Shown: positions 1 to 64,000 of the stretch, piece after piece
Layout: the number at the start of each line of letters is the position of its first letter
Position numbering within the stretch: the stretch's first letter is position 1
NCBI GenBank assembly: GCA_041601615.1
Contig: JBFIHX010000001.1
Span: 1-64,000, forward strand
Length of the DNA: 64,000 bases
Source of the DNA: Thermoplasmatota archaeon
GTDB lineage: Archaea; Thermoplasmatota; E2; JACPAO01; JAHFTW01
Reading direction: 5' to 3'
The notes under the pieces: model-generated
The model's database searches: none
What the model was told of the DNA's origin: nothing
Seen by the model: the letters and a program-made list of their open reading frames with translations, nothing else
Made by a program: the position numbers and the translations under genes

Positions 1-109
1 ACGGATCATCGCGCAACTGCTCAAGAGCCAAGCGAAGGGCCTTGCGCGGCCCCGGGGTGAGCCCCCGAAAAAACGCGACCGCGCCTTCGTCTTCAAGAAC
101 GAGTTTCAC
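1..109 (-). CDS. RelE/ParE-like toxin, N-terminal part (runs off window)
   Basis: A GTG at 109-107 overlaps the antitoxin TGA (106-108). Hand translation gives VKLVLEDEGAVAFFRGLTPGPRKALRLALEQLRDDP, resembling a RelE N-terminus. Confidence 0.55.
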   Translation of the reverse strand, partial: MKLVLEDEGAVAFFRGLTPGPRKALRLALEQLRDDP

Positions 110-300
110 AAGTCATCCAGATTTGTCCACGAATATTGCTCTGGATTCAGGAGTTTTTGGCGTTCCGCCGTGAGAAACGCCTTGCGGTCTGTTTCGTCGA
201 GCACGCGATTGATGATATCGTCATAGGTCATTCCGGCCAAGCCATGGGCGCGGATGCGATCCCGCGTCATGCCCTCCACCTGAATGGTCGTTTTCGCCAT
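106..300 (-). CDS. Ribbon-helix-helix antitoxin-like protein
   Basis: TTIQVE..TRDRI....TYDDIINRVL matches the pattern of archaeal RHH antitoxins; it is translationally coupled to the downstream ORF. Confidence 0.7.
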   Translation of the reverse strand: MAKTTIQVEGMTRDRIRAHGLAGMTYDDIINRVLDETDRKAFLTAERQKLLNPEQYSWTNLDDL

Positions 301-305
301 CAACC

Positions 306-332
306 ACTATATGGTGCCATGGTGGCTATAGT
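306..332. promoter_or_regulatory. Putative TA promoter/operator
   Basis: Inverted repeat ACTATA(306-311)...TATAGT(327-332) just upstream of the antitoxin start. Confidence 0.35.
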
Positions 333-390
333 CATTGTGGCCCAAGGTTGAACCCAGCCAACTGGCGCTTCTGGACTCCAAGGCATGGAA

Positions 391-459
391 ATCTAACGGT
401 CGAAGTGACCCGCGCGCCGACGCGCGCGGCGGCGCGTCGGGTCGAGTGATTTGTTATCT
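391..459 (-). repeat. attC site 1
   Basis: Minus strand reads AGATAAC-AAATCACTCGACCCGAC...CGGGTCACTTCGACC-GTTAGAT, an imperfect palindrome with AAC/GTT cores, 2 nt after the stop of the 462-1889 gene. Confidence 0.9.
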
Positions 460-461
460 CG

Positions 462-1829
462 CTACGACGTGCCATCGTCCACCTGGAACAATGATGCTGC
501 CAGATCAGTGTCTGGGGCGATGCCGGCCAGCCAAGACCCAACGGCTCCATGTTCATCAATCCATAGGCCTTGGTAGTCGCCGTACGTGGGCCACCCCAAG
601 ACACCGCGCGGCGAGCTTGGTTCGAGAGGTTCGGCCGTAAGGTTCTGCGCAGTCAAGCCACCGCTAGAATCGATTCGGGTGACTCCGGGTTGAACCCGGC
701 CGTCTGGCTGGGTGACGTAGTGCGTGACAATGATATTGCCCGCGCTATCCGCGACGACCGCAGGAATGGCGGGACTGGGCCCAGCCGATTGAGCAAGGAT
801 GAGGTCCGTCCACGTCTTGCCGCCATCCCTCGACCGCTGCAGGTGCACGGTCTCCCATCCCTCTTCGTCAGGTTGGCCATAGACCAGTAGGATCTCATTT
901 CCAGCGGCAGCCATCTGCGTGGGGGCAACGGCGTGCATTCCCTCGAGCGGCTTCACATACCAAGAAGCACCCCCGTCGGTTGATGATGCCAGAACCAAGG
1001 CGGTTCCTGTACCATCCGGCCCGCGATTTCGCATGGCCACGAACAGGTGGCCTTCGTCGGTTATGGCGGGTCGCCCACCTCGGAGGGTGCCCGCGTCGCT
1101 TACCAATGTCGGCTCAGACCAGCTTCTGCCGCCATCTGTTGAGACGGCACTTGCAACATCTTGTGACATGGTACCATCAGGTGCGAATTCCTGGATAATC
1201 CAAATGGTGTGAACGTCACCATTCGGGGCGAGACTCATGAATGGCTGGTCATTCATTGTACCGAGACTTTGGACCCCTGTTACTCCGAGCGTGTCTGATA
1301 CGAAAGCAGCCTCGGGCCAGGTACGCCCGCCGTCCTCGGATCGCGCAACGGCGATGTCAAAGCTCTCCCACGCGGGAATCAATGCCTCCGGCGGTCCTTG
1401 CATGCCGCGACCGACCATTGCACTGTAGAGGGCAGTTCCGTCAGGAAGGAAAAGAACCCATGGATCAGCGAATGATTGTGCAAGCGCAAGCGGGTGGTCG
1501 GCAGAGACGTCGCCCGGGAACGAGCTTGACTCAAACGTCCCTCCGCCGTCAAAAGACACGTGATAATTAAGACCGACCGGCCCGCTGACTGGGTCCGTTC
1601 CTTTCCATGAAGATGAACCAATTAGGATGTTATCGGGATTGGTGGGGTTACGCGCGACGGCACTTTCAAAGGAATGCGTGGTTGACCCATCAACTGTGCG
1701 CATGCAGGGTCCAATGCAAATGGGGGGTGCCGCGTCAAGGTCTTCGGACTCGCCGCCTTCTCCAGGGCTGCCAAGGCACCCGGAAAGGACAGCGACCGCA
1801 AGTACGACAAGTAGCTTCGTCGACGACAT
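462..1829 (-). CDS. Secreted BNR/Asp-box (sialidase-like beta-propeller) lipoprotein, cassette-borne
   Basis: Lipobox VLSGCLG and repeated S.DGG.(T/S)W Asp-boxes. Start placed at MSSTKLL; the ORF extends to 1889. Confidence 0.8.
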   Translation of the reverse strand: MSSTKLLVVLAVAVLSGCLGSPGEGGESEDLDAAPPICIGPCMRTVDGSTTHSFESAVARNPTNPDNILIGSSSWKGTDPVSGPVGLNYHVSFDGGGTFESSSFPGDVSADHPLALAQSFADPWVLFLPDGTALYSAMVGRGMQGPPEALIPAWESFDIAVARSEDGGRTWPEAAFVSDTLGVTGVQSLGTMNDQPFMSLAPNGDVHTIWIIQEFAPDGTMSQDVASAVSTDGGRSWSEPTLVSDAGTLRGGRPAITDEGHLFVAMRNRGPDGTGTALVLASSTDGGASWYVKPLEGMHAVAPTQMAAAGNEILLVYGQPDEEGWETVHLQRSRDGGKTWTDLILAQSAGPSPAIPAVVADSAGNIIVTHYVTQPDGRVQPGVTRIDSSGGLTAQNLTAEPLEPSSPRGVLGWPTYGDYQGLWIDEHGAVGSWLAGIAPDTDLAASLFQVDDGTS

Positions 1830-1916
1830 GCGGTCCGTCAGGATGGTCCCCCTGCAAGAAGTTGTTGCGGCCGCCCCACCGGGGCCCACACGGATAGAGC
1901 TACCCGGGCAACAGCG

Positions 1917-1978
1917 AGATAACGGCCTCGAACTAACCCGCCGAGCGTAGCGAGGTCGGGTTGAGTGAGTCGTTAGGT
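1917..1978 (-). repeat. attC site 2
   Basis: Minus strand ACCTAAC-GACTCACTCAACCCGAC...CGGGTTAGTTCGAGGCC-GTTATCT. L''/L' pair (ACTCAACCCG / CGGGTTAGT) with a single extrahelical C. Confidence 0.92.
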
Positions 1979-2551
1979 GTCGCTTGTCGGAGCAAAACGT
2001 AGGCTAAACGTCAGCCGGTGTTCATCACAATATCGCGTGGGCACGCCGGCCCTATGGATGATTGCCCCGTCGAATACCACGAGCCGGCCGGGTTTCACCC
2101 CAACGCAGATTTGGGGCTCGCCTTGATCGTTAAAGATTATCGTTTCCCCACCCCATTCATGATCCCATTCGTGATTTACCATATATAAGAATGATATTTC
2201 CCCATCAGCATCATGTTGCGAACCGGAATCGTTGTGGGAGAAAGTGTAGCTGCCAAAGGAAAACAGATTGCAAAACACTCGCCGCAAACGGTAGGTTTTC
2301 CCAGATGTCTCTGGCATTTCGTTCAGGATTTTTTCGCAAGCCTGGGCAAGCCAATGCTCCGCGAAATCATCCACATCAAATGAAGCGACCCACTCCTTGA
2401 ACTTCCTCGTCTCTTCCTTCGATGCTTGTAGACAACTGAAATTCGCAATCAACATTGAATGGTGAAAGCGCAAAATTGCCTGTGGGTCGAAGAGGCCGTC
2501 GAATACATGCACGAAGTGCCCATCAACATTTTCGCTTCGATCTGCGTTCAT
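1973..2551 (-). CDS. 2OG-Fe(II) oxygenase (prolyl-hydroxylase-like), cassette-borne
   Basis: HxD motif (SHND), WxxxWGGET, GRLVVFDGAIIHRAG and RLTFSLRF. The stop TAA lies inside the attC R'' box. Confidence 0.85.
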   Translation of the reverse strand: MNADRSENVDGHFVHVFDGLFDPQAILRFHHSMLIANFSCLQASKEETRKFKEWVASFDVDDFAEHWLAQACEKILNEMPETSGKTYRLRRVFCNLFSFGSYTFSHNDSGSQHDADGEISFLYMVNHEWDHEWGGETIIFNDQGEPQICVGVKPGRLVVFDGAIIHRAGVPTRYCDEHRLTFSLRFAPTSDT

Positions 2552-2591
2552 GCTTTCAGCTGGCTAAATCCAGATACGTGCACATAGGCAA

Positions 2592-2762
2592 TCAGCGTAG
2601 CCCCAATCCCATCCGATCGTTCATTCTCATGCTAATCATCTCGAAGTCCTGGGGTGTGTTTACCATTGCTGACCTCTGTTCGAGTTGCGTAATCCGGTTT
2701 TCATAATGGCTTGACGAAACATCTTGGTCGCCGTTGGCCGGGGTTCGGGTTCCTTCGCTCAT
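2592..2762 (-). CDS. 56-aa small peptide (not in ORF track), same cassette as the oxygenase
   Basis: Hand-translated ATG..TGA: MSEGTRTPANGDQDVSSSHYENRITQLEQRSAMVNTPQDFEMISMRMNDRMGLGLR. It fills the cassette 5' part. Confidence 0.55.
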   Translation of the reverse strand: MSEGTRTPANGDQDVSSSHYENRITQLEQRSAMVNTPQDFEMISMRMNDRMGLGLR

Positions 2763-2837
2763 AGACTAGCCTGTGTGCCGAAATGGGGGTGCGCGTAATT
2801 GCGTTTTCGGTCGGCCCGGAGAAGGGTTACCTGCGAC

Positions 2838-2919
2838 ACCTAACGATTCGAACTGACCCGCCGCTCGCGAAGCGAGCCTGCGAGCAAAGCGAGTGGTCGG
2901 GTTGAGTGATTTGTTAGGT
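2838..2919 (-). repeat. attC site 3
   Basis: Plus strand ACCTAAC-GATTCGAACTGACCCG...GTCGGGTTGAGTGATTT-GTTAGGT. Confidence 0.92.
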
Positions 2920-3149
2920 GGCACCATAGAAGGACAGAGCAGAATGCCACCAGAGACCCCGACAGGCCATGTTCACCGCCGTTCAGCGGGAATTCCGCGA
3001 CCTAAGCGAAGGTTGTGTCGCGGCCTCCGCATGGTGACGCAATGCGCACTGCACCGCACTTCCAATGCAGCGATTTGGCCCGCGTCCTTCTCCCCGACGG
3101 CTCCACGATTTTGACAACCTATAAGGGCGCCGTTTTGCTTGTAAAAAAC

Positions 3150-3455
3150 ATGTCTTCCGGCATGGATCCGGCATTTATTGGTGCGATAGTGGCCATCGCG
3201 ATTTCCTTGGTGGGTTCAACCGTTTTTTTGGTTTGGAGCCGCCGACGAATGCCGGTAGGGGCACGTATCGTTTTTTCTCTGGTCGGTCCAGTCGGCTTGT
3301 ACTTTCTCGCCATCAACCTTGAGAATTTACCGCCCTTCGTCAGCAATGGTAGCCGCGACGCCAGCTTAATCATGCTACTGGGGATCGTACTGGGCCTCAT
3401 GCCATTTATTGTGACCCGGGCCTGGATTCGCGTTCGGCAAACACAGCGCGAGTGA
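3150..3455 (+). CDS. Small 3-TM membrane protein, inverted within its cassette
   Basis: Three hydrophobic segments; TATA-like CTATAAG at ~3119-3125 upstream of ATG 3150. Confidence 0.6.
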   Translation: MSSGMDPAFIGAIVAIAISLVGSTVFLVWSRRRMPVGARIVFSLVGPVGLYFLAINLENLPPFVSNGSRDASLIMLLGIVLGLMPFIVTRAWIRVRQTQRE

Positions 3456-3565
3456 AAACTGCTGAATTTCCGAAGACTTGGCCGCCTATCGCGATATAGA
3501 TCGGGCCAAATGAGCGTGAGCACGTGGAGCCTTACCACGGACCGTTTATTGCCAGTCACGGGTCC

Positions 3566-3639
3566 ACCTAACGGCCTCGAACTAACCCGCCGGGCGCCGG
3601 AGCGCGCGGAGGCGCGTCGGGTCGAGTGATTTGTTAGGG
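3566..3639 (-). repeat. attC site 4
   Basis: Plus strand ACCTAAC-GGCCTCGAACTAACCCG...GTCGGGTCGAGTGATTT-GTTAGGG; the right half is nearly identical to attC 1. Confidence 0.92.
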
Positions 3640-3765
3640 GGCGGTCGGCTGCAACAAGTTGGGCAGAGCATCATCTGGCTTCGGCCCGGCAGTCCACTCG
3701 AGCGAAATTTTAACTAGGTTGGGGCAAGCCAGCAGCTGCTGAGATTTCAGGGCGAGATCATGTTC

Positions 3766-4023
3766 TCAAGTAGATCGATCGATGACGCGTAGCTCCAACT
3801 CGTGTTGTGGAAAGTCTTCTGCCATTTGTTGGGCTAGGCGGCGAGCGGTCGGCTCGTCACTGGCCCGTATTTCAAATTCGCCAATGGTGCCCCCAAACCA
3901 GAGGTATCCATAATCTTCGACACCATCTGGATGGTCACGTCGCTCCCAAGGCCCTTTGTCTTCTTGAAAACGGGCAGGCATCCTAGCTGAGAAATGGCGA
4001 ATCGTGACCGCGAAGGTATGCAT
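3766..4023 (-). CDS. Hypothetical protein (85 aa), first cassette of array 1
   Basis: ATG-started ORF in cassette orientation with globular composition. Confidence 0.6.
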   Translation of the reverse strand: MHTFAVTIRHFSARMPARFQEDKGPWERRDHPDGVEDYGYLWFGGTIGEFEIRASDEPTARRLAQQMAEDFPQHELELRVIDRST

Positions 4024-4083
4024 GTCTTACACAAGCCCAACTGGGCTATTTGACTATGGGCTGCTACTGTGCCCGAAGAGACT

Positions 4084-4119
4084 GCCACCTAACTACTCCT
4101 TCACGGGTTTTCCCCTAAA
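4084..4119 (-). other. Putative attI-like cassette entry site
   Basis: Minus GTTAGGTGGC matches 9/10 to the attC4 R'' complement, with no attC hairpin. The flank is shared with 30223-30251. Confidence 0.6.
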
Positions 4120-4140
4120 GTGTAGCCATTGCAGAGGCGC

Positions 4141-4148
4141 TTATATAA
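4141..4148. promoter_or_regulatory. TATA box, candidate Pc-like cassette promoter
   Basis: TTATATAA in a GC-rich context, ~50 bp upstream of the array entry site. Confidence 0.45.
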
Positions 4149-4383
4149 TACTGGAGCGCAGCATTTCTCACAAGCCTGAATCCCCTCCAAGGAATCCCTA
4201 TCCAGAGTACATTCAACTACCCCATTCGCGGTGTTATGTGGACGCGACATAATACTGATTGATCATCAAAGAAGCATACTCGGGGCGTTTCGACGACGAG
4301 CATCATAATCGAGTGCTTCATGCATCTCCGATTGGCCTCCCCTATGGCCCTCGTCACGCACGGATCCCGCGTACCGGCGCAAC

Positions 4384-5097
4384 GTGCTCGATTCTCAAAG
4401 GGACGGACCAATTCAAGCTCGCCCGGTGTTTCGCCCTCGCAGTGGCTCCCGTTTCCCAACTCCTTCAAGACCCCTGGGCCTCCCCGTTCTGTTGCCCGAC
4501 TCGAATCCGGTTGTCCTTGTGCATGGCATTCTAGGCCAGCGGCACCTGTATTGGAATGTGTTCAAGCATCGCCTTCGTCAAGACGGCTTGCGCTACCATG
4601 ATTGCATTTTGCCGTATGGGATGCTTGGCGATATGCGCATCGCGGCGCAGTACCTCAAGGACAAGGTGGATGCTTGCTTGCGGCACGACGACTCGAAGAT
4701 GGTGTCGCTTGTTTGCCATAGCGCTGGCGGCCTCGTGGCTCGGTACTATTTGATGTACTTGGGCGGCAGCAAGCACGTGGATCGCGTGGTGTTTTTGGGT
4801 ACCCCACACCAGGGCACCTATTCGTCCTACTTCCTCGGCCTTCCCGTTCTGCTTCAAATTGCCAAGCAGGCTCGTCCGGGCAGCCACTTTCTCGACGAAA
4901 TCAACGGCCCGGGAGCGATTATGCCGGGCGTGCGGTTCTACAACCTCTGGTCGCCCATTGATGGAGTGGTGATTCCGAGCAACAACAGCAAACTTGCCGG
5001 CAGCCACTCGCGGAAGTTGCCGTGGACGACGCATTGGGGTTTCTTGTGGCGAAGCGATGTGTACGCCACCGTGCACGAGTGCCTGCATACCGCGTAG
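4384..5097 (+). CDS. Alpha/beta hydrolase (lipase/esterase)
   Basis: PVVLVHG, nucleophile motif CHSAGG, GTPHQG, DGVV and a C-terminal His. Confidence 0.85.
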   Translation: MLDSQRDGPIQARPVFRPRSGSRFPTPSRPLGLPVLLPDSNPVVLVHGILGQRHLYWNVFKHRLRQDGLRYHDCILPYGMLGDMRIAAQYLKDKVDACLRHDDSKMVSLVCHSAGGLVARYYLMYLGGSKHVDRVVFLGTPHQGTYSSYFLGLPVLLQIAKQARPGSHFLDEINGPGAIMPGVRFYNLWSPIDGVVIPSNNSKLAGSHSRKLPWTTHWGFLWRSDVYATVHECLHTA

Positions 5098-5105
5098 TGC
5101 AGCGA

Positions 5106-5858
5106 CTACAGGTAGGGGTGTCCGCGTTCCTTTTGCAGTGCTCGCAGGCTCTCTTGAATGGCGTCGCGTGTTTGCTCGGCCAATTCGTGCACTTGTCCCC
5201 GGCTTGCCACGGTTTCCGGCCCTAGTCCCGCAAGGTCCAGGGGCGGGAGGAACCGGATGCGCCATTTCACGGGTTTGGGCAAGATGTTGCGAGGAATCGG
5301 CAAGCCGCCGCGCATGCGGAGCAAGTCGTCATAGCCTTCGACGCGAACACCCACCGGGTTGCTTTCGGCGCCGCCCAGAATTGCCACGGGGACCACGGGC
5401 ACGCCCATTTCGAGGGCGACGCGCACGAAGCCTCTGGCAAACGGTTCCAGGTTGTACTCGCTGCCGGGTTTGAACGCCCCGCGTTCTCCCTCGGGAAACA
5501 TCATGACCAACTCGCCTGCGGCCAGGTGTTCTCGCATGGCGTCCTTGCCCACGGGGACGATGCCGCATTTGGTGGCAAATTCGCGGGTCGCCTTCGCTTT
5601 GAACCAGGCCTCGTGTGCCATGCCGCGCACCATTCGACCGGTTTGCTCGAACACCGTGAGGGCCGTGAGGGCGTAGTCGAGGCCGAGCCAGCCGGTATGG
5701 TTGCACACGAGGATCGCCGGGCCGGAGGGGGGCACATGCTCGATACCGCTGTGTTTGAGTCGAGTGTAGAATCGAATCGTCCGGAACCACGGTACGAGTT
5801 TCTCCACGAAGCCCACGTCAAGCCCGTCAGGGGCGGCGGTGACCTCGGAGTCTGTCAA
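5106..5858 (-). CDS. Lysophospholipid/glycerol acyltransferase (PlsC-like)
   Basis: NHTGWLGLD (HxxxxD-like), FPEG, GFVRVAL and PVVPV. Start inferred at TTG 5858. Confidence 0.85.
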   Translation of the reverse strand: MTDSEVTAAPDGLDVGFVEKLVPWFRTIRFYTRLKHSGIEHVPPSGPAILVCNHTGWLGLDYALTALTVFEQTGRMVRGMAHEAWFKAKATREFATKCGIVPVGKDAMREHLAAGELVMMFPEGERGAFKPGSEYNLEPFARGFVRVALEMGVPVVPVAILGGAESNPVGVRVEGYDDLLRMRGGLPIPRNILPKPVKWRIRFLPPLDLAGLGPETVASRGQVHELAEQTRDAIQESLRALQKERGHPYL

Positions 5859-5975
5859 GGAACCGAAGCACGAGGGCCGAGACTGAAAACCTACGCACCC
5901 CCAAACCCGCTGCCCGCCGGCGACGGGGTCGGTTGATAGGATTGAAACGGGAGGCCTCCATCGCCTGTTTGTTCC

Positions 5976-7997
5976 ATGGTCGAGATCCTCCTCGAATCCG
6001 TCCCGAGCCCCACGTCTCCTGCGGACCAGGATGCTGCCTGGGCAGAGCTTGCCCGGGGCCTTCTTCGTCAGCCTGACGTCCCGTTTGACACCCACTGGGA
6101 GGTCTACAAACACGTCTTTGCGTCCAGGCGCCCGGAACATGGCCCTCCCATCGCGTGGACGCCCAGCGATGCGACCTTGGCCAATGCCAATCTGACCACC
6201 CTTCAGGAGCTCGCCGAGCAACCAAATCAAGATGCGCTGCATGATTGGAGCACCAAGAACCGCGCCGAGTTCTGGGGCGTCGCGCTGGATCTGCTGGAGG
6301 TGCCCTTCCAAGAAAAACCCGAATCCATTCTGGATGACAGCGGCGGGCCGGAACACCCGGTTTGGCTGCCGGGGGCTCAGATGAATGCCGCGGAACTGTG
6401 CTTCCAAGCGGACCCGAAGGCAACGGCCATTGTCACCGGCCGCGAAGGCACTGATCGGTTGACTTCCTGGACCTACGGGGACCTCAAGGCGCTCGCGGAC
6501 CGTGTTAGCCTTGGCCTCTTGGATTCGGGCTTCGACCGAGGCGATGCCATTGCGCTATACATGCCGATGACTGCCGAATGCGTCGCTGCGTACCTTGGCA
6601 TCGTGCAAGCGGGCCTCGCGGTGGTCAGCATCCCGGACAGTTTTGCACCCCCTGAGGTGGCCACTCGCCTCCGATTGGGCGGCGCCAAGGCCATGATTAC
6701 AGTCGCATCGTTCCAACGTGCAGGTCGGGCGGTCGCCATGGCGCCAAAGGCGATCGAAGCCAGCGAAGAGACACCGGGCGCGCCCCCGTGCATCGTCATT
6801 GGCGACGTTTCCACCACCGAGCTTCGCTACCATGACCTTGCTTGGGATGATTTTCTGGGTCTGCCTAAGCCGTTTGCGGCCCGCGCTATGGCGCCAGAAG
6901 CTACGAGCAACATCCTGTTTTCTTCGGGTACGACGGGCGAACCGAAGGCGATTCCTTGGACGCATCTCACACCTCTCAAATGCGCCGTGGATGGCCACTT
7001 GCACCAGGACATCCACTCGGATGACGTGGTGGCGTGGCCCACCAACATTGGTTGGATGATGGGTCCTTGGCTCATCTACGCAGCACTTGGCAACCGAGCC
7101 ACCATGGCATTGTGGGAGGGCGCTCCCGTGGGCGAGGCGTTCATGGATTTCTTGGAACGAGCCCGTGTTTCTGTGCTCGGTGTCGTGCCCTCCATGGTGC
7201 GTGCCTGGAGCGTTTCGGGTGTTGCTCCTGGTCGGCTGCCTCGTGTGCGTGTCTTCAGTTCTACGGGCGAGGCAAGCAATCCGCACGACTACCTCTACTT
7301 GATGAGTCTGAGCCACTATCAGGCCCCGGTCATCGAATACTGCGGCGGTACCGAAATCGGCGGCGGGCACCTCACGGGCACGGTCGTGCAACCGGCGTCT
7401 CCTGGCACCTTCACGACGCCTGCCATGGGCATTGATTTCGTGCTCATGGACGACGAGCAAAAAATCGTGACCGGCCCTGGCATGGGTCAGATCTACTTGT
7501 TGCCGCCAAGCCTTGGGTTGTCGCAGAGCCTCCTGAATCGTGACCACCACGAAGTGTACTTCGAGGGCTGCCCTCCGGGTCACGGCGGTGCGATCTTGCG
7601 CCGACACGGCGACGAAGTGGAGCGCCTGGCGTGTGGCTTCTACCGGGCCCAAGGCCGCGCCGACGACACCATGAACCTTGGCGGCATCAAAGTGGGAAGC
7701 ATCGAGATTGAAACGGTTCTCAATGGCCACCCGGACGTGGCGGAAACGGCCGCAGTCGCGATTCCGCCGGAGGGTGGCGGTGCCGATCGGCTCGTGGTGT
7801 TCGTGGTGCCAGTGGCTGGCAAGCGCGTGAGCGAACTGAAGGTGGATGTGCTTATGCCGGCGATGCAAGCGCGCATCAAACAGCACCTCAATCCACTGTT
7901 TCGCATTCACAACGTGGTTGTCGTCAAGGAACTGCCTCGCACTGCAAGCAACAAAGTGATGCGCCGAGAACTTCGAGATCAGTACAAGGGCCCATGA
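5976..7997 (+). CDS. AMP-dependent acyl-CoA synthetase (acetate/acetoacetate-CoA ligase family)
   Basis: FSSGTTGEPK, YCGGTEIGG, GRADDTMNLGG and LPRTASNKVMRR. Confidence 0.9.
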   Translation: MVEILLESVPSPTSPADQDAAWAELARGLLRQPDVPFDTHWEVYKHVFASRRPEHGPPIAWTPSDATLANANLTTLQELAEQPNQDALHDWSTKNRAEFWGVALDLLEVPFQEKPESILDDSGGPEHPVWLPGAQMNAAELCFQADPKATAIVTGREGTDRLTSWTYGDLKALADRVSLGLLDSGFDRGDAIALYMPMTAECVAAYLGIVQAGLAVVSIPDSFAPPEVATRLRLGGAKAMITVASFQRAGRAVAMAPKAIEASEETPGAPPCIVIGDVSTTELRYHDLAWDDFLGLPKPFAARAMAPEATSNILFSSGTTGEPKAIPWTHLTPLKCAVDGHLHQDIHSDDVVAWPTNIGWMMGPWLIYAALGNRATMALWEGAPVGEAFMDFLERARVSVLGVVPSMVRAWSVSGVAPGRLPRVRVFSSTGEASNPHDYLYLMSLSHYQAPVIEYCGGTEIGGGHLTGTVVQPASPGTFTTPAMGIDFVLMDDEQKIVTGPGMGQIYLLPPSLGLSQSLLNRDHHEVYFEGCPPGHGGAILRRHGDEVERLACGFYRAQGRADDTMNLGGIKVGSIEIETVLNGHPDVAETAAVAIPPEGGGADRLVVFVVPVAGKRVSELKVDVLMPAMQARIKQHLNPLFRIHNVVVVKELPRTASNKVMRRELRDQYKGP

Positions 7998-8623
7998 GCG
8001 AGCGACCTGTGCCCGGCGCCGAAGGTGTCGATCCGCAAGTATTCCATGAGGCCTACCAGGGCGTGGCGGCCTGGGATACGGGCGTGCCGCAGCCGGAAGT
8101 GCTGGCGCTTGTTGCTGCCGGTGCCTTCGACCAAGGCCCCATTTTGGATGTGGGTTGTGGTGCCGGTGCCAATGCCATTGCTCTTGCCCGCCTCGCTTTG
8201 CCCGTCGTCGCCATTGATCTTGTCCCGGAAGCCATTCATTTGGCTCGCTTGCGCGCCGATGCGGCCGGGGTTGCGGCGGAGTGGCTCGTTGGAAACGCTT
8301 TGGATCTTGCCGAATGCGTCCGGGGACGACGCTTCCCGCACCTCCTGGATTCTGGCGTGTTTCATGTGTTTGGCGACGAGGACCGACGCCACTACGTCCA
8401 TGCACTGCATGCCGTTGCGGCTCCAGGTGCGAGGCTCGATGTGATCGTATTCAGCGACCAAGAAGGCGGAGGCGGCGGGCCGCGCCGTGTTTCCCGGGAG
8501 GAACTGGAATCCGCGTTCGCAAACGGCGGTTGGAGCCTTGAAGCGATGGTAGAAACTCGGTATGCCCTACGCACGCGCCCCGAAGGAGCCCGGGCTTGGC
8601 GAGCGACCTTCCGGCGCGACTAG
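7994..8623 (+). CDS. Class I SAM-dependent methyltransferase
   Basis: WDTGVPQ, ILDVGCGAG and DSGVFH. Confidence 0.9.
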   Translation: MSERPVPGAEGVDPQVFHEAYQGVAAWDTGVPQPEVLALVAAGAFDQGPILDVGCGAGANAIALARLALPVVAIDLVPEAIHLARLRADAAGVAAEWLVGNALDLAECVRGRRFPHLLDSGVFHVFGDEDRRHYVHALHAVAAPGARLDVIVFSDQEGGGGGPRRVSREELESAFANGGWSLEAMVETRYALRTRPEGARAWRATFRRD

Positions 8624-8625
8624 AG

Positions 8626-9579
8626 CTAGAGCCAGAGGCGGACGAGCAGGAAACTGACCGTCAACACGGCAGCCCACGTTCCTATTGCAACGCCGAGGCC
8701 TCGCCCGTCGCGCAGACTGGACAACCGAGTTTGCAAGCCAATGGCTACAAATGCCAACAAGAACAGGACGTTGTCTACGGCGACGGTCGCTTCGAGTACA
8801 CTTTCGGGCCATGGAGCTTGGGCCAGCAACAACACGGCCAGGAACCCGAGCACTTCAGTCGGGACGCGTGCGCGTTCGTTGCGGCGCCACAACAGGGACC
8901 CTACGAGGACGACCACGGGCAAAAGGGCGACTCGGGTCAATTTCACGAGGCTAGCCATGGCGCCGCCCTCATCTCCGCCGCCAGCAAACCCCGCTCCGAC
9001 GGCCTGCGGAACTGCGTGTAGGCTGGCACCGGCCCAGGCACCAAACGCTGCATCCGAGAAGGGTGCTGCCAGCAGTTGCATGGCGGGGAGTGCGAGGAGT
9101 CCTACAGTTCCAAGCACCGTGACGGCTCCCACTGCGTAGGCAACTTGGTCGTCGTCTGCTTCGGCTAGGCCTCGGCTGGCGGCGATTGCGCTGGCGCCAC
9201 AGATTCCGGTTCCAATGCCCAAGAGCAATGCGGTTCCGGATCGAGCCCCGAGGAGTCGACCAAGCAGGAGGGCGGACATGATGGCGACCAAAATGGAGGT
9301 TGCAGCTAGGCCCAAGACTGGCGCGCCTGCGTCTCGAAGCGTGCGCACGGGAATTTGTGCTGCCAACAGGACGATGGCCCACCAAAGCATGCGCTTGGCG
9401 GTCCACTGAATGCCTGGTTTGAGGCGCGGGGATAGGGGTCGAATGTTGCCAATCAAGAGGCCCAGTCCGAGGCCGAATGCAACGGCGCCGGGGGGCCATT
9501 GGCCGAGCCACCACGCCACGAGGGCGAGAACCGCGACGAGAAAGGTCCCGATGGTTCGCTCGCGTGGCCAGGGCTGCAC
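8626..9579 (-). CDS. YeiH/UPF0324 family membrane transporter
   Basis: GTGICGASAIAA and VKLTRV motifs with many TMs. Start inferred at GTG 9579. Confidence 0.85.
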   Translation of the reverse strand: MQPWPRERTIGTFLVAVLALVAWWLGQWPPGAVAFGLGLGLLIGNIRPLSPRLKPGIQWTAKRMLWWAIVLLAAQIPVRTLRDAGAPVLGLAATSILVAIMSALLLGRLLGARSGTALLLGIGTGICGASAIAASRGLAEADDDQVAYAVGAVTVLGTVGLLALPAMQLLAAPFSDAAFGAWAGASLHAVPQAVGAGFAGGGDEGGAMASLVKLTRVALLPVVVLVGSLLWRRNERARVPTEVLGFLAVLLLAQAPWPESVLEATVAVDNVLFLLAFVAIGLQTRLSSLRDGRGLGVAIGTWAAVLTVSFLLVRLWL

Positions 9580-9703
9580 GGTGTGCCGAGCGCGGGCCTT
9601 GTTCAAGGCCTCATCGAAGGCAATCGGGCTGCACAATGCAACAAAACAGGGGATAGGGAGTGGGAAAGGAGTGGGGGAGGGGAAGGAGGGTGCGGAACCG
9701 AGT

Positions 9704-11197
9704 CTAGGCCGTGATGGCAATCAACTCGGGCAGAGCCATGAGGGGCTCGGCGGTGCGCAGGCTGGCGCCGGTGGCGAAGGTGCCCACGAAGGCCCGGATG
9801 TCGCCGGGGGCGGTCTTGTTGGCAGCGCAGGCCTCATCGCACATGTCCGCAAAGGCGGCCCAGGGGCGGCCTTCGGGGTCGATGGTGATGTCGATGAAGT
9901 CGCCGATGCCGCCGCAGCGATCCGTCCAGCAAGCGCGGGTGCGGTCGATGGGGTCGTTGCGGTCGTTGGCGGTGGCGCTGACCACGGTGGGCGATGCTTC
10001 GAGGGCGTTGTAGATGGCGCCCATGAATGCGTGCGTTTCCAGGTCCTCGAGGGGCGTGTCGAGCCCTTCGGGGTTCATGATGCCGATGTAGGCAAAGGCG
10101 ACCATTCCTTCGGCGCCGGCGGCGATGGCGGGGCGGCCGGCGTAGGTTAGGTCGGGGTGGCCCACCATGAGTTCGCGGCCCCAGGTGCTGCCGTGGTCTG
10201 TGCTGACGCTGAGGTATGGGAGGCCGTCGCCGCCAATCCAGAAGGCGTAGATGTTGTCTGCGTCGTCGGCGGCGATGGTGACTTCGTGGCCTTGGACGCC
10301 GGTGCTGGCGCTGACGACGCTGCGGGTCCAGGTGAGGCCGTCGTCTTCGCTTACGGCTACTTCGGCGACGTTGCACTGGCCCTTGGGCAGGAAGACGCGA
10401 CCGGCGTGGTCGGTATCCACGTGTCCGTGGAGGCCACCGCAGACGCTACCGGTGGGGTTGGCGGGGTCGACGCCGTCGCTGCGGCCTTGGACGCCGGGGT
10501 AGACGGGGATGAGTGGGCCGAAGCCGAGGCCGCCGTTGATGCTGCTGGAGCAGACGGAGTCGCCGACGCGGTTGACGCAGTAGTACACCATGTTGGGGTA
10601 GCCGACGGTGGTGGTGACGCGGGGCGGGCCGGTGGCGACGGTTTGGTGGTCGTGTACGCCGGGGGGTAGGCCGGCTCCGAGGGCGTTACAGGTCCAGGAT
10701 TCGCCCTTGTCGTCCGTGTAGTGGAGCGTGGAGGTAACGAGGGCGTGCAAGTCGCTGCTGAAGACGCGGCCGGTGTCACGGTCCACGTGGACGTAGGGGT
10801 CGTTGCTGTTGGGGAAGCAGGGCAGATCTCCTACGGGGAGGTCGGGGCCGATGTCGCTCCAGGTGGCGGCTTGGTCGCAGGATTTGTAGATGCGGGTGCC
10901 GGTGCCGGTGCCTCGGTAGCTGGTCATGAACAGGCAGCCGTCGCCGTCGCTGCCTATGGTGGGCTCGAAGGTCGAGGTGGGCAGGTAGCGGCTCACGGCT
11001 GTGGGAATGAAGGCGGGGTCGATGGTGCCGAGTTCGGTCAGGTTTTCGTCGATGCCGCGAGCACGGCTGACGGACGCTGTGGGGGGCGTAACGGTCTCGG
11101 GGGTTTCGAGGGCCTTGGGGGCCGCGTCGGAGCCATCGTCCAAGCAACCAGCGAAGACGGTTGTTGTGAGCAGAAGCACCAGGAAGGGCAAGCGCAT
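9704..11197 (-). CDS. Secreted BNR/Asp-box lipoprotein
   Basis: Lipobox FAGCL; Asp-boxes TDDKGESW, SEDDGLTW and STDHGSTW. Confidence 0.8.
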   Translation of the reverse strand: MRLPFLVLLLTTTVFAGCLDDGSDAAPKALETPETVTPPTASVSRARGIDENLTELGTIDPAFIPTAVSRYLPTSTFEPTIGSDGDGCLFMTSYRGTGTGTRIYKSCDQAATWSDIGPDLPVGDLPCFPNSNDPYVHVDRDTGRVFSSDLHALVTSTLHYTDDKGESWTCNALGAGLPPGVHDHQTVATGPPRVTTTVGYPNMVYYCVNRVGDSVCSSSINGGLGFGPLIPVYPGVQGRSDGVDPANPTGSVCGGLHGHVDTDHAGRVFLPKGQCNVAEVAVSEDDGLTWTRSVVSASTGVQGHEVTIAADDADNIYAFWIGGDGLPYLSVSTDHGSTWGRELMVGHPDLTYAGRPAIAAGAEGMVAFAYIGIMNPEGLDTPLEDLETHAFMGAIYNALEASPTVVSATANDRNDPIDRTRACWTDRCGGIGDFIDITIDPEGRPWAAFADMCDEACAANKTAPGDIRAFVGTFATGASLRTAEPLMALPELIAITA

Positions 11198-11259
11198 TGG
11201 AATGGGCCACTCGGGCAGACAGATAGGGATTGCTGTGGTAGGCTTGCGAGGCGGGGGGT

Positions 11260-12033
11260 TCAGGCGGGAATTTGGAATCGGTCCAGCGCACTTTGGCCGG
11301 GTGGCAGCGCGGGGCCGAGCCGGAGGGGGCGTCCAAGGCCTCGTGCGAATCGTTCGATGGCGTGGAGGCCGTATGGTTCGCTGCTGCGGGCACTGATGGT
11401 GTACAGGGGCCGTTCTTCGCCGTGGCGGGCACGGATGCGTTCCAAAAACGAGACGACTTCGTCGCGGCAGCGGCGGTGATGCATGCCGGTGAGGCGAATG
11501 TTGAGAAAATCGGCGGTGACTTTGTGGGGTACACTGCCGGCGCGGGTGCTCCAGGTGAGGGCGGCTTCGTGTTCTTCGAGCAGTCGCATGGCGCTGGGGC
11601 GAAGCCAGGTTCCGTGTAGGAATTCGACGGCGAGGCGGCCGCTGGCGGGAAGGTGTTGGTAGAGTTGTTCGATGCTGGTTTTGAGGGCGTGTTCTTGCTC
11701 ATGGCTCCAGGGGCCCGTCCAGGCGAGTTGCAGGGGCCCGCACCGATGGTTGCGAAGGATGGGTTCGAGCCGGCTGCTCCATGCGTCAATCTCGAGGGAG
11801 GTTGCGTTGTTGGGCAGCCGAGGCAGGAGGCGTAGGTGGGCGGGCGATTGGTCGAGGAGTCCTTCGGCGTGGGCGCGGGAAAAGCTTGGGTCTGCGCTTG
11901 GTCCAACTTCGTACAGGTCGAATCGTTGGGCGTATTGTCGCAGGTAGTCGGCGGGGGGCGCGCCTGGTGTGTAGATCGCACGCTGCAAGTGGGGGTCGGC
12001 AAAGCCGGCAAGCCCGAAGCGTGCGTGGGACAC
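11260..12033 (-). CDS. DUF72 family protein (divergent)
   Basis: YLRQYAQRFDLYEV, AVEF, VTADFLNIRLTG. Confidence 0.65.
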   Translation of the reverse strand: MSHARFGLAGFADPHLQRAIYTPGAPPADYLRQYAQRFDLYEVGPSADPSFSRAHAEGLLDQSPAHLRLLPRLPNNATSLEIDAWSSRLEPILRNHRCGPLQLAWTGPWSHEQEHALKTSIEQLYQHLPASGRLAVEFLHGTWLRPSAMRLLEEHEAALTWSTRAGSVPHKVTADFLNIRLTGMHHRRCRDEVVSFLERIRARHGEERPLYTISARSSEPYGLHAIERFARGLGRPLRLGPALPPGQSALDRFQIPA

Positions 12034-12184
12034 AACCTAGGATGGGTTCGCGTGGAAGATGAAGGTGGGGTTGAGGTGAGTGAAAGTATTCTCGGTGGCC
12101 GCAGCCATTTGGGCCGGCTTGTTTTTGCCTCGTGGTGCGCGTTGGTTCCAGCACCCTCTTCAGGGTTCTGGGGCTGGCCGCTGC

Positions 12185-12958
12185 ATGAGTCTGACCAAAC
12201 GCATCATCCCTTGCTTGGATGTGGATGTGGGGCGTGTCGTCAAAGGCGTCCAGTTTCAGGATCTTCGCGACGTGGGCGACCCCGTGGAATTGGCGATGCG
12301 CTACGAGGCGGAGGGGGCGGACGAGATTGTGTTTCTGGACATCAGTGCCAGCAACGAGGGCCACGAGACGACGCTGGATGTGGTGCGTCGGACAGCCGAA
12401 AATCTGTTCATTCCGTTGACGGTGGGAGGTGGCATTCGGGCCCCGGATGATGTGCGCGCGGCCTTGAATGCAGGCGCGGATAAGGTGGCCATGAATACGG
12501 CGGCTCTTGCTGATCCGGAGTTGATTCGGGTTTGCTCCGAGCGTTTTGGTGCGCAATGCATTGTTGTGGCGGTGGATGCCAAGCGCAACGACGAAGGCGC
12601 TGGCTGGAACGTCTACACCCACGGCGGACGGCGCGACTCCGGCCTCGATGCGCTTGCCTGGTGCCAGGAGGCGGCTCGGCTTGGTGCGGGAGAAATCTTG
12701 CTGACTTCGATGGATGCGGACGGCACCCGCGATGGCTACGACCTGGAATTGACGCGGGCCGTGGCGGAGGCGGTATCCGTGCCGGTGGTGGCCAGTGGCG
12801 GGTGCGGCAGCTCCATGCACATGGTCGAAGCGCTCGTGGCCGGGGCAGACGCAGCGTTGGCAGCAAGCATTTTCCACGACCGCGATGCAACCGTGGCCGA
12901 GGTCAAGGGATTGCTACGCGATGCAGGCGTTGCGGTTCGACTGGAGGTGGCTGCGTGA
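12185..12958 (+). CDS. hisF: Imidazole glycerol phosphate synthase cyclase subunit
   Basis: [33 protein letters not shown]. Confidence 0.97.
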
Positions 12959-13614
12959 AGTATCCGTTGGATGCCGAAAGCCTTGCCGAGGTCCATTTTG
13001 ACGAGCATGGACTCGTTCCTGTGGTGGCGCAAGACGAAGCAACCGGTGCCGTGTTGATGCTTGCGTGGGCAACACGAGAGGCTCTGGCCAAGAGTCTGGA
13101 TTCGGGCCGGATGACGTACTGGAGTCGCAGCCGCAATGCCCTTTGGACGAAAGGCGAGACTTCGGGGCACACGCAGAAGCTCGTGGGTCTCTACGCGGAT
13201 TGCGACCGAGATGCGGTTCTTGCCATCGTTCAGCAGTCGGGGCCGGCGTGCCACGAGGACACAGGCTCCTGCTGGTCGAGCGGGCCGGAGACTCCTGCTG
13301 CTGGAATTCTGGGGGTGCTCGATCGGATGGCCGAGCAGCGAAAACAGAAACCGACCGGAGGCTACACGGATTCCGTGCTTGCCAGTCCTGCGTTTGCGGC
13401 GTCCAAAGTGGAGGAAGAAGCGGGCGAGGTTGGCGCGGTGCTGCGTGGTGAGGACAACGAGGATTCGCTAGAGCACGAGGCCGCGGATTTGCTTTATCAC
13501 CTTGTGGTGGCGTTGCGCGGCTCGGACTCGAGCCTTTCCGCTGTGCTCGGTGAACTATGGTCGCGGCACGGTCAATCGCACAAGCCCAGTGGGTCCGTGG
13601 GAATCCAACAGTAG
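12955..13614 (+). CDS. hisIE: Bifunctional phosphoribosyl-AMP cyclohydrolase / PR-ATP pyrophosphatase
   Basis: [42 protein letters not shown]. The GTG overlaps the hisF stop. Confidence 0.93.
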
Positions 13615-13754
13615 CAGTCTCGGTTCACGTTGTCGCCTTCCAGTATGGGTGGACACGACATGGCGCCTTCCACGACATCGTCGGGCTCGGCCATCACGGG
13701 AACAGGGCCCATGAGGAGCAGACTTGCGGCGAACAACAAAAGTAGAATTCGCAT
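13572..13754 (-). CDS. Small secreted Cys-rich peptide
   Basis: Signal peptide MRILLLLFAASLLLMG plus 4 Cys; AT-rich upstream region. Confidence 0.5.
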   Translation of the reverse strand: MRILLLLFAASLLLMGPVPVMAEPDDVVEGAMSCPPILEGDNVNRDCYCWIPTDPLGLCD

Positions 13755-14339
13755 ACATAGACATCCGACTCGCGTTCTTGAAGTTATGGTATACTGATAG
13801 GTATTGCAATAATATCTGTTTAATTAGCCCAATGTAGTCAAATATTAAATTGGGCAGCGGAAAAAATATCTGGTGGGATACGGGAAAAATTCTGGTCTTT
13901 GGAAGTCCCAAAAATCGGTGCCACGGCTGCAATTCTTAGCTCCGCGTGAATCTGCGCGGGGATTGGAGCCAACTGATTGCATCTGACCACCGCACAACCC
14001 AGATCAATCGCATGAGCCTGGCGCCGATGAGGCATGTATGCTCAGCGGAGTGCCCGCGAAGGGCCCACTGGTAGTTTGGAACTCGCAAGAATCCCCTGTT
14101 GCTAGCAAATTTTGAGAGGGTCGGGCACACCGTCAGGGAAGGGGCAGAGGCACGACAGGTTGGGGAATGGGAACGGACCAAAGAGAAGGTCGCAGACCAC
14201 CTGAACGGCATCCGAGGGGGCATCCTCCGCGACGATACTGGGGGCCACCAAGAGCGTGCTTATGCATAGCAAAACGAGCAAAGAGCGCAGAGGTTTGCAT
14301 CAGACTGGACTATAAACCAAAATCCTGTATGAATTGGTT

Positions 14340-15146
14340 TTATGAACGCAGCCGCACCGGCGGCGCCCCGGCTTGCACAACCAACACCGTGTCGGGTGCA
14401 ACCGGCTCCCACATTGGATCATCATACAGGGGTTCGCTGGCAATGACCGTGGCTCCGGGAAACTCGTCGCCGTCTTGCAACAAGTACAGGCTATTTTGGG
14501 TCGGCTTGCTTCCTGATCGCGTCGCAACCACGCGCTCGCCGTCGCTCACAAGCAGATTCAGGTGCACGTCCATTCCTTCGGTCGCCGCATGGCTCTGAAC
14601 ATCGCGCACGAGACTCTGGGTGGCGGTGGCTAGGTCTGCTGGGTCGCCACCCATGGCGTCCACGCGCGCAAGAAGAATTTGGAACAGGTATTCCCCGTCC
14701 GTGTCTCCTTTGATTCGTTCGCGCCGCTCTGTGGGAAGCCACGAAGCCATCGGTTCGCGCCACGCGCTTGGAAAATTGGGCAGAAACCCGTTGAGGCTGA
14801 AGAGGAAGCGGCCATCTTGGAACGGCGCACAATTGGGATGGGTGTTGCTGCCGGCGACGGTGGCGTTGCGAACGGCCGCTACCATCACTTGGGCGCGCAC
14901 ATGCGATGCCATGGAATCGAGGTTTGGGTCGCTCCAAATGGGGCCTGGGTACGAGTAACGGGCCGCTGTCGTGGGGCCGGCGGGTCCGTCCTCATCGTAC
15001 CATCCAAAGCCGTAGCCGTCGGCGCAGACGACACCGGTCAGAAGCTCACGTGCTTGAAACGACTGATGATAGAGACTGTGGTCGAGGTCACGAAGAAGTT
15101 CCGTGGCGGCGATGCCGGGTCCAAGATAGGCTGCGTGGCGGCACAT
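14340..15146 (-). CDS. egtC: Ergothioneine biosynthesis class II glutamine amidotransferase
   Basis: MCRHAAYLG N-terminal Cys, ADGYGFGWY, GPIWSD, AAVRNAT; adjacent to egtD and egtB. Confidence 0.9.
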   Translation of the reverse strand: MCRHAAYLGPGIAATELLRDLDHSLYHQSFQARELLTGVVCADGYGFGWYDEDGPAGPTTAARYSYPGPIWSDPNLDSMASHVRAQVMVAAVRNATVAGSNTHPNCAPFQDGRFLFSLNGFLPNFPSAWREPMASWLPTERRERIKGDTDGEYLFQILLARVDAMGGDPADLATATQSLVRDVQSHAATEGMDVHLNLLVSDGERVVATRSGSKPTQNSLYLLQDGDEFPGATVIASEPLYDDPMWEPVAPDTVLVVQAGAPPVRLRS

Positions 15147-15154
15147 GCGGGGTC

Positions 15155-16105
15155 CTATGCTCGGCGCAGCAAATGAAGACCGAACCAGCCGCGCTGGTCG
15201 GTCCAGGTCTTTTCGAGTTCGAAGCCGGCGGCCTTGGCAAGCTCTCGGGCGCCCTCGATGGTGAATTTGTACGAGTTTTCCGTGTGGATGGTTTCGCCAC
15301 GGCGCAACTCCACGTGCAAGTCGGCGCCGGGGAAGCTCATGGCTTGGTCGTGGCGGCTAACCAGGTGCATTTCAATGCGGCTCTCTTCTGGATTCCAGAT
15401 GGCTCGGTGCTCGAATCCATCGAGGTCTGCATTGCCGTCCAGCTCCCGGTTCAGGTGCACTAGGATGTTCTTGTTGAAAGCCGCAGTCACTCCAGTAGCA
15501 TCATCGTAGGCGGCCTCAAGGATTTCCACGGGCTTGACGAGGTCGGTTCCCAACAGGAACGCGTCTCCGGGGCTCAGCGCCTCGAAGGCGGCACGAAGCA
15601 AGCCGACCTGTTCGGGAGGCTCAAAGTTGCCGATGCTGCTGCCCAAAAACAGGACGAGGCGGCGCGTGGCGGGGTAGGCGCCAATTTGTTCGAGGCCATC
15701 CTTGTATTCGGCAGCAATCGGCTCAACTTTGAGGCCCGCAAATGCGGTATGCAAGTCGGCTGCGACCGCGTGCAAAAAGTCGCCACTGATATCCACGGGT
15801 AGGTAGGTGCTGGGCCCCCGGGCTTTGAGGAGGGCTTCGAGCACAATTCGGGTTTTGCTGCTGGATCCACTTCCAAGCTCCGCAAGCACCAGGTCCGGGC
15901 CTGCGGCGGCGAGGATATCGTCGACGTGCGCCTCGAGGATCGCAGCTTCCGTGCGCGTGGGGTAGTATTCAGGTGTCCCGCAGATTTGTTCAAACAAGTG
16001 GCTGCCGGCCTCGTCGTAAAAATAGAGGGAGCTGAGCCACTTTGGGTCGTCGAGCAAGCCGCGCCGGGTGTCGTCCACGATTCCCTGGCTCGTGAACGAT
16101 TCCAT
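15155..16105 (-). CDS. egtD: L-histidine N-alpha-trimethyltransferase
   Basis: YFYD..GS.LFEQI...PEYYPTRTE, ELGSGSSSKT, AYDDATGVTAAFN, IHTENSYKF. Confidence 0.95.
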   Translation of the reverse strand: MESFTSQGIVDDTRRGLLDDPKWLSSLYFYDEAGSHLFEQICGTPEYYPTRTEAAILEAHVDDILAAAGPDLVLAELGSGSSSKTRIVLEALLKARGPSTYLPVDISGDFLHAVAADLHTAFAGLKVEPIAAEYKDGLEQIGAYPATRRLVLFLGSSIGNFEPPEQVGLLRAAFEALSPGDAFLLGTDLVKPVEILEAAYDDATGVTAAFNKNILVHLNRELDGNADLDGFEHRAIWNPEESRIEMHLVSRHDQAMSFPGADLHVELRRGETIHTENSYKFTIEGARELAKAAGFELEKTWTDQRGWFGLHLLRRA

Positions 16106-16136
16106 CTCCAACACACTGGACACTGGCGGGCATCCA

Positions 16137-17507
16137 TCAAAAAGAAGGGGGTTCGGGGCTGGAGTCGCGTGCGAGGCGAATGCCCGAAAAAATTTGGCGC
16201 CGATAGGGGTGGTCCCAGTTGCGGAAGGTGCCGGTGGCGCATCCAGCACGGGAGGCCCAGCAGCCGCCGCGAAGCATTTTGTAGTCGCCTCCGAAGAAAA
16301 CATCGGAATATTCAGGGTAGGGGAATGCCCGGAATCCAGGGTACGCTTCAAACCCGGAGGAGGTCCACTCCCAGACGTCCCCGATCATGTGCTGCGCTCC
16401 GCCGGGACTGGCGGCGCTGGGGTATGCGCCGATGCGACTGGGGTGCCATGCGAGTTGGTCGATGTTGGCGTGGGCTGCGGTCGCGGGGGTGTTGCCCCAT
16501 GGATTGCGGCGGCTCTGGCCCGTGGCCGGGTCGAATCGGGCCGCTTTTTCCCACTCTGCTTCCGTAGGAAGTCGGGCACCGCGCCAATTTGCATAGGCTT
16601 CTGCCTCGAAGTGGGTCACATGGCACAGGATTTCGTCCGGAATGGAATCGATGCGAGTGGCGCCGGAGGGGGAAACGCGCCACCTAGTGCCGTCCCGTTG
16701 CTCCCAATTCAAGGGCGCGTGGTGCGGTTCGTCGTCAAGCCATTGCGTGCCGCGCTCGCTCCAAAGCTGGGCATTCTCGTAGCCCCCTGCCTCAATGAAC
16801 TCCTTGTATTCGCCCACGGTCACGGGGTAACGAGCAATTTGGAAGGCGGGGACGTGGACTTCGTGCGCCGGGGCTTCGTTGTCGTAGACGCCCGGAGCTT
16901 GGTGGATGCCCATGGTGAAGGGGCCCTCGGGAATCGTCAGCCAATTGGGAGCTGTAGGTTGGCTCGGCTCCGGAAGCGCCCAAGTTTGAGAAATTTGGTA
17001 CCGGTCCGGTCCGAGCAATTGGATGGATTGCAGGAGTGTTTCCTGGTGTTGGTGCTCGTGCAACACGATGAGCCAGTAGACGAAGCCGTCTCGAAGCAGG
17101 GGCGTGGTTTCCGCGTCGTCCATCTGGATGTCTTCGAGAACCGAGGCAGTGCGGTCGCGTACCTCTGCCATGTAGGCTCGCGCTCCTGCCCGGTCTAGGA
17201 GCTTCAGGTTCGGCCGTTCGCTGCGCGGGTGGGCAAACGCGTCGTATCGGTCGTTGTCGCCTGCGTGCAACTCGCCGCACCCCAGCAAGTTCTGTACGAG
17301 CCACAATTCCTCGAAGTTCGCCATGTGGCCCAAGTCCCAGACAGGCGGGCTCAGATACGAGGCGGCCGGCGCTTGCAAGTCCTTGTCGGTAAAGCCGCTG
17401 GCCAACTGCCAAGTTCGTTCCCGGGCTTCCGAGAGGGCGGCCAGAATTGTGGCCTTGTCGGCACTGGGCGTCTGCATCAGAGCATCTACGGATTGCGCCG
17501 CAGCCAC
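16137..17507 (-). CDS. egtB: Ergothioneine sulfoxide synthase (DinB_2 + FGE-sulfatase domains)
   Basis: SPPVWDLGH, HEHQHQET, RLPTEAEWEKAA, FRNWDHP.RRQIFSG. The start may be 17477. Confidence 0.93.
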   Translation of the reverse strand: MAAAQSVDALMQTPSADKATILAALSEARERTWQLASGFTDKDLQAPAASYLSPPVWDLGHMANFEELWLVQNLLGCGELHAGDNDRYDAFAHPRSERPNLKLLDRAGARAYMAEVRDRTASVLEDIQMDDAETTPLLRDGFVYWLIVLHEHQHQETLLQSIQLLGPDRYQISQTWALPEPSQPTAPNWLTIPEGPFTMGIHQAPGVYDNEAPAHEVHVPAFQIARYPVTVGEYKEFIEAGGYENAQLWSERGTQWLDDEPHHAPLNWEQRDGTRWRVSPSGATRIDSIPDEILCHVTHFEAEAYANWRGARLPTEAEWEKAARFDPATGQSRRNPWGNTPATAAHANIDQLAWHPSRIGAYPSAASPGGAQHMIGDVWEWTSSGFEAYPGFRAFPYPEYSDVFFGGDYKMLRGGCWASRAGCATGTFRNWDHPYRRQIFSGIRLARDSSPEPPSF

Positions 17508-17567
17508 ACTTTGGCACCGGGGGCGCTCCGGAAGAAGGCTATGTTTGGAGGTTGGCGAAACTACAGC

Positions 17568-18020
17568 CTAGAGATGCAGCGCCTTGATGGGGGACAGCAC
17601 AGCTGCCGGGTCCGTTTTCCAGTCGATGGCCGGGTTGTCGGCGTACAACTCGATTTCGTTGCCATCGGGATCTCGAAGATACAGACTCCAGGTCACCGAG
17701 TGGTCCGTGGCGCCGTCAATCTGAATCCCGGCCGCTTCAAGCTCTGCCTTCGCCGATCTCAAGTCGTCCAGGCTGTCGCCAATTTTGATGCCAAGGTGGT
17801 AGAGACCTAAACGGCGGCCCGCAAGTGGGCCCGGCGCGTCACCCACTTCAATCAGCAACAACTCGTGGTGCGTGCGACGATCACTCCCAATGAGCGCCGC
17901 TGCGCGACCTCCGAAGGCGTCGCCAATCACTTCAAAACCCAAAAGATTCCGGTAGAATCCAAGGCTGCGTTGCAGGTCGCGCACATACAGGACTGCGTGG
18001 TAGAGGCCATTGGCTTGCAT
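17568..18020 (-). CDS. VOC/glyoxalase family protein
   Basis: GLYHAVLYVRDL, GLYHLG, SLYLRDPDGNEIEL. Confidence 0.9.
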   Translation of the reverse strand: MQANGLYHAVLYVRDLQRSLGFYRNLLGFEVIGDAFGGRAAALIGSDRRTHHELLLIEVGDAPGPLAGRRLGLYHLGIKIGDSLDDLRSAKAELEAAGIQIDGATDHSVTWSLYLRDPDGNEIELYADNPAIDWKTDPAAVLSPIKALHL

Positions 18021-18043
18021 GCAGGGCGACTGTCAGGCCGTGC

Positions 18044-18268
18044 TCAAGTAGTCGGCGGAGGGGGCGGATTGCCTGCCGGAAGCTCAGGGTGGGGCGCATG
18101 GCGTGCCTGCCGCTTGCGTCGCGCACGCACGAGCTCGAACGTGATGATGACGGCCAGTGCCATGAGAAAGAGCCAGAGTGGGAGGACAATCCACGCCAGA
18201 AACACCGCGATTCCCTTGGTGATAGTGAACAGGAAATCGCGGGTGTCTCTCCAAGTCCACGGGCTCAT
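18044..18268 (-). CDS. Small membrane protein
   Basis: Two hydrophobic segments; ATGA overlap with the upstream ORF. Confidence 0.55.
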   Translation of the reverse strand: MSPWTWRDTRDFLFTITKGIAVFLAWIVLPLWLFLMALAVIITFELVRARRKRQARHAPHPELPAGNPPPPPTT

Positions 18269-18480
18269 GAGTCTGACTCGTCCCTTGGGCGGTCCGGTAG
18301 CGGCGGCAACGGTTGATTCGGGTCAAGGGCCGCTTCGGGGTCCTCCGGGCCGGCGTCGACGCGGGGCCAGCTTCGCGCCAGCGGAATCAGCAAGCCAAAC
18401 GGAGCGATGAGAACCGTCAGGAGGCGGGTGAATCCTTTGAGTGCTCGTCGCCAAATGGTGCTCCTGGCGAGTCGCGGCAT
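18265..18480 (-). CDS. Small membrane protein
   Basis: One TM and a Pro-rich tail; operon-like packing. Confidence 0.5.
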   Translation of the reverse strand: MPRLARSTIWRRALKGFTRLLTVLIAPFGLLIPLARSWPRVDAGPEDPEAALDPNQPLPPLPDRPRDESDS

Positions 18481-18485
18481 AGGTT

Positions 18486-19181
18486 TCAGGTCTCCTCGGA
18501 GGTCTCCGGATGTTCAGCCACCTTGGGCAATTCGTCCACCAGCATCTGATTCTCGAATTCCGCAACGAGGCTGCTTGCCTCTGGGGTCACCGTGAGGCGT
18601 GCTTCTTTCATGACCAAAAATCGCACTTCGTCGCCAATGCCGGGGCGCAGCGCAAGTTGCAAGTGCCCGTTTCCTTGCCGTTGAATGTAGTTGCGCAATC
18701 GGTTGGCCACCATCGGCAAACCGGCGCCATGGCGAACAATCAAGACACCTTTCTGGGCCTCCATGCGGGCCGACTCTTGGTTGCTTATGCGCACATAGCG
18801 TTGGCTCGGGACGAACGATGCGGGCTCCGCCTCCAATCCGGCCCAGATGCGGGCTTCCTGGGCGCGACGGCGGCTGATGGCGACGGCGTCCTTGGGGCCC
18901 CACCATGCCGTGTATTGGTTGGCGATGCCAGCCGGTACAGGTGCGGGGTCTCCCTCGGGTTCCACGGGGGCCAGTTTCAGGTCCTTGAGCTGCGGCAAAT
19001 GGTACGCGGCCAAGTGCAGCGCGTGCCAAGCGTCGGCGTTCGACCATTCCACTCGATCCAGTAGTGCATTGGACTGGACGGCGGCACCCTGCCAGAGTCC
19101 CACGCCATCGCGTTCGACGCCCGTGCCCTGGGCGCGGAGGCTTTCGAGGCAGGCGCGGATGGATGCGTGGTCGTCGGTCAT
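18486..19181 (-). CDS. Hypothetical protein
   Basis: Long ORF with host-like codon use; no motif recognised. Confidence 0.6.
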   Translation of the reverse strand: MTDDHASIRACLESLRAQGTGVERDGVGLWQGAAVQSNALLDRVEWSNADAWHALHLAAYHLPQLKDLKLAPVEPEGDPAPVPAGIANQYTAWWGPKDAVAISRRRAQEARIWAGLEAEPASFVPSQRYVRISNQESARMEAQKGVLIVRHGAGLPMVANRLRNYIQRQGNGHLQLALRPGIGDEVRFLVMKEARLTVTPEASSLVAEFENQMLVDELPKVAEHPETSEET

Positions 19182-19253
19182 GGCAAGGGCAAAAACCGCC
19201 GCTTGAAAGAGTCGCTGTAATTTCGGCACACTCAATTGATTCTCGCTGTGGCG

Positions 19254-20300
19254 CTAAGGGCAGGGAACCCATTGATTGCTTCCGCCCACGTAGAACACGA
19301 ATGCGTCGGCGGGTTCCACATGGAACGTCATGCAGCGGTCTTGATGCGGTTGGTTGTCATTCTGCCAGGACGCCTGCACGCGAAGCTCCATGCGAGCTGC
19401 ACCGAGACTCAGAAACTCGTGTACCTCAATGAGCTCTCCGTCACCATTCCAAGCGTCATGGACACCTTCGTAGTCAAGGCTCCATGGAGTCATCACCTCA
19501 ATGTCGATGCGAGGGCGTTCGATGATGTTGCGGGCGGTGGCCAGGAGTACGAGTCGGCCGGTCGCATCGCCCTCCAATCGGAGACGTAGCTGGCCAGATT
19601 GAGTCTCGTTGTAGGTGAACGGCTTGTCCGCATGGTGCCAGTTATCGGTCCCGGCGTGGCGGGTGGGTCCTCCTGGGAAAACGTGGATCCATGGCCCCAT
19701 TTGACTGGTCGATCCATTCTGCCAGGGAACTGATTCGATGAATCGGCCATCATAGGTGTACACGTCTTGCCATTCATCATCCGTCTTTCCAAGTTCTGCG
19801 ATGTCATAAGAGACCCATCCGCCATCCGTCCAACCGGCATGCCACCACCTCGCGATGGCGACGCCTCGGGAAGTGCTAACCACTTCTGCAGGAAACAAGA
19901 AGGATGCATTGCTCGGGCCGTTGTCCGGTATGCGGGCCTCCCACGAAACATTGGCGGGCGGTCGAAGGCTACCGTCTGGCGAGTGGATTCGGATTACGCC
20001 TTCATCACTTCTTCTCGCGCAATTGAAATGCACCTTGACCGCCCAACCTTCGTCGAAAGGCACCATTTGGGCCAGGGGATATGCGTCGGAACAGGGCGTG
20101 GATGTTACCATGGATTCAGTGGCCTTCGGAGCCTCATACGGCTGAGATGAAACGCCCGCCCCTGCCGGCACGTGCGAGTCTGGTCGTTCAGGCCACGGTT
20201 CAATTGGTTCAGCCGGGGGACGTGGGCGATCATCTGTCGGTTCCACAGGAGTGGTGCACCCTACAAGCAGGCAAGCCATCAAAATTGAATGCCAACGCAT
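19254..20300 (-). CDS. Hypothetical lipoprotein
   Basis: Lipobox LLVGC and Pro-rich linker. Confidence 0.7.
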   Translation of the reverse strand: MRWHSILMACLLVGCTTPVEPTDDRPRPPAEPIEPWPERPDSHVPAGAGVSSQPYEAPKATESMVTSTPCSDAYPLAQMVPFDEGWAVKVHFNCARRSDEGVIRIHSPDGSLRPPANVSWEARIPDNGPSNASFLFPAEVVSTSRGVAIARWWHAGWTDGGWVSYDIAELGKTDDEWQDVYTYDGRFIESVPWQNGSTSQMGPWIHVFPGGPTRHAGTDNWHHADKPFTYNETQSGQLRLRLEGDATGRLVLLATARNIIERPRIDIEVMTPWSLDYEGVHDAWNGDGELIEVHEFLSLGAARMELRVQASWQNDNQPHQDRCMTFHVEPADAFVFYVGGSNQWVPCP

Positions 20301-20353
20301 TCTATTGCGAGTGCAGTTGCCCTAAAACATTTTGTGCAATGGCATTGCCCCAA

Positions 20354-21859
20354 TCATTGTAAGGGATTTTCCTTGAGCCACGCCAAGTCCGACACGTACA
20401 ATTGGCGAATGTCCTTGAGTCCGAGGCGCATCATAGCCAATCGTTCCAATCCGAAGCCCCATGCAATGACGGGGTGCTTGACGCCCAAGGGCTCCGTCAC
20501 TTCGGGCCTGAAGACTCCACTGCCGCCCAGTTCCATCCACTTGCCTCGGTACATCACGTCCACTTCCATGCTGGGTTCTGTGTAGGGGAAGTAGGCGGGG
20601 CGGAAGCGCACGTCTTCGAAGCCGATGCGGGTGAAGAACTCGCGAGCCACTCCGATGAGGGTGTTGAAGCTGGTGCCGGGCTCCGTAATGATGCCCTCAA
20701 TTTGATGGAATTCGGGCAAATGCGTGGAGTCCATGGTTTCGTTGCGAAACACGCGGCCAAGCCCGAACACCTTGTGCGGCCCCGTCGGGTTTTCGGCAAG
20801 GTAGCGAATCGTGGTGTTTGTGGTGTGTGTACGAAGAAGGCCCTGTGCCGCCACTTCCGGGGACCACGAGCCGCCCCATCCGGTGCTGCCGGTGTCGCCG
20901 CCGGTTTCGTGGATGTTCTTGACGCGCGCCGCGTCCGCGGCGTCCACTGGAAGCGAGGCGGGGTTTTCGAGGTAGAATGTGTCGTGTTCTTCGCGGGCCG
21001 GGTGATCCTGGGGAATGAACAACGCATCCATGTTCCAGAACGCTGATTCCACGTAGTCGCCGCTGATTTCGGTGAAGCCCATTTCCAGGAAGATGGCGCG
21101 GATTTCCTGCATAATTTGGGTGAGCGGGTGCGGCTTGGCGGAGTGGCGCGGGGCGACCGCCACGTCGAAGTCGAAGGGGCGAAGCGAGACGTTGGCGCGC
21201 TCCTCGGGGCTCATTTCTTCCCACTTGGCAATGAGTTCGGGAGTGATTTGGTTGATTTCGCGCGCATCGGCGGAAATGTCGAGGGTGGCGGCGAGGGCTT
21301 GGCCGGATTCGGTGAGGGCGAGGTTGCGGATGGTCCGCTCTTGCTTCTGGACAAGTCCTCGCTCGATTAGACTTCCAAAGGTTGAGGCGCGGATATTTCC
21401 GTCTCCAAGTTCCACCAAATCAGTGAGGATTTTTTCATCCGCGCCCGGGGCCGGTACGCCGCCCTTCAGGCTTAGCTTGCCTTGTGCAATGTCTGCCCAG
21501 CCCTTGCGCTTGAGCCACCCGATGGCGACCTTCACTTCCTGGCCGTCGAGGCCCGCCGCGGTGGCAAGTTCTCCCATGGGCAAGCTACCGCCGGCCGCAT
21601 CGATGGCCGCGACCGCACGGCGCTCGGGTAGACCGATTTCTACGAATCGCTTGGCTTCCTTGCTTGCCGTGTGCGTGGTTTCGGTGGACTCCTGCAAAGT
21701 TACAAACCCATGCCGCTCCGGCCCGCCCGCTGCCCGCAGCACTTCTCCACTGGCTGCAAATACGCCTTGCTCCACGAGGTCGTCCACTGCGACGGCGCTC
21801 CCGTCGGCGGGCAGTGCAGCAAGGAGGCGCTTCTCGGCCAGAGAGAGCGAGACGGTCAT
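20354..21859 (-). CDS. pheS: Phenylalanyl-tRNA synthetase alpha subunit (archaeal type)
   Basis: FWNMDALFIPQDHPARE, LRTHTT, FRNET.D.THLPEFHQ, YFPYTEPS; long archaeal N-terminus. Confidence 0.97.
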   Translation of the reverse strand: MTVSLSLAEKRLLAALPADGSAVAVDDLVEQGVFAASGEVLRAAGGPERHGFVTLQESTETTHTASKEAKRFVEIGLPERRAVAAIDAAGGSLPMGELATAAGLDGQEVKVAIGWLKRKGWADIAQGKLSLKGGVPAPGADEKILTDLVELGDGNIRASTFGSLIERGLVQKQERTIRNLALTESGQALAATLDISADAREINQITPELIAKWEEMSPEERANVSLRPFDFDVAVAPRHSAKPHPLTQIMQEIRAIFLEMGFTEISGDYVESAFWNMDALFIPQDHPAREEHDTFYLENPASLPVDAADAARVKNIHETGGDTGSTGWGGSWSPEVAAQGLLRTHTTNTTIRYLAENPTGPHKVFGLGRVFRNETMDSTHLPEFHQIEGIITEPGTSFNTLIGVAREFFTRIGFEDVRFRPAYFPYTEPSMEVDVMYRGKWMELGGSGVFRPEVTEPLGVKHPVIAWGFGLERLAMMRLGLKDIRQLYVSDLAWLKENPLQ

Positions 21860-21900
21860 AACAGCCCGGCCAGCGGGGGCGGCCACAAAAGGGCGACGAC

Positions 21901-22098
21901 TCAGAAGGCGTTGAGCAATTTGCTCAATACTACGGCGGCGATGATCACACCAAGCAGCATCCAGACCTGGCGCTTCTTCTCTGCGACGTTCTTTTCGTGC
22001 TGCGCCAGACACTCGGCGCGGTCACAGAACCGCTCGTTGATGTCGATGGTGCGCGAGCAAATCTCACAGTGCCCGTGCTCCGCGACGCCGGCGACCAT
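21901..22098 (-). CDS. DUF2116-like Zn-ribbon membrane protein
   Basis: HGHCEIC...FCDRAEC plus a C-terminal TM. Confidence 0.8.
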   Translation of the reverse strand: MVAGVAEHGHCEICSRTIDINERFCDRAECLAQHEKNVAEKKRQVWMLLGVIIAAVVLSKLLNAF

Positions 22099-22811
22099 TA
22101 TGCGCCCTCCTGGATGATGGAACCTTGGAAGGCTTCTCCGCGTACGGCGTGCTCGAGGTTGTCGAGGTCGTGTCCGTTGGCCACGCGGGCCTCGATGCAG
22201 GCAGCGCTCAAGAGTTCCACGGCTGGGCCGTCAATGACGCCGGACTGGCCAGCTTGGCTCCATTGGGTGCCGCCGATGATGACACGAAGTTCGTCGTAGG
22301 TCAGTTCGTCGATGCGGTGGGCGGCCGGATCAGTGCGGGGGTCCGCTGAGTAGACGCCGTTGACGTTGGTGGCGATCACGAGGCGCGGGGCGCCGACGGT
22401 TTGGGCAAGTTCTGCTGCGACCTGGTCCGTGCTGTGGCCCGGATTGGTGCCTCCCATGATGACGACGCGGTGGGTGGCGCCGAGGGTGGCGGCTTCGGCG
22501 GTCGTAACGGGGACAAGGCTTGCGCAGTCTGCGCCGGCTGCTTGCAGGTAGGCCACCATCACTTGGGCGTTGATGCGGGTTGCCTGTATGCCGACACGGT
22601 CCAAAGCAGACTCGTCCGGAAGGTCCGTGTAGGCGCTGCGCGCGAGGTTGATGGCTTTGCGCGCGGGCGCGCCGCCTCCGACCACCACGAACAACGGGCC
22701 GGACTTGGCCCAAGACGCGAGGCGCTTGGCCACCATGGCGAGGTGGTCCGGGTCTGGCTCAGCGGGGGCGAGGATGCTGCCTCCAAAGGCGAGGACGGTC
22801 GGCTGGGTCAT
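22098..22811 (-). CDS. pyrH: UMP kinase
   Basis: FGGS, VVVGGG, GGTNPGHSTD, TNVNGVYSADP. Confidence 0.93.
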   Translation of the reverse strand: MTQPTVLAFGGSILAPAEPDPDHLAMVAKRLASWAKSGPLFVVVGGGAPARKAINLARSAYTDLPDESALDRVGIQATRINAQVMVAYLQAAGADCASLVPVTTAEAATLGATHRVVIMGGTNPGHSTDQVAAELAQTVGAPRLVIATNVNGVYSADPRTDPAAHRIDELTYDELRVIIGGTQWSQAGQSGVIDGPAVELLSAACIEARVANGHDLDNLEHAVRGEAFQGSIIQEGA

Positions 22812-22911
22812 GGAGTCCGCGACCGGGCAATGCGGGATGAATCCTTTGACTGGAGGAGCCTCGATTCGTTGTCCCCTCCTTCATATACACCTCCCTCGTC
22901 CCGCGCCTTGC

Positions 22912-24165
22912 GTGGGCGCCGAAGAGTGGACGGAGCGGCAAAAATACACGTTCAAGCGGACGATTGAGGAGCTTGGCTCTTATCGCGGCATGGGCACCGA
23001 ATTGGTGACGCTCTACATTCCTCCAACTCGGCAAATTTCGGACGCAGCGGCGATGCTGCGCGACGAAATCGGCCAAGCGTCCAACATCAAGTCCAAGCAA
23101 ACGGCGACGGCGGTGCAGTCCGCGCTCACGTCCATGCTGGCGCGCCTCAAGCCGTACAAGCAGACGCCGCCGACGGGCCTTGCGTTGTTTGTGGGCACGG
23201 TCGCGGCGGGTGGCAACAAGACGACGCAAGTGGCGCACGTCATCGAGCCCCCGGCGCCGGTCGCAACGTACCAATACCGCTGCGATTCCACGTTCAACAT
23301 TGAGCCCTTGAAGGGCATGATGGACAACGAGGAAGTGTACGGACTCGTCATCGTGGACCGCCAAGAATGCAGCATTGGCTTGCTGCGTGGCAAGCACATT
23401 CAATCCATGCTCAACAAGCAAAGCATGGTGCCCCGCAAGCACGGAAAGGGTGGCCAGTCCCAGCGTCGTTTTGAGCGCCTGACGGAGGAAGCGGCCAACC
23501 ACTGGTTCGTGGATGTGGGCGATCGTGCTTCGGAGATTTTCCTCAACGAGCCGAATTTGAAGGCCGTCATCATTGGCGGGCCGGGCCCAACGAAGGACTA
23601 CTTCCACACGGAAGGCTACCTGCACCACGAGATCGAAAAGAAAGTGCACGCGCAGACGTTCGACACGGGTTACACGGACGACGACCAGGGCCTGAAGGAA
23701 CTGGTCCTGGCCGCAAGCGAAGCCATCACCGGCATCGGCATGATGGAGGACAAGAAGCTCATGCAGCGCTTCCTGAAGGAGACGGCCAAGCCCGACGGAG
23801 GGCTAGCAGAGTATGGTGAAGAAACCGTGCGCCAGGGCCTCGAAATGGGTGCCGTGGAGCACTTGTTGGTCTCCGAAGACATGCGCCGCAAGCGATTGAC
23901 GTTCACCCAGCGCAAAACCGGCGCCATCGTGCAAAAGACCGTGCAAGACCACAAGGTCTCCATGGCGTTTGACGAAATGGCCAAGGAATGGGGAGGCGCA
24001 AACAACGTCGAGATGGAGGAGAAGGACCTCATCGAGGAATTATCCGACATCGCCGAGAGCAACGGCACCATCGTCCACATCATCGGAGCCGCCAGTGAGG
24101 AAGGCGGCATCCTGCGCAATGCGTTTGGCGGAATTGTGGGCATCCTGCGGTTCCGGTTCCGGTAG
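22912..24165 (+). CDS. prf1: Peptide chain release factor aRF1
   Basis: ASNIKS, YRCD, KHGKGGQS and AFGGIVGILRF. Start inferred at GTG 22912. Confidence 0.97.
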   Translation: MGAEEWTERQKYTFKRTIEELGSYRGMGTELVTLYIPPTRQISDAAAMLRDEIGQASNIKSKQTATAVQSALTSMLARLKPYKQTPPTGLALFVGTVAAGGNKTTQVAHVIEPPAPVATYQYRCDSTFNIEPLKGMMDNEEVYGLVIVDRQECSIGLLRGKHIQSMLNKQSMVPRKHGKGGQSQRRFERLTEEAANHWFVDVGDRASEIFLNEPNLKAVIIGGPGPTKDYFHTEGYLHHEIEKKVHAQTFDTGYTDDDQGLKELVLAASEAITGIGMMEDKKLMQRFLKETAKPDGGLAEYGEETVRQGLEMGAVEHLLVSEDMRRKRLTFTQRKTGAIVQKTVQDHKVSMAFDEMAKEWGGANNVEMEEKDLIEELSDIAESNGTIVHIIGAASEEGGILRNAFGGIVGILRFRFR

Positions 24166-24395
24166 AGCCCGTAGGGCCCGGCAGAAACCGGATGCCGTGG
24201 TCAGGGGTCGCCGGAGGCGTGCCCCTGCGCTCAATGATCGACCTTTTGCAAGGTCGGTGGGCATCCTGCGGTTCCGGTTCCGGTAGAGCCCGTAGGGCCC
24301 GGCAGAAACCGGATGCCGTGGTCAGGGGTCGCCGGAGGCGTGCCCCTGCGCTCAATGATCGACCTTTTGCAAGGTCGGTGGGCATCCTGCGGTTC
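24136..24395 (+). repeat. 121-bp tandem repeat (2 full copies plus 18-bp partial) overlapping the aRF1 3' end
   Basis: GTGGGCATCCTGCGGTTC recurs at 24136, 24257 and 24378; the intervening sequences are identical. Confidence 0.95.
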
Positions 24396-24467
24396 TAGTT
24401 CCGTTTGGTCTACGTCTTTCCACCAGGTCCGCGCCTTGCCCGCCTCGCAGAAACGGCGTGTTCACTT

Positions 24468-24758
24468 TCAGTCTGGGTTCCAATGCGGATCATCGGGGTC
24501 GTGGCTGTCGAAATCAGGGTGGTGCCGGCCCCAGCCACTGAGAATCATCACGGTGCCTGTGACGATGATGCCGAGGCCACCCATGCCAAACAAGGCGCCG
24601 GTGGTGACTGCGTCGTCGGGGGCGCCTTGGGCGGATGTGTAGCCGTAGATGACGATGGAGATGGCGGCTGCCAGTATGAAGCCTCCGAGGAGGACGAAGA
24701 ATTCGCCGAGGTGTCCAATTTCTCCGTCTCCCTGGTGGAGTCGCTTGAGGATGAACAT
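24468..24758 (-). CDS. Small 2-TM membrane protein
   Basis: Two hydrophobic helices and a His/Asp-rich tail. Confidence 0.65.
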   Translation of the reverse strand: MFILKRLHQGDGEIGHLGEFFVLLGGFILAAAISIVIYGYTSAQGAPDDAVTTGALFGMGGLGIIVTGTVMILSGWGRHHPDFDSHDPDDPHWNPD

Positions 24759-24818
24759 GCTCTTCTTTTGGCGCGGGAGCGGAAAAGAGCGCGGCGGGGT
24801 CCGTTTGGGGCGTGTGGC

Positions 24819-25523
24819 CTATTTTTTGCGCCGGGCAAGGAGGCGGCGGCGCAAGGGGCCGGTGGCGAGGCTGAGGCTGTGTCCCCAGACTTTGGCTCGT
24901 GCGGTGTGTCTGCCGCCGACGATGCATTGGCCGCGCCGGATCCGGTCGAGTACATCGTCCACGGTGACCGGCGGGTCGGGGAAGACGGTGTATGCGGTGC
25001 CGATGTCGCGAATCCAATGGGCGTCGCTGCCGCCGAGGGGGCTGACGCCGAGTTCGCTGACGAGTTGGCGCGTATTTTCTTGCACGAGACGCCGTTCGCG
25101 GGCGTTGAGGGCTTCGATGGCGACGATGGCGCCGTCGTCGGTGTGTCTGTGCAAGGCGGTGGGGCCCATGCCGCTGATGAGACGCAGGGGGTGAGCGGGG
25201 ACGACGAGTCCGCCTTGGGCTTCGACGAGGTCGCGGGTTTCTAGGAATCCGAGGCCCCGCGGCACTTCTTGGCTGACGCCGAGGGCAAGAAGGTGTCCTT
25301 CTGCGGTGGTGACTTCGATGCCGGGGACAATCAGCATCCCGGTTTTTTCACGGGCTTCTTGGATTTCGGTGTGGCCGGCGATGGTGTCGTGGTCGGTGAG
25401 GGCAAATCCGTGCATGCCTGCAGCTTGGGCCGCTTGTGCGAGTTCCAAGACAGTGCCGCGTGCGTCTTTGCTGTGGTGGCTGTGGACGTGGCAGTCGAAG
25501 CGGAAGCCGGGGCCGGGGCTCAT
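24819..25523 (-). CDS. PHP domain phosphoesterase
   Basis: DCHVHS, LTDHD, GHLLALG, PAHP, GGSDAH. Confidence 0.92.
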   Translation of the reverse strand: MSPGPGFRFDCHVHSHHSKDARGTVLELAQAAQAAGMHGFALTDHDTIAGHTEIQEAREKTGMLIVPGIEVTTAEGHLLALGVSQEVPRGLGFLETRDLVEAQGGLVVPAHPLRLISGMGPTALHRHTDDGAIVAIEALNARERRLVQENTRQLVSELGVSPLGGSDAHWIRDIGTAYTVFPDPPVTVDDVLDRIRRGQCIVGGRHTARAKVWGHSLSLATGPLRRRLLARRKK

Positions 25524-27736
25524 CGGATGGTAGCTCCTGGAGGCATGGGGCGCTGTGGATTGAGGACCGAGACGGTTCCGTCGTGGTCGGCGGCGAGGAT
25601 CATGCCTTGGCTTTCGATGCCACGAAGCATTGCGGGAGCGAGATTGGCCACGAAGGCGACCGTTTGGCCCACGAGTTCATCGGGCGTGTAGTATCCGCGC
25701 AGGCCCGCGACGACCTGGCGCTCCCCGAGATTGCCCACGTCGAGGCGCATTACGAACAGTTTGTCGGCTTTCGGGTGTTCTTCCACGCTCTTGATGGTAG
25801 CGATGCGTAGCTGGACTTGTTGGAAGGTCTTGAAGTCCACGAGGCCGTCGGGTGCGTCGGCGGTTGCCTGGGCGGTGGTCGTTTTCTTGGCTGCGGCGGC
25901 TTGTGCTTCGGCCTTGGCCTGTTTGGCTTGTTTTTCGGCGTCTACCTTGGCTTTTTCCTCGGCTGCGGCTTCTTCGGCGCCGGGGAGCTGCTTGGGGTCG
26001 AGTTTCCGGAATAGCGCCTGGGGCATCGGCAGTTCGTGGCCGCTTTGCAACGGAGCCGTGGCGGCACTCCAGGGCGCGTTGTGGATGCTGCCTTCTTCGC
26101 CGAGCATCTGCCATGTTTTCTGGGCGGCGTCGGGCATGTAGGGTGCCATGAACACTGCGAGCGCCTTGACGATGCGCATCAAAGAATAGAGCGCGTCGGT
26201 GCCGGCGGCGGGGTCCTGCTTCAGAAGCTTCCAGGGGGCGGCTTCTTGCATGGTCTGGTTGCCCCAGCCAGCAAAATTCAACAGGCGGCGCACCGCTTTC
26301 TTGAGTTCCACGGCACCGAGGCGGGTCGCCATGTCGCGGCTGCAGGCTGCGATTTCGGCAAGTACCGCTTTGTCAAGGTCGCTGTCCGCGGGAGCGGGCG
26401 GAATGGCTCCGAGGTTCTTTTGCGAAAAGGAGAGGACGCGGTGGACGAGGTTGCCCATGGTGCCCACCAGTTCGTCGTTGACTTTCGAGAGGAAGTCTTC
26501 CCAGGTCCAGTCGGCGTCCCGTTGCTCGGGCATGTTGACCGAGAGGTAGTAGCGCACCGCGTCAGACTGGTACCGGTCGAGTACGTCATGAACTCCGATG
26601 GTGACGCCGCGCGATTTGCTAAATTGCTGGCCCGAGAGATTTAGGAACTCGTTGGCCGGCACGTCGTAGGGCAAGACAAGGGTCTTGTGTCCGTGCTTGG
26701 CGCGCCATTCGTTGTACGCGATGAGGATGGCGGGCCAAATGATGGTGTGGAATGGGATGTTGTCCTTGCCCAGAAAGTAATAGCTCTTGGATTCGGGGTT
26801 GGTCCAGTAGTGTTGCCAGCCGTTTTTCTGGGCCGGAGCGGCGGCACCGGGCACGCCCGTGGCAAGGTTTGCGGCTCCGTTGGGCAGGTCTTCAAATCCG
26901 GCACCTTCGGGCATGGATCGTGCACCCCATTCCATAGCGGCAGTGAGGTAGCCGCAGACGGCTTCGAACCAGACATAGATGCGCTTGTCCTCGAAGCCTT
27001 CCAGGGGAATCGGCACGCCCCACGTTAGATCGCGGGTGATGGCGCGGTCTTGCAGGCCCTCCTTGAGCCAGTTCTGGGTGAAGTTGATGGTGTTGCTGCG
27101 CCAGTGGCCGGCGTTTTCAGCGACGTACCGTTCTAGTTTTGGTTGCAGTTTCGAGAGCAGGAAGAAGAAGTGGTCCGTGTCGCGAAACTCAATGGGGGTA
27201 TCCGGGTTGAGTTTGCTTCGAGGGTCCTTCAATTCCTGCGCGTCGAGGGTCTTGCCGCAGTTGTCACATTGGTCTCCGCGTGCGTCCGCCGCGTCGCAGT
27301 GGGGGCAGGTGCCTTCCACGTAGCGATCGGGCAAGAATCGGCCCGCAACAGAGTCGAACGGCGCTTGCTGGGTGCGCTTTTCGATGTAGCCCATTTCCAG
27401 GCACGCCTTGAAGATCTCCTGGACGCGCTCCGCGTGGCTCGCCGTGCTCGTGCGGGTGAACAAATCAAAGCCAATGCCGAGGCGGCGAAGCGCATCCACG
27501 TGGTCCGCGTGGAACTCATCCACGACCTCCATGGGTGTGCGGCCCTCGCCTTCGGCCTTGAGCAAAATCGGCGTTCCGTGGCAGTCCGATCCCGAGACCA
27601 TCAACACATCATGGCCCGCCATGCGCTGGTAGCGCCGGAAAATGTCAGGAGGCAGCAAACTGCCGGCGACATGGCCAAGATGCAAGCCGCCGTTGGCATA
27701 GGGCCACGCGACGCCGATCAAGATGGGACTGGACAC
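25520..27736 (-). CDS. metG: Methionyl-tRNA synthetase with C-terminal tRNA-binding domain
   Basis: AWPYANGGLHLGH, Zn-knuckle CPHC/CDNC, GKDNIPFH, FSKSRG, SQGMILAA. Confidence 0.98.
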   Translation of the reverse strand: MSSPILIGVAWPYANGGLHLGHVAGSLLPPDIFRRYQRMAGHDVLMVSGSDCHGTPILLKAEGEGRTPMEVVDEFHADHVDALRRLGIGFDLFTRTSTASHAERVQEIFKACLEMGYIEKRTQQAPFDSVAGRFLPDRYVEGTCPHCDAADARGDQCDNCGKTLDAQELKDPRSKLNPDTPIEFRDTDHFFFLLSKLQPKLERYVAENAGHWRSNTINFTQNWLKEGLQDRAITRDLTWGVPIPLEGFEDKRIYVWFEAVCGYLTAAMEWGARSMPEGAGFEDLPNGAANLATGVPGAAAPAQKNGWQHYWTNPESKSYYFLGKDNIPFHTIIWPAILIAYNEWRAKHGHKTLVLPYDVPANEFLNLSGQQFSKSRGVTIGVHDVLDRYQSDAVRYYLSVNMPEQRDADWTWEDFLSKVNDELVGTMGNLVHRVLSFSQKNLGAIPPAPADSDLDKAVLAEIAACSRDMATRLGAVELKKAVRRLLNFAGWGNQTMQEAAPWKLLKQDPAAGTDALYSLMRIVKALAVFMAPYMPDAAQKTWQMLGEEGSIHNAPWSAATAPLQSGHELPMPQALFRKLDPKQLPGAEEAAAEEKAKVDAEKQAKQAKAEAQAAAAKKTTTAQATADAPDGLVDFKTFQQVQLRIATIKSVEEHPKADKLFVMRLDVGNLGERQVVAGLRGYYTPDELVGQTVAFVANLAPAMLRGIESQGMILAADHDGTVSVLNPQRPMPPGATIR

Positions 27737-27765
27737 GCCGCGAGCACGCCGAGAAGCACTCTTAC

Positions 27766-28038
27766 ATGCTTCGCCACGGGTCGACCCTTGTGGAGGCGTA
27801 CCTCATGCACCGCGTCGATGCCGCCCGGCGACTCATGAGTGTCCCCCGGCGCGGCGCAGAGGCCAGCGGACGACTGTTTCTTGCCAAGCGATGCCACGAA
27901 GTCGCCAAGGCCGGCGGAGACGTTTTGGGGCAGTTGGATGCGATTTTGGCGGAGGTACTGGATGGGTTGTCGGAAGGGGCGCACGAAGGGGCGAAGTTGG
28001 AGGCGGGGGAGATTCTGGAAGGGTTGAAGCAGGGTTGA
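27766..28038 (+). CDS. Hypothetical protein
   Basis: Helical-looking 90-aa ORF divergent from metG. Confidence 0.45.
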   Translation: MLRHGSTLVEAYLMHRVDAARRLMSVPRRGAEASGRLFLAKRCHEVAKAGGDVLGQLDAILAEVLDGLSEGAHEGAKLEAGEILEGLKQG

Positions 28039-28126
28039 GCAAGGACCTGGGCGCTGGACTCTACGGAGCGTGCATCACAAACTGATTTGCATACGGGATG
28101 GCATGTGTCAAGAGGTAAAACTTGGG

Positions 28127-28190
28127 GGTCGACGGTTGAGCAAAGCCGTATCGACCGGAGGTGGAGGTTCGTTTGAGCGATTTGTTAGGC
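28127..28190 (-). repeat. Degenerate attC site 5
   Basis: Right half TTGAGCGATTTGTTAGGC fits the family; left half GTCGAC-GGTTGAGC is eroded. Confidence 0.6.
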
Positions 28191-28345
28191 GTCCGGCTCG
28201 TCAGGCGTGCGCACGCTAGCGCAATCATGAGTGCGACATGCGATTCTGGCTACTACCTGTTGAATCAGCAGCAATTAGGCGGAATGGCGCTCGGGGGCCT
28301 TTCTCGGTCCGGTGCATTCATCCCCCGCGCGTCCGTCCCGGATTC

Positions 28346-29275
28346 ATGACGGAACACGAGTTGATTGCCATGTCCCCTGGATGGATTCGGGCCGGTGAAG
28401 TCGGGGCGCAAGCATTGGCAGCGGGCAAGGCAGCGTCTGTTCCAGGTGCCCGTGCGTACGATGTAGCCATCGCAATGGAAGAATGCATTCGCTCGGCCGG
28501 CCTCGAACCAGCATTTCCGGGCACCGTCAGCATTGATTCTATGGCTGCACACTGGTCCCCAACGCGCGCCGATGACCGAATCCTAGAGGAAGGCCAACTC
28601 GTGAAACTCGATTGTGGAGCCAGCTATCTTGGCGACCTCTCTGACAATGCATTGACGATTGAGGTCGGCGGAACCAACGAACACTCGGCCTTGATTCGGA
28701 CGGCAGAAGCATGCCTGACGGCGGCCATAGATGCCGTGCGCCCGGGGCTAAACCTAGGCGAACTCGGAGCCATCGTCGAAGCAACCGCAGAGGACCACGG
28801 GTTCCAGACCATCGAGAACCTAGGGGGCCATTCACTCGAGCGAAACAAACTCCACGCCGCCTTGTACGTTCCAAGCATTGGAATGAAGACCAAGCAGGTG
28901 CTCAAGGCCGGAGATCGATTGGCAATCGAACCATTCGTAACGGATGGCCGAGCAGGACGCGTCCAAGATGCCGGACCCAGCAACGTCTACCAACTCCGGC
29001 GGCCACAGCCACAACGGGCCCCCGCCCCGAAACGATTGCAAGACCTCATCCAGCGAACCCACCCGCACCTTGCGTTCTCCTCGCGCTGGCTTGAAGGCGT
29101 CATGGCCCCCGCTCAACTGTCCTTCGCACTGAACCACCTGCAGCGGACCAATGTATTGACCCACTACACGGCCCTTCGTGAAGCCAGCGGCGGCATGGTT
29201 GCCCAACGAGAAGCCACGGTGATGGTCTCCGACGATGGCGGCTACGTTACCACAAGACAGCCCGCCGCCGCGTAG
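28346..29275 (+). CDS. map: Type II methionine aminopeptidase (divergent), inverted within a cassette
   Basis: PAFP, AAHWSP, VKLDCG, SDNALT, NLGGHS, LAIEPF and VAQRE metal ligands plus the type II insertion. Confidence 0.9.
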   Translation: MTEHELIAMSPGWIRAGEVGAQALAAGKAASVPGARAYDVAIAMEECIRSAGLEPAFPGTVSIDSMAAHWSPTRADDRILEEGQLVKLDCGASYLGDLSDNALTIEVGGTNEHSALIRTAEACLTAAIDAVRPGLNLGELGAIVEATAEDHGFQTIENLGGHSLERNKLHAALYVPSIGMKTKQVLKAGDRLAIEPFVTDGRAGRVQDAGPSNVYQLRRPQPQRAPAPKRLQDLIQRTHPHLAFSSRWLEGVMAPAQLSFALNHLQRTNVLTHYTALREASGGMVAQREATVMVSDDGGYVTTRQPAAA

Positions 29276-29343
29276 GCACGAAACCCGACGGGACCATGAA
29301 CGCACGGGCGCTTTCGATTGGTAGTTGGGTCAAGACTGGTGAC

Positions 29344-29410
29344 GCCCAATGATTCGAACTGACCCGCTCCAAGCCGTAGGCGAGGAGTCGGGTTGAGTGA
29401 CTTGTTATCC
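29344..29410 (-). repeat. attC site 6 (R' core mutated)
   Basis: GCCCAAT-GATTCGAACTGACCCGCTCC...GGAGTCGGGTTGAGTGACTT-GTTATCC. Arms are nearly identical to attC 10, but AAC has become AAT. Confidence 0.88.
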
Positions 29411-29422
29411 GCCGTCGGGCAA

Positions 29423-30154
29423 TTACGTCCTCTGGGTGAATACAACAATTGTTTGCCAGCCCAACCAGGCCAGCGCGAGCAAGAGGACAAGAGCCATCGC
29501 CTCCGTTTGAAACGCGGGAATTACTGCCGCCATCGCCGACACGATTGCAATTTGAATGGCATAGTAAAGCGGAATAATAATGACGACTCGCCCAAGTTCT
29601 GCTTGAACCATGGATCCAACGTGACGCATCGCAGCCACCGACTCCTGCTCCAAATCGGCGTACCTCGCAGTAGCCCGCAAAGCCGACCACGGTGCGCGCC
29701 GCGCCTTGGCGCCTCCGGCGAGGAACTTCATTGAGATTTGCCACGCATGCCGGGTGGGCACTTCATCGACTGAGTCTCCCACCAAGGTGCCGCCATCCAT
29801 TGCAGCGATGGTCTGCTGGTGAACGGGCTCGAGCATGTCGACCAAGTTGCGGGCGATGGCCCGCATTTCCGATTGGAGATTCATGTAATAGGCGCCGAAA
29901 ATTGCAATCATGGCCAGCGCACCAGGGATCAGGGCAAGTTGAAAGGACGACGAAGGTGAGAGCCAACCGAGCTTTGATCCCGCCATAAGATCCACGAGGA
30001 AAGCCAAACCAATCAGGAAGCCAATCCGCCAGATGTAGTGCAGAAAGTTCTTGCCCATGGCTGCCAACTCGTTGCCGCCGTCGACCGTATTTGCCGATTG
30101 CATCAAGGCGCTGCCTACGGTGCGGGCGTTATGCCAGGTGGACGGTTCTTTCAT
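29423..30154 (-). CDS. 4-TM membrane protein, cassette-borne
   Basis: 2+2 TM topology; stop lies 12 bp from the attC. Confidence 0.7.
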   Translation of the reverse strand: MKEPSTWHNARTVGSALMQSANTVDGGNELAAMGKNFLHYIWRIGFLIGLAFLVDLMAGSKLGWLSPSSSFQLALIPGALAMIAIFGAYYMNLQSEMRAIARNLVDMLEPVHQQTIAAMDGGTLVGDSVDEVPTRHAWQISMKFLAGGAKARRAPWSALRATARYADLEQESVAAMRHVGSMVQAELGRVVIIIPLYYAIQIAIVSAMAAVIPAFQTEAMALVLLLALAWLGWQTIVVFTQRT

Positions 30155-30215
30155 GCTCTAACAAAGGCGTCACGCCACTTACACTGCTCGCTTCCAGTAT
30201 GGCGCCACGGCCCCC

Positions 30216-30251
30216 GGGGGATAACTCCTACCTCAGCGGTTTTCCCCTCAA
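30216..30251 (-). other. Putative attI-like cassette entry site
   Basis: Minus GTTATCCCCC; 23/29 identity with 4091-4119, including GGTTTTCCCCT. Confidence 0.6.
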
Positions 30252-30413
30252 CCCCCCTCCGTAACCCATACTCCCCAAACCGCCCACATCCCTTCCCCGA
30301 AGCGCCCTTCAATCGAAGCGAGAACTTCATCCAAAACCAGAATCCCATTCAGCCACCGGCCTGTCCGCGCGAAATATCCAAAAAGAAAAAGGAAGAAAAA
30401 AATCGGATGAATT

Positions 30414-30665
30414 CTACGCGCCCGGATCCGCCCATCCCTCTTTCCCAATCATCACGGCGAAGACGCCGAAGCCAACACCCAACACAATCATCAGGATGCC
30501 GAGGATCATGCCGTCGGTGACGACGCTTGCGCCTGCGATGCCGTGTCCGATGAGGCTGCTCATGCTGTAGGTGGTGGTGGCGATGCCGAAGATGCCGATG
30601 GCGACGCCGAGCCAGAGGAAGATGCCTTTGAAGACGCCTGTCTCGCCGTGGTTGTCGTGTTCCAT
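30414..30665 (-). CDS. Small 2-TM membrane protein
   Basis: Two TMs, followed by an oligo-T tract on the minus strand (~30380-30402, terminator-like). Confidence 0.65.
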   Translation of the reverse strand: MEHDNHGETGVFKGIFLWLGVAIGIFGIATTTYSMSSLIGHGIAGASVVTDGMILGILMIVLGVGFGVFAVMIGKEGWADPGA

Positions 30666-30688
30666 GTGCCCTGGCGAGGTGCCGGACT

Positions 30689-31081
30689 TTATGACGATTC
30701 AGGTTGCTCTTCGAGGCGTTGGCCGCCGGCGTAGGCGAATCGGATGGCGACGATGCCTGCGACCATGAGGAGGGCCAGGAATCCGTACAGGACGCCCCAT
30801 TGGTCGCGTGCGTGGCGAGTGACGAGGGCGGCGGCGAGAAGGCAGCTCGTGGCGCAGGCGGTGAGGCCGGAGGCAAGGAGGCCTCGGTGTCGAAGCATGC
30901 GTCGCGGTGGGCCTGGGCTTGCCATCTCGCGTGCTAGGAGTCGGTAGATCCAGGCGCCGAATGCTAGGATGGCGACGAGTCCGAGGCCGACGCCGAAGAT
31001 CCAGCGGCTCCAGCCGTAGACGGCGAGGAGGGCGACGGTGGCGGCGAGGAGGGTCCAGGCGAAGATGCTGGGTCGGTCCAC
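30689..31081 (-). CDS. 4-TM membrane protein
   Basis: Hydrophobic segments; start inferred at GTG 31081. Confidence 0.6.
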
Positions 31082-31130
31082 GCGGTTGGATTGCACATAC
31101 GCCTTGAAGGGCGCTTGCGTCGGGGGCTTT

Positions 31131-33152
31131 GTGCCCAATCGTCTCGCTTCGGAGCCAAGCCCGTATTTGCGCCAGCACGCGGACAACCCTGTGGATTGGT
31201 GGCCGTGGGGGGAGGCGGCGTTTGCGGAGGCGCGGCGGCGGGATGTTCCGGTGTTTTTGAGCATCGGTTACGCTACGTGTCATTGGTGCCACGTGATGGC
31301 GCACGAGTCGTTTGAGGACGAGGCGGTAGCCGGGCTGATGAACGAGGCTTTTGTGTGCGTCAAGGTGGATCGCGAGGAGCGGCCGGACCTGGATGATGCA
31401 TACATGGCGGTGTGCCAGGCGATGACGGGGCGCGGCGGGTGGCCGTTGACGGTGCTCCTTACGCCGGAAAAGAAGCCGTGGTTTGCGGGGACGTATTTTC
31501 CCAAGGCGTCGCGGGGGCATCATTTGGGCATGATGGATTTGGTTCCGAGGCTCACGGAGGCCTGGGGCACGAAGCGGGAGGATATTGAGGCGCAGGCGGC
31601 CAGCGTTCTACAGCATGTTTCTACGCCTCCGCCCCAGTCGGACGGGGCGATTTTGCCGGATGCGTCGTGGCTGGATGGTGCCTATGAGGCGCTTGTGGCT
31701 CGCTTTGACGCGGAGCATGGCGGGTTCGGTGGGGCGCCCAAGTTTCCGTCGGCGCACAATCTCCTTTGGCTCCTGGATCGCCACCGGGCCTCGGGGGAGT
31801 CGAAGGCGTTGCACATGGTCCAAAAAACGTTGGATGGCATGGCGGCCGGCGGCATGCACGATCATGTTGGGGGCGGTTTTCATCGCTACAGCACGGACGA
31901 GCGGTGGTTCTTGCCGCACTTTGAGAAAATGGCGTATGATCAGGCGATGCTGCTTCGGGCGTATGCGGCGTGTTATGCGGCAACGGGCGATGCGCGGTAT
32001 GCACGCGTCGCCGCCGGCATCGTCCAGTTTTTGGAACGTGACCTGCGCCACTCGGACGGCGGTTTTTTCTCCGCCGAGGACGCGGACGCAGAAGGGGAAG
32101 AGGGCAAGTTTACGGTGTGGAGTTTCCAGGAAATCAAGAAGCTACTCGGGGAGGCGGCAGAACCGTTTGCGGCGGCGCACGGAGCCAGTCCCGAGGGCAA
32201 TTTCCATGACGAATCTACGGGCGCGCCGCAGCCGGACAATGTTTTGTTTTTGCCCGATGGATTCCCGGCCGATGACCGGTGGCAAGCGGAGCGAGCGATT
32301 CTGTTGGAGGCGCGTGAAAAACGGGTGCGGCCCCTGCTCGACGACAAGGTGCTGACGGATTGGAACGGCTTGCTCATCGGCGCCTTGGCGGACGCCTCGG
32401 TGGCGCTTGGGGATGCTCATGCGCTGGAGCTTGCGGAGTCTGCGGCGGGTTTCGTATTGGATAAACTCGTGGTGGGAGGCGAGCTTCGGCACCGCTGGCA
32501 CGAGGGCCGGGTGGATGACAGGGCGTTTGCGGACGATTATGCGTTTCTTGGCGATGGGTTGCTGCGTTTGTTCGAGGCGACCCAGGAGGCTCGGTGGCTC
32601 GTGGCGGCGGTCCCGTTGGCCGAGGCGCTGCTGAACGATTTCCAGGACGCGGCGGGCGGATTCCATCTTGCAGCAGGCGGAGGCGAGCTACCAGTCTCTC
32701 GCGTGGAGGCGTACGATGGTGCGATTCCGGCGGGCAATGCAGTGGCGGCAAGTTTCCTGTGGCGGTTGGGCCGAATGACGGGGCGCTCGGAGTTCGAGGA
32801 GGCGGCCGAGCGCGTTGTTTCGCGGTTCTCGGCGCAATTGGCGCGCCACCCTGGGGCGTTCACGACGCTGTTGGATACGGTGCAGGCGATGCGGGGGGGC
32901 GGCCGGGAGGTCGTTGTGACGGGCAAGGGCGCGGACGCGGTGGCAATGCTCCACATGGCGAGGGCCAACCGCGTGCCTGGGCAAGTGGTTCTTCATCGAA
33001 CAGAGGCCGTCGCGGCGGTTTGTCCGTGGATTAAGAACCATCCGGAGCCCGCGGCGGGTGGGGCGCTTGCGTATGTGTGCCAAGATCGAGCGTGCCAGGC
33101 GCCTGTGGATTCCGTGGACCGTTTGCATCGAGCTTTGCGTCAAAGCCCGTAA
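31131..33152 (+). CDS. Thioredoxin domain protein, YyaL/DUF255 family
   Basis: [40 protein letters not shown]. Confidence 0.95.
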
Positions 33153-33213
33153 TTCGGCGATCGCTTTCGCGCAGGCGTTTGTTCGACACCATGCAGGTTG
33201 GAGGTGCCTCGAT

Positions 33214-34479
33214 TCACCCATCATGGGACCAGTTGGCAGCGGCCCGCACAGCAGCAAGGTCCGTGGGCTGGGTCATCGCTTTTTCTGCGCAGGCCAATGC
33301 TTTGTGTGCGTGGCGTTTCGAGGCGTTCCGCAACTCTGGATGGCTCGTGGCGGCCAGGGATGCGAGGGCCTTGTGCAGACGCATTTCGACTTCGATGATT
33401 CCTGCGCCGTCCCGTTCGATGGCGGTGAATGCGTCGTCGAAAGCGTCCGCAACGGTGATGCGTGGTACTTCAATTCGGTCGTATTTTTGCTCCGATCCGC
33501 TTGTTTCTGGGAGAGGCGGGTTCCAGAGTACCATCAAGCGTACGATTGCGCCGAGAACCTCGATGGCTGTGCCGGGGTCGTTGATGCCCGGAGAGAGGGC
33601 GCGTCCGGCGATTTCTGAAAGCGCCACGAACCCAAAGCGTGGATCGTCGTCATAGATTCGTTCTCGCCCTATGGTGAAGCTCGCCACCACTTTGTCCTCT
33701 TCGAGCGGATTGGAGCCTGATTGGACGTAGACCAGGGGTCTTCCTGGCGCTACGAACGCACCTGGGAGGGCCGCGACGCGCAGTCGTGCGTTGCATTCTT
33801 CGGCCCATTGTTGCAGTGCGGCAACGTCTACACGCTTGACATACCCCACTTGGTCGCTAAAAATGGCGACTTCGCCCAATTGCACGGGTTTTGCCTCGGC
33901 TCCGAATAAGGTGGGTGCCTTGGCGCGTTTTTGCAGAGCGGCGGCCGTGGCTGTTTCCACTTTTTTGATGGTTTCGCTCACGCGCCCCAGCCGAGCAATT
34001 TTATCGACCCAACGCAAAAACATCAATATCACGATTGCAAATACTATTATTGTAAATGAATAGAGGATGGTGAGGCCGGTGTGGTGGTAATAGTCATTTT
34101 TTACGGCGGTGAGGCCTACTATGCTAAAGATGAATGCGCCAACGAATCCGGCAAGTGCATTCTGGGAACTATCGTCGGCGATTATCAGGGCAAACGATCG
34201 GGGGGTTGCGGAGTTGCTGGCGGATGCGTAGGCGGAAATCATGGAAGCGACCGCGAAGGTTGCAATGACGAGCATGCTGGCGGCCATGATGGATAGGAGC
34301 GATGCGACGGAGTCAGCGCTTACGTGCGGGATGTTTGAGAGAAAATTTGTAGGATCCAGTAGCTTCGCTACAAATACAGACCCCAGTGAAAGGATGCAAA
34401 TGGCTACGGGTCGTGCCCATAGGCGTTCACGCAAGCGGTTGAGGGCGAATGTGATGCGTTCTTGGAATTCGAAGGACAT
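33214..34479 (-). CDS. DUF2254 membrane protein
   Basis: ASNSATPRSF, DPRFG, RALSPGINDPGTA; lower GC than the flanks. Confidence 0.9.
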   Translation of the reverse strand: MSFEFQERITFALNRLRERLWARPVAICILSLGSVFVAKLLDPTNFLSNIPHVSADSVASLLSIMAASMLVIATFAVASMISAYASASNSATPRSFALIIADDSSQNALAGFVGAFIFSIVGLTAVKNDYYHHTGLTILYSFTIIVFAIVILMFLRWVDKIARLGRVSETIKKVETATAAALQKRAKAPTLFGAEAKPVQLGEVAIFSDQVGYVKRVDVAALQQWAEECNARLRVAALPGAFVAPGRPLVYVQSGSNPLEEDKVVASFTIGRERIYDDDPRFGFVALSEIAGRALSPGINDPGTAIEVLGAIVRLMVLWNPPLPETSGSEQKYDRIEVPRITVADAFDDAFTAIERDGAGIIEVEMRLHKALASLAATSHPELRNASKRHAHKALACAEKAMTQPTDLAAVRAAANWSHDG

Positions 34480-34683
34480 TCGGGCCTCAGTGTGGGGCTG
34501 GAGGCCGTACGCTGATTGTCCCTCCTAAGATGTCGCGTGGTTATGGGGCGTGTTGGCCGTGGATTCTGCGCTGATTGCGGCGCAGCCGGGGTGGCACATT
34601 TCGTAGTGTCTTGCCGCCGACGAGGGTTGAGGCTCCGTTCTTGATGGGTGTGGAACTTGGGATGCAATGCGGGCGGAGTTTGG

Positions 34684-35058
34684 CTAGTTTTTGCCGGCCA
34701 GCGCTCGCACTCGGGCTTCGATTTCGTCGCGAACGCGTCGAAACTCGGCAAGCGGTTGTCCCACGGGGTCGTCGAGGCCCCAGTCTTCGTCGGTGTGGAG
34801 TGCGGGGCAGCTTTCGGCGACTCCGCAGCCCATGGTGATGGTTCGGTCCCAGGTGTCGAGGGTGTCCCAGTCGAGTAGTTTGGGCGTGTGGGTGCTGATG
34901 TCGATGCCGCGTTCGGCCATGACTGCGATGGCGTTGCGGCTGACGCTGGGGGCTGGTTTGGTGCCGGCACTGGCGGTTTCGAGGCCAAGGTGGCGTGCAA
35001 ATCCCTCTGCCATTTGGCTGCGGCAGGAGTTTCCCACACAGACAAACAGGACCTTCAC
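34684..35058 (-). CDS. arsC: Arsenate reductase (LMW-PTP family)
   Basis: VLFVCVGNSCRSQMAEG, TMGCG, DWGLDDP. Confidence 0.92.
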   Translation of the reverse strand: MKVLFVCVGNSCRSQMAEGFARHLGLETASAGTKPAPSVSRNAIAVMAERGIDISTHTPKLLDWDTLDTWDRTITMGCGVAESCPALHTDEDWGLDDPVGQPLAEFRRVRDEIEARVRALAGKN

Positions 35059-35741
35059 GCAGTCGCCTCCTTGGCGCGGCGCTCGGGTTTGCTTGCGCGA
35101 CGAATCTGTTCGTAGAGGTAGGCGCCTGCGAGTGCTCCGAGCACGGGGGCGAGCAGGTAGCCCCAAAGGTGCGCAAGGTCGCCGGACACGAGTGCGGGGC
35201 CGAGGCTGCGGGCGGGGTTCATGCTTGCGCCGGTGAGGGGGCCGCCCCAGAGGGCGTCGAGTGCGACGGTGGCGCCGATGGCGCTGCCGGCCATGGTGCC
35301 GACGGCGCGTCCGTCGGTGGCAACACTTGCGATGACGAACATCAGTGTGGCAGTCAGCAGAAATTCGATGAGGAGCCAGCCGGGGGATTCTACGAGGCTG
35401 CTGGGGTGGGTGCTTCCGAGTTCGGCGACGTTGCCGAGGCTCCAGCGAAGTACGGCGGCGGCAAGTAGGGCGCCTGCGATTTGGGCTGTGATGTAGCTGG
35501 GGGCGCGTCGCCAGGGAAAGTGGCCGGTGGCGGCGAAGGCGATGGTGACGGCGGGGTTGAAGTGGGCGCCGCTGAGGTGTCCGGTGGCGTAGATCATGGC
35601 GCCGACGATGAGGCCGAAGACGGCGGCGATGCCGACGGTTCCGAGGGCTTGGGTTTGGGCGTCGACTATGATGGCGCCGCAGCCGGCAAGCACGAGGGCG
35701 AAGGTGCCGGTGGCTTCTGCGAGTTCTGCGCCGAGTTTCAT
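35055..35741 (-). CDS. MIP/aquaglyceroporin (probable arsenite channel)
   Basis: SGAHFNPAVT and GASMNPARS (two NPA motifs), located between arsR and arsC. Confidence 0.92.
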   Translation of the reverse strand: MKLGAELAEATGTFALVLAGCGAIIVDAQTQALGTVGIAAVFGLIVGAMIYATGHLSGAHFNPAVTIAFAATGHFPWRRAPSYITAQIAGALLAAAVLRWSLGNVAELGSTHPSSLVESPGWLLIEFLLTATLMFVIASVATDGRAVGTMAGSAIGATVALDALWGGPLTGASMNPARSLGPALVSGDLAHLWGYLLAPVLGALAGAYLYEQIRRASKPERRAKEATA

Positions 35742-36046
35742 GCACAAGCCTCGCATTGGGGCAGGTGTTGGGCGGCGCCTTGGATGGCGGTCAGGACCGT
35801 GGCGACGGACTCGTGGGCGAGTCGGTAGCGGTTTTGTTTGCCGTCGCGTTCGAACACCACGAGGCCGCAGTCGCGCAGTTGCCGTAGGTGGTGGCTGATG
35901 TTGCTTTGGGAGTGTCCGGTCGCTTCTACGAGTTCGGAAACGGAGCATTGGCCCGCGTGCAAGTGTTGCAGGAGGGTGTGTCGTGTTGGTTCAGCCAAGC
36001 ACGCGACAAACAAGTCCTGATTCATATGATTGGCTATTTGTTTCAT
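35738..36046 (-). CDS. arsR: ArsR/SmtB transcriptional regulator
   Basis: LAEPTR, SQSNISHHL..LRDCGLV, C-terminal CxxC. Confidence 0.88.
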   Translation of the reverse strand: MKQIANHMNQDLFVACLAEPTRHTLLQHLHAGQCSVSELVEATGHSQSNISHHLRQLRDCGLVVFERDGKQNRYRLAHESVATVLTAIQGAAQHLPQCEACA

Positions 36047-36108
36047 GATTTGAGGTTGCTGGCGGCTCGGGGGCGCAAACGCTAAGGCGCGGACATCAAA
36101 CTAACAGC

Positions 36109-36957
36109 ATGGCGCGGCACGTCCTGGTCATCGAGGGCGGGGGCATGAAGGCGGCCTACGCAAACGGTGTACTGAGTGCCTTCGAGGAGACTGGTTATGC
36201 GCCTTGGCATGCCGTGGTGGGCACCAGCGCGGGCGGCGCACTTGCTGCTTGGTATAGTGCTGGGCAGGCGGCGTATGCCGAGGGAACTTGGGCGTATGCT
36301 CGTGATGCGCGCATTCTGAGTTATCGACGCGCTGCCATGGGTCGGGGGCCGTTGTTGGATCACGAAGCACTCTTGGACATCGTGTACACGCAAGAGATGC
36401 CGTTGAATCTTGCTCGATTGCGTCGCGCTAAGTGGCCCGTCATTGTCACTGCGGCGGAAGTGGAAACGGGCGCCATTCGGTATGTGGATGTGCGCAACGA
36501 CGATGCCATTGCGTGGCTCAAAGCGACGGGGCGCCTACCGTTTGCCGCTGGTCCGCCCGTGCGCATTGATGGCCGGGACCACATTGATGGCGGAACAATT
36601 GATCCGATTCCCGTGCGGTATGCAGTGGAGGAATTGGGTGCCACACAAGTGACACTTTTGTTGAACAAACAGGCTGGCAAGAAGCGCCCTGATCCGCGTC
36701 TCGTCGTGGGCTTGGCTGGCCGTAGGTATCCGGCGCTGCGCGACGGGATTGTGCGCCACAGCGAAATCAAGAGCGAGGCCATGGAGTATGCACAAGCGCC
36801 GCCCAAAGGTGTCCGGGTCAACATCATTCGTCCAAGTTTGCCCACGAAACTGCATCGATTGAGCCGGGATTTGGCGGCGATCAACGACGCGATTCGACTG
36901 GGCCGCAACGATGGGGCTCAGTTTGTGCAGAATGCTGCTCAGGATAGGCGAAACTGA
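36109..36957 (+). CDS. Patatin-like phospholipase
   Basis: EGGGMKAAY, GTSAG, DGG. Confidence 0.92.
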   Translation: MARHVLVIEGGGMKAAYANGVLSAFEETGYAPWHAVVGTSAGGALAAWYSAGQAAYAEGTWAYARDARILSYRRAAMGRGPLLDHEALLDIVYTQEMPLNLARLRRAKWPVIVTAAEVETGAIRYVDVRNDDAIAWLKATGRLPFAAGPPVRIDGRDHIDGGTIDPIPVRYAVEELGATQVTLLLNKQAGKKRPDPRLVVGLAGRRYPALRDGIVRHSEIKSEAMEYAQAPPKGVRVNIIRPSLPTKLHRLSRDLAAINDAIRLGRNDGAQFVQNAAQDRRN

Positions 36958-37910
36958 GCCACGTCCTGCGGCTGGCCTGAGAGCACAGCCAGCGCGATGT
37001 CCCGCGTGCATTCGTACCGCCGTTGCAGGGTTGCTTCGTTGTGTGCGCCCAGATGCGGTGTAAGAAGTGCCTGGGGTAGGTCCTGAAATCGATGCAAGTC
37101 TGGGCACTGGGGTTCGCGGGGGAGCACGTCGGCGGCGTACCCGGCGAGCCGTCCGCTGCGCAAGGCGTCCTCCACGGCGGCTTGATCCACGATATCTCCT
37201 CGGGCGGTGTTCACGAGCAACGCACCGGCCGGCAGGAGCGCGAGACGATTTGCGTCCATGAGGTATCGCGTGGAGTCCAAGAGGGGAATGTGCAGGGTCA
37301 ACACGTCGCTGCGAGCCAGGAGTTCCGGCAGTTCGACGTATTCGACCGAGAGCGCAGCGTCGGGGGCAATGTCGTGGGCGAGTACCTGTGCTCCCATGGC
37401 CTGAAGCATCCGAACCACGGCGCTCCCGATGCGCCCGGTGCCCAGAACGCCGATGGTCACGTCTTCCAAATCGCGGCCCACGAAGGGTGCGCGGGTCCAT
37501 GAGTCCGTGTGCAGCCTTTGGTTGGCTTCTGGAATTCGGCGAAGGAGGCTCAAAACAAACGCAATGGCCAATCTGGCTACGGAATTCGTGGCATAGCCTT
37601 CGAGGTGGTACGCTTGGATTTCGTGCGCGCGAAGCGCCTCCAGGGGCAGGTGGTCGAAGCCGTCGCTGCGCGTAATGACTGCTTCCAGATTCGGCGCCTC
37701 TGCCAGATTGGACACATCGATGTGGTCATGGATGGTCACTGCCCAAACGCGAGCATCCGGCGGCGGGTTGGCTCCCGGAATCCCTTCCGTTGTGGCCGTG
37801 GCGCCCGGGAGCAGCCGTGCCACGAGCTTGGCGTCGTGCTTCGGCACCGAACAAAGCCACAATCCGCGCCCATCCATGCAAAGGCCAAAGGACGGGTCAT
37901 GATAGTCCAA
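36939..37910 (-). CDS. D-isomer-specific 2-hydroxyacid dehydrogenase
   Basis: RSDGFDH, GVLGTGRIG, VNTARG, DV...EP, TPHLG. Start uncertain. Confidence 0.9.
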   Translation of the reverse strand: MDYHDPSFGLCMDGRGLWLCSVPKHDAKLVARLLPGATATTEGIPGANPPPDARVWAVTIHDHIDVSNLAEAPNLEAVITRSDGFDHLPLEALRAHEIQAYHLEGYATNSVARLAIAFVLSLLRRIPEANQRLHTDSWTRAPFVGRDLEDVTIGVLGTGRIGSAVVRMLQAMGAQVLAHDIAPDAALSVEYVELPELLARSDVLTLHIPLLDSTRYLMDANRLALLPAGALLVNTARGDIVDQAAVEDALRSGRLAGYAADVLPREPQCPDLHRFQDLPQALLTPHLGAHNEATLQRRYECTRDIALAVLSGQPQDVAQFRLS

Positions 37911-38006
37911 CCCTTCCGCCCATGTCCAAAATCAGACATAAATGACCGACCTTGGCGACTCAGTGGCACAGGAGTTATGATGGATGCGGCGACGTAGGGG
38001 AGACAG

Positions 38007-38984
38007 ATGGCCAAGGCCAGCATCATCGGCGCCCGTGGATACCTCGGGCGAGAACTCATCCGCATCCTCCTCGACCACCCCAACGTGGACACCATCGTCC
38101 CAGCCAGCCGCAGCAACGCCGGCACCTTGGTAGGCGACGAAATTCCCAGCCTCGGGCACGTCCGGACCCTGAAATTCGTAGACCACGACCATCAAGACGT
38201 ACTCGACAGCGACATCGTGTTCCTCGCCACCCCTGCCGGGGAAGCCGCAGCGTTCGCCGCCCGCCACAGAGAGGCCGGCGCCACCGTGGTCGACCTTAGC
38301 CGCGACCACCGCCTCCAAGCCCTGCGCGGCGAAGCGCCCTGGACCTACGGCTGGGCCGACATCGCCCCCGTGGCCAAAGGCGCCACACACATCGCCAACC
38401 CCGGTTGCTACCCCACCGCCTCCATGCTCGCCCTCGCACCCGCCCTCAAAGCTGGCCTCGTCGGCCCCGGCGCCATCATCGTCGACGGCAAAAGCGGCGT
38501 CAGCGGCGCCGGCGTCAACCCCCAACCACACCTCCACTACCCCGAGATGAACGAATCCGTGACCGCCTACAAAGTCCTAGGACACGACCACACACACGAA
38601 ATCCGCGCCGCATCCACCAAGATCGCCGGAACCGACCGCCCCGTGCGCTTCACGCCCCACCTCGTGCCTCAAACACGGGGCCTGCTTGCCACAGTCTACG
38701 CGCCCGCCACCTCCGGCACCACGGCCGAGCGCCTGAAGGAAACCTACGCCTCTGCCTACGCCGACAGCGCCTTCGTGCGCATGGCCGGAGAAGCCAACAC
38801 GGGCCACGTTCGCGGCAGCAACCACGCCGTCGTCGCCGTAGACCACGATCCCGAAACCGGCCTCATCATTGCCCGTGGCGCCATTGACAACCTCCTCAAA
38901 GGCGGAAGCGGAATCGCCGTCCAAAACATGAACAGTGCCAAGGGCTGGAAATCCAATCTAGGACTCGGAGGTGGTGCCGCATGA
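38007..38984 (+). CDS. argC: N-acetyl-gamma-glutamyl-phosphate reductase
   Basis: GARGYLG, IANPGCYPT, SGVSGAG, IDNLLKG. Confidence 0.95.
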   Translation: MAKASIIGARGYLGRELIRILLDHPNVDTIVPASRSNAGTLVGDEIPSLGHVRTLKFVDHDHQDVLDSDIVFLATPAGEAAAFAARHREAGATVVDLSRDHRLQALRGEAPWTYGWADIAPVAKGATHIANPGCYPTASMLALAPALKAGLVGPGAIIVDGKSGVSGAGVNPQPHLHYPEMNESVTAYKVLGHDHTHEIRAASTKIAGTDRPVRFTPHLVPQTRGLLATVYAPATSGTTAERLKETYASAYADSAFVRMAGEANTGHVRGSNHAVVAVDHDPETGLIIARGAIDNLLKGGSGIAVQNMNSAKGWKSNLGLGGGAA

Positions 38985-40207
38985 GCCCCCACCTCGCAGC
39001 CTCCCACGGCCTCCTTGCCGTCCCCGGCATCCGCGCCATGGGTGTCCGCGCCGGCCTCAAAAAGGACCGCCCCGACGTGGCCGTCATCGCAAGCTCCGGA
39101 CTCAACACCACCGCCGCTGCCGTCTTCACCCAGAACGCTTTCGCCGCCGCGCCCGTGCACGTCAGCCGCCAACACGTGGCCGACGGCGACATCCGCGCCA
39201 TTGTTGTGAACTCCGGCAACGCCAATGCCTGCACCGGCCGACAAGGCCTACGAGACGCATTGCGCATGGCCAAAGTCACCGCCGACGAACTCGGCATCAA
39301 ACCAGAACAAGTTCTCGTCTGCAGCACCGGCCGCATCGGCATCCCCCTGCCCATCCACAAGGTCGAAGTCGGCATCCTCGACTGCATCGCACGCCTCGAC
39401 GACGCCGTCGGCAGTGAAGTCGCCAACGCCATCCTCACCACCGACAACGGCCCCAAGGAAGCCAGCCGAAAATTCATGGTCGGCGACCTCGAATACACCC
39501 TGGCAGGCATCTGCAAAGGCGCTGGGATGATCCACCCCAACATGGCAACGATGCTCGCCTTCCTCGTCACAGACGCCACGATACCCGCCCCCGCCCTCCG
39601 CCAGGCGCTTGCCCACGCAGCCGACCGCAGCTTCAACCAAATCAGCGTCGACGGGGACGAAAGCACCAACGACACCGCCGCGTTCCTCGCCACCGGCGTC
39701 CACAAAGGCCCCGAACTCAACCCCAAACACCCCGACTGGCAAGGATTCCTAGACACAGTCACCGGCCTCTGCCAAGACCTCGCAAAGCAAATCGCCGCCG
39801 ACGGAGAAGGAGCCACCAAACTCATCCACATCACCGTCGAAGGCGCACCCTCGGACCGCGAAGCACGCATCGTCGCCCGCGCCATCGGCAGCAGCAGCCT
39901 CGTCAAATCCGCCATCCACGGCAGCGACCCCAACTGGGGCCGCATCGTCAGCGCCATGGGCCAAAGCCGTGTGCCCCTGACGCCCGCAAACGTCGACGTA
40001 GCGCTTGGCGACCTTGTCCACTCCGTCCCCGTGCTCGAATCCGGCGAACCCGTACCCGACGGAGCCCTCGAAGCCGCCCGCGCCCGCATGCAAGGAAGCG
40101 ACGTAGCCATCCGCGTCCACATGCACGGCGGCACCGGCACCGGACAAGCCTGGGGCTGCGACCTCACCGAAGACTACGTCGTCTTCAACTCCGCCTACAC
40201 GACGTGA
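38981..40207 (+). CDS. argJ: Ornithine acetyltransferase / N-acetylglutamate synthase
   Basis: NSGNANACTG, KGAGMIHPNMATML, DGDESTNDT, DGEGATK. Confidence 0.97.
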   Translation: MSPHLAASHGLLAVPGIRAMGVRAGLKKDRPDVAVIASSGLNTTAAAVFTQNAFAAAPVHVSRQHVADGDIRAIVVNSGNANACTGRQGLRDALRMAKVTADELGIKPEQVLVCSTGRIGIPLPIHKVEVGILDCIARLDDAVGSEVANAILTTDNGPKEASRKFMVGDLEYTLAGICKGAGMIHPNMATMLAFLVTDATIPAPALRQALAHAADRSFNQISVDGDESTNDTAAFLATGVHKGPELNPKHPDWQGFLDTVTGLCQDLAKQIAADGEGATKLIHITVEGAPSDREARIVARAIGSSSLVKSAIHGSDPNWGRIVSAMGQSRVPLTPANVDVALGDLVHSVPVLESGEPVPDGALEAARARMQGSDVAIRVHMHGGTGTGQAWGCDLTEDYVVFNSAYTT

Positions 40208-40968
40208 AACCCATGACAACCCTACTCAAACTCGGAGGAGCTGTCTGCACAGCTCCCGCAACCCTCGACGAACTCGCAGACGCCTGGATCAAACGCGCCA
40301 GACCCACCACCACATGGATCGTAGTGCACGGAGGCGGACCCCAACTCGACGCAGCACTCATCGCCGTCGACGGCCCGCCCGTCAAGGTTGACGGCTTGCG
40401 CATCACGTCCGAAAAGGCCGCCGGCATCGTCCAGCAGGTGCTCGACAACATCGGGCGCGAAATGACCACGGGACTGGCCGCGCGCGGCGTACCCGTACAG
40501 CACATCGCCAGCACTCAAAAGCGCCTGCACGCCGTCATCAAAGACAGCCGCATTCCCCTCGGCCGCGTCGGATCCGCCACGCACTTTGACACCAAGGACT
40601 TGCCCAACGGCATCCTCGTCGTCAGCCCCGTGGGTTTCGACGCCATGGGCCCCCTCAACGTCAACGCAGATGAAGCCGCCCTCGCCGTGGCCCGCTCGCT
40701 CGGCGTTGACCGGCTGGTATTGGCCACTGACGTGCCGCATGTGCGCGACGCAGAAGGCAAACCAGTCGCAACCACAGACGTAGCCGGCGTGCATAAATTG
40801 CTTTCCAGCGGAGCAGCCAACGGAGGCATGGTGCCCAAACTCCACAACGCGCTCCAAGCCGTCGAATCAGGCGTCTACGAAGCGATTATCGGAACGCTCG
40901 CCGCTGCATGGGATGGGTCCGGAACCCACATTTTCGCCGCCACCCCCACCCCCAAGGTGCACGCATGA
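40204..40968 (+). CDS. argB: Acetylglutamate kinase
   Basis: LKLGG, VVHGGGPQ, GLRIT, NVNADEAA, GGMVPK. Confidence 0.92.
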   Translation: MKPMTTLLKLGGAVCTAPATLDELADAWIKRARPTTTWIVVHGGGPQLDAALIAVDGPPVKVDGLRITSEKAAGIVQQVLDNIGREMTTGLAARGVPVQHIASTQKRLHAVIKDSRIPLGRVGSATHFDTKDLPNGILVVSPVGFDAMGPLNVNADEAALAVARSLGVDRLVLATDVPHVRDAEGKPVATTDVAGVHKLLSSGAANGGMVPKLHNALQAVESGVYEAIIGTLAAAWDGSGTHIFAATPTPKVHA

Positions 40969-42143
40969 GCCTTGGCTGGAACGACGTCATGGCCCCCAAC
41001 TACGGCACACCCGCCATTACGCTTGCACGCGGCCAAGGCGCTATTGTCTGGGACGACAACGGCCGCAGCTACACCGACCTTCTCGCAGGCATCGCCGTCA
41101 ACATCCTAGGCCACGCCCATCCCGCCATCGTCGATGCTGTCCAAAACCAAATCGCAACACTCGGCCACATCAGCAACCTCTACGCTTCCGGGCCTGCCGT
41201 GACCCTTGCGGGTCGGCTCCAAGCCCTCTCGGGGGGCCACAAATCCATCCTTGTCAACTCCGGCACGGAAGCCAATGAAGCCGCCCTCAAAGCGATCCGC
41301 CGCCGCGCCCACGACCAAGGACGCACCAACGGCGTCGTCTTGGCGTTCCACAACAGCTTCCACGGCCGCACCCTCGGAGCCTTGGCACTGACAGGGCAAC
41401 CGAAGTACCAACTGGGCTTCGGACCGCTCCCAGGCAACGTCCTCCACGTCCCCTTCAACGACCCCGGCGCCCTCGAAGCAGCATTCGAAGCCCACGATGT
41501 CATCGGCGTCTTCATGGAATCCGTGCAAGGAGAAGGCGGCGTCGTGCCCATGACGCAAGCCACCGCAGACACCCTCGGTCGCCTCTGCGCCCAACACGAC
41601 GCCATGCTCGCCGTGGACGAAGTACAAACCGGCGTCGGACGCACGGGCCGATTCTTTGCCTTCGAACACTTGGGCCTCAAACCCGACATCATCACCCTCG
41701 CCAAAGGACTCGGCGGAGGAATGCCCCTCGGCGCCTGCCTGTTGTCGCCTACACTAGCCACCACTCTTGGTCCCGGCACCCACGGCACCACATTCGGCGG
41801 CAACCCCGTCGCAGCCGCCGCAGCCCTCTCAGTGCTCGACGTGGTCCAATCCGAAGAGCTCGTGCGCCAATCGGCACGCCTAGGCGGCCTCTGGGGCGAC
41901 GCACTGGACGACGCGGGCCTCGCCCACCGTGGACTCGGGCTCTTGCAAGGTGTTCCCGGGCTCGACGCGGCAAAGGTGCGCTCTGCCATGGCTGACGCCG
42001 GTTTCCTCGTAGGAATGGCCGGGCCGAACGTAGTGCGCGTAACGCCGCCACTCATCATCTCGGAAGAATCGCTGCTTTCCGCCGTGGCTCCCCTGGCAGC
42101 CGCCGCCTCGGCCGGCTCGCTCGTTTCCGCTACGGCCGGATGA
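40965..42143 (+). CDS. argD: Acetylornithine aminotransferase
   Basis: NSGTEANE, SFHGRT, DEVQTGVGRTG, AKGLGGG, HGTTFGGN. Confidence 0.95.
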   Translation: MSLGWNDVMAPNYGTPAITLARGQGAIVWDDNGRSYTDLLAGIAVNILGHAHPAIVDAVQNQIATLGHISNLYASGPAVTLAGRLQALSGGHKSILVNSGTEANEAALKAIRRRAHDQGRTNGVVLAFHNSFHGRTLGALALTGQPKYQLGFGPLPGNVLHVPFNDPGALEAAFEAHDVIGVFMESVQGEGGVVPMTQATADTLGRLCAQHDAMLAVDEVQTGVGRTGRFFAFEHLGLKPDIITLAKGLGGGMPLGACLLSPTLATTLGPGTHGTTFGGNPVAAAAALSVLDVVQSEELVRQSARLGGLWGDALDDAGLAHRGLGLLQGVPGLDAAKVRSAMADAGFLVGMAGPNVVRVTPPLIISEESLLSAVAPLAAAASAGSLVSATAG

Positions 42144-42792
42144 GGTGGTTCAAGACCTCAAAAGCCGCAAACAAATCCGCCTCGTCCAACACGAACATGT
42201 TGTCCTTGTGGCAGCTGACCACCTCGACGAAATTGATGCCCTGGCTCGCGAGGCTGCTGGCAATGAATGCCAAAATGCCCGGCACCTCTTCGACCACTTC
42301 GGGTGTCCGCAGGTTCACCTCCACGAGGCCTCCCTGCTCCTTGAGAATGTCTTCCGGCTCCAGCATCGCCTCCAACTCCTTGCTCAATGCCTCGTCGGCA
42401 ATGAGCGTCACCGCCTCCGAGCCATGCAGCAAATGGACCTGGTTGCTCTGGCCTTGCATTTTGGGTAGAGCCTTTTCGAGGCGCGCAAACAGCTTCCACG
42501 ATGGCCGAAGCGTCCACACCGCCACGCGGGTTCGAACCTCCAACTTCGACTTATCCAAGACCCGGCGAATCGCATCCTGGTACCCCGACGAATCCGCCGT
42601 CCCCGAATAGCGCCGACACGCCACCAAAATTGCTTCTTCCTGCTTCAATCCCGTTTCGTCCTGGATGCGTCGACTCAGAGCGCTCAAGTTCACGATGCCC
42701 ATGGACAATGCGTCTCGGACGACGGGGCGCCGGTCAATGTAGGCGCGAACCGTTCCGGCGACACTGGACTTCTGCACAACTGGGCGTGCCAT
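42130..42792 (-). CDS. ACT-domain regulatory protein (archaeal family)
   Basis: GIVNLSALSR N-terminal helical domain plus PGILAFI...GINFVEVVSC ACT domain. Confidence 0.8.
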   Translation of the reverse strand: MARPVVQKSSVAGTVRAYIDRRPVVRDALSMGIVNLSALSRRIQDETGLKQEEAILVACRRYSGTADSSGYQDAIRRVLDKSKLEVRTRVAVWTLRPSWKLFARLEKALPKMQGQSNQVHLLHGSEAVTLIADEALSKELEAMLEPEDILKEQGGLVEVNLRTPEVVEEVPGILAFIASSLASQGINFVEVVSCHKDNMFVLDEADLFAAFEVLNHLIRP

Positions 42793-42905
42793 CGATTTCG
42801 GCAGCAGCTTTTCCCCCTTAAAATGTCGCAAATCGGACACAAGTGTCCAGGTCCGACCGAGTTCGGCCGATGCCCTTTCGTTCGGCACCTGCTCATGGAC
42901 ATTTC

Positions 42906-44153
42906 GTGCCCAACCACATCGTCCTCGCATACAGCGGCGGTCTCGACACAAGCGTCGCCGTCCACTGGCTCAAGCACCACCACGGAGCCAAAGTCACCGC
43001 CGTACTGATGGATCTTGGCCAACCCATTCCAAGCCTTGAGGACGCACGCCAGCGGGCCCTCTCCAACGGCGCCGAAGACTGCATCATCGTAGACGCCAAA
43101 CAAGAACTCGCAGAACGCTTCCTCGCCCCCGCGATCCACGCCAACGCCCTCTACGAAGGCGCCTACCCCCTGGCCACCGCGCTGGGACGCCCCCTCATCG
43201 CCGAAAAACTGGTCAGCGTCGCACTCGCCCTCGACGCCGACGCCGTCAGCCACGGCTGCACCGGCAAAGGCAACGACCAAGTCCGCATCGAAGCCGCCGT
43301 ACGCGCCCTCGCACCCCACCTGGAAGTGCTCGCCCCGCAACGCACCCACCCCATGACCCGCGACGAAGTGCTACGCTACGCCGCCACCCACGACCTCGCC
43401 CTGCCACCCATCAAAAACAGCCCCTACAGCGTCGACGAAAACCTCTGGGGCCGCAGCGTCGAAGGCCACGACATCGAAGACCCCGCAAGCGCCGTGCCCG
43501 AGGACGCCTACACCTGGACCACCAACCCCCACACCGCCCCCCAGACACCCCAGACCTTCACCCTGACCTTCGAGCACGGCCTGCCCGTCGCCCTCAACGG
43601 CCACGAAATGCCCCTGCACGAACTCATCGCACAACTCAACCCAATCGCAGGAGCCCACGGTGTTGGCCGCATCGACCACGTCGAAAACCGCCTCGTCGGC
43701 ATCAAAACCCGCGAGGTCTACGAAGCCCCCGCCGCCATCGCCATCATGGCCGCCAAGCACTCACTCGAAACCCTCTGCCTCACCCGCGACGAATCCCAAA
43801 TCAAGACCCAACTCGAGCAAAAATTCAGCGAAATGGTCTACGACGGCAAATTCTTCCACCCCGCCATGACCGCCATGCAGGCGTTCTTTGCCCAAGTGCA
43901 CAGCGTCACCAACGGCAGCGTCACCCTCCAGGCCTACAAAGGAAGCCTCACCATCATCAGCCGCAGCAGCAACGACTCCCTCCTGGACCCCGGCCTATCC
44001 ACGTACGCCGACGGCGACCAATTCCACCACCAAAGCAGCACCGGCTTCATCGACATCTGGACCCTCCCCCTCGCGGTGCTCGCCCGCAAACGCGGCGCCC
44101 CCGTCGACATCAAGCCCATCAAGGCCCAAGCCAAACCCCCGGTGAGCAAGTGA
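42906..44153 (+). CDS. argG: Argininosuccinate synthase
   Basis: LAYSGGLDTS, HGCTGKGNDQVR, SVDENLWG, ENRLVGIK. Confidence 0.97.
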   Translation: MPNHIVLAYSGGLDTSVAVHWLKHHHGAKVTAVLMDLGQPIPSLEDARQRALSNGAEDCIIVDAKQELAERFLAPAIHANALYEGAYPLATALGRPLIAEKLVSVALALDADAVSHGCTGKGNDQVRIEAAVRALAPHLEVLAPQRTHPMTRDEVLRYAATHDLALPPIKNSPYSVDENLWGRSVEGHDIEDPASAVPEDAYTWTTNPHTAPQTPQTFTLTFEHGLPVALNGHEMPLHELIAQLNPIAGAHGVGRIDHVENRLVGIKTREVYEAPAAIAIMAAKHSLETLCLTRDESQIKTQLEQKFSEMVYDGKFFHPAMTAMQAFFAQVHSVTNGSVTLQAYKGSLTIISRSSNDSLLDPGLSTYADGDQFHHQSSTGFIDIWTLPLAVLARKRGAPVDIKPIKAQAKPPVSK

Positions 44154-45616
44154 GCACCCCCGTCTGGAGCGCCCGCACCGGCACCAACCACATCTCCGGC
44201 ATCAGCGGCGGCGCCTTCTCCGCGTACGGCGAAAGCACCACCGAAGACGCAGGATTCGTCAGCGTCGACGCCCAAGGCAGCATCGCCCACGTCATGGGCC
44301 TCCACCACGCAGGCCTCCTCGACGCAAGCGACGCCGCCGCCCTCATCCAAGGCCTCCAAGAACTCGCCCAAGGCCACGCCAACGGCGCCTGGAGCCTCGA
44401 CCCCGCCCTCGAAGACGTCCACATGAACCTCGAAGCGGCCCTCACCGAAGCCCTCGGAGAAACCGGCAAACGCCTCCACACAGGCCGCAGCCGCAACGAC
44501 CAGGTCGCCACCTGCCTCGTCCTGCACGCCCGCGCCGGACTCGCAACCCTCGCCGGACTCGCCCACCAAGTCTCCAGCGCCCTCCTGGACCTCGCCGCCG
44601 CCCACATCGAGACTCCATGGGTCGCCCGCACCCACGCACAACCCGCACAACCCGCCACCCTAGGCTTCCTGCTGCACGCCCACGCCACGCGCTTCTCAGA
44701 CCTAGCAGCAACGGCACTCCAATCATTCGAAGCCATCAACGAGAGCCCCCTCGGTTGCGGCGCCGTCGCCGGCAGCACCCTGCCCCTGGACCCCGCCTTT
44801 ACTGCCGGCCTCATGGGCCTCAAACCCCCCCGCAACGCCATCCTCGCAACCGGCAGCCGCCCCACCGTCGTCGCAGCCACCAACACCGCAGCCGCCGTCG
44901 GACTCGCCACCGCAAGCCTCGCCCAGGACCTCATGGACCTCTTTGGCCAGAAATTCCTCCTGCTTGCCCCCGGACACACCACCGGCAGCAGCCTCATGCC
45001 CCAGAAGCGCAACCCCGACGCACTAGAACTCCTGCGCGGCACCGGCAAAGCCCTCACGCAAGCCCCCGCACAAGCCATGGGCCTCATCGCCGGACTCGGA
45101 CTCGGCTACCAACGCGACCTGCAAGCCACCAAACCCCTACAAGCCCAAGCACTCACCAGCGCCACCGAGACCCTCACCGTCCTCTTGGAAGTCGTAAACG
45201 GCGCCCACTTCGACGTAGACCGCCTCACCACAAGCCTCGACGCCCCCGGCATCACCGCCACCGACATGGCCGAAGCACTCGTGGCCCACGGCAAACCATT
45301 CCGCGACGCCTACAACGCACTCGCCCAAACCTTCCTCTCCGTCGAACACGGCGTGCCCCTCGCCAACGCGCTGGCCCAATCAGGCCTGGCGCCGGCAGAA
45401 GTCCAAATCGCCCTCGAAGCCGCAACCCCAGACCCCGCCCGCCGCACCACCCTCGCAGGCCCAGCTCCCGTGCGCGTCCAAGAAGCAATCGCCGGACTGC
45501 AAAACGTCCTCGCCGTCCAAGCCGCACCCCTCGCCGTCGCCCTCGACGCCGTCACCATCCCCGAGAGCCTGCTCCTGGCACCGCCCAACACCCTTCTTGG
45601 ACCGGTGGTCGCTTGA
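44150..45616 (+). CDS. argH: Argininosuccinate lyase
   Basis: EDVH, LHTGRSRNDQV, GSSLMPQKRNPD. Confidence 0.95.
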   Translation: MSTPVWSARTGTNHISGISGGAFSAYGESTTEDAGFVSVDAQGSIAHVMGLHHAGLLDASDAAALIQGLQELAQGHANGAWSLDPALEDVHMNLEAALTEALGETGKRLHTGRSRNDQVATCLVLHARAGLATLAGLAHQVSSALLDLAAAHIETPWVARTHAQPAQPATLGFLLHAHATRFSDLAATALQSFEAINESPLGCGAVAGSTLPLDPAFTAGLMGLKPPRNAILATGSRPTVVAATNTAAAVGLATASLAQDLMDLFGQKFLLLAPGHTTGSSLMPQKRNPDALELLRGTGKALTQAPAQAMGLIAGLGLGYQRDLQATKPLQAQALTSATETLTVLLEVVNGAHFDVDRLTTSLDAPGITATDMAEALVAHGKPFRDAYNALAQTFLSVEHGVPLANALAQSGLAPAEVQIALEAATPDPARRTTLAGPAPVRVQEAIAGLQNVLAVQAAPLAVALDAVTIPESLLLAPPNTLLGPVVA

Positions 45617-46578
45617 CCCTCTCGCGCCGCACCGCCGCCGGGCTCCAAACCCTCCCACCCCGGCCCCAACACGTCCTCGGCATGGGAGACCTCGAAGGCC
45701 ACGTCCACGCCATCCTCGAAACCGCCCACAAACTCAAAGCCCAATCCGCCGCCGGAAACCTCCCCAAACTCCTGGCAGGCAAAACCGTGCTCGTCATCTT
45801 TGAACGCAACAGCACCCGCACCCGTGTCAGCTTCGAAGTGGGCATCCAAAAACTCGGAGGCATCGTCAGCATCCTCGACGCCGCCACCAGCCAACTTGGC
45901 CGCGGCGAAAGCATCGAAGACACAGCCCAAGTGCTAAGCCGCTACGCCGACGCTATCGTCTACCGCGCAAGCAGCCACGACAACGCCACCGAAATGGCAC
46001 GCCACGCCACCATCCCCGTCGTCAGCGCACTCACCGACCTCGAACACCCCTGCCAAATCCTCGCCGACTGGATGACCCTCGAAGAACACCTCGGCCCCCT
46101 ATCGGGCAAGACGTTCACCTACATCGGCGACGGCAACAACATGTGCCACAGCTACCTCCTCGGCGCCCCCCTCGTCGGCATGGATGTGCGCATCGCCTGC
46201 CCCGCCGGCTACGGACCCAAATGGAGCGTCGTCGAACAAGCCGAAGCCCTCGCCACCCGCGCCGGCACCGACGTCCTGCTGACCCAAGACCCCACGGAAG
46301 CCGTCCAAGGCAGCCACGCCATCGCCACCGACACCTGGATCAGCATGGGCAACGAAGCCGAAGAAAAACAACGCCTCGCCGACTTTGCAGGCTTCTGCGT
46401 CGACGACGCACTCATGGAGCAAGCAGCGCCCGGCAGCAAGTTCCTGCACTGCCTCCCCGGCCACTGGGGCCACGAAGCCACCCACGAACTCGCCCACGGC
46501 CCCCGCAGCGTCATCTACGACCAAGCCGAAAATCGCATGTGGGCACAAATGGCGCTGCTGGTGCACCTGCTAGGCTAG
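45613..46578 (+). CDS. argF: Ornithine carbamoyltransferase
   Basis: STRTR, HPCQ, GDGNN, DTWISMG, HCLP. The TTG overlaps the argH stop. Confidence 0.96.
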   Translation: MTLSRRTAAGLQTLPPRPQHVLGMGDLEGHVHAILETAHKLKAQSAAGNLPKLLAGKTVLVIFERNSTRTRVSFEVGIQKLGGIVSILDAATSQLGRGESIEDTAQVLSRYADAIVYRASSHDNATEMARHATIPVVSALTDLEHPCQILADWMTLEEHLGPLSGKTFTYIGDGNNMCHSYLLGAPLVGMDVRIACPAGYGPKWSVVEQAEALATRAGTDVLLTQDPTEAVQGSHAIATDTWISMGNEAEEKQRLADFAGFCVDDALMEQAAPGSKFLHCLPGHWGHEATHELAHGPRSVIYDQAENRMWAQMALLVHLLG

Positions 46579-47249
46579 ACGCGCCTGGCCTCAGGCAGGG
46601 CCGGCATGACGATCAGGTCCTGCTCGAAGCTGTCGGCGGAGGGCGCGGCCAGCACGTGCCAACACACAATCGAAGCCACGGCCCCGATCAGGACAAGAGG
46701 CAACGAGAACCGATACAGCATGCTCTCTATGGCACTGCCGTGGGGTCGAACGAATTCCATCAGGAATGCCGACGCCAGCATAACGGCACCTGCGGCCGTG
46801 ACCCGACCATAGATGAGAGCGGCTTGGGCCCAGCGACGCTTTCTGGCTTCGGTGAAGAACGCCGGAGCCAAGATCGTGGTCCCTTCGTCCGTGACCCAAC
46901 CATAGAAGCGAGCTGCTTGGGTCCAGCGATGCTGTCCACGCCGAGCATGGCCTTCACCGATCGCTGCGAACATCGTGCCCAGGCTGAGCGCGGCAAGGAT
47001 CGAGGCGACGCCCATCCACGTCATATCACCCCCCAAGACAATCCAGAACCCTAGGCCGACGAGGGCCGCAAAGGCCGGAGCAGCAAACCCTCCGACGAGA
47101 AACGCGATGCTTTGTTTGGAGGCACGCCAAGCCCCGATGGCCACCAGGACCGTGCCCACTCCAAGGGGAACCAAGGCCAAGACGAATGCAAGTGGGGAAA
47201 GAATCATCAGTGTGGCGCCCCAAGCGATGCGGCGCAATCCCGATCCCAT
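46575..47249 (-). CDS. Multi-TM membrane protein with internal 31-aa duplication
   Basis: Hydrophobic ORF; RWTQAARFYGWVT / RWAQAALIYGRVT repeat. Confidence 0.6.
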   Translation of the reverse strand: MGSGLRRIAWGATLMILSPLAFVLALVPLGVGTVLVAIGAWRASKQSIAFLVGGFAAPAFAALVGLGFWIVLGGDMTWMGVASILAALSLGTMFAAIGEGHARRGQHRWTQAARFYGWVTDEGTTILAPAFFTEARKRRWAQAALIYGRVTAAGAVMLASAFLMEFVRPHGSAIESMLYRFSLPLVLIGAVASIVCWHVLAAPSADSFEQDLIVMPALPEARRV

Positions 47250-47348
47250 GCCGGGCGAAACCTTGTAGGGTTCATAATCGACACCAAGGCCCAAGGGGGA
47301 CGGACGTGCCTGGCAACACTCTTAGCACGCCGCAACGTCGTCCGCGTC

Positions 47349-47969
47349 GTGGAGGTGCGTGACCTGGGTGTCATGGACTACGGGTCGTGCTTGGAGCTCC
47401 AGCGGCACCTCTTGGCCCAAGTCCAAGCAGGCACCGCCCCCGACACCATCCTCGTCGTCGAACACCCGTTCGTTGCTACCCTAGGCCGCCGCGGCGAGCC
47501 CAGCGATGTGTTCGATCCAAGCTTGCCCGTGTACACCATCGAGCGCGGCGGCAAAGCGACCCTCCACGGCCCCGGCCAACTTGTCATCTACCCCATCGTG
47601 CACCTTGGGGAAGGCAACCGCGACGTGCGCGCCTGGGTGCGACACCTGGAAGGGTTCCTGCATGCAATGCTTGGTGAATTTGGCATCCAAACGCACACCC
47701 GCGAGGACCTGCCGGGAGTCTGGACCGATGCGAGCCAAAAGAAAATCGCCAGCATCGGCATCGCCGTGCAGCGCTGGGTCAGCTTCCACGGAATCGCCGT
47801 GAATGTGACGCTGGCGCCCAAGGAGTTTGAGCGGTTGGATCCTTGTGGGTTAGGGGCGGCGGTGATGACCAATATGGAGCTGGAAGGAGCAGGGGTCGGG
47901 ATGGAGGCCGTGAAGAACTGGGTGCTGGAGCAAGCCGAGGAGCACTTTGAAGGGTTTGCAAAGACGTGA
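47349..47969 (+). CDS. lipB: Lipoyl(octanoyl) transferase
   Basis: EHP..TLG, RGGKATLHGPGQLVIYP, KIASIG, FHGIA, PCG. Confidence 0.95.
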   Translation: MEVRDLGVMDYGSCLELQRHLLAQVQAGTAPDTILVVEHPFVATLGRRGEPSDVFDPSLPVYTIERGGKATLHGPGQLVIYPIVHLGEGNRDVRAWVRHLEGFLHAMLGEFGIQTHTREDLPGVWTDASQKKIASIGIAVQRWVSFHGIAVNVTLAPKEFERLDPCGLGAAVMTNMELEGAGVGMEAVKNWVLEQAEEHFEGFAKT

Positions 47970-48095
47970 ACCATTTTCGTTGAAGCGCGAAATCGCGATT
48001 GATTGCGACTACGGCACAAAGACGAGAGGGTTCCTACAGCCCCATGGCGAACGGGCCCCGGAATGAGGGGTGGCATACCGCTCAGAGCCTCAGAA

Positions 48096-48878
48096 CTACG
48101 CCACAAGCGTCACAGGCATCCCCGGCGCGCTGTGCGTCGACAAGCCGGGCCCAGGGGGCTGTAGGAAGCCAGAAACCTCTGCCGTCCCCGCCCCAAACTG
48201 CCAATGCGTATGCTCGCTGATGTGCAGATCCAACCTACCCACCACCTCGCGGTCCTCAACCACGAACAGCGGCAACATCTCCTGTGGCGTCGCGGCGGCC
48301 AAGCGGGGGGAAGTGCCCTCCACGGTTACACTGAAGCCCAGTGCCTGCGCGGACATCGAGGACGACATTGTCGCGGCCGTGCCCACGAGAATCGGCTCCT
48401 GGACCACGTCTCCTGCCAGAAACGGGATGCCTGCCAACGCAAACCACTGCTCCAACAAGGCCCCCTTGACTACGGGAGCGCCGGCAACTGCGTGGTACGT
48501 GGCATTTGCAACCCGTTCATCCTGGGGCGGAACGGCAGGAAACCAGGGCACCAAGAACGAGACCTGTGGTTCCTCGCAAAAGAACGCCACAAACAAGAGC
48601 GTCGCCGACGCCCCCGTAGGGTCTGCATCAGCATAAACATCGGGCGGCAGAGGAGGCATCAGCCCAAAACCATCCGGGACGTAGGGTGCGGCTTGGGCCG
48701 CCGTCACCGGAAAAATCCCAATTTGCTCGCGGCAATCCGACAACATCAGCGGCTCCAGCGGGGCAGGCGTAGGTGCGCCAGGCTCTGTATCCATGCCACC
48801 CACGTCGCTAGAAGGAGACAAGCATCCGGCTAGCAGCGGCGGGAGCAACAAGGCGAGGACGACCCATCGAGTGGCCAT
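48096..48878 (-). CDS. Hypothetical lipoprotein
   Basis: Lipobox LLAGCL. Confidence 0.7.
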   Translation of the reverse strand: MATRWVVLALLLPPLLAGCLSPSSDVGGMDTEPGAPTPAPLEPLMLSDCREQIGIFPVTAAQAAPYVPDGFGLMPPLPPDVYADADPTGASATLLFVAFFCEEPQVSFLVPWFPAVPPQDERVANATYHAVAGAPVVKGALLEQWFALAGIPFLAGDVVQEPILVGTAATMSSSMSAQALGFSVTVEGTSPRLAAATPQEMLPLFVVEDREVVGRLDLHISEHTHWQFGAGTAEVSGFLQPPGPGLSTHSAPGMPVTLVA

Positions 48879-48947
48879 GAGCAACCCCGATGGTTGGGCG
48901 GGCATGATGAGCCTATCCTCTCTGGGGTGCCGGGCAAAGGAATCGGT

Positions 48948-49373
48948 TCATTCCTCCTGCCGAGGCCACTGTCAGGCGTTTCGGATGATCAGCATGAGAA
49001 GCACGACCTCCACCCCAGCACCATACCAATAGGGAAGCGGCCACTCCTCTCCAATCACGTTTACAAGCGAATACGGGACATACAGCGCGGCCACAACGAG
49101 GTTTGCCCAGCGATTGATGTTCGCCGGCATGACCACAGAGAGAAAAATCATCAAGGCCGGAATTGACACGGTTACGAGCCCCGCTAACACAAATCCTTGG
49201 GTGATTTCAAAAACGAATACTCTGCCATCCATCAGGTCTTCGAGCACGCCTGGCATATAGAGATGGAAATAGTCAACATGGATGTACAGAAGCATAAATG
49301 ACGCTCAAGCGGCCGCCAACTTTTGCTTCACATTGACCTTGACATCCTCTAACGCCGCTTGGCGGACTTTCAT
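48948..49373 (-). pseudogene. DUF6326-like membrane protein with two in-frame TGA codons
   Basis: One frame reads MKVRQAALEDVKVNVKQKLAAA*ASFMLLYIHVDYFHLYMPG...IIRNA*QWPRQEE. TGA codons at 49305-49307 and 48972-48974. Confidence 0.75.
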
Positions 49374-49504
49374 GACTTGTGCCCTGCAGCTTGAAAGTAT
49401 AAACCTGGCGCCAAAGGTCAACCGCCGGCCGAAAGGCAGCGCAGACAAGTGCCTAATTCGGAGGCCGTGGTCATCGTGTCGGATTTCTGTTGGGGGCTTG
49501 GTTT

Positions 49505-49570
49505 CGTCCGATGAACTGTGTGCGGCGGGCTGCGTGGGTAGCAAGGAGTGGTTTGGGTGGATTGTTATCC
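49505..49570 (-). repeat. Highly degenerate attC site 7
   Basis: TGAACTG...GGAGTGGTTTGGGTGGATTGTTATCC aligns to the family consensus. Its GTTATCCTG pairs with CAGGAT at 50515-50520. Confidence 0.5.
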
Positions 49571-49619
49571 TGAGGACGGCCTGCAAATGTGCGTCTCCGA
49601 AGCGCGACTATTCGCCCCC

Positions 49620-49920
49620 CCCCGGTACAGGTCGGAAGTGTCATTTCCTCCACGGGTAAGATCCAGAAGGTGTCTTTGTTCATACGGAAGATGCTGTGGT
49701 CTACCAGAAAATAGTCGCCAGGAACTTCCTCTTCAATCGCAACGATGGGCGGCCTGCCGCCGGGAATGGGGGTGGTTTGGACGTTCTCATGCGACGTGCT
49801 CTCCAGGCCCCCTTACTTCCAAACACGGTCGAAGATTTCCCCATTGATGTTGAAGCTACTGAAGAGATTGGGACCGCCGTTTCCGACGAAGATGCGCACG
49901 GTGTCGCCGACCTCCGCTCG
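49620..49920 (-). pseudogene. nirK: Copper nitrite reductase C-terminal fragment
   Basis: Hand translation: [35 protein letters not shown]...ENVQTT...EVPGDYFLVDHSIFR. Stop at 49813-49815. Confidence 0.85.
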
Positions 49921-49964
49921 CCCCCCTCCGGCATGGTTATCGATTGCGTGGGGACTCCTCCTGC

Positions 49965-50441
49965 GTGAAGCGGCACCCGGCGTTTCAAGACCTCAGCCGC
50001 GACCACTTCACGGCGCTCCTGGCTTGCCTAAACGTCCGACGCGCCACCGAGGGACATCCATCCGCTCCAACACCAGAGGCGGCAATCGCTCAGTTCGGGC
50101 AACTTTGGCGCAATGAACTAACACATCATTTCGACGAAGAAGACGCCAACATTCAACCCGTCCTAGCTGCGAAAAAAGCCCACACCCAACTGGCTACACT
50201 ACGCCTTGATCACAAGGAGATTCGGGCCGCCATGGAAGCGCTCCACGCCAAAGATCCGGCCCCCACTTGGGCTGTAGCTGCAGAACGCCTACGCGCCCAC
50301 ATCCGGTGGGAAGAAGACGTACTATTCCCTTGGATGCAGGACCACCTCACCGATGAGGAATTGGAACGCATGTTGGCAGCCAGCATCGCCTTTCGCACCA
50401 AAGTTCGAGGGCCAGATTCGGTGAAACCACCAAGGCCCTAG
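49965..50441 (+). CDS. Hemerythrin (HHE) domain protein
   Basis: KRHP....[24 protein letters not shown]. Confidence 0.88.
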
Positions 50442-50516
50442 TCCAAGGGATACGATTCGAGCTCCTAGAACCGCTAGGGCTCTGGCGTGGTGGACGGGCA
50501 ACTCTGGACGGTGGCA

Positions 50517-50580
50517 GGATCCTGGTTGAACTGACCCGCCGTGAGCGGGGCGAGTGGTCGCGTTGAGCGATTTGTTGGGC
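50517..50580 (-). repeat. attC site 8 (R' core destroyed)
   Basis: GGATCCT-GGTTGAACTGACCCG...GTGGTCGCGTTGAGCGATTT-GTTGGGC; AAC is replaced by CCT. Confidence 0.8.
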
Positions 50581-50691
50581 GAAATTCGATGATTCATTGA
50601 ATCCACATGGGCCGTCGCGCGACAGAGGTGTCTGGCCTGAGGCAAGCAAGAAAACACACTCTGTCTTTGGCCTATGTCGAGTGGCGGGGCA

Positions 50692-51078
50692 CTATGTCAT
50701 CAGTGTCAGTTGGCTTCTTCGGATTTCGCGCATCCTCAACAATGTCTCTCGGAGTTCAACCACGCGCGCCGCGTCGCCACCGATGATGAGTACGTCCATG
50801 CAGGTCTCCGGTTCGCAATGCGTGTGCATCAAGCTCAGGACCACGTCATGGAAAGCATGGCGCACGTCTGAGATTTTGAAACTATGTTCGTGCGCGTAGG
50901 TCATTGTGATCGACCCATGCACGTGGCCCTCGGTGGCGCTGTGTTGGCGTTGCAGCAATTCTCGAATGGCGGCCCGCATGAATTCGCTGCGTCCCTGGTA
51001 ACGTCCCTGGTCGATGGCGGCGTCCATTTCGGCGGCCAGTTCGCTCGGGATGCTCATGCTGACAATGCCCATGTTCAT
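50692..51078 (-). CDS. NikR/CopG family metal-responsive regulator
   Basis: RHH (VSMSIP..GRSEFMRAAIR) plus NikR-type ligands H...MHTH..C. Confidence 0.9.
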   Translation of the reverse strand: MNMGIVSMSIPSELAAEMDAAIDQGRYQGRSEFMRAAIRELLQRQHSATEGHVHGSITMTYAHEHSFKISDVRHAFHDVVLSLMHTHCEPETCMDVLIIGGDAARVVELRETLLRMREIRRSQLTLMT

Positions 51079-51094
51079 ACGCGAAAACAGCCAA

Positions 51095-51105
51095 TGTTAT
51101 TAACA
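51095..51105. promoter_or_regulatory. Palindromic operator/promoter between divergent nikR and znuA
   Basis: TGTTA-T-TAACA in the short divergent intergenic region. Confidence 0.4.
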
Positions 51106-51146
51106 AATCGCAAAAGGCTATGAACCAATTGGGGTGGCCACCGCGC

Positions 51147-52043
51147 ATGAAACAGTTCACCCCTCTGCTCTTCGCAGTGCTCATGCTCTCAGGATGCGTC
51201 GGAAACGTGGAGCGCGCCGACTTGGTCGTCGCCAGTTACCCAGCCTACTTCGTCGCTTCCAACCTCGCCGGCGAGGACCTAAGCATCGCCGACCTAAATG
51301 GGGGCGCCCTGCACGGCTTCGAGGCCAGCGCACGCGATCTCGACCAACTGCGAACCTCCAGCCACCTCGTACTTTGGGACGAGGGCCTCGAATCATGGGC
51401 GCACCGCGCCGAAGCCGCTCTCGGCTCCTCCGCGCCAAAAGTCATCGAGATTACCGCATTGCCGGCAGGGGATGATCACCTGGAAGGCGGGGAAGAGGGC
51501 CATGGTGCCGGGCATGACCATGGAAAACTCGACCACGACCCCCATACCTGGAACGACCCCCTCGCCATGCGGGCCAGTGTCCAGGTACTCGAGGCCTACC
51601 TCATCGAGGCCTACCCCGAGTTCGCAGACAACATCGAAACGCGCGCGACGGACCTCAAGCAGCGCCTCGCCGAACTGCACGAGGCCTATGCATCTTCCCT
51701 GTCCGATTGCGCCCGTGACACGGTCGTCACGAACCACGAAGCCTACAACTACATGGCCCAGCGCTACGATTTCCACATATTCGCCCTCCACGGCATCGAA
51801 CCCGGGTCCGAACCGTCCCCCAAGACCGTGGACGAAGCCATCCAGAAGATCAAGGATCTCAAAATCCCTGTCATCTTCATCGAAGAGGGCACCGATTCTG
51901 GTGCCTTGAAGGCAATCCGTGACGAGACCGGCGTCCAAGTTCGCGTTCTCATCACCAGCGAGACCCGACCAGCAACCGGCGACTACATTGACTCGCAGAA
52001 TCGCAACCTGGATGAACTTCGATTCGCGTTGGGCTGCGCTTGA
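51147..52043 (+). CDS. znuA: Zn/Mn ABC transporter substrate-binding lipoprotein
   Basis: Lipobox LSGC, LHGFE, His-rich loop, DPHTW, HEAYNY. Confidence 0.9.
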   Translation: MKQFTPLLFAVLMLSGCVGNVERADLVVASYPAYFVASNLAGEDLSIADLNGGALHGFEASARDLDQLRTSSHLVLWDEGLESWAHRAEAALGSSAPKVIEITALPAGDDHLEGGEEGHGAGHDHGKLDHDPHTWNDPLAMRASVQVLEAYLIEAYPEFADNIETRATDLKQRLAELHEAYASSLSDCARDTVVTNHEAYNYMAQRYDFHIFALHGIEPGSEPSPKTVDEAIQKIKDLKIPVIFIEEGTDSGALKAIRDETGVQVRVLITSETRPATGDYIDSQNRNLDELRFALGCA

Positions 52044-52750
52044 GCATCCACGCGACGGATCTCTGCGTCCACTACGGCGACTATTGCGCATTGCATCACA
52101 TCGACTTCCAAGCCGAAGCGGGAGAGTTCATCGGCGTCGTCGGCCCCAACGGTGGTGGCAAGACGACGCTCATGCGTGCCCTCTTGGGCCTGCTGCGCTC
52201 TGCGCATGGCGAGCTCCGCGTCGACGGGCACGTCGCCTACGTCGCCCAAGACGCCGTTCATATGGATCCCAACATTCCGGTATCAGTCATGGAATTCGCA
52301 AACCTCGGCCGCCTGGACCGACGGTTCTGGCGCCGACCTTCGCAGGAAGACCGCGCCCGCATCCAGGAAGCCCTCGAAGAAACAGGCGTCTGGAACCTAC
52401 GGGCGCGGCGCCTCTCAGCACTCAGTGGCGGCCAACGCCAACGCGTTCACCTCGCCCAGGCCTTATGCCAAGACGCGAAGGTCCTGTTGCTGGACGAACC
52501 CACGACCGGCGTCGACCCCAAGAGCCGCCAAGAGCTTTACCAACTTCTGCGGCACTTGAGCCATGACCACGGGATCACCATCATCATGGTCAGCCACGAT
52601 ACCGAAAGTCTCGCCGACATTGCCGATCGGATCATCGTAGTGGACAAGACCAAGCGATTCGACGGCAACGGCCAGGCATACCGGGAGTGGTCTCGAACAG
52701 CACTTGAGCTCCCGGTTGACAACCCGTTCGGCGCGCACGAGGTACCATGA
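52040..52750 (+). CDS. znuC: Metal ABC transporter ATPase
   Basis: GPNGGGKTT, LSGGQRQR, LLDEPT, SHD. Confidence 0.92.
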   Translation: MSIHATDLCVHYGDYCALHHIDFQAEAGEFIGVVGPNGGGKTTLMRALLGLLRSAHGELRVDGHVAYVAQDAVHMDPNIPVSVMEFANLGRLDRRFWRRPSQEDRARIQEALEETGVWNLRARRLSALSGGQRQRVHLAQALCQDAKVLLLDEPTTGVDPKSRQELYQLLRHLSHDHGITIIMVSHDTESLADIADRIIVVDKTKRFDGNGQAYREWSRTALELPVDNPFGAHEVP

Positions 52751-53553
52751 GCTTCGACCTGTTCCTGACGGAGCCCTACTTTCAGCGCGTCCTTGCGACG
52801 GCCTTGGTCGTCGCGGCCACCTCTGCAGTCATCGGCGTATTCCTCGTCCAACGTGGCATGGCCTTGTTCGGCGATGGCATCGCGCACATGTCCTTTGCTG
52901 GCATCGCGCTTGGCTTCGTTGCGGGGTGGATGCCCTTGGGAGCCGCCATCGCCGTGGCCAGCCTCGGCGCCCTCGCCGTCCAAGAATTACAGCGCCGCAA
53001 TTGGGCCCGCTCCGATGCAGCCCTTGGCATTGTCTACACATCCTGCCTCGCCTTGGGTGTCGTCTTGGTCAGCAGCCAAGGATCGGTCCCGGTGGACGTC
53101 GAGTCGTATCTATTTGGCAACCTGCTTCTGGCGGGCGAACGAGAATTCACTCTAGCCGCAATCATAGCAGTGATTGTCGCCGGCACAGTCACGTTGCTGT
53201 GGAGGCCGTTCGTGCTGCTGTCGTTTGGCGAGGAACGTGCCAAGGTGCAGGGCTTGCCCGCAAAGGGCCTCAACACAATCTTCACGATTCTTACAGCCCT
53301 CGCCGTCGTCGCGTCTGTACGCGTCGTCGGTGTGCTGCTTGTCAGCGGCTTGCTCATCATTCCAGCGTCCGCCGCCAGTCGTCTAGCCCGCAGTATGCGC
53401 CAAGCGGTCCTTCTGAGCATTGCGTTCGCGTTGGGTGCGGTCGTCTTTGGCTTGGCAATCAGTGCCGAGTTCTCATTGGCGAGCGGGGCGACCATTGCGC
53501 TCACCGCCGCCGCCATCTTCGTGGCAACGGGATTTGCGCCCGGACGCAGGTGA
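52747..53553 (+). CDS. znuB: Metal ABC transporter permease
   Basis: GDGIAH, YLFGN, VGVLLVSGLLIIP. Confidence 0.92.
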   Translation: MSFDLFLTEPYFQRVLATALVVAATSAVIGVFLVQRGMALFGDGIAHMSFAGIALGFVAGWMPLGAAIAVASLGALAVQELQRRNWARSDAALGIVYTSCLALGVVLVSSQGSVPVDVESYLFGNLLLAGEREFTLAAIIAVIVAGTVTLLWRPFVLLSFGEERAKVQGLPAKGLNTIFTILTALAVVASVRVVGVLLVSGLLIIPASAASRLARSMRQAVLLSIAFALGAVVFGLAISAEFSLASGATIALTAAAIFVATGFAPGRR

Positions 53554-53629
53554 TCTTTCGCCACCGGAGCCCGAACGTCGAATGGGGCCGGTTTGCCTCA
53601 TCTCAACGCGTGCGATTTTGGCGAGGCCG

Positions 53630-53710
53630 CCCTAACACTCGAGCTGACCCGTCGCCAGCGAAGCGAGCTTGCGACCTCAGGAAGTGGTCGGGTCGAGTGG
53701 CTTGTTAGAC
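53630..53710 (-). repeat. attC site 9
   Basis: CCCTAAC-ACTCGAGCTGACCCG...GTGGTCGGGTCGAGTGGCTT-GTTAGAC. Confidence 0.9.
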
Positions 53711-54094
53711 AGCGCGTTTTACTCTCGTTTGCTGCTGGGTCAGCAACCAAGCGATGCGGCGGTGCGAAGCGAAATGATGAATCACAATTCCACTCGCGAA
53801 CAGGAGGCTAGCAACGCTCCACCCCGCGAGGATGAAGCCGCCAAGTCCCGCCACAAAGACGACGATCTCAATGGCAAGGCGAGTCGCGCCCCCTACCTCC
53901 ACAGGTGCATGCCCCTTGGAGCTTGGATCTTCGGGGACGCGAAAAATCACCCACGCGACCACGCCCACGGTGGGCAACCCGGCCGCCAACAGAAGGCGTG
54001 CCCATCCTGAGGTTGCCTGCAAACCAATTAGCGTGAGGCCGACGATTGCGGCAAGCTCGAGAGTAAACCGAAGAGCAAGGTTCGCGGGGTTCAT
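53705..54094 (-). CDS. YrdB/DUF2568 family membrane protein, cassette-borne
   Basis: NLALRFTLEL, W..F.VP.DP, RLAIE. The stop TAA lies inside the attC R'' box. Confidence 0.85.
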   Translation of the reverse strand: MNPANLALRFTLELAAIVGLTLIGLQATSGWARLLLAAGLPTVGVVAWVIFRVPEDPSSKGHAPVEVGGATRLAIEIVVFVAGLGGFILAGWSVASLLFASGIVIHHFASHRRIAWLLTQQQTRVKRAV

Positions 54095-54158
54095 GTGTGG
54101 TACTGCGGGGGGCATTCTCCAACCACAGTCAATGGAAGGCGGTGCCACGCTTAGCGCT

Positions 54159-54224
54159 GCCTAACGGTCGAACTGACCCGCTCCGGAGCGAAGCGGAGGA
54201 GTCGGGTTGAGTGACTTGTTAGCT
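54159..54224 (-). repeat. attC site 10
   Basis: GCCTAAC-GGTCGAACTGACCCGCTCC...GGAGTCGGGTTGAGTGACTT-GTTAGCT. Confidence 0.92.
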
Positions 54225-54226
54225 GG

Positions 54227-54682
54227 TCAAGATTGAAGCCCGATGCGGCCGGAACCGCAAGTTAGGTCAACCACGATGGCAATCGCGGTGATTGCAAACA
54301 CGCCGAGAACTGCTTGCCACATCTTGTAGGAACTGAAATGATACCATCGGCGCAGCTCAGGGTATTCCGTATCATTGCGTCCGGCTGTCGCATGAATAAC
54401 GGCGAGGCCATTGGCTGCGTCCTTCTCGAAAGCCTCCAAATGCTTGCCGGCGATAACTTCGTGCAGCCGGTGTTTCGCCATCAACTGCATGGACGCCAGG
54501 GCGACCAGGAAGGACAGGAGCGCGGCCACCAGTCGTGGGCCGCGTGAAATATCCGCTCCGAGCAATATCGAAAACAAGAATGCTTGAGCGGTTAGGCTCA
54601 ACACAGGAGTCTGCCACAACAGCGTATCAAGGCTTGTGCGGCGATCCGCCAGTACGGCGTATTGGCGTTTATCGATGGACAC
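54227..54682 (-). CDS. 3-TM membrane protein, first cassette of array 3
   Basis: LLWQTPVLSLTAQAFL and three TMs; stop 2 nt from the attC. Confidence 0.75.
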   Translation of the reverse strand: MSIDKRQYAVLADRRTSLDTLLWQTPVLSLTAQAFLFSILLGADISRGPRLVAALLSFLVALASMQLMAKHRLHEVIAGKHLEAFEKDAANGLAVIHATAGRNDTEYPELRRWYHFSSYKMWQAVLGVFAITAIAIVVDLTCGSGRIGLQS

Positions 54683-54720
54683 AGATTGTGAGGGGCGCCA
54701 TAGTTCTTGAACCCAGCTAA

Positions 54721-54834
54721 CTTGGTATTATCCCGCCTCCTTGGTATTATCCCGCCTCCTTGGTATTATCCCGCCTCCTTGGTATTATCCCGCCTCCTTG
54801 GTATTATCCCGCCTCCTTGGTATTATCCCGCATC
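54721..54834. repeat. Tandem repeat, 6 x 19 bp (CTTGGTATTATCCCGCCTC)
   Basis: Five perfect copies plus one with a single mismatch; no spacers. Confidence 0.97.
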
Positions 54835-54880
54835 AGCCCCTTCTTAGTATCGTCCATTCCCATTTTTTTAGCACCGACCA

Positions 54881-54996
54881 GCGGACATGTCCAAAACTTG
54901 CCGAGGCCACATACAAGAAAAATATTTGCGTAGTCTGGCATATCGCAAATATTAACATGTAACTAAAACTTGCCAGGCGCCACTGGACATGTCCGC
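54881..54996. promoter_or_regulatory. Nested inverted repeats upstream of the serine recombinase
   Basis: GCGGACATGTCCA(54881-93)/TGGACATGTCCGC(54984-96); AATATTTGCG(54921-30)/CGCAAATATT(54944-53); direct repeat AAAACTTGCC x2. Confidence 0.7.
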
Positions 54997-55140
54997 CCCA
55001 CACCCCCCAGTTTCCCACCCCCCATCCAAATTCATCAAGTAACGCATTACCCAAAATATTCAATAGAACCCACACCCCGCCAATAAAGCCGCCTCCAAAC
55101 CCACCCCGTTCAAATCACGCCCACCCCAGTCCACCCATAG

Positions 55141-55968
55141 ATGCGAACGCGCGTAGCCCTCTACACCCGCGTCAGCACGGAAGACCAAGCCAAAGAGGGA
55201 TTCAGCCTCGACGCGCAGCTGGATCGGCTCCAGAAGTACGCCGCGGCGCAAGACTGGGACATCGTCGACGCGTACGTGGACGAGGGCCAGAGCGGGCGCA
55301 CCACGAAGCGCCCCGAATACCAACGGATGCTTGCGGACCGCGAGCGTTGGGACACAATCCTTGTTCTGAAGATGGACCGCATCCACCGCAACAGCCGCAA
55401 CTTCATGGGCATGATGGACGCCCTGACGCGGGAGAACAAGGGATTTGCTAGCGTCACAGAGAGCCTGGACACCAGCACCGCCATGGGACGCTTCGTCATG
55501 GACATCATCCAACGCATCGCACAACTGGAGTCGGAGCAAATCGGCGAGCGCGTGTTTGTTGGCATGGAGCAGAAAGCCAAAACCTCCGGTGGCAGTCTCG
55601 GCAAGCCCGCGCCCTTCGGCTACGTCTACGGCGAAGACAGCGTGCTTCAGGTGGTCGCGGAGGAGGCGCCACATGTGCGATTCCTGTTCGAGACCTTCCG
55701 CGACGGCGCCGGCAAGCAGGCTCTTGCGGACGCGCTGAACGAACAGGGCGTGCCCACGCGCCGCAACACGATCTGGACGGTCTGGAACGTCACAGGCATC
55801 CTCTCGAACCCCACGTACGCCGGCGCGCTGCCGTGGGGTGAGCAATTGCAGATCGGCGCACACGAGCCCATCATTGGGCCCAAGCTGTTCAATCAAGTCC
55901 AGGATCGATTGCAAAGTACGTCCACCAAACGAACGTTTGTGCGGCTGCCTCAGGAGACGCTGTCTTAG
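55141..55968 (+). CDS. Serine recombinase (resolvase + recombinase domains, no Zn-ribbon/coiled coil)
   Basis: YTRVSTEDQ (catalytic Ser), DRIHRN, DTSTAMGR, PFGY, ILSNPTYAG, HEPII. Confidence 0.95.
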   Translation: MRTRVALYTRVSTEDQAKEGFSLDAQLDRLQKYAAAQDWDIVDAYVDEGQSGRTTKRPEYQRMLADRERWDTILVLKMDRIHRNSRNFMGMMDALTRENKGFASVTESLDTSTAMGRFVMDIIQRIAQLESEQIGERVFVGMEQKAKTSGGSLGKPAPFGYVYGEDSVLQVVAEEAPHVRFLFETFRDGAGKQALADALNEQGVPTRRNTIWTVWNVTGILSNPTYAGALPWGEQLQIGAHEPIIGPKLFNQVQDRLQSTSTKRTFVRLPQETLS

Positions 55969-56132
55969 TCCCCTCCTGTTGGGCCTCTGTTACCGAGCAC
56001 CTGGGCGTTTGAGGTTCGGTCTACCGTTCATCAAACGAAGCTCGACCTCGTTTTCCAAAGGGACTATATACTGCGCTTTTGCAGGGGCTTGGTAATGCCA
56101 ATATTTTCGTCTTTTCGCAATTGACGATATAT

Positions 56133-56561
56133 TCACGAATCGGCGGATTCCAGGGGTTTGCTGGCGCCGACGGTCAAAAGCAGCAGGATATCCGACTCGA
56201 CTTGCCCTAGTGTCCGGTTGGCAAGAAAGTATGCGGCGAGAAACACTCCGGCAAAGGTGTTCGACACGGTCCTGAACAAGGAAAGCGCCGCCGACGTCTC
56301 CGAAGTTGCTCCGATGGCGCCCACGACGGCGACGGCAACGGCGGAGATCACAGACGCAAACAGGAAGGGCATCAGGAAGGCGCGGACGATCAGCCATTTG
56401 TTCATCAGGCGGGTGCGTTGCTGGAGAATCGCTTGCTCAATCAGACCTAGGTGGGGGGCCTCTTGCAGTCCATCCACGAGGTGACGGAAGCGATTGTTGA
56501 ACCACCACTTCCAGGGGTGGGAATATGGGTACACGAGCCGAGTAGAGCGGCCGTGCATCAA
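56133..56561 (-). CDS. Hypothetical 2-TM membrane protein (possibly frameshifted into 55990-56150)
   Basis: Two TMs; a lower-GC open frame continues in another phase. Confidence 0.45.
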   Translation of the reverse strand: MMHGRSTRLVYPYSHPWKWWFNNRFRHLVDGLQEAPHLGLIEQAILQQRTRLMNKWLIVRAFLMPFLFASVISAVAVAVVGAIGATSETSAALSLFRTVSNTFAGVFLAAYFLANRTLGQVESDILLLLTVGASKPLESADS

Positions 56562-56921
56562 GGCCCCTTCGTTCAGATTCTACGGACAACTAGGGGGCGT
56601 GGTGAGGAAGGGGGATGAGGATGGGATGCTAGTTCTGTGGTGGTCAGGTCACGAGGGTACACGTTCTGTGTATTCCCACTCGTCCGTGACCACGCGAATC
56701 CACGCGTAGTTCATGGAGTACCTCCCGGTATGGGTCCCCTAGCTCGGCGGCCTCCCAACCGCGTCCTTACTGGGGGAAGTGGACACGGGCTGCGAACCAA
56801 TATAGGGGTTTCCAAACGAAGCCCTGCTGCGCCTCCAACTTCTGCAACAAGTGCATTAATTCGCTAATAAGCGCAAAAACGGAAATGGTTGCGTATTAGT
56901 GCACAAACCCAACCTAGGGGG

Positions 56922-57221
56922 CTATTCGAGCAGGGTGAAAAGAACGTCATCTTCGCCCACGTCGAACACACCGAGGCGCGCGCCCGCATCAAGCCAGCCA
57001 TGGGCGTAATTGACCTGTGCAAACGCATTGACGAAGTCTCCTCGAGCATGGTTGTGCACGGCATCGGCATGGTAGCTTGTTGCCATTTCCATGAAACTCT
57101 CCGCCATGCGCGCTGCGAAGCTCCGGCCAGGCGCCACGATGCGCGCTTTGGCAATTGCGCGCTTCGTCAGGTCCAGGTAGCGCTCTATTTTGGCGGGGGT
57201 GATCTCCGTCAGCGATTCCAC
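56922..57221 (-). CDS. DUF357 family protein
   Basis: MATSYHADA.H...GDFVNAFAQVNYAHGWLDAG. Confidence 0.92.
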   Translation of the reverse strand: MESLTEITPAKIERYLDLTKRAIAKARIVAPGRSFAARMAESFMEMATSYHADAVHNHARGDFVNAFAQVNYAHGWLDAGARLGVFDVGEDDVLFTLLE

Positions 57222-59350
57222 AAGCGGCGGATGCCGGAGCGCGACTTCGACCTTTCCTCACGAATCGATGCATGAAACTCGCATTGGTCGGCGAGTGGGC
57301 ACCTGATGCAGGCAGGAGCGTCGGCGTGGCAAGCGCGGCGGGCGATCTCGGCGTACAAGCCCAGCCGGGCATCGGGGCTGCGATGGTTTGTGTGTGCCAG
57401 CCGCGTGATTACTTCGATGGCGCGTTCCGGTCTCGTGCCGGTTGTGATGATGCCGACGCGTTCGGCCACGCGCGCAATGGCGGGAACATCGGCTTTGGAC
57501 CAGGGTGCGGTTGACCGGATGGGATTCGGCCGGGAATCCGGAGCTGCGGCGGAGGCGGCGGGACGTGTCTTCACGGGTTCTGCCTTGAATGCAACGTTGC
57601 TTGGCGGTTGCTTGGCAGAATCGGCGGGTGATGGCTTGGCGCTACGTCCGGGGCGCACCAATTCGCCTTCCACCAGCGGTATCTCCTGCATGGACGAGTC
57701 CGCCGAGGGTGTTGTTGGCCGTTGTGTGGGCGCAGCTTTTCGGGCGAGAGCGGTGGGCTCTGCGCGTACTGGCTCTGCCTCAGTCTCTGCCCCTGGTGCT
57801 GGGCCCATGCGGGGAATTGGTTCCACCGGATCTGGCCTCCGTGCAATGGGGCGAGGCGCTGGCTTGGGGCGAGCGGTCGCGGGATTGGCTGGGTCTTCGA
57901 CGACCTCGATGCTGCGGCCGCCGTGGCTGGTCATGCGAGGTCGAATCTCCACGAACACAGGCTGCGTAAGCCCTCCGCCGGCCACGAGGGCGCTGCCAAT
58001 GGCGAGGCGTTGCACTTCGTCGGCGGTCTGCGTGGTGATGCCCTCGACGCTGCTGACGATGGCTTTCAGGTCATTGGGATTCGTGACCTTGAGCACCACT
58101 TGCGTGTTGCACTGACTGAGCACGTTCTTGTCGATTTTTGCCGGCCTCTGGCTGACGATGACGAGGCCCATGCCGAATTTGCGGCCTTCGGAGGCAACGG
58201 TGCGTAGGATTGGGCCGCTGATGGCGTTGCCCACTCCGCGCTCGGGGCAGAAGTTGTGCGCCTCCTCGCAGACAAGAATGAATGGGGGGATGTCGCCGCG
58301 CTTGCGGGATTCCCAGAGGAGGCTGGTGAGCCGCGTGACGAGCACTTCTTGGATGTCGGGCGCTACTCCTTTGAGGTTGATGATGGAGCACTGTGCAGGG
58401 CGCACGAGGTCCCGCACGTCGTTGCCGCGAACATGAAAGAGTCCAGTGGCTTCGAGTGCTTCGAGGCTGTTGAGGACGTTCCATTTGGTCGCCGCCTTGT
58501 TGCGCGCCACCGCGTCCATGATGTCCTTGAGTGTGTAGGCCGGAAGGTGGTCCGTGACCTCCTTGACGGCTTGGTACAGGAGCCCCATTTGGCTGCCTTT
58601 GACGGATCCACCCATGAGGTCCACGAGTTCTCGACCGGTCAGGTTCATGCCCTCTAGGCGCAATTTTTCGGCGTCCGGATTGACGAATGTGTCTAGTGCA
58701 TACTCTTTGACTTGCTTGGCAAACGAACGGGGCTTGCTGCCGAAACGCGTCATGGTTTCCACTTCAGCGGGATCCACGTTGGCGTTGCGCAGGCTGCCGT
58801 ACTCCCCATGCGGATCTAGAATGACAAGCGGCACTCGGGCGTTGAGAAATTCTTCCAGGATCACGCCCACGGTGTACGACTTGCCTGCGCCGGTTTTGGC
58901 GAGCACGGAGACGTGCTTTTGGGCCAGCATGTTCATCGACAAGCGCACCGGGATGCTGCTTCCCTTGACGTGGCCAAGGTATGCACCGTCGGCGGCACCT
59001 TCGAGGCCCAAAATCTCCTGCACCAGGGCATCGTCGGCTCGGTACACTGCTTCGCCCGCTTTGAACGGCGTGCGGGGAACTTGGACGCGCCCGTGCGGGT
59101 CCATGAACCCAATGACGTGGACATTTCCCGAGAGCTTGTCTTCCGTGCTTGAGGCGCCGGAAACGGCATCCTCGAAGCTTAGGTTGGTCTTTCGAACCAC
59201 GTGCTGCACTTGGGCCAGAACGCTGCGGCCCGAGTGGTCCACGGAAATGTAGTCAAGACGCCGGAGGTCCCCATGAATTGCCACGTCGAAGTCGGTGCTT
59301 CCGACGTTGCCATAGATCACCCCCACTGCGTCCTGCATCTGGGTTTCCAT
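57209..59350 (-). CDS. HerA/DUF87 ATPase with C-terminal endonuclease III-like 4Fe-4S motif
   Basis: HAS barrel, HVSVLAKTGAGKS, DPHGEY, EEAHNF, EGRKFG, SQRP; C-terminal Cx6Cx2Cx5C. Confidence 0.9.
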   Translation of the reverse strand: METQMQDAVGVIYGNVGSTDFDVAIHGDLRRLDYISVDHSGRSVLAQVQHVVRKTNLSFEDAVSGASSTEDKLSGNVHVIGFMDPHGRVQVPRTPFKAGEAVYRADDALVQEILGLEGAADGAYLGHVKGSSIPVRLSMNMLAQKHVSVLAKTGAGKSYTVGVILEEFLNARVPLVILDPHGEYGSLRNANVDPAEVETMTRFGSKPRSFAKQVKEYALDTFVNPDAEKLRLEGMNLTGRELVDLMGGSVKGSQMGLLYQAVKEVTDHLPAYTLKDIMDAVARNKAATKWNVLNSLEALEATGLFHVRGNDVRDLVRPAQCSIINLKGVAPDIQEVLVTRLTSLLWESRKRGDIPPFILVCEEAHNFCPERGVGNAISGPILRTVASEGRKFGMGLVIVSQRPAKIDKNVLSQCNTQVVLKVTNPNDLKAIVSSVEGITTQTADEVQRLAIGSALVAGGGLTQPVFVEIRPRMTSHGGRSIEVVEDPANPATARPKPAPRPIARRPDPVEPIPRMGPAPGAETEAEPVRAEPTALARKAAPTQRPTTPSADSSMQEIPLVEGELVRPGRSAKPSPADSAKQPPSNVAFKAEPVKTRPAASAAAPDSRPNPIRSTAPWSKADVPAIARVAERVGIITTGTRPERAIEVITRLAHTNHRSPDARLGLYAEIARRACHADAPACIRCPLADQCEFHASIREERSKSRSGIRRLWNR

Positions 59351-59677
59351 GGTGGGGCCTGCCTTGAAGGTTCGGAACTGAAGCGGTCCTTCCAGTGGCT
59401 CCAGTGGAGGCACCCATGCCCTGAAATCCCCGCCAAAACCCCGATTTATTCCCGAGACTCAGGGATTGGATACAAATGACCCACTCCATTCCAAGCAAAT
59501 ACTTCCTCCCGAATGCTGCTCTTGGAACTCAGCCAGCAGCTCCCGGCGCGTCTGCATTATTGGGTGCCGGCACTGGAGGGGCCTAAACCCGATGGGAATC
59601 TGGGTCTTGCTTCGCCTAGGCGCTATTTCTTGACCATGCTGGGGTGAGGTGCGTTTGCTCCCGCCCCATGTTTGATG

Positions 59678-59923
59678 CTAAAGCATCTCAAGCTGCGACA
59701 TGATGTTCCACACCAATGTGCGGCCGTGCAGCGGGATGTTGGGGTCGTTGGCCATGTCGTCGAGCTTTGAGATGGCGCGCGCCTTGCGCACATCCATGGG
59801 CTCCTTGGCATCCAATAGAAGCGCCTTAATTTCGTCCGCGAGGCGGCGGATGTTGCGTGGGACGCTGCTGTCCTCAAGGAGCATGTCCAAGCCGGTGTTG
59901 ATGTTTTCGATTTTGGTGGCCAT
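59678..59923 (-). CDS. UPF0147 family protein
   Basis: DSSVPRNIRR, DPNIPLHGRT..WNIMSQLE. Confidence 0.93.
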   Translation of the reverse strand: MATKIENINTGLDMLLEDSSVPRNIRRLADEIKALLLDAKEPMDVRKARAISKLDDMANDPNIPLHGRTLVWNIMSQLEML

Positions 59924-59988
59924 GGTGGCACCTCCGAAGGTAGGGCGGCCGACTTGGGCCCCTCTTGAAACGGTTTCGGTGGGCCCCC

Positions 59989-62274
59989 CTAGGTTGAACC
60001 GATTCGGGAAGGAGCGGGGCGGTCCAATATAGCGCGAATATCTGCCGCAACTTTGGTGCCAATGCCGGGCACCTGGGCCAGTGCTTCTTCGCTGGCCATA
60101 AACACTGCACTCACCGAGCCAAAATGGGCAAGCAGCGCGTCGGCTCTTTTTCCGGAGACGCCGGGGAGTCCGGCCAGGATGAACAATTGCGTATCGTCGT
60201 CGCTGCGGGGTGGCGCTGGACGGATGGCGAGCGCGCGATTTTCACGGCCCTGTTCTCTCTTGGCTACGGCATGCAGAAACCGTGCCGTTTCCAGGCTGTC
60301 TCTTGTCTGAAGGACGGGGATTCCGAAATCTACGGTGGTGCTGGCGAGGGCGGCCATGATTGCTTCTGGAGCGATGTTTCGATGGCCTTGGAGTCCTTCG
60401 CCTTCCAGAATCAGATAGGGTCGCGGGTAGGTCTTGAGGTTCTTCAGCTGCTCCCAGAGCCGGCCATCCACCAACGAATCAACGAAATCTTTTCCCGTTT
60501 TGCGTTCTATCGCTATCCTGTCGCTGAGAATGAAATCCGCTACTTCCAGCGTCCTTGTCTCGACTTGGACTCCCAATTGGCTCAGGTGCTTGACCACGCC
60601 ACCTGCCTGCTCACGGGCATCGCATATGATCTTGGGCCCTGGCGCAAATCCAACCTCGGCGGGAGCCCTAGACTCTGGCAAAGCTTGGGGCGCGCCCAAC
60701 CGCTGTTGGCCCAATGCCACACCTCGGGGCACTTCTGGGCGGCCAGCCATTTTGGCTCGCAGCCCCATCAACTCCTTGACCATCGCCTGCTCCTTGCGGC
60801 GGCTGCTCCAATGTGCCGCTTCGTCGCTGGTGCCCTTGGTCATGAGCACCACGACTCGGCCGTCTCGACTGCGGCCTGTGCGGCCCCGGCGTTGAATACT
60901 TCGAATCTCGGAGGGAATGGGCTCGTAGAACACCACGAGGTCGGTTTGAGGCACATCCAGGCCTTCTTCGGCGACACTGGTGGCCACTAGGACGTTGTGT
61001 TCGCCGGCGCGGAACCGGTCCAGAAGAGCACCTTGCTGCTTTTGGGTCAGACCGTCCTGGCCCTTGCGCTTGCCCTGTCCAACAAACACCACGGGCGAAA
61101 CCCCTTCGAGCTTGGCAAGCCGGGCCGCGACCGCCTCACAGGTGCTCCGGTAGTGGGTGAAGACAATGGCTTTGGAAGCTGGATCTTTTTCGAGTTGTTC
61201 CTGGACGAGTGCTTGCACGCGCCCCATTTTGGGGTTCTCGGATTCATCGTGCCGGGCAACATGAAACGCCTGAATCACTTCAGGATCGTCCACGATGGAG
61301 CGTGTGGCCTTGCTGGACTTGGGGCTGTCTGATTCCTTGCGAAGTTGTTCAATGTAGGCGACGAACGCACCCGAGCCTTGCGTCTGCGCCTGTTCGAGCG
61401 CGTGCAGGATTTTCATAGCCTGCGCTTGGAGACTGAGCGCCTTGAACCAAGAAGGGTCTGGTTCTGTGGTGCTCGCCACGGCGCGTTGGGCCTTGCGGCC
61501 AGCTTCGAGCAGCTTCATGCGCGTGGGGCGGCCCGTGGCGTCCAGGATGTTCAATTCCCGCAGAATCCGAACTCGTTTTTGCAGAGCGTCTTCCAGCAGG
61601 CGCCGTACTTTTTCCATGGCCTCTGGCAGCGGAAGTGTTTCCCAATCGGTCTTGATTTCCTGCACGTACTCCGACACATCCGGGTCGTTGGGCGTGCGGA
61701 TTTCCACATGTTCCAGTCCCAAATGAAGTCGGACTTCGTCGATTTTTTGGATGTCGTGGCCGGGACTCGCAGTGAGGCCGAGTCGGCGGTGGCGCGGGGC
61801 GCGACGTTGCAGCGTGTCTCCGATGAAGGCGTAGGGGTACTCCCCTACGGCTCGGTGGCATTCGTCGTAGACGACCCAATCGAATGCGGGGTCCACGCGG
61901 TCACTCACGAGGTCGTTTTGGATGACCTGGGGTGTGGCGACCACGATGCTGGCGCCCTCATAGGCTTGCTTGCGCGTCTCTGGGCTTACGTGGCCGGTGA
62001 GGACACGCACGCGGTCGCTCCAGGGGGCGACGAGGGTTTCGCGCAGAAACGCTCCGTGTTGTTCCACGAGTGGCTTTGTAGGTGCAAGAAGGAGGATCCG
62101 TTGCGCACCGGCATCGACTGCGTCCGCCAGTGCCAAAACGGCTACCACCGTTTTGCCCATGCCGGTGGGGAGCACCACGAGGGTGTCGCGCCGACCCGCG
62201 ATGCGGGCAAGATTCGCCTGGTAGCCGCGAAACGCGAAGGTCTCGGGACGCAGGCGCGGATGGGCAAGGAACAA
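59989..62274 (-). CDS. hef: Hef (FANCM-like SF2 helicase + ERCC4 nuclease + HhH)
   Basis: LPTGMGKT, DECH, TASPG, EEGLD, QRRGRTGR, ERKT..DF, LPGV. Confidence 0.96.
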   Translation of the reverse strand: MFLAHPRLRPETFAFRGYQANLARIAGRRDTLVVLPTGMGKTVVAVLALADAVDAGAQRILLLAPTKPLVEQHGAFLRETLVAPWSDRVRVLTGHVSPETRKQAYEGASIVVATPQVIQNDLVSDRVDPAFDWVVYDECHRAVGEYPYAFIGDTLQRRAPRHRRLGLTASPGHDIQKIDEVRLHLGLEHVEIRTPNDPDVSEYVQEIKTDWETLPLPEAMEKVRRLLEDALQKRVRILRELNILDATGRPTRMKLLEAGRKAQRAVASTTEPDPSWFKALSLQAQAMKILHALEQAQTQGSGAFVAYIEQLRKESDSPKSSKATRSIVDDPEVIQAFHVARHDESENPKMGRVQALVQEQLEKDPASKAIVFTHYRSTCEAVAARLAKLEGVSPVVFVGQGKRKGQDGLTQKQQGALLDRFRAGEHNVLVATSVAEEGLDVPQTDLVVFYEPIPSEIRSIQRRGRTGRSRDGRVVVLMTKGTSDEAAHWSSRRKEQAMVKELMGLRAKMAGRPEVPRGVALGQQRLGAPQALPESRAPAEVGFAPGPKIICDAREQAGGVVKHLSQLGVQVETRTLEVADFILSDRIAIERKTGKDFVDSLVDGRLWEQLKNLKTYPRPYLILEGEGLQGHRNIAPEAIMAALASTTVDFGIPVLQTRDSLETARFLHAVAKREQGRENRALAIRPAPPRSDDDTQLFILAGLPGVSGKRADALLAHFGSVSAVFMASEEALAQVPGIGTKVAADIRAILDRPAPSRIGST

Positions 62275-62329
62275 CGGGCGTCCACAGGGCCGCCCCCCTT
62301 CAACGCTTCGTGGGTAGGGGCAGGCGAAA

Positions 62330-63340
62330 CTACGCTCGATCGAGTCGGTCCAAGTGCACTACGTCGGGGTCCACGCGCCCGTCGTCGATGGCTGCCATGA
62401 TCTGAAGGATGGTGTCGTTGACCGGCGTCTGGATGTTGTGGCGGCGGGCGGCTTCGGTGATGGCTCCGTTGAGGTGGACGGCTTCGCTTCGCTGGCCCTT
62501 CAGACGGCTTTGCAGGCTGCTGGAGCGATATCGTCGGAACTTGCGCCGCATCACCATCAGAATCGCATTGCGCACCGGTAGTCGCGTCCCTAGAGGCGGC
62601 AGCGCCATGATGCTAGGCTCAATGCCAAGCAGTTTCTCGAATTGCACGCCTTCGGACATGCCCGCCTCGAAGCCTTCGGTGTAGATCCGCAGAAACGCTC
62701 GGCGGGCACGTTTGTCGGCCAAGAGGTCGCCAAAGTCGAGGCCCGTGAGTGCTCCGAGCGTGGTGCTGGCAGAGTTGACGAGCAATTTGCTCCATTGGAT
62801 GCCTCGCATGTTGGCGTGCACCCGCGTGGGGGCCACGGCCGCGAGCGCTTCGGCTGCCGCATTTGGGTCTGTGACGGAAGCCATCGAGTGGTCCGGCCAG
62901 GGTCCGAGTATCAATTCCCCTGCCCCCGTCTGATGGCTTCGTCCATTGCTCTCCAGAGTTGCAGGAAACGCCACGGTGCAGGCAAGAAATTGATCTGGAC
63001 AAAGTGGGGCAATTTCGTCGCCCTGGAGGCCGTTGAGGAGGCTGACAACCGCACCATGGGGCGCCAGCGCGGGCAACCACGTCTTGAGTGCCTTCTTGGC
63101 GGCGTCGATTTTCGTGGCCAGCACAAGCAAATCCACCGAGCCCGGGAGGTCCTTCACACGGGCCACGGCGGGCACCTTGGCCACCACTTGGCTGCCGTCG
63201 GGCGCAATGGCAACCAGGGGGCCATGCTCGGAAGCGCGCGCCTTGTTTCGATAGCCCAGCCATACCTCGTGCCCCCCGTGGGCCAGGCGGGCGGCAAAGC
63301 AGACACCGAGAGCTCCGGGGCCGACGACCAGGATGCGCAT
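62330..63340 (-). CDS. panE: Ketopantoate reductase
   Basis: ILVVGPGALG, LATK, LLNG, WSKLLVN, SEAVHLNG, TPVN. Confidence 0.88.
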   Translation of the reverse strand: MRILVVGPGALGVCFAARLAHGGHEVWLGYRNKARASEHGPLVAIAPDGSQVVAKVPAVARVKDLPGSVDLLVLATKIDAAKKALKTWLPALAPHGAVVSLLNGLQGDEIAPLCPDQFLACTVAFPATLESNGRSHQTGAGELILGPWPDHSMASVTDPNAAAEALAAVAPTRVHANMRGIQWSKLLVNSASTTLGALTGLDFGDLLADKRARRAFLRIYTEGFEAGMSEGVQFEKLLGIEPSIMALPPLGTRLPVRNAILMVMRRKFRRYRSSSLQSRLKGQRSEAVHLNGAITEAARRHNIQTPVNDTILQIMAAIDDGRVDPDVVHLDRLDRA

Positions 63341-63742
63341 GCACCCGCGAGCCGCCTGTCGAATTCGATGGTTTGGGTCCGAGCCGGCACCGTTTGAGGC
63401 CCTGGCCATTTCGTTACCCCTCCATTGCAGATGCAACTGCTTCCCTGTTGGCCGTATACCCCTTGATTTCCTGTGGAACTGCCTCGGCTACAGGTGTCGG
63501 CTGTTTGAGCGGCTTCGCGTAAAGGTTCATGTGCATCCCCCATTTGGTCGAATCCCCGGTGATGGGAGGGTCGGCGTTGCTGGCCTCACGAGGAGGGGGA
63601 CACGAGTGCGGGATGGAGCGGAAGCTATGCTTCTCCTGCACTCGTGTTTTCCACCGGGACGGGCAGCCCTGCCCCCAAGTGGTGGATCAGCGTACTTTCA
63701 TCCACCACTCGAAAAGGCGCAACTACGGGTGGTCAATCAGGT

Positions 63743-64000
63743 ATGCAGGACATGCAGGCGTTTACGGTTCAGGACAGTCAACTTTCTGCAAAATGGGAGG
63801 GTTTCCTCCTCGATTACTGCAAGCAACAAGTGCAACAGGCCGCACTCGACTACCCTGAGGTGCGCAGCGTCGAAGTCCAATTCAACGACATTCAGCTGCG
63901 CGACCCCGAATTAGCCGACTACATCCTGCAACGACCCCGCCACAGCATGCGCGTGGGCACCACCACCCTGTACCAAGTCGACGTAACGGTCGAGCCCAAG
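63743..64000 (+). CDS. mcm: MCM replicative helicase N-terminus (partial, not in ORF track)
   Basis: Hand translation: MQDMQAF...KWEGFLLDYCKQQV...YPEVRSVEVQFNDIQLRDPELADYILQRP. Confidence 0.8.
   Translation, partial: MQDMQAFTVQDSQLSAKWEGFLLDYCKQQVQQAALDYPEVRSVEVQFNDIQLRDPELADYILQRPRHSMRVGTTTLYQVDVTVEPK

Follow-up and report, generated by a model that had tools for sequence, protein, structure and literature searches.

Cassette loci in the window

The window analysed here, a 64,000-nt stretch at the start of a 436-kb contig (C1), carries attC-type elements at four loci (391-4092, 28127-30224, 50519-50580 and 53630-54721; Table 1), one more than the three arrays of the initial annotation. A covariance model (R1) was built from 35 copies in the source genome, and scanning the window with filters off found nine elements at E<1e-3, all on the + strand, rather than the ten first counted; seven are intact and two decayed (28127 and 50519). 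At up to three mismatches the window has eight copies of the 3' block CGGGTYGAGTGRYTTGTTA, every one on the + strand, where 0.04 would be expected; none of 100 shuffles reached eight. The 5' block GAACTGACCCG alone, at up to two mismatches, is not above chance in the window (28 matches vs 23.2 expected).

Table 1. Cassettes, attC elements and attI sites of the window
Locus	Feature	Position	Strand	Details
A	attC, most distal of array A on contig	391..459	+	AAC 395-397; R1 71.2 bits, E 7e-15; fold z -2.5
A	cassette A4	397..1922	-	ORF 462-1889 (-), 475 aa, BNR/sialidase-like repeat protein; Pfam BNR_2 1.1e-13; ends 11/11
A	attC	1917..1978	+	R1 60.5 bits
A	cassette A3	1923..2843	-	ORF 1973-2551 (-), 192 aa, FlmC-like 2OG-Fe(II) oxygenase; stop is R-box TAA; ends 12/12
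A	attC, long variable terminal stem	2838..2919	+	R1 70.8 bits; fold z -3.8
A	cassette A2	2844..3571		ambiguous ORF, 3015-3455 (+) or 3119-3559 (-), 146 aa each; ends 9/9
A	attC nearest attI	3566..3639	+	R1 60.3 bits
A	cassette A1, first beside attI	3572..4092	-	small ORFs 3766-4023 or 3834-4088 (-); ends 10/12
A	attI-A, copy of attI-intI spacer	4091..4257	+	crossover AAC 4091-4093; core 4091-4116; TATA-like TTATATAA 4141-4148; GTTATGTGGACG 4233-4244
B	decayed attC	28127..28190	+	GAC replaces AAC, stem broken; R1 26.1 bits, E 6e-4 (weak); no hairpin fold
B	old cassette B2	28187..29349	+	second type II methionine aminopeptidase gene 28238-29275 (+), reverse orientation
B	attC	29344..29410	+	crossover triplet AAT, not AAC; R1 54.8 bits
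B	cassette B1	29350..30224	-	ORF 29423-30154 (-), 243 aa
B	attI-B, core alone (AAC|TCCTACCTCAGCGGTTTTCCCCT)	30223..30248	+	exact attI pattern match, exactly at cassette boundary, between core genes
	degenerate single attC	50519..50580	+	5' AAC box lost, 3' end GTTG; R1 42.7 bits; no hairpin fold
C	attC, distal	53630..53710	+	R1 57 bits; fold z -3.3
C	cassette C2	53636..54164	-	ORF 53705-54148 (-), 147 aa, DUF2568 membrane protein, Pfam 4.6e-15; stop is R-box TAA; ends 11/12
C	attC, proximal	54159..54224	+	R1 73.8 bits; identical to attC at C6:270-335
C	cassette C1 (array C)	54165..54720	-	ORF 54227-54682 (-), 151 aa; weak, sub-cut-off 8xMP membrane-protein match, Pfam 5e-4; ends 9/9
C	proximal junction	54719..54831	+	AAC 54719-54721, then 5.8 perfect copies of 19-bp unit TTGGTATTATCCCGCCTCC

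Read on the + strand, the attC hairpin has an R box (AAC/GTT) and an unpaired spacer, followed by the L-box stem and a terminal stem that varies. The AAC and GTT boxes are invariant in all 35 genome copies, and across these copies the hairpin pairs in 94.8% of cells, with compensatory changes in 9 of 17 pairs; slid controls gave 27-40% pairing. Of 500 shuffles, none reached the observed covariation on four of five measures; on the fifth, further pair types, three did. Seven of the nine window elements adopt this fold, 28127 and 50519 failing; the fold z-scores of single sequences lie in a modest range (-1.4 to -3.8), and an Rfam search of the elements returned no matching family. Two bulged bases, a G and a T, both lie on the 3' arm of the L-box stem. 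Bulges on this arm mark the bottom strand of an attC, and the + strand of the window reads as the recombinogenic bottom strand of its attCs. For attC strand selectivity and EHB/UCS/VTS, see PMC8946536.

The cassettes are discrete modular units, the start of each being complementary to its own attC. Uninterrupted complementarity between the two ends of the same cassette has a mean length of 9.06 (n=34); the controls, which pair the two ends of one in-array attC (n=56) or skip one (n=29), give 3.98 and 3.97. Five complementary end pairs had been listed beforehand, and all are exact: 453-463/1913-1923 (11/11), 1972-1983/2833-2844 (12/12), 2913-2921/3564-3572 (9/9), 53704-53715/54154-54165 (11/12) and 54218-54226/54713-54721 (9/9). 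The two stop codons reported within the R box were likewise found, the TAA of the TAAC/GTTA box ending the minus-strand ORFs 1973-2551 and 53705-54148. The covarying hairpin, and the pairing of each cassette's ends with its own attC, identify the elements as attC sites, as first proposed. Array A (four attCs) and array C (two) fit the definition of a CALIN: at least two attCs spaced by less than 4 kb, and neither intI nor an intI pseudogene in the vicinity.

The A3 product matches NF052475 (5e-35, under the family cut-off), and Pfam gave no match for either candidate ORF of A2 or for the small ORFs of A1. The ends of A1, GTTAGGGGGCGG at 3633 and CTGCCACCTAAC at 4082-4093, are complementary at 10 of 12 positions. 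Beyond A1, positions 4090-4257 are 95.8% identical over 168 bp to C16:15779-15946 on another contig of the genome, and the homology stops 8 nt before the intI start codon there. No intI follows attI-A; its expected place is occupied by an alpha/beta-hydrolase gene (4384-5097, +). The cassette-attI join (3578-4139) and the attI-hydrolase join (4096-5586) are bridged with 0 differences by contigs from three samples of one study, and in samples X2 and X3 single contigs span the attI-A junctions with 0 differences, copy-specific bases included.

At locus B, the B2 aminopeptidase scores 229.6 bits against TIGR00501 (cut-off 222.65) and has a paralogue of 51% identity at C6:70143-71015. The B2 ends still agree at 8 of 10 positions (GTTAGGCGTC at 28184 vs ATTGGGCGTC, the reverse complement of the bases preceding 29350) and those of B1 at 10 of 12 (GTTATCCGCCGT vs CCGGGGGATAAC at 30214-30225); the B1 ORF has no Pfam or NCBIfam match. 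The flanks of attI-B are unrelated to C16. A SALIN or attG insertion would be a single attC cassette at a GWT-only site with no attI-like sequence; locus B ends in an exact attI core. The existing cassettes, of this locus at least, may be fixed.

The lone element at 50519 lies between a hemerythrin-like gene and, beyond it, a NikR-like ORF (50692-51078, -). The attI core is absent from the proximal junction of array C, where Tandem Repeats Finder reports period 19 with 100% matches; the repeat unit is unique in the genome.

A complete integron elsewhere in the genome

The initial annotation noted no integrase nearby, which holds for the window and not for the genome. Contig C16 carries a complete integron of IntI, attI and at least 11 cassettes, and the search proposed earlier, for a tyrosine recombinase with the IntI-specific domain, was positive. 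With the genome's IntI as query, tblastn matches C16 only, and nothing in C1 at E below 1. The IntI (C16:15954-17264) scores 414.7 bits against TIGR02249 (cut-off 265), covering profile positions 5-314 of 315. Its residues 109-414 align to VchIntIA (2a3v) at E 1e-75, the IntI-specific stretch and the RKHRHY positions included; against 2a3v IntI4 there is one single-residue gap through the ALxxKYPNA...RRHH stretch. The intI gene is divergent from the array of at least 11 attCs. The attI, at C16:15780, precedes the intI ATG by 174 nt, and the end of the first cassette is complementary to its own attC flank. In C16, in C25 and at attI-A of the window, some 50 nt separate the crossover from a TATA-like TTATATAA; beside attI-A this box may drive the cassettes.

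The IntIs from eight genomes of the host's archaeal family group together (nearest 73% identity), and the closest named relatives, all of them in bacterial MAGs, reach at most about 60% identity. IntI was found in 8 of 24 sampled genomes of this family, and in a second sample in 6 of 18 vs 3 among 382 genomes of other families.

The IntI and the window lie on separate contigs of one MAG, linked by binning, by the shared attC/attI family and by archaeal markers on both. The archaeal assignment of the host stands: the window encodes aRF1, Hef, archaeal PheS and HerA, and an SSU search found an archaeal fragment and no bacterial one. C16 encodes archaeal GatE (693.7 bits; gatE is 11.5 kb from the integron) and FlaI/ArlJ-like genes. 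Contamination of the MAG is 0.28%.

The attI core at array heads

A core of about 25 bp, AAC|T..T..YTCA..RGTTTTCC, defines the attI. The pattern has eight sites in the source genome and none in the reversed control. All eight lie exactly at the proximal cassette boundary with the right polarity, intI adjoining only one; two are in the window (4091 and 30223). Only the core is retained, in unrelated flanks, at attI-B, C5:18824 and both sites on C13. We examined 22 array heads in the genome, 18 of them not cut by a contig end, and 8 of these 18 carry the 23-nt pattern, which is otherwise absent from the genome. The core is absent from the head of array C and from seven other array heads; five heads have clean cassette boundaries without it (two clean, three sharing a ATTATCCCGCC-like motif).

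The core is conserved in relatives. It lies just upstream of intI in four of them (G012, G018, G014 and G005), and adjoins intI in five of nine IntI-bearing genomes altogether; three others are cut by contig ends, and in G019, where the sequence upstream of intI is present, there is no match at up to one mismatch. Six related genomes have extra array heads with the core. Eleven further sites in relatives were compared with the R' flank of the nearest attC: at nine, the 12 nt preceding the crossover are its reverse complement with up to three mismatches, six of these with up to one. As a negative control, 0 of 80 metagenome loci holding the exact core pattern bear an attC of this family.

Known systems, rival explanations and proposed mechanism

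Class 1 integrons with a truncated or lost intI1 can keep attI1, and then have attI and cassettes with no working integrase alongside; these intI1-less forms are recent deletion derivatives on mobile elements. The window's attI-A resembles them in this respect. Unlike them, the system here has seven integrase-less attI sites per chromosome, most of them core-only, and the same pattern is seen in more than one genus.

Integrons and CALINs in archaeal MAGs were published in 2022 (Ghaly et al. 2022, Sci Adv, PMC9668308), with the proposal that CALIN cassettes are usable in trans, and the kind of system is therefore already known. As described there, we find short-ORF arrays split by attCs, most without a neighbouring intI, and an IntI with the IntI-specific domain and a putative attI adjoining its gene. 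That account, as far as it goes, places attI only beside intI and counts six IntIs in 6718 genomes, whereas here the attI core recurs at the heads of integrase-less arrays and a single family has IntI at the frequency given above. The sedentary chromosomal integrons of the Vibrio type, as described by Cury et al. (2016, PMC4889954), also have one chromosomal intI, many cassettes mostly of unknown function, attCs alike within a genome and CALINs elsewhere in it, but here the host is archaeal and the array is spread over many loci. According to that description attI was unknown for most integrons, hence unsearchable near CALINs; here it is known, and was searched there. The one- and two-cassette arrays among ordinary genes, far from intI, are like the attG insertions and SALINs outlined by Loot et al. 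(bioRxiv 10.1101/2022.09.11.507474), who also describe the insertion route and the short consensus, GWT, of its target sites; while attG sites as outlined there share GWT only, eight array heads here share about 17 specified bases with a bona fide attI.

That the repeats are of a non-integron kind (REP-like elements, MITEs or transcription terminators) is hardly credible. They are short GC-rich imperfect palindromes downstream of ORFs with modest fold scores and no Rfam family, but the invariant AAC...GTT boxes, bulges on one arm only, complementary cassette ends, cognate IntI and conserved attI at array heads all point to attCs. Very improbable, too, is an artefact, whether through contigs of a bacterial integron wrongly binned with an archaeal MAG or through a chimeric join where C1 begins. 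The bacterial MAGs among the IntI relatives, the position of array A at the contig edge, and a Logan graph that branches within the shared attI spacer (loose ends 4090, 4122 and 4257) would fit it. However, attCs and attI-B lie 28-54 kb inside C1, flanked by aRF1, MetRS, ArgJ, HerA and Hef, and gatE and the FlaI/ArlJ-like genes share a contig with intI; the X2 and X3 contigs crossing the junctions, the clustering of the family's IntIs and the low contamination also speak against it.

Two further explanations accept the attCs and concern how the arrays arose. Insertion at ordinary genomic sites by the attG route, which needs no special docking sequence and yields SALINs and small CALINs, could account for array C, which ends at a tandem repeat, and for the five of 22 heads with clean, coreless boundaries. 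For the dispersed cassettes as a whole we consider this improbable, given a pattern that marks 8 of 18 uncut heads and nowhere else in the genome, and that adjoins intI in five genomes. It is unlikely, at somewhat less long odds, that the window arrays are inert relics of a larger integron or old insertions, their attI-like cores being leftovers of duplicated platform DNA. Consistent with relics are the two decayed elements and the third with an AAT crossover, the 168 bp of platform sequence at attI-A, as duplication then loss of intI would leave, and an attI-headed array in G026 beside which the IntI N-terminal region survives as a weak remnant only. Excision, deletion and circular cassette joints were sought in sample contigs and none was credible, the joint sides being 22-27 letters (one 50) and from other attC copies. 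Against relics, core-only retention at the four sites named above fits selection on the core better than neutral decay, all but two of the nine window attCs are intact and fold, and the window arrays have no cassette of at least 90 bp in common with any other array; the arrays therefore turned over after any duplication. Synteny around the loci is broken in same-genus genomes, which for that reason yield no empty-site comparison.

The four cassette loci of the window are very probably satellites of a genuine integron system in an archaeal chromosome, with IntI on C16 and several arrays headed by copies of the attI core. The initial annotation favoured a multi-locus platform served in trans over one integron. 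Its first half is favoured by the two window arrays that end at attI-core copies; its second is not, as C16 holds a classical complete integron, and the window arrays are therefore satellites (CALINs) rather than an integrase-less system. The multi-attI layout, which we did not find described in the literature searched, is possibly new.

In the mechanism we propose, the C16 IntI would bind folded attC and double-stranded attI, with single-strand exchange at AA|C (top-strand G|TT). Circular cassettes would be inserted head-first at attI with their ORFs pointing away, which in the window is the minus strand. Beside its one complete integron, the genome has at least seven further core copies, every one at the head of a separate short array; the two in the window are attI-A (4091), with four cassettes, and attI-B (30223), with one cassette live and another decayed. 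The core is lacking at array C and at the lone 50519 element, which may be off-target insertions or relics. We infer that the IntI encoded on C16 acts in trans on these sites.

Cassette arrays and the attC family

The repeats of the window form a single attC family in constant orientation: its 19-nt 3' block occurs in 8 copies, always on the + strand, where 0.04 are expected, and the 11-nt 5' block alone is near chance (28 matches versus 23.2 expected). A covariance model of the family (R1), trained on 35 copies from across the genome and run with filters off, returns nine window elements at E<1e-3, seven of them strong at 54.8-73.8 bits. The repeat family described in the initial annotation is therefore upheld, with its count of ten elements lowered to nine; its figures for complementarity between cassette ends were all exact on re-measurement, and the two stop codons that it placed in the R box are there, as two minus-strand ORFs end at the TAA of TAAC. 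At gathering thresholds no Rfam family matched in the window, and ARAGORN found no tRNA in it.

Features of the cassette loci in the window, and attI-headed arrays of a related genome (G026)
Feature	Position	Strand	Details
Strong attC	391-459	+	R1
Strong attC	1917-1978	+	R1
Strong attC	2838-2919	+	R1
Strong attC	3566-3639	+	R1
Strong attC	29344-29410	+	R1
Strong attC	53630-53710	+	R1
Strong attC	54159-54224	+	R1
Array A, partial cassette	1-396		
Array A, cassette	397-1922		
Array A, cassette	1923-2843		
Array A, cassette	2844-3571		
Array A, cassette	3572-4092		
Array A, attI-A	4091-4257		
Alpha/beta-hydrolase gene	4384-5097		beside attI-A
Locus B, decayed attC	28127-28190	+	degenerate; R1 26.1 bits
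Locus B, old MetAP cassette			gene 28238-29275 (+)
Locus B, attC			AAT crossover; the strong attC 29344-29410
Locus B, cassette B1			
Locus B, attI-B	30223-30248		attI core
Locus D, single degenerate attC	50519-50580	+	R1 42.7 bits
NikR-like regulator gene	50692-51078		128 aa
Array C, cassette	53636-54164		
Array C, cassette	54165-54720		AAC, then 19-bp repeats at the proximal end
19-bp repeats	54721-54831		5.8 perfect copies
Serine recombinase gene	55141-55968		275 aa
G026, attI-headed array (L109)	G026:C6:48000-66000		
G026, attI-headed array (L110)	G026:C36:1-9000		

Motif and model searches gave 55 attCs in the genome at E<=0.01, a count for which 150 of ~2000 candidates were scored. Arrays elsewhere lie on contigs C16 (118-13887, at least 11 attCs), C21, C25, C26 and C11. 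Two attCs at different loci, C6:270-335 and the last strong one in the window, do not differ at any of their 66 nt, and the cassettes beside them share no match >=90 bp. The same 12 bases follow the C6 attC and the last attC of C11, so these two contig ends may be joined.

In the attC structure, written by hand on the 35-copy alignment, a 4-bp R box (TAAC/GTTA) is followed after an unpaired spacer by a 9-bp L stem, which a bulged G interrupts; a bulged T and the base of the variable stem complete it. Standard pairs fill 94.8% of the 595 cells, a share that falls to 27-40% once one arm is shifted by 1-3 columns. Two-sided changes occur at 9/17 pairs, with covarying forms GACCCG/CGGGTY, AAGCCG/CGGCTT and AACGCG/CGCGTT, and A-T replaced by G-C at columns 16/72; shuffles equalled or exceeded the observed covariation in 0/500 trials on four of five measures and in 3/500 on the fifth (further pair types). 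Folded as single DNA strands, 7/9 window elements form the attC hairpin (z -1.4 to -3.8), and the two degenerate ones (28127 and 50519) do not. The bulged arm marks the bottom strand of an attC. Since the bulged G and T are both carried by the 3' arm of the + strand, and the clear cassette ORFs of the window (462-1889, 1973-2551, 29423-30154, 53705-54148, 54227-54682) lie on the minus strand, the + strand is taken as the bottom, recombinogenic one; in the C16 array, 8/11 long ORFs are on the minus strand. Bottom-strand selectivity, and the spacer, extrahelical-base and terminal-structure features of attCs, are treated in PMC8946536.

Modularity was measured on 34 neighbouring attC pairs of the genome, by comparing the bases after the GTT of one attC with those before the AAC of the next. 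Perfect complementary runs between the ends of one cassette average 9.06 (n=34); the controls give 3.98 between the flanks on either side of a single in-array attC (n=56) and 3.97 between skip-one pairs (n=29). Such end complementarity is the product expected of whole circular cassettes exchanged at G|TT. Cassettes have a G+C of 0.51-0.60, and their flanks are higher at 0.61-0.63.

Further features of the window loci: (i) Array A meets the contig edge, as the window covers contig C1 from its first base to 64 kb. Its truncated cassette (3-331) has a paralogue at C12:50834-51162, 73% identical, which is the sole cassette duplicate >=90 bp found between arrays. (ii) Locus B carries a second type II methionine aminopeptidase (MetAP) gene (TIGR00501, 229.6 bits versus a cut-off of 222.65), in an orientation that is the reverse of the remaining cassette ORFs; a paralogue with 51% identity is encoded at C6:70143-71015. 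This looks like an accessory housekeeping enzyme caught as a cassette. (iii) A hemerythrin-domain gene stands just before the degenerate attC of locus D, and the NikR-like gene (81.6 bits, under its cut-off) lies beyond it. (iv) The last cassette of array C borders directly on the 19-bp repeats, whose unit occurs nowhere else in the genome; 310 bp beyond them is the serine recombinase gene, with Resolvase and Recombinase domains and a CcrB-like N-terminal half.

The integron integrase and its archaeal host

Tblastn found no IntI remnant in the window, including near attI-A. The earlier statement that no integrase is nearby thus holds for the window but fails for the system, as an intI lies on C16 (C16:15954-17264), on a separate contig of the same MAG. 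It encodes a tyrosine recombinase of 436 aa scoring 414.7 bits against TIGR02249 'integron integrase' (cut-off 265), and is placed beyond the first cassette of its array, divergent from the cassettes. Residues 109-414 align to Vibrio IntI4 (2a3v) at E 1e-75, passing through the IntI-specific region with just one gap of one residue; the catalytic R, K, HxxR, H and Y are all kept. The second tyrosine recombinase of the genome, on C13, is not an IntI.

The MAG (30 contigs, 2.79 Mb, 93% complete, 0.28% contaminated) contains an archaeal SSU fragment and no bacterial one, and genes in the window include aRF1, Hef, archaeal-type PheS, HerA, MetRS, ArgJ and ornithine carbamoyltransferase. C16 is itself archaeal, on the basis of GatE (693.7 bits), 11.5 kb from intI, and the FlaI- and ArlJ-like genes that follow. 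This makes a clean case of an archaeal integron, with intI linked to gatE and attC arrays between aRF1, MetRS and Hef.

In a quick, unrooted tree (row L017 is artefactual, with a very long branch; L039 and L055, with no open frame recovered, were omitted) the IntIs from eight genomes of this family form one cluster, in which the nearest has 73% identity, beside bacterial IntIs; the nearest named relatives are from bacterial MAGs at <=~60% identity. The C16 frame (L001:850-2160) has ~105 residues ahead of the start of the TIGR02249 match, which begins at residue 7-9 in bacterial relatives. This N-terminal extension seems to be a conserved trait of the IntI subgroup; IntIs of a related genus, g4, are without it, and there the attI core is only ~90 nt from the match start.

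An IntI above cut-off occurs in 9/41 genomes of a sample of relatives that includes this one (8/24 within its family), and R1 attCs in 16/41. A phylum-wide sample gave IntI in 10/401 genomes; there the family, this genome aside, had it in 6/18 versus 3/382 for other families. Integrons are abundant throughout this family.

An attI core at array heads

The first cassette of C16 ends ...GCAGGATAAC, followed by TCCTCCTTCACGGGTTTTCCCCTAAAG... as far as the intI ATG. Window 4090-4257 matches C16:15779-15946 at 95.8% identity over 168 bp. The homology of this attI-A stops 8 nt short of the C16 intI start, the alpha/beta-hydrolase gene occupies the place of intI, and C16 DNA past the attI-intI spacer has no match in C1. 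At locus B, the cassette 29350-30224 ends AAC|TCCTACCTCAGCGGTTTTCCCCT, matching the attI core (~25 bp) within flanks unrelated to C16. The pattern AACTNNTNNYTCANNRGTTTTCC at <=1 mismatch gave 8 sites in the genome and 0 for a reversed control, and all 8 fall, in the right polarity, exactly where the stretch reverse-complementary to the R' flank of the last attC ends. These account for 8 of 22 array heads examined; contig ends truncate another 4, 3 have a short ATTATCCCGCC-like motif, 2 are clean with other flanks, 2 are of low confidence and 3 yielded no boundary. Behind the crossovers at window 54721, C4:188070 and C7:103655 stands a ATTATCCCGCC-like sequence, which in array C is part of the 19-bp unit; a similar sequence, a short resemblance, occurs ~50 nt away from attI in genus g4.

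Several attI copies, including attI-A and those on C16 and C25, have a candidate archaeal promoter, with the box TTATATAA or TTTATATA, at a distance of ~50 nt from the crossover, and several have a GTTATGTGGAYG motif ~150 nt from it (57 nt in C13:51344), a candidate accessory IntI site. We infer that the TATA-like box of attI-A (4141-4148) serves as a cassette promoter.

The assembly around attI-A was checked with Logan contigs from four sequencing runs of one study (X1-X4), one of which may be the source, aligned to window 1-6000. The join of cassette, attI and hydrolase gene is supported in three samples: a 3810-bp X1 contig spans 316-4125 with zero differences, an X3 contig spans 3578-4139, and an X2 contig spans 4096-5586 with zero differences, including attI-A-specific bases. 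The loose ends at positions 4122 and 4257 come from the paralogues on C25 and C16, respectively, aligned at 90% likeness, and an X4 contig has different sequence ahead of 4089, possibly from another attI copy. Joints within these contigs have sides of 22-27 letters (one 50) and belong to other attC copies at 90% likeness; neither they nor the X4 contig are taken as evidence of activity.

Among relatives, four genomes (G012, G018, G014 and G005) have the attI core close upstream of intI, and three more that carry IntI are truncated by a contig end upstream of intI. G019 has sequence there, with no core at <=1 mismatch. The profile match of its intI (L124, G019:C7:56000-68000) comes in two pieces, positions 6-257 and 254-314, suggesting a frameshift, and its attCs are longer (96-105 nt). 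Counting all core sites, G012 has 6, and G018, G014, G020, G017 and G026 have 2 each, making six relatives from four genera. In the fetched loci, 11 of the additional core sites were compared over the 12 nt leading up to the crossover: 9/11 are complementary to the R' flank of the nearest attC with <=3 mismatches, and 6/11 with <=1, the two misses being L111 and L123. Alignment of 24 attI sites places most information in the ~25 nt after the crossover, and little past +28. A metagenome scan with the pattern served as negative control: none of the 80 loci kept, all exact matches, had an attC of this family, and they were dismissed as chance matches. Two attI-headed arrays, with 7 and 4 attCs in the fetched loci, occur in G026 (90% complete, 80 contigs), which gave no IntI match; next to one attI, tblastx gave only a weak match, to the N-terminal extension of IntI.

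A proposed distributed integron

The exact cassette boundaries at the eight cores show insertion, or duplication followed by turnover, at each. Use and maintenance are favored over mere debris, as no cassette is common to the arrays and the core alone is conserved at most satellites. Work on attG sites, the targets of off-target insertion, reports GWT as the sole consensus (bioRxiv 10.1101/2022.09.11.507474). No satellite attI position is conserved between genera in the fetched loci. The flanks of locus B are found at 70-79% identity in two same-genus genomes, but on different contigs with other neighbors, and these counterparts have no attC and no attI; the same-genus genomes are too rearranged for empty-site comparison.

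We consider, at about an even chance, that this archaeal family runs a distributed integron, with one integrase and many docking sites, the attI core having been copied and kept between core genes, each copy with its own short array. The best reading of the mechanism is the ordinary one of integrons, dispersed over many loci: the C16 IntI would bind the folded bottom-strand attC of a cassette and the double-stranded attI core, and exchange one strand at AA|C, with replication resolving the product, as in the account of integron recombination in PMC8946536. We infer that the C16 IntI acts in trans at present.

The integron as a kind is known. Archaeal integrons were reported only in 2022, with few integrases and from fragmented MAGs, and that report (PMC9668308) already includes CALINs (attC clusters without an integron integrase), a putative attI beside intI, the trans idea, and recombination assays on archaeal attCs. 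The recurrence of an attI core at integrase-less array heads was not found in the open-access literature, nor did its text yield any mention of a 'second attI' or of 'two attI'; it may be new. The field has yet to settle how CALINs originate, and because attI is unknown for most integrons according to Cury et al. (PMC4889954), an attI belonging to CALINs could not be sought before. Here attI is readable from the sequence and recurs at satellite array heads, and its use in trans is directly assayable with the existing assays for archaeal attCs. If the distributed reading is true, the CALINs of this family would be working outposts with their own attI, neither debris nor off-target insertions, giving CALINs a concrete, testable origin. 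If the satellite sites are used in trans, the integron would not be confined to one locus, and cassette capture could put genes under various local promoters chromosome-wide.

Follow-up and report, generated by a model that had tools for sequence, protein, structure and literature searches.

The question raised by this locus is how cassette arrays that have no integrase gene begin, and whether such arrays can carry attachment sites (attI) of their own. Integrons typically have one attI near the integrase gene (intI), and attI is poorly described outside class 1 (PMC9024848). Since the attI of most integrons is unknown, the definition of the integrase-less arrays termed CALINs takes no account of it (Cury et al., 2016, PMC4889954), and the origins proposed for integrase-less arrays include loss of intI, rearrangement, and insertion at secondary sites (PMC4889954; Loot et al., 10.1101/2022.09.11.507474). 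Integrons of archaea have been published together with two putative archaeal attI sites adjacent to intI (Ghaly et al., 2022, PMC9668308). The literature searches and the paper texts considered here yielded no report of dispersed attI copies that lack an intI and head separate arrays.

The stretch of DNA analysed, referred to below as the window, comprises the first 64,000 nucleotides of the 436-kb contig C1 in a 30-contig metagenome bin of a Thermoplasmatota archaeon (2.79 Mb, 93% complete, 0.28% contamination), with genes for a TATA-binding protein and for a small-subunit rRNA of archaeal type. A repeat family of the window (D3, n = 9) represents the attC sites of three arrays, which sit amid housekeeping genes including those for acetyl-CoA synthetase, PheRS, MetRS, HerA, and Hef. 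Cassette ORFs lie on the minus strand and end immediately ahead of each attC, and the attC arm that adjoins the ORF end has extra bases, according to a reading of the aligned repeats; the arrays are therefore read on the minus strand, and the motif described below stands upstream of arrays 1 and 2.

The motif at the heads of arrays 1 and 2

The first-pass annotation had aligned two stretches of the window, 4091–4119 and 30223–30251, and had regarded them as an attI-like entry motif heading two arrays. Both stretches were recovered, with 23 of 29 positions identical in a gapless alignment (counted by eye). On the minus strand, the motif of array 1 reads GGGGAAAACCCGTGAAGGAGTA/GTTAGG and that of array 2 GGGGAAAACCGCTGAGGTAGGA/GTTATC, where the slash marks the start of the GTT; the positions of these and other features are collected in Table 1. 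When up to one mismatch is allowed, the pattern AAC-N12-GGTTTTCCCC is found twice in the window, where 0.09 occurrences would be expected; two or more matches occurred in 0 of 100 shuffles, which confirms that the recurrence of the motif is not due to chance.

It had further been proposed that arrays 1 and 2 begin at a GTT without an attC hairpin, and the predicted folds agree with this. The motif regions have DNA-fold z-scores of -0.3 to -1.6 and leave the GTT box unpaired, while control attCs at 3562–3642 (z -1.9) and 2838–2922 (z -3.2) fold into hairpins closed by paired end boxes, and an eroded attC of array 2, also used as a control, forms the inner stem only (z -2.1). A search for the hallmarks of attC, that is, paired RYYYAAC/GTTRRRY ends and extra bases in one arm, found neither a partner box nor a hairpin in the motif regions, unlike the flanking repeats of the arrays, in which attC-type paired ends are present. 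A small hairpin predicted in the core of array 1 was discarded, since there was no such prediction for array 2.

Table 1. Features of the window associated with the three attC arrays.
Feature	Position	Strand	Remarks
attI-type core heading array 1	4090–4123	-	crossover G at 4093 (G/TT at 4093/4092–4091); profile E 2.8e-12
attI-type core heading array 2	30222–30254	-	crossover G at 30225; profile E 6e-9
Copy of the whole C16 intI–attI intergenic region	4090–4257	-	95.8% over 168 nt to C16:15779–15946
Distal conserved box, top strand CGCGTCCACATAAC	4233–4246	-	in C16, just upstream of the intI start codon
Alpha/beta-hydrolase (lipase-like) gene	4384–5097	+	divergent from array 1, at the place expected for intI
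Array 1, first cassette	3572–4092	-	ORF 3766–4023 (85 aa, no Pfam match), attC 3566–3639
Array 1, further cassettes	1–3571	-	attCs 2838–2919, 1917–1978, 391–459
Array 1, 2OG-Fe(II) oxygenase ORF	1973–2551	-	
Array 1, BNR-repeat protein ORF	462–1889	-	
Array 1, attC + strand ends	435–460, 1954–1979, 2895–2920, 3615–3640		repeat family D3
Array 2, first cassette	29344–30224	-	ORF 29423–30154 (243 aa, no Pfam match), attC 29344–29410
Array 2, second cassette	28115–29343	-	degenerate terminal attC ~28115–28190
Array 2, attC + strand ends	28166–28191, 29386–29411		repeat family D3
Array 3, attC + strand ends	50556–50581, 53686–53711, 54200–54225		repeat family D3

The complete integron and the identity of the motif

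The sole integron integrase gene of the genome is located on contig C16 (15954–17261) and encodes 436 aa without internal stops; the product scores 415.8 bits against a TIGR02249 cut-off of 265 and contains the SAM-like and catalytic integrase domains. The motif is present at C16:15780–15812, 150 nt from the intI ATG (15954), with intI divergent and an array of 11 attCs on the opposite side, and this copy thus occupies the canonical attI position between intI and array. A tblastn search for IntI remnants outside C16 returned only matches with E of 1.4 or higher genome-wide and nothing below E = 1.8 on C1. Approximately 100 residues of the C16 protein (15954–16268) precede the part matched by the integron-integrase model, and the intI genes of relatives are likewise long open frames of 400–450 aa.

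Among 401 sampled genomes of the phylum, 10 contained integrases over the cut-off, at 11 loci, one of which had no upstream sequence. A site of the form GGAAAACC-NN-TGAATAAC-AA/GTT adjoins intI at nine of the 10 related Thermoplasmatota loci with upstream sequence; upstream of the intI of G059, no such motif was found. The description of the motif as attI-like is accordingly upheld by its occurrence beside the only intI of this genome and by the retention of the same site type beside the intI of relatives. As judged from these sequences, the conclusion holds that the motif represents the putative double-stranded attI of this archaeon's integron, of which the window contains two of seven integrase-less copies.

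Distribution of the copies in the genome

A genome scan with AAC-N12-GGTTTTCCCC, suggested in the first-pass annotation, returned six related copies and one unrelated match. A profile built from six copies gave eight matches at E <= 0.003 in the whole genome, the next best having E = 19; the two weaker copies are C5:149977 and C13:32813, and no further copy in the genome was detected when the profile was widened to 27 family members. In contigs C1, C5 (200 kb), and C13 (64 kb), two copies apiece lie in the interior with differing flanks, and the small contigs C16 and C25 also bear copies. The presence of multiple orphan copies, as had been claimed, is borne out: seven of the eight have neither an intI nor a remnant of one beside them, and all head attC arrays. 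Orphans are found on long contigs, and housekeeping genes flank the copies on C1 and C5.

To delimit attC clusters, a profile of the 5′-arm was used, which gave 52 matches at E <= 0.1 that fall into 21 same-strand clusters. Each of the eight motif copies precedes a cluster with which it agrees in orientation, at a distance of 452–1895 nt from the first attC; such cluster-head windows make up only ~1.5% of the two strands of the genome. No same-strand attC was found within 4 kb upstream of any of the eight copies, and the motif never stands between cassettes. The other 13 clusters comprise three whose head is <=270 nt from a contig end and 10 that are motif-less, of which five are single matches. 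The motif is therefore missing from 10 of the 21 clusters, including array 3, which does begin at an unrelated GTT, as the contrary expectation had it; the motif-less clusters indicate that an array can exist without an attI.

Two features of the arrangement may be mentioned. The C13 copies at 32779 (minus strand) and 51342 (plus strand), which form a sub-family with the box GAAGGAC, are positioned back to back, 18.5 kb apart, with their arrays pointing outward. Three orphans (C5:150003, C5:18826, and window 30225) follow a co-oriented host gene at 140–170 nt from its end, the genes ahead of them being the ribonucleotide reductase small chain, a PAC2-family gene, and an 83-aa ORF, so that read-through could express their cassettes.

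The conserved core and the crossover point

Similarity among the eight copies is limited to ~30 nt and ends exactly at G/TT. Mean identity over the 28 pairs is 0.30 from -60 to -31, 0.71 from -30 to -1, 1.00 in the GTT, and 0.29 from +4 to +33; since identity falls right after the GTT, the boundary coincides exactly with the canonical crossover, and only the core, not its flanks, is conserved. The GTT is invariant in 8/8 copies, with a different cassette beyond it in each, and the bases that follow the G (TTAGGT, TTATCC, TTAGAC, etc.) resemble the attC R′ boxes of this genome, which is the outcome expected of attI x attC insertion.

The core common to the eight copies consists of an R-box-like repeat at -27, GGAAAAC at -20 to -14, TGAA at -10 to -7, and an A directly preceding the GTT. 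An alignment of 27 family members, most of which were retrieved with a pattern fixing the columns concerned, shows GGAAAAC (-20 to -14), T (-10), AA (-8 and -7), A (-4), and AGTT (-1 to +2) to be invariant or nearly so. The GTT is present in 27/27 of these sequences, most of them having been retrieved by a pattern that requires it, and an R-box-like GTT at -27 to -25 is present in 17–18 of 27. The same conservation is seen in the nine integrase-adjacent sequences, which were found by position alone. At the crossover, the family consensus forms the inverted pair ATAAC-AA-GTTAT, which resembles the simple site of bacterial attI; the attI of class 1 has four IntI-binding boxes. The box beside the GTT is GAAGGAG or a close variant in six of the eight copies, including the one next to intI, and not the GAATAAC of the family, a point that counts against use of the sites in trans; GAGGTAG is found in one copy, and GAATAAC is kept only in C5:149977.

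TATA-like boxes upstream of the core

The TATA-like sequence TTATATAA, on which the proposal of an archaeal promoter for array 1 was based, is located at 4141–4148 and is palindromic. Its centre lies ~51 nt upstream of the crossover G, and C16 contains the same box at the same offset. The genome contains seven occurrences of TTATATAA against 5.1 expected, two of which are in the attI regions of C1 and C16. TATA-like boxes at -57 to -47 were also identified in C25 (TATATAAA) and in the relatives G102 (TTTATAAG), G026 (TTTAAAAC), G097 (TTTTATAC), and G118 (TTTAAGG), and none was found at that offset in the other copies. No clear BRE was seen by eye beside TTATATAA. The archaeal TATA box is centred ~26 nt upstream of the transcription start. 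It is plausible that TTATATAA is a candidate archaeal Pc-like promoter for the cassettes, for a former intI, or for both; its palindromic form in C1 and C16 could let it act for intI as well, now or in the past.

Array 1 as a copy of the intergenic region of the integron

At array 1, similarity to C16 extends from the core over the whole intI–attI intergenic region (Table 1) and stops ~10 nt before the position of the intI ATG, with no intI beyond. The cassettes of array 1 and of C16 have only attC sites as common sequence. The distal box CGCGTCCACATAAC is present in array 1 of C1, C16, C25, and C13:51344, and a similar box is found beside the intI of G102.

Array 1 extends to the contig start and is cut off there. 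The first 89 positions of the window match two other contigs with 100% identity, namely, the end of C11 and, in reverse, the start of C6; the assembly thus forks within a cassette, and array 1 probably continues in the three attCs at the end of C11. Three public contigs of a single study, from two other samples, agree with the window without a single difference, namely, a 519-nt contig (3607–4125) and a 1491-nt contig (4096–5586) from sample X2 and a 562-nt contig (3578–4139) from sample X3, and the 1491-nt contig links the array-1 attI region with the hydrolase flank. Unitigs break at 4096–4125 and 4217–4246, which are stretches common to other copies, and because one of these breaks falls inside the shared ~30-nt core, linkage across 4096–4125 rests on the original assembly. 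A contig from sample X4 joins the attI-like stretch at 4089 to a sequence absent here, as judged with a 14-nt probe against this genome; the junction could reflect insertion of another cassette at a site of this kind in a related strain, and the contig was set aside. Joints of attC to attC in public contigs (419 to 2896, 2916 to 3616, and others, with sides of 22–50 letters) were set aside, as they probably reflect attCs of similar sequence in other arrays.

Array 2, an array with a diverged head

Among the six strong copies, the core of array 2 has diverged furthest, and this core is all that its head has in common with the other copies; no TATA box was found upstream of it. A co-oriented ORF and a T-rich stretch precede it by ~160 nt. 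The R′ box of attC 29344–29410 is ATTGGGC, with ATT replacing the expected GTT, and the ORF of the second cassette is reversed (an M24 peptidase, 28238–29275, plus strand). To judge from these features, array 2 looks old, eroded, and largely immobilised. A search for the empty site of array 2 in two same-genus genomes matched its flanks (24500–28014 and 30380–33112) at 70–78% on separate contigs with other neighbours, and no attC or attI signals were found there. A tandem repeat with a 121-bp unit occupies 24136–24403, with two exact copies followed by the start of a third (repeat families D4 and D20).

Copies in related genomes

Multiple copies are also found in relatives. G012 has six copies and one intI, and same-strand attC matches lie downstream of four of its five intI-less copies; five of the six copies share the sub-family sequence GAACAAKGGAAAAC. 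G018 and G014 have two copies each, and a copy in G097, in which no intI was found, heads an attC. The two copies of G026 are ~95% alike over 60 nt and both head arrays. The copy on contig C6 of G026 (locus L071, 706–1882) has decayed IntI fragments corresponding to residues 5–54, 57–120, and 160–239 beside the attI, together with five attC matches, while no IntI fragments were found within 2 kb of the nearly identical second attI (L072); the former locus is a case of integrase loss caught in the act. A copy in G118 that heads an attC array likewise has only an N-terminal IntI fragment beside it. The decayed genes beside the copies of G026:C6 and G118 indicate that intI loss is a real route to orphan sites; as no remnant accompanies the seven orphans of the present genome, it does not explain these.

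The exact motif of this genome was absent from the 40 relatives searched. The single match to it in a metagenome collection was rejected as a chance match, since neither attC nor IntI accompanies it and the sequence bears no resemblance to this genome. Searching a species collection with the family pattern gave 86 stretches, of which 80 were examined; these were mostly chance matches in bacterial sequence. A 6159-nt contig assigned to an Anaerolineaceae bacterium (L111) contains the same attI-type motif with two attC matches of this genome's type downstream, so that either the contig is archaeal and was mis-binned or a bacterium has this type of integron.

Proposed origin and use of the orphan attI sites

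Our preferred reading, to which we assign a probability of roughly 0.6, is that the copies are true attI sites, that the seven orphans are served in trans by the single integrase, that this use keeps the core, and that array 1 is recent and array 2 old. The IntI made from C16 would bind the orphan cores in trans, and excised cassette circles would be inserted by attI x attC recombination at G/TT. Each orphan would then constitute a separate acceptor platform, whose own attI seeds an intI-less array and keeps that array usable. The array-1 copy would be a recent duplicate of the complete intergenic module, with a TATA box that may start transcripts ~25 nt before the crossover, reading into the first cassette, and array 2 would be an older, eroding copy without the promoter. 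A wider proposal for this archaeal lineage is that of a polycentric integron, in which attI is a copyable module, one integrase serves many dispersed attIs in trans, and most integrase-less arrays are not debris but live acceptors that attI copies have seeded, some of the copies with a TATA promoter of their own; this is offered tentatively, as we consider it somewhat improbable. Traces of the copying itself were sought around the copies, and no transposase, target duplication, or second junction was seen.

The orphans might instead be passive relics, that is, former integrons or duplicated platforms that have lost intI, whose cores are conserved only by youth or kinship and which take up no cassettes. 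Integrase loss is one of the standard hypotheses for intI-less arrays in the text of Cury et al. (2016, PMC4889954), and the decayed IntI fragments beside the attI of G026:C6 and G118, as well as the eroded attCs of array 2 (ATT in place of GTT) and its diverged core, are what relics would look like. In the same study, however, as few as 15 of 279 such arrays had an intI pseudogene nearby, and none of the seven orphans here adjoins an intI remnant. Five copies have flanks at background identity and yet a kept core, which is unlike neutral decay, and the pair that is 96% identical already has unrelated first cassettes. We therefore regard the relic explanation, the main alternative, as unlikely, though deserving serious consideration. 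That the similar heads are strain variants of one integron head, assembled separately, is suggested by the copies on the small contigs C25 and C16, by the identity of window positions 1–89 to two other contig ends, and by the unitig breaks at 4096–4125 and 4217–4246; such an artefact of assembly or binning seems highly improbable given that C1, C5, and C13 hold two interior copies each, with housekeeping flanks at C1 and C5, that the copies differ in sequence, that the 1491-nt contig of sample X2 matches the window perfectly across the junction of the array-1 attI region and the hydrolase flank, and that contamination of the bin is 0.28%.

Two further explanations concern the nature of the site. 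The motif might be a mobile unit in its own right and no fixed platform, such as a cassette-borne attI or an attI-carrying circle inserted at secondary sites, behind which arrays grew or with which they came along. Sub-families of the core (the GAAGGAC pair of C13 and the GAACAAKGGAAAAC form in five of six G012 copies), the three orphans 140–170 nt behind co-oriented host genes, and the report that class 1 cassettes bounded by attI are excised and inserted by IntI1 (PMC12901181) would suit such a unit; we nevertheless consider it very unlikely, as the 4 kb upstream are free of same-strand attCs in all eight copies, neither a second junction nor a target duplication came to light, and no empty site was recovered in same-genus genomes. 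The heads might also be attG-type hot spots, alike by coincidence and without relation to attI, for many genomic GTT sites accept cassettes (Loot et al., 10.1101/2022.09.11.507474) and array 3 does begin at an unrelated GTT. The attGs described in that text are unlike attI in sequence and structure, whereas the motif here is the same as the intI-adjacent site, with 23–30 nt common to the eight copies, and this explanation is accordingly given a very small probability.

The relation of these sites to known systems can be stated as follows. Bacterial attI, with attI1 of class 1 as its paradigm, and the two putative attIs that Ghaly et al. give for archaea are likewise hairpin-free and double-stranded, lie between intI and the first cassette, and have a G/TT crossover; R-box-like repeats and inverted boxes upstream of the crossover are a further common feature. 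The difference is that eight sites accompany one intI here, seven of them dispersed beside housekeeping genes, while the text of Ghaly et al. (PMC9668308) deals with intI-adjacent sites only. Arrays 1 and 2, with four and two attC matches in the window and with IntI encoded only elsewhere in the genome, correspond to CALINs, which according to the text of Cury et al. (PMC4889954) have at least two attCs and no intI nearby; what distinguishes the present genome is that a recognisable attI heads seven of its 20 intI-less clusters. The attG sites, as described by Loot et al. (10.1101/2022.09.11.507474), similarly have cassettes outside the integron proper that start at a GTT, but they are diverse and unlike attI, whereas the sites of this genome appear to be copies of attI itself. 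Extra or partial attI copies usable by the integrase are found in the Delta-attI-type cassettes of class 1 and 2 mobile integrons (PMC12901181); there, as far as that text describes them, the copies replace attC inside one array, while here they head distant, separate arrays in an archaeon.

The origin of integrase-less arrays is debated, and growth at spare attIs served in trans would add a testable fourth route. Copies of attI also hint at how stacks of genes without the enzyme arise and may stay usable. The nine integrase-adjacent examples make it possible to define the attI of an archaeal integrase clade, and the same design, in which alignments of intI-adjacent sequences define attI and the heads of integrase-less arrays are then scanned, could be used to survey other lineages. 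The core boxes and the TATA box provide sequence material for a first functional study of an archaeal attI.

The head of array 3

Array 3, which has no motif, begins its first cassette at G/TTAGCTGG, directly after six tandem 19-bp units of GAGGCGGGATAATACCAAG (window 54702–55968). A divergent serine recombinase gene with Resolvase and Recombinase domains (55141–55968) lies ~290 nt past the repeat, and the gene and the 19-bp repeat are each unique in the genome. The layout mimics that of intI, attI, and array, with a different recombinase.

What the first reader, a model, noticed from the sequence alone, without database searches (positions are those of the whole stretch)
53630..55968. Serine recombinase sits in the position IntI would occupy
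Seen: array 3 runs leftwards from 54721, and a 275-aa serine recombinase is transcribed divergently 420 bp away, the canonical intI-attI-cassette geometry. Known: attC recombination is done by tyrosine IntI on folded single strands, and I know of no serine-recombinase integron. Inference: either a non-canonical cassette system, a recombinase that mobilises the array platform, or coincidence. Similar short recombinases may be ordinary chromosomal genes in this lineage.
Basis: inference. Interest (0 to 1): 0.72.

Follow-up and report, generated by a model that had tools for sequence, protein, structure and literature searches.

The report
Conserved recombinase beside stray integron cassettes
The serine recombinase is an ordinary, conserved chromosomal gene of this archaeal lineage that happens to sit beside a small integron-type cassette cluster, while the genome's true integron integrase lies on another contig.

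Summary
Two strong attC sites (53626-53713, 54156-54227) and one decayed site (50514-50580) form a leftward array. It ends at 54720, 420 bp from a divergent, intact 275-aa serine recombinase.

The integron-like reading does not hold.
- A canonical integron integrase (TIGR02249, 414.7 bits) lies on contig C16 with an 11-site array and a defined attI.
- The recombinase has matches in 50 of 61 related genomes. In 18 of 19 family loci it sits 155-555 nt behind lipB, with no attC within 1.5 kb in any of the 19.

The sister species has an uninterrupted 515-bp lipB-recombinase spacer, so about 6.8 kb of cassette DNA was inserted here only. The genome's attI recurs at three other arrays but not at this one. 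This locus is therefore a cluster of attC sites lacking an integrase (CALIN), most likely built in trans by IntI at a secondary site.

The bolder reading left open is that this recombinase family is a housekeeping, Xer-like chromosomal recombinase. It anticorrelates with XerA across the phylum. The scan noted a "landing pad" for this family before, on other DNA (e1-1238778).

The parts
47361..47966 (+). lipB-like lipoyl/octanoyl transferase. In relatives it is the gene immediately upstream of the recombinase.
   Evidence: PF21948 LplA-B_cat, 113.4 bits. It lies 155-555 nt upstream of the recombinase in 18 of 19 family loci.
48020..54720 (.). About 6.8 kb of inserted DNA between lipB and the recombinase. 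It is absent from the sister species. The left limit is approximate.
   Evidence: G002 has a 515-bp lipB-recombinase spacer. Spacer similarity is seen only at 47984-48019 and 54883-54999.
50514..50580 (+). Decayed attC site, with both R boxes degraded.
   Evidence: Model R2, 38.5 bits, E 7e-8.
50692..53553 (.). nikR-like regulator (-) and znuA, znuC, znuB (+), lying between two attC sites.
   Evidence: Pfam NikR_C, ZnuA, ABC_tran and ABC-3. In G002 the same four genes (61-85% identity) lie on another contig, next to genes syntenic with C3, with no attC.
53626..53713 (+). attC site, bottom strand on +.
   Evidence: R1 75.7 bits, R2 55.9 bits.
53705..54148 (-). Cassette ORF, 147 aa, DUF2568 membrane protein.
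   Evidence: PF10823, 56.1 bits.
54156..54227 (+). attC site, the best-preserved of the array.
   Evidence: R1 78.9 bits, R2 83.2 bits.
54227..54682 (-). First cassette ORF, 151 aa, membrane protein.
   Evidence: ORF list. Only a sub-threshold PF24838 match: 20.3 bits against a cut-off of 30.
54716..54721 (+). Array end. The cassette R' remnant GCTAA is joined to non-attC DNA at the canonical crossover position.
   Evidence: Sequence compared with the attC flanks in alignment A3. No similarity to the genome's attI.
54721..54834 (+). Six tandem copies of a 19-bp unit, starting at the crossover base.
   Evidence: The unit occurs nowhere else in the genome. Public collections give none in the metagenome scan and two unrelated single matches in genomes.
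54881..54996 (.). Intact 116-bp quasi-palindrome upstream of the recombinase. The outer arms are GCGGACATGTCCA / TGGACATGTCCGC. The inner arms are AATATTTGCG, 13 nt, CGCAAATATT. It is a candidate protein-binding or recombination site.
   Evidence: The exact 10-mer occurs only at these two places in the window. The same palindrome recurs three times, about 104 nt apart, in the G002 spacer.
55141..55968 (+). Short serine recombinase, 275 aa: catalytic domain plus recombinase domain, no zinc-ribbon or coiled-coil part.
   Evidence: It is the only PF00239 match in the genome.
56133..56561 (-). 142-aa membrane protein, a conserved convergent neighbour of the recombinase.
   Evidence: tblastn matches in 13 of 19 family loci. 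No Pfam family.
56922..62274 (-). DUF357, HerA, an 81-aa ORF and Hef: the conserved syntenic flank of the recombinase.
   Evidence: Pfam. Synteny in L023, L024 and L026-L030.
388..4257 (+). Control array in the same window. It has four attC sites (388, 1914, 2835, 3563) and ends in a copy of the genome's true attI (4090-4257), with no intI beside it.
   Evidence: The attI copy is 161 of 168 identical to C16:15779-15946, and the homology starts at the TAAC junction.

Best explanation
Two unrelated things lie side by side.

(1) The 275-aa serine recombinase is a vertically inherited, single-copy chromosomal gene of this Thermoplasmatota lineage. It is fixed in the gene order lipB - recombinase - 142-aa ORF - DUF357 - HerA - Hef. 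Its catalytic residues are intact.

(2) In this genome alone, about 6.8 kb of integron-type cassette DNA was inserted into the short lipB-recombinase spacer. The insert holds three attC sites, two small membrane-protein cassettes and a nikR-znuABC block.

The array belongs to the genome's ordinary tyrosine-integrase integron system. That system has one IntI with an attI and an 11-cassette array on contig C16, and about 55 attC sites in about 22 clusters genome-wide.

This array lacks both intI and the genome's attI sequence, so it is a CALIN. I infer that IntI, acting in trans, recombined folded attC bottom strands with a secondary site in the spacer. It would then have kept adding cassettes at the junction at 54720. 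I infer that the serine recombinase plays no part in cassette recombination.

Shown: the conservation and synteny of the recombinase, the existence of IntI and attI elsewhere, the absence of linkage, and the lineage-specific insertion. Inferred: which enzyme made the junction, and the order of insertion.
For: **IntI and attI elsewhere**
- C16:15954-17264 matches TIGR02249 at 414.7 bits against a cut-off of 265, over profile positions 5-314 of 315.
- It lies to the right of 11 same-strand attC sites, in the same geometry as here.
- A defined attI recurs at the integrase-proximal end of three other clusters: window 4090-4257 (161 of 168 identical), C5:18814-18854 and C25:1353-1386.
- The junction here has no similarity to that attI. 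The alignment score is 22, against shuffles of 17.7 +/- 2.9 with a maximum of 31.

**Conservation of the recombinase**
- It matches in 50 of 61 related genomes, and in 29 of 31 high-quality ones. Identity is 90% in the genus, 61-81% in the family and about 51-59% in the class.
- lipB lies 155-555 nt upstream in 18 of 19 family loci. The 19th contig ends 1.1 kb upstream.
- DUF357 and HerA lie downstream.
- The catalytic residues R10, S12, D79, R80 and R83 are invariant in 18 sequences.

**No linkage to attC**
- 0 of 19 loci have an attC within 1.5 kb.
- 1 of 12 loci extended to about 10 kb has one, at 6.2 kb and beyond lipB.
- attC sites were found in 18 of 61 genomes, against recombinase matches in 50 of 61.

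**Lineage-specific insertion**
- The sister species has an intact 515-bp spacer.

**Signs of an IntI-type junction**
- Similarity to the cassette ends exactly at AA|C.
- attC scores fall with distance from the junction: 83.2, 55.9 and 38.5 bits.
Against: - The adjacency is not expected by chance: roughly 1% under uniform placement, by my own estimate.
- The junction is not the genome's attI, so an IntI reaction there is inferred and not shown.
- A 3-kb, four-gene 'cassette' (nikR-znuABC) is atypical. It may have arrived by rearrangement and not by cassette insertion.
- An earlier scan note (e1-1238778, unchecked) reports a mobile element without an integrase next to this recombinase family in another genome. 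The spacer may therefore be a preferred landing site, and the adjacency may not be pure chance.
- The model R2 was built from this genome's sites and could miss divergent attC sites in distant relatives.
Confidence: 0.8

Rival explanations
1. The recombinase mobilised the platform. On this view the lipB-recombinase spacer holds the recombinase's own target site. All or part of the 6.8-kb block arrived as a circle integrated there by the host serine recombinase, in the manner of elements that exploit Xer at dif. IntI then added cassettes later.
For: - A 116-bp quasi-palindrome and repeated TTGCG...CGCAA motifs lie directly upstream of the recombinase, here and in relatives.
- An earlier scan note reports a virus-like element without an integrase at a palindromic site beside this recombinase family, near lipB, in another genome (unchecked).
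- nikR-znuABC sits elsewhere in the sister species.
Against: - The quasi-palindrome is intact and lies 160 bp from the junction.
- No repeat longer than 8 nt is shared between the two ends of the block.
- The right junction falls exactly at the attC crossover base, which is a tyrosine-integrase signature and not a serine-recombinase one.
- 18 of 19 relatives have an unoccupied short spacer.
Confidence: 0.1
2. This is a non-canonical integron in which the serine recombinase, sitting in the IntI position, itself recombines the attC cassettes.
For: Only the geometry: a divergent gene 420 bp from the array end, and six tandem 19-bp repeats that could in principle be protein-binding sites.
Against: - The same attC family is served by a canonical IntI and attI on C16.
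- Orthologues of the recombinase are unlinked to attC.
- The recombinase occurs in families where no attC was found. In the 61-genome set f4 has 9 of 10 with a recombinase match and 0 of 10 with an attC, and f5 has 8 of 8 and 0 of 8.
- By established knowledge (recalled), serine recombinases cut double-stranded sites with a 2-bp stagger, not folded single strands.
Confidence: 0.02
3. The adjacency is an assembly artefact: a chimeric join across the 19-bp repeat.
For: Logan contigs of all 4 runs break inside the repeat, between 54750 and 54802, and none spans it.
Against: - The insert lies between two genes, lipB and the recombinase, that are neighbours in 18 of 19 relatives. A chimera would not restore that order.
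- The 19-mer is unique in the genome.
- Contigs from both sides run into the repeat at equal depth, about 26 in run X1.
Confidence: 0.03

Closest known systems
CALIN (cluster of attC sites lacking an integron integrase) within a sedentary chromosomal integron system, as described for Archaea by Ghaly et al. 2022 (PMC9668308; passages read)
   Same: - The attC sites are structured and covarying, with one ORF per cassette on the top strand.
- No intI lies nearby, while a complete integron (IntI, attI and array) sits elsewhere in the same genome.
- The paper states that most archaeal integrons are CALINs and that their cassettes can be handled by IntI in trans.
   Different: - The array ends neither in the genome's attI nor in another attC, but in a unique 19-bp x 6 repeat.
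- One 'cassette' is a four-gene nikR-znuABC block.
- 'Thermoplasmat' does not occur in the paper's main text. I did not open its supplements, which list the genomes.
Large serine recombinases (TP901-1 integrase, A118 integrase, SCCmec CcrB)
   Same: - The N-terminal catalytic domain matches the TP901-1 integrase structure 3bvp at E 1.2e-31.
- A PF07508 recombinase domain follows it.
- The best NCBIfam match is CcrB, 161.7 bits over residues 2-231.
   Different: - It is only 275 aa.
- There is no zinc-ribbon or coiled-coil domain, and the CcrB score is far below that model's 900-bit cut-off.
- It is not on a mobile element. It is single-copy, syntenic and conserved across a class.
Xer/dif chromosome-dimer resolution and the elements that exploit it (XerA in archaea: Cortez et al. 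2010, PMC2958812, passages read)
   Same: This is a likeness in function only, for the novel reading.
- A conserved host-encoded site-specific recombinase.
- Palindromic DNA next to its gene.
- A family-level distribution that is largely complementary to XerA.
- A possible landing pad for integrase-less elements.
   Different: - The chemistry is serine, not tyrosine.
- No dif-like site is defined and no activity has been shown.
- 43 of 301 genomes carry both.
Tn3 / gamma-delta resolvase with res beside tnpR
   Same: A serine catalytic domain (2gm4 at E 3.2e-9), with repeated inverted-repeat motifs immediately upstream of the recombinase gene.
   Different: There is no C-terminal HTH_7 domain, no transposase neighbour, and the gene is chromosomal and syntenic.

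Membership tests
Complete integron at this locus | An integron integrase gene (a tyrosine recombinase with the IntI-specific insert) adjacent to the array | tested here: not met
   The genome has 3 PF00589 matches, none in the window. The gene in the IntI position is a serine recombinase. The true IntI is at C16:15954-17264.
Complete integron at this locus | attI between the integrase and the first cassette | tested here: not met
   The genome's attI (C16:15779-15946, with copies at three other clusters) has no similarity to 54700-54870.
Complete integron at this locus | Cassettes each bounded by attC sites that fold as imperfect hairpins | tested here: met
Complete integron at this locus | A Pc promoter reading into the cassettes | not tested
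   No promoter scan was run, and no run on record as RNA was listed.
CALIN | Two or more attC sites close together with no integron integrase nearby (definition recalled from the IntegronFinder papers; wording 'clusters of attCs lacking IntIs' read in PMC9668308) | tested here: met
   There are three sites at 50514, 53626 and 54156, and no tyrosine recombinase in the 64-kb window.
Large serine recombinase | Resolvase-type catalytic domain with the nucleophilic serine | tested here: met
   PF00239, 130.2 bits. S12 and R10, D79, R80, R83 are invariant.
Large serine recombinase | Recombinase domain (PF07508) | tested here: met
   61.1 bits, residues 174-258.
Large serine recombinase | Zinc-ribbon domain with an embedded coiled coil | tested here: not met
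   No further Pfam family at E up to 0.01, and the protein ends 17 residues after the recombinase domain. The 120 best homologues are 270-345 aa with the same two domains.
Small resolvase / invertase | C-terminal helix-turn-helix DNA-binding domain directly after the catalytic domain | tested here: not met
   No HTH family was reported. The C-terminal part is PF07508 instead.
Integron integrase (the C16 gene) | A match to the integron-integrase subfamily model above its cut-off | tested here: met
   TIGR02249, 414.7 bits against a cut-off of 265.

The most novel reading that the evidence does not exclude
The short serine recombinase family is a housekeeping chromosomal site-specific recombinase of many Thermoplasmatota. 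It would be a serine-chemistry counterpart of XerA that acts on palindromic DNA beside its own gene. That site would double as a landing pad for foreign DNA, which would make the cassette array's position here less than pure chance.

Support so far, in a sample of 301 phylum genomes:
- 126 carry the recombinase and 181 a XerA-like gene.
- By family, the recombinase and XerA-like counts are: f10 40 of 40 and 3 of 40; f1 12 of 14 and 1 of 14; f28 0 of 50 and 48 of 50; f13 0 of 24 and 23 of 24.
- Only 4 of the 52 genomes with XerA above its curated cut-off also have the recombinase.

Further support:
- In f10 the gene is a tandem pair.
- In 10 of 10 f10 genomes examined (9 closed; G141 is 2 contigs) the pair lies 0.30-0.50 chromosome lengths from the best orc1/cdc6 gene.
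- The catalytic core is nearly invariant across the class.

Against:
- 43 of 301 genomes have both genes, and f4, f5, f9 and f20 are mixed.
- A second orc1/cdc6 gene lies only 40-270 kb from the pair.
- The genomes are related, so the counts are not independent.
- No site or activity has been shown.
Probability: 0.3. Interest if true: 0.75.

Novelty: new member of a known kind. Interest (0 to 1): 0.35.

Why it matters
A serine-recombinase integron would have been a new class of gene-capture system. The evidence says this is not one, which saves a costly follow-up.

What remains has value in three ways:
- It is a well-resolved archaeal integron system: one IntI, a defined attI with three extra copies, and about 55 attC sites in about 22 clusters. 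It includes an array that grew at a non-attI site and holds a whole nikR-znuABC operon between attC sites. That bears on how cassettes spread through chromosomes and how they arise.
- It puts on record a conserved, syntenic serine recombinase family in archaea. A 2021 review says archaeal serine recombinases were seen only in transposons and never investigated (PMC8371274, passage read).
- If that family replaces XerA, it would change how chromosome maintenance in this phylum is understood.

Tried and rejected
- **Rfam.** No family reached its gathering score anywhere in the window. The attC sites were therefore modelled from the genome's own copies (R1 and R2).
- **The 19-bp repeat elsewhere.** It is unique in the genome at up to 3 mismatches. 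The metagenome scan gave 0 matches. Reference genomes gave 2 single matches in unrelated bacteria, which I take as chance.
- **Repeat versus attI.** There is no similarity between the repeat or junction and the C16 attI.
- **Repeats flanking the insert.** Nothing longer than 8 nt is shared between 47941-48400 and 54651-55145.
- **Sequencing runs.** Four runs of one study hold the stretch, and one may be the source. All are Logan contigs. None joins lipB directly to the recombinase. Contigs break at attC sites and inside the 19-bp repeat. The listed 'joints' have sides of only 20-21 letters inside attC repeats, and I do not count them. No RNA holder was listed.
- **GC skew.** Cumulative GC skew along contig C1 has no extreme near 55 kb. 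Both orc1/cdc6 genes lie on other contigs. The locus cannot be placed relative to the origin or terminus in this genome.
- **Leader motif.** An AAACCGGGG-like motif lies about 45 nt before the recombinase start in 14 of 20 loci. I could not assign it a role.
- **Spacer k-mers.** Counting k-mers over 19 spacers gave only loose GCGAATA and ATATTTGC motifs.
- **Not run.** Structure prediction, complex prediction, the protein atlas and the representative-protein search were not run. The question was settled by comparative genomics.
- **Literature.** Searches with 'integron, archaea, attC, serine recombinase' and 'serine recombinase, XerA, chromosome dimer, Methanomassiliicoccales, Thermoplasmatota' listed no paper, by title or abstract, on a conserved chromosomal serine recombinase in this phylum or on a serine-recombinase integron.
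Full report
**The observation**

The finding's coordinates hold. ORF 55141-55968 (+) encodes 275 aa with a Resolvase catalytic domain (PF00239, 130.2 bits) and a Recombinase domain (PF07508, 61.1 bits), and nothing else at E up to 0.01. It is the only PF00239 match in the 2.79-Mb, 30-contig genome.

To its left lie attC-like elements. I built a covariance model from four window copies (R1) and a second from 21 copies of this genome (R2). They score as follows:
- 54156-54227: 78.9 / 83.2 bits
- 53626-53713: 75.7 / 55.9 bits
- 50514-50580, a decayed copy: 38.5 bits

Over the 21 aligned sites, 96.4% of cells form standard pairs. Eight of 19 pairs carry compensatory changes. None of 500 shuffles reaches the observed covariation score, and sliding the partners by 1-3 columns drops pairing to 28-46%. 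These are real structured sites.

On the + strand the single-base bulges lie on the 3' arm (fold). By my recalled knowledge of attC this marks + as the recombining bottom strand. Consistently, the two cassette ORFs (54227-54682 and 53705-54148) lie on the - strand, each followed by its attC. The array therefore runs leftwards.

Similarity to attC flanks stops exactly at GCTAA|C (54716-54721), the canonical crossover position. The base at 54721 is also the first base of six tandem 19-bp units. The recombinase ATG is 420 bp further on.

**The genome has an ordinary integron**

R1 finds 56 matches in the genome. That is 55 distinct sites after dropping one reverse-strand echo, in about 22 clusters on 13 contigs at 5-kb linkage (my hand count).

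The largest array has 11 sites (C16:115-13890), all on the + strand. To its right, also on +, is a 436-aa tyrosine recombinase (C16:15954-17264). It matches the integron-integrase model TIGR02249 at 414.7 bits against a cut-off of 265, over positions 5-314 of 315. This is the same divergent geometry as in the finding, but with the expected enzyme.

The 168 bp between that array's last cassette junction and intI recur elsewhere:
- 96% identical (161 of 168) at window 4090-4257, starting exactly at the TAAC junction. This is the integrase-proximal end of the window's first array (attC sites at 388, 1914, 2835, 3563).
- Shorter copies at the proximal ends of two more clusters: C5:18814-18854 (88% of 41) and C25:1353-1386 (91% of 34).

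So the genome's attI is defined, and it marks four arrays. The junction of the array in question has no similarity to it. The local alignment score is 22, against shuffles of 17.7 +/- 2.9 with a maximum of 31. This locus has attC sites but neither intI nor attI. It is a CALIN.

**The recombinase is a conserved chromosomal gene**

tblastn over 61 related genomes, G000 included, finds it in 50, and in 29 of 31 high-quality ones. Four of the 50 are weak matches near E 1e-14 that I take as paralogues. Identity falls with taxonomic distance: 90% in the genus, 61-81% in the family and about 51-59% in the class. It is nearly always single-copy.

The gene order is conserved:
- In 19 family loci, 13 have the 142-aa ORF downstream, 15 have DUF357 and 10 reach HerA.
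- Longer loci show Hef, an 81-aa ORF, HerA, DUF357, the 142-aa ORF, the recombinase and lipB in line.
- lipB ends 155-555 nt upstream of the recombinase in 18 of 19 loci. In the 19th the contig ends 1.1 kb upstream.

In the window, lipB is at 47361-47966, 7.2 kb away. The sister species (90% identical recombinase) has lipB and the recombinase 515 bp apart. Its spacer matches the window only at 47984-48019 and 54883-54999. About 6.8 kb (roughly 48020-54720) was therefore inserted in this lineage only.

**No linkage to attC**

- R2 finds no site within 1.5 kb of the recombinase in any of the 19 relatives' loci.
- In 12 loci extended to as much as 10 kb a side, it finds one. In G020 the site lies 6.2 kb away, beyond lipB, and in the opposite relative orientation.
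- Genome-wide, R2 finds attC sites in 18 of 61 genomes.
- Recombinase orthologues (E up to 1e-40) occur in 13 of the 17 relatives with attC sites and in 32 of the 43 without (my count).
- In G033 an array lies 24 kb from the recombinase. In the others the listed sites are on other contigs. Twenty-six matches were not listed.

R2 comes from one genome and may miss divergent sites in distant families. That limits the negative result there, but not within the family.

**What the insert holds**

Reading leftwards from the junction:
1. A 151-aa membrane protein, with only a sub-threshold 8xMP match
2. attC
3. A DUF2568 membrane protein
4. attC
5. znuB, znuC and znuA on the opposite strand, plus a NikR-like regulator
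6. The decayed attC
7. A hemerythrin-domain protein, a DUF6326 protein and a 269-aa protein with no family

attC scores fall with distance from the junction: 83.2, 55.9 and 38.5 bits. This fits repeated insertion at one point, with the oldest cassettes furthest away. That is an inference.

The nikR-znuABC block exists in the sister species at 61-85% identity. There it lies on another contig, next to genes syntenic with this genome's contig C3, with no attC. Four other relatives lack znuA. The block is accessory, and I cannot say how it reached its place here.

**Mechanism**

The most economical account is that the C16 IntI acted in trans. It would have recombined a folded attC with a non-attI site in the spacer and gone on using the regenerated junction.

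Ghaly et al. 2022 state that most archaeal integrons are CALINs and that their cassettes can be handled by IntI in trans (PMC9668308, passages read). Insertion of cassettes at secondary genomic sites has been reported for bacteria. I recall that work but did not read it here.

Nothing requires the serine recombinase. Its known chemistry (recalled) acts on double-stranded sites.

**What the recombinase may do**

Its catalytic core is nearly invariant over class-level divergence. R10, S12, D79, R80, R83 and the whole stretch from ESLDT to QIGER are conserved.

Its closest solved relative is the catalytic domain of TP901-1 integrase (3bvp, E 1.2e-31). Its best NCBIfam match is CcrB, far below that model's cut-off. 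It lacks the zinc-ribbon and coiled-coil part that defines large serine recombinases. The 120 best of 3115 homologues share this short form, at 270-345 aa.

Directly upstream lies an intact 116-bp quasi-palindrome (54881-54996). Its outer 13-nt arms contain the palindrome GGACATGTCC, which occurs exactly only there in the window. The sister species has three copies about 104 nt apart. Looser TTGCG...CGCAA motifs recur in relatives' spacers.

In a sample of 301 phylum genomes of at least 85% completeness, the recombinase (E up to 1e-30) is in 126 and a XerA-like gene (NF040815, E up to 1e-40) in 181. The two are largely complementary by family:

| Family | Recombinase | XerA-like |
|---|---|---|
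| f10 | 40 of 40 | 3 of 40 |
| f1 | 12 of 14 | 1 of 14 |
| f28 | 0 of 50 | 48 of 50 |
| f13 | 0 of 24 | 23 of 24 |
| f23 | 0 of 6 | 6 of 6 |

By my hand count, 43 genomes have both, 83 have only the recombinase, 138 have only the XerA-like gene and 37 have neither. Of the 52 genomes with XerA above its curated cut-off, 4 have the recombinase. Families f4, f5, f9 and f20 are mixed.

In f10 and its neighbours the gene is a tandem pair. The pair sits beside the thermosome gene in 3 of 4 loci examined. In 10 of 10 f10 genomes examined (9 closed; G141 is 2 contigs) the pair lies 0.30-0.50 chromosome lengths from the best-scoring orc1/cdc6 gene. Sizes are exact for three of these genomes and rounded for the rest. 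A second orc1/cdc6 gene lies 40-270 kb from the pair, and the genomes are related. I treat this as a hint only.

That agrees with a landing-pad idea.

A 2021 review says archaeal serine recombinases were seen in transposons and never investigated (PMC8371274, passage read). Cortez et al. 2010 note that archaea lacking xerA may have recruited another recombinase (PMC2958812, passage read). My two literature searches listed nothing on this family.

**Checks on the assembly**

Four public runs of one study hold the stretch, and one may be its source. Their contigs cover lipB through the insert without a break in run X1 (47300-54190). They break at attC repeats and inside the 19-bp repeat, and they resume through the recombinase at the same depth.

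No contig spans the repeat, so its copy number is uncertain. The unit is unique in the genome, and the insert sits between two genes that are neighbours in relatives. A chimeric join is unlikely.

**Verdict**

- The locus is a new archaeal member of a known kind: a CALIN of a tyrosine-integrase integron system, lodged by a lineage-specific insertion in front of a conserved chromosomal serine recombinase.
- The recombinase family itself is the more interesting lead.

Noticed in passing
window 4090-4257 (and G000 C16:15779-15946): The window's first attC array (388-3642 plus one more cassette) ends in a 96% identical copy (161 of 168) of the C16 integron's attI. There is no intI beside it. An alpha/beta-hydrolase ORF (4384-5097) follows. 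This genome therefore holds several attI-bearing platforms served by one IntI.
   Followed up: yes
G000 C5:18814-18854 and C25:1353-1386: Shorter copies of the attI core (88% of 41 nt and 91% of 34 nt) lie at the integrase-proximal ends of two more attC clusters.
   Followed up: partly
window 50581-53625; L042 (G002:C75) 4360-7236: A whole nikR-znuABC operon lies between two attC sites here. In the sister species the same four genes (61-85% identity) sit in an ordinary chromosomal context with no attC. This may be a case of a host operon caught between attC sites.
   Followed up: partly
phylum-wide: The short serine recombinase family and XerA-like genes are largely complementary by family across 301 Thermoplasmatota genomes. 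43 genomes have both, 83 only the recombinase, 138 only the XerA-like gene and 37 neither (my hand count).
   Followed up: partly
L037 6400-8038, L038 5704-7274, L039 6652-8296, L040 5877-7519: In a family with many closed 1.3-2.2-Mb genomes the recombinase is a tandem pair of paralogues (40 of 40 genomes). The pair sits next to the thermosome gene in 3 of 4 loci examined. It lies 0.30-0.50 chromosome lengths from the best orc1/cdc6 gene in 10 of 10 genomes examined (9 closed, 1 in 2 contigs).
   Followed up: partly
window 54881-54996; L023 (G002:C81) spacer 2384-2897: A 116-bp quasi-palindrome with GGACATGTCC arms lies upstream of the recombinase. The same palindrome occurs three times at a spacing of about 104 nt in the sister species' spacer.
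   Followed up: partly
about 45 nt upstream of the recombinase start, in L004-L014, L016, L018 and L020: A conserved AAACCGGGG-like element (up to 2 mismatches) lies at a fixed offset in 14 of 20 loci. Its role is unknown. The window's own copy is degenerate.
   Followed up: partly
window 54721-54834: The 19-bp x 6 tandem repeat is unique to this genome and begins at the crossover base. Earlier notes of this scan report tandem duplications in intergenic DNA elsewhere in this genome.
   Followed up: partly
window 54161-54222: In run X1 this 62-nt attC forms its own contig at about twice the local depth (51 against 26), with several different loose ends on both sides. The same attC sequence therefore stands in other contexts in the sample.
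   Followed up: no
G000 C13:22281-22610 (L002 2281-2610): A weak tyrosine-recombinase match (29.1 bits, 384-aa frame) lies about 1 kb from a single attC (C13:23674). It is at the distal side, not the attI side.
   Followed up: no
window 29341-29413: A lone attC site lies in an intergenic gap between convergent or adjacent genes. About ten such singletons are scattered over the genome. Earlier notes of this scan on 'hairpin-rich inserts' behind gene ends in this genome might concern the same elements. I did not test this.
   Followed up: no
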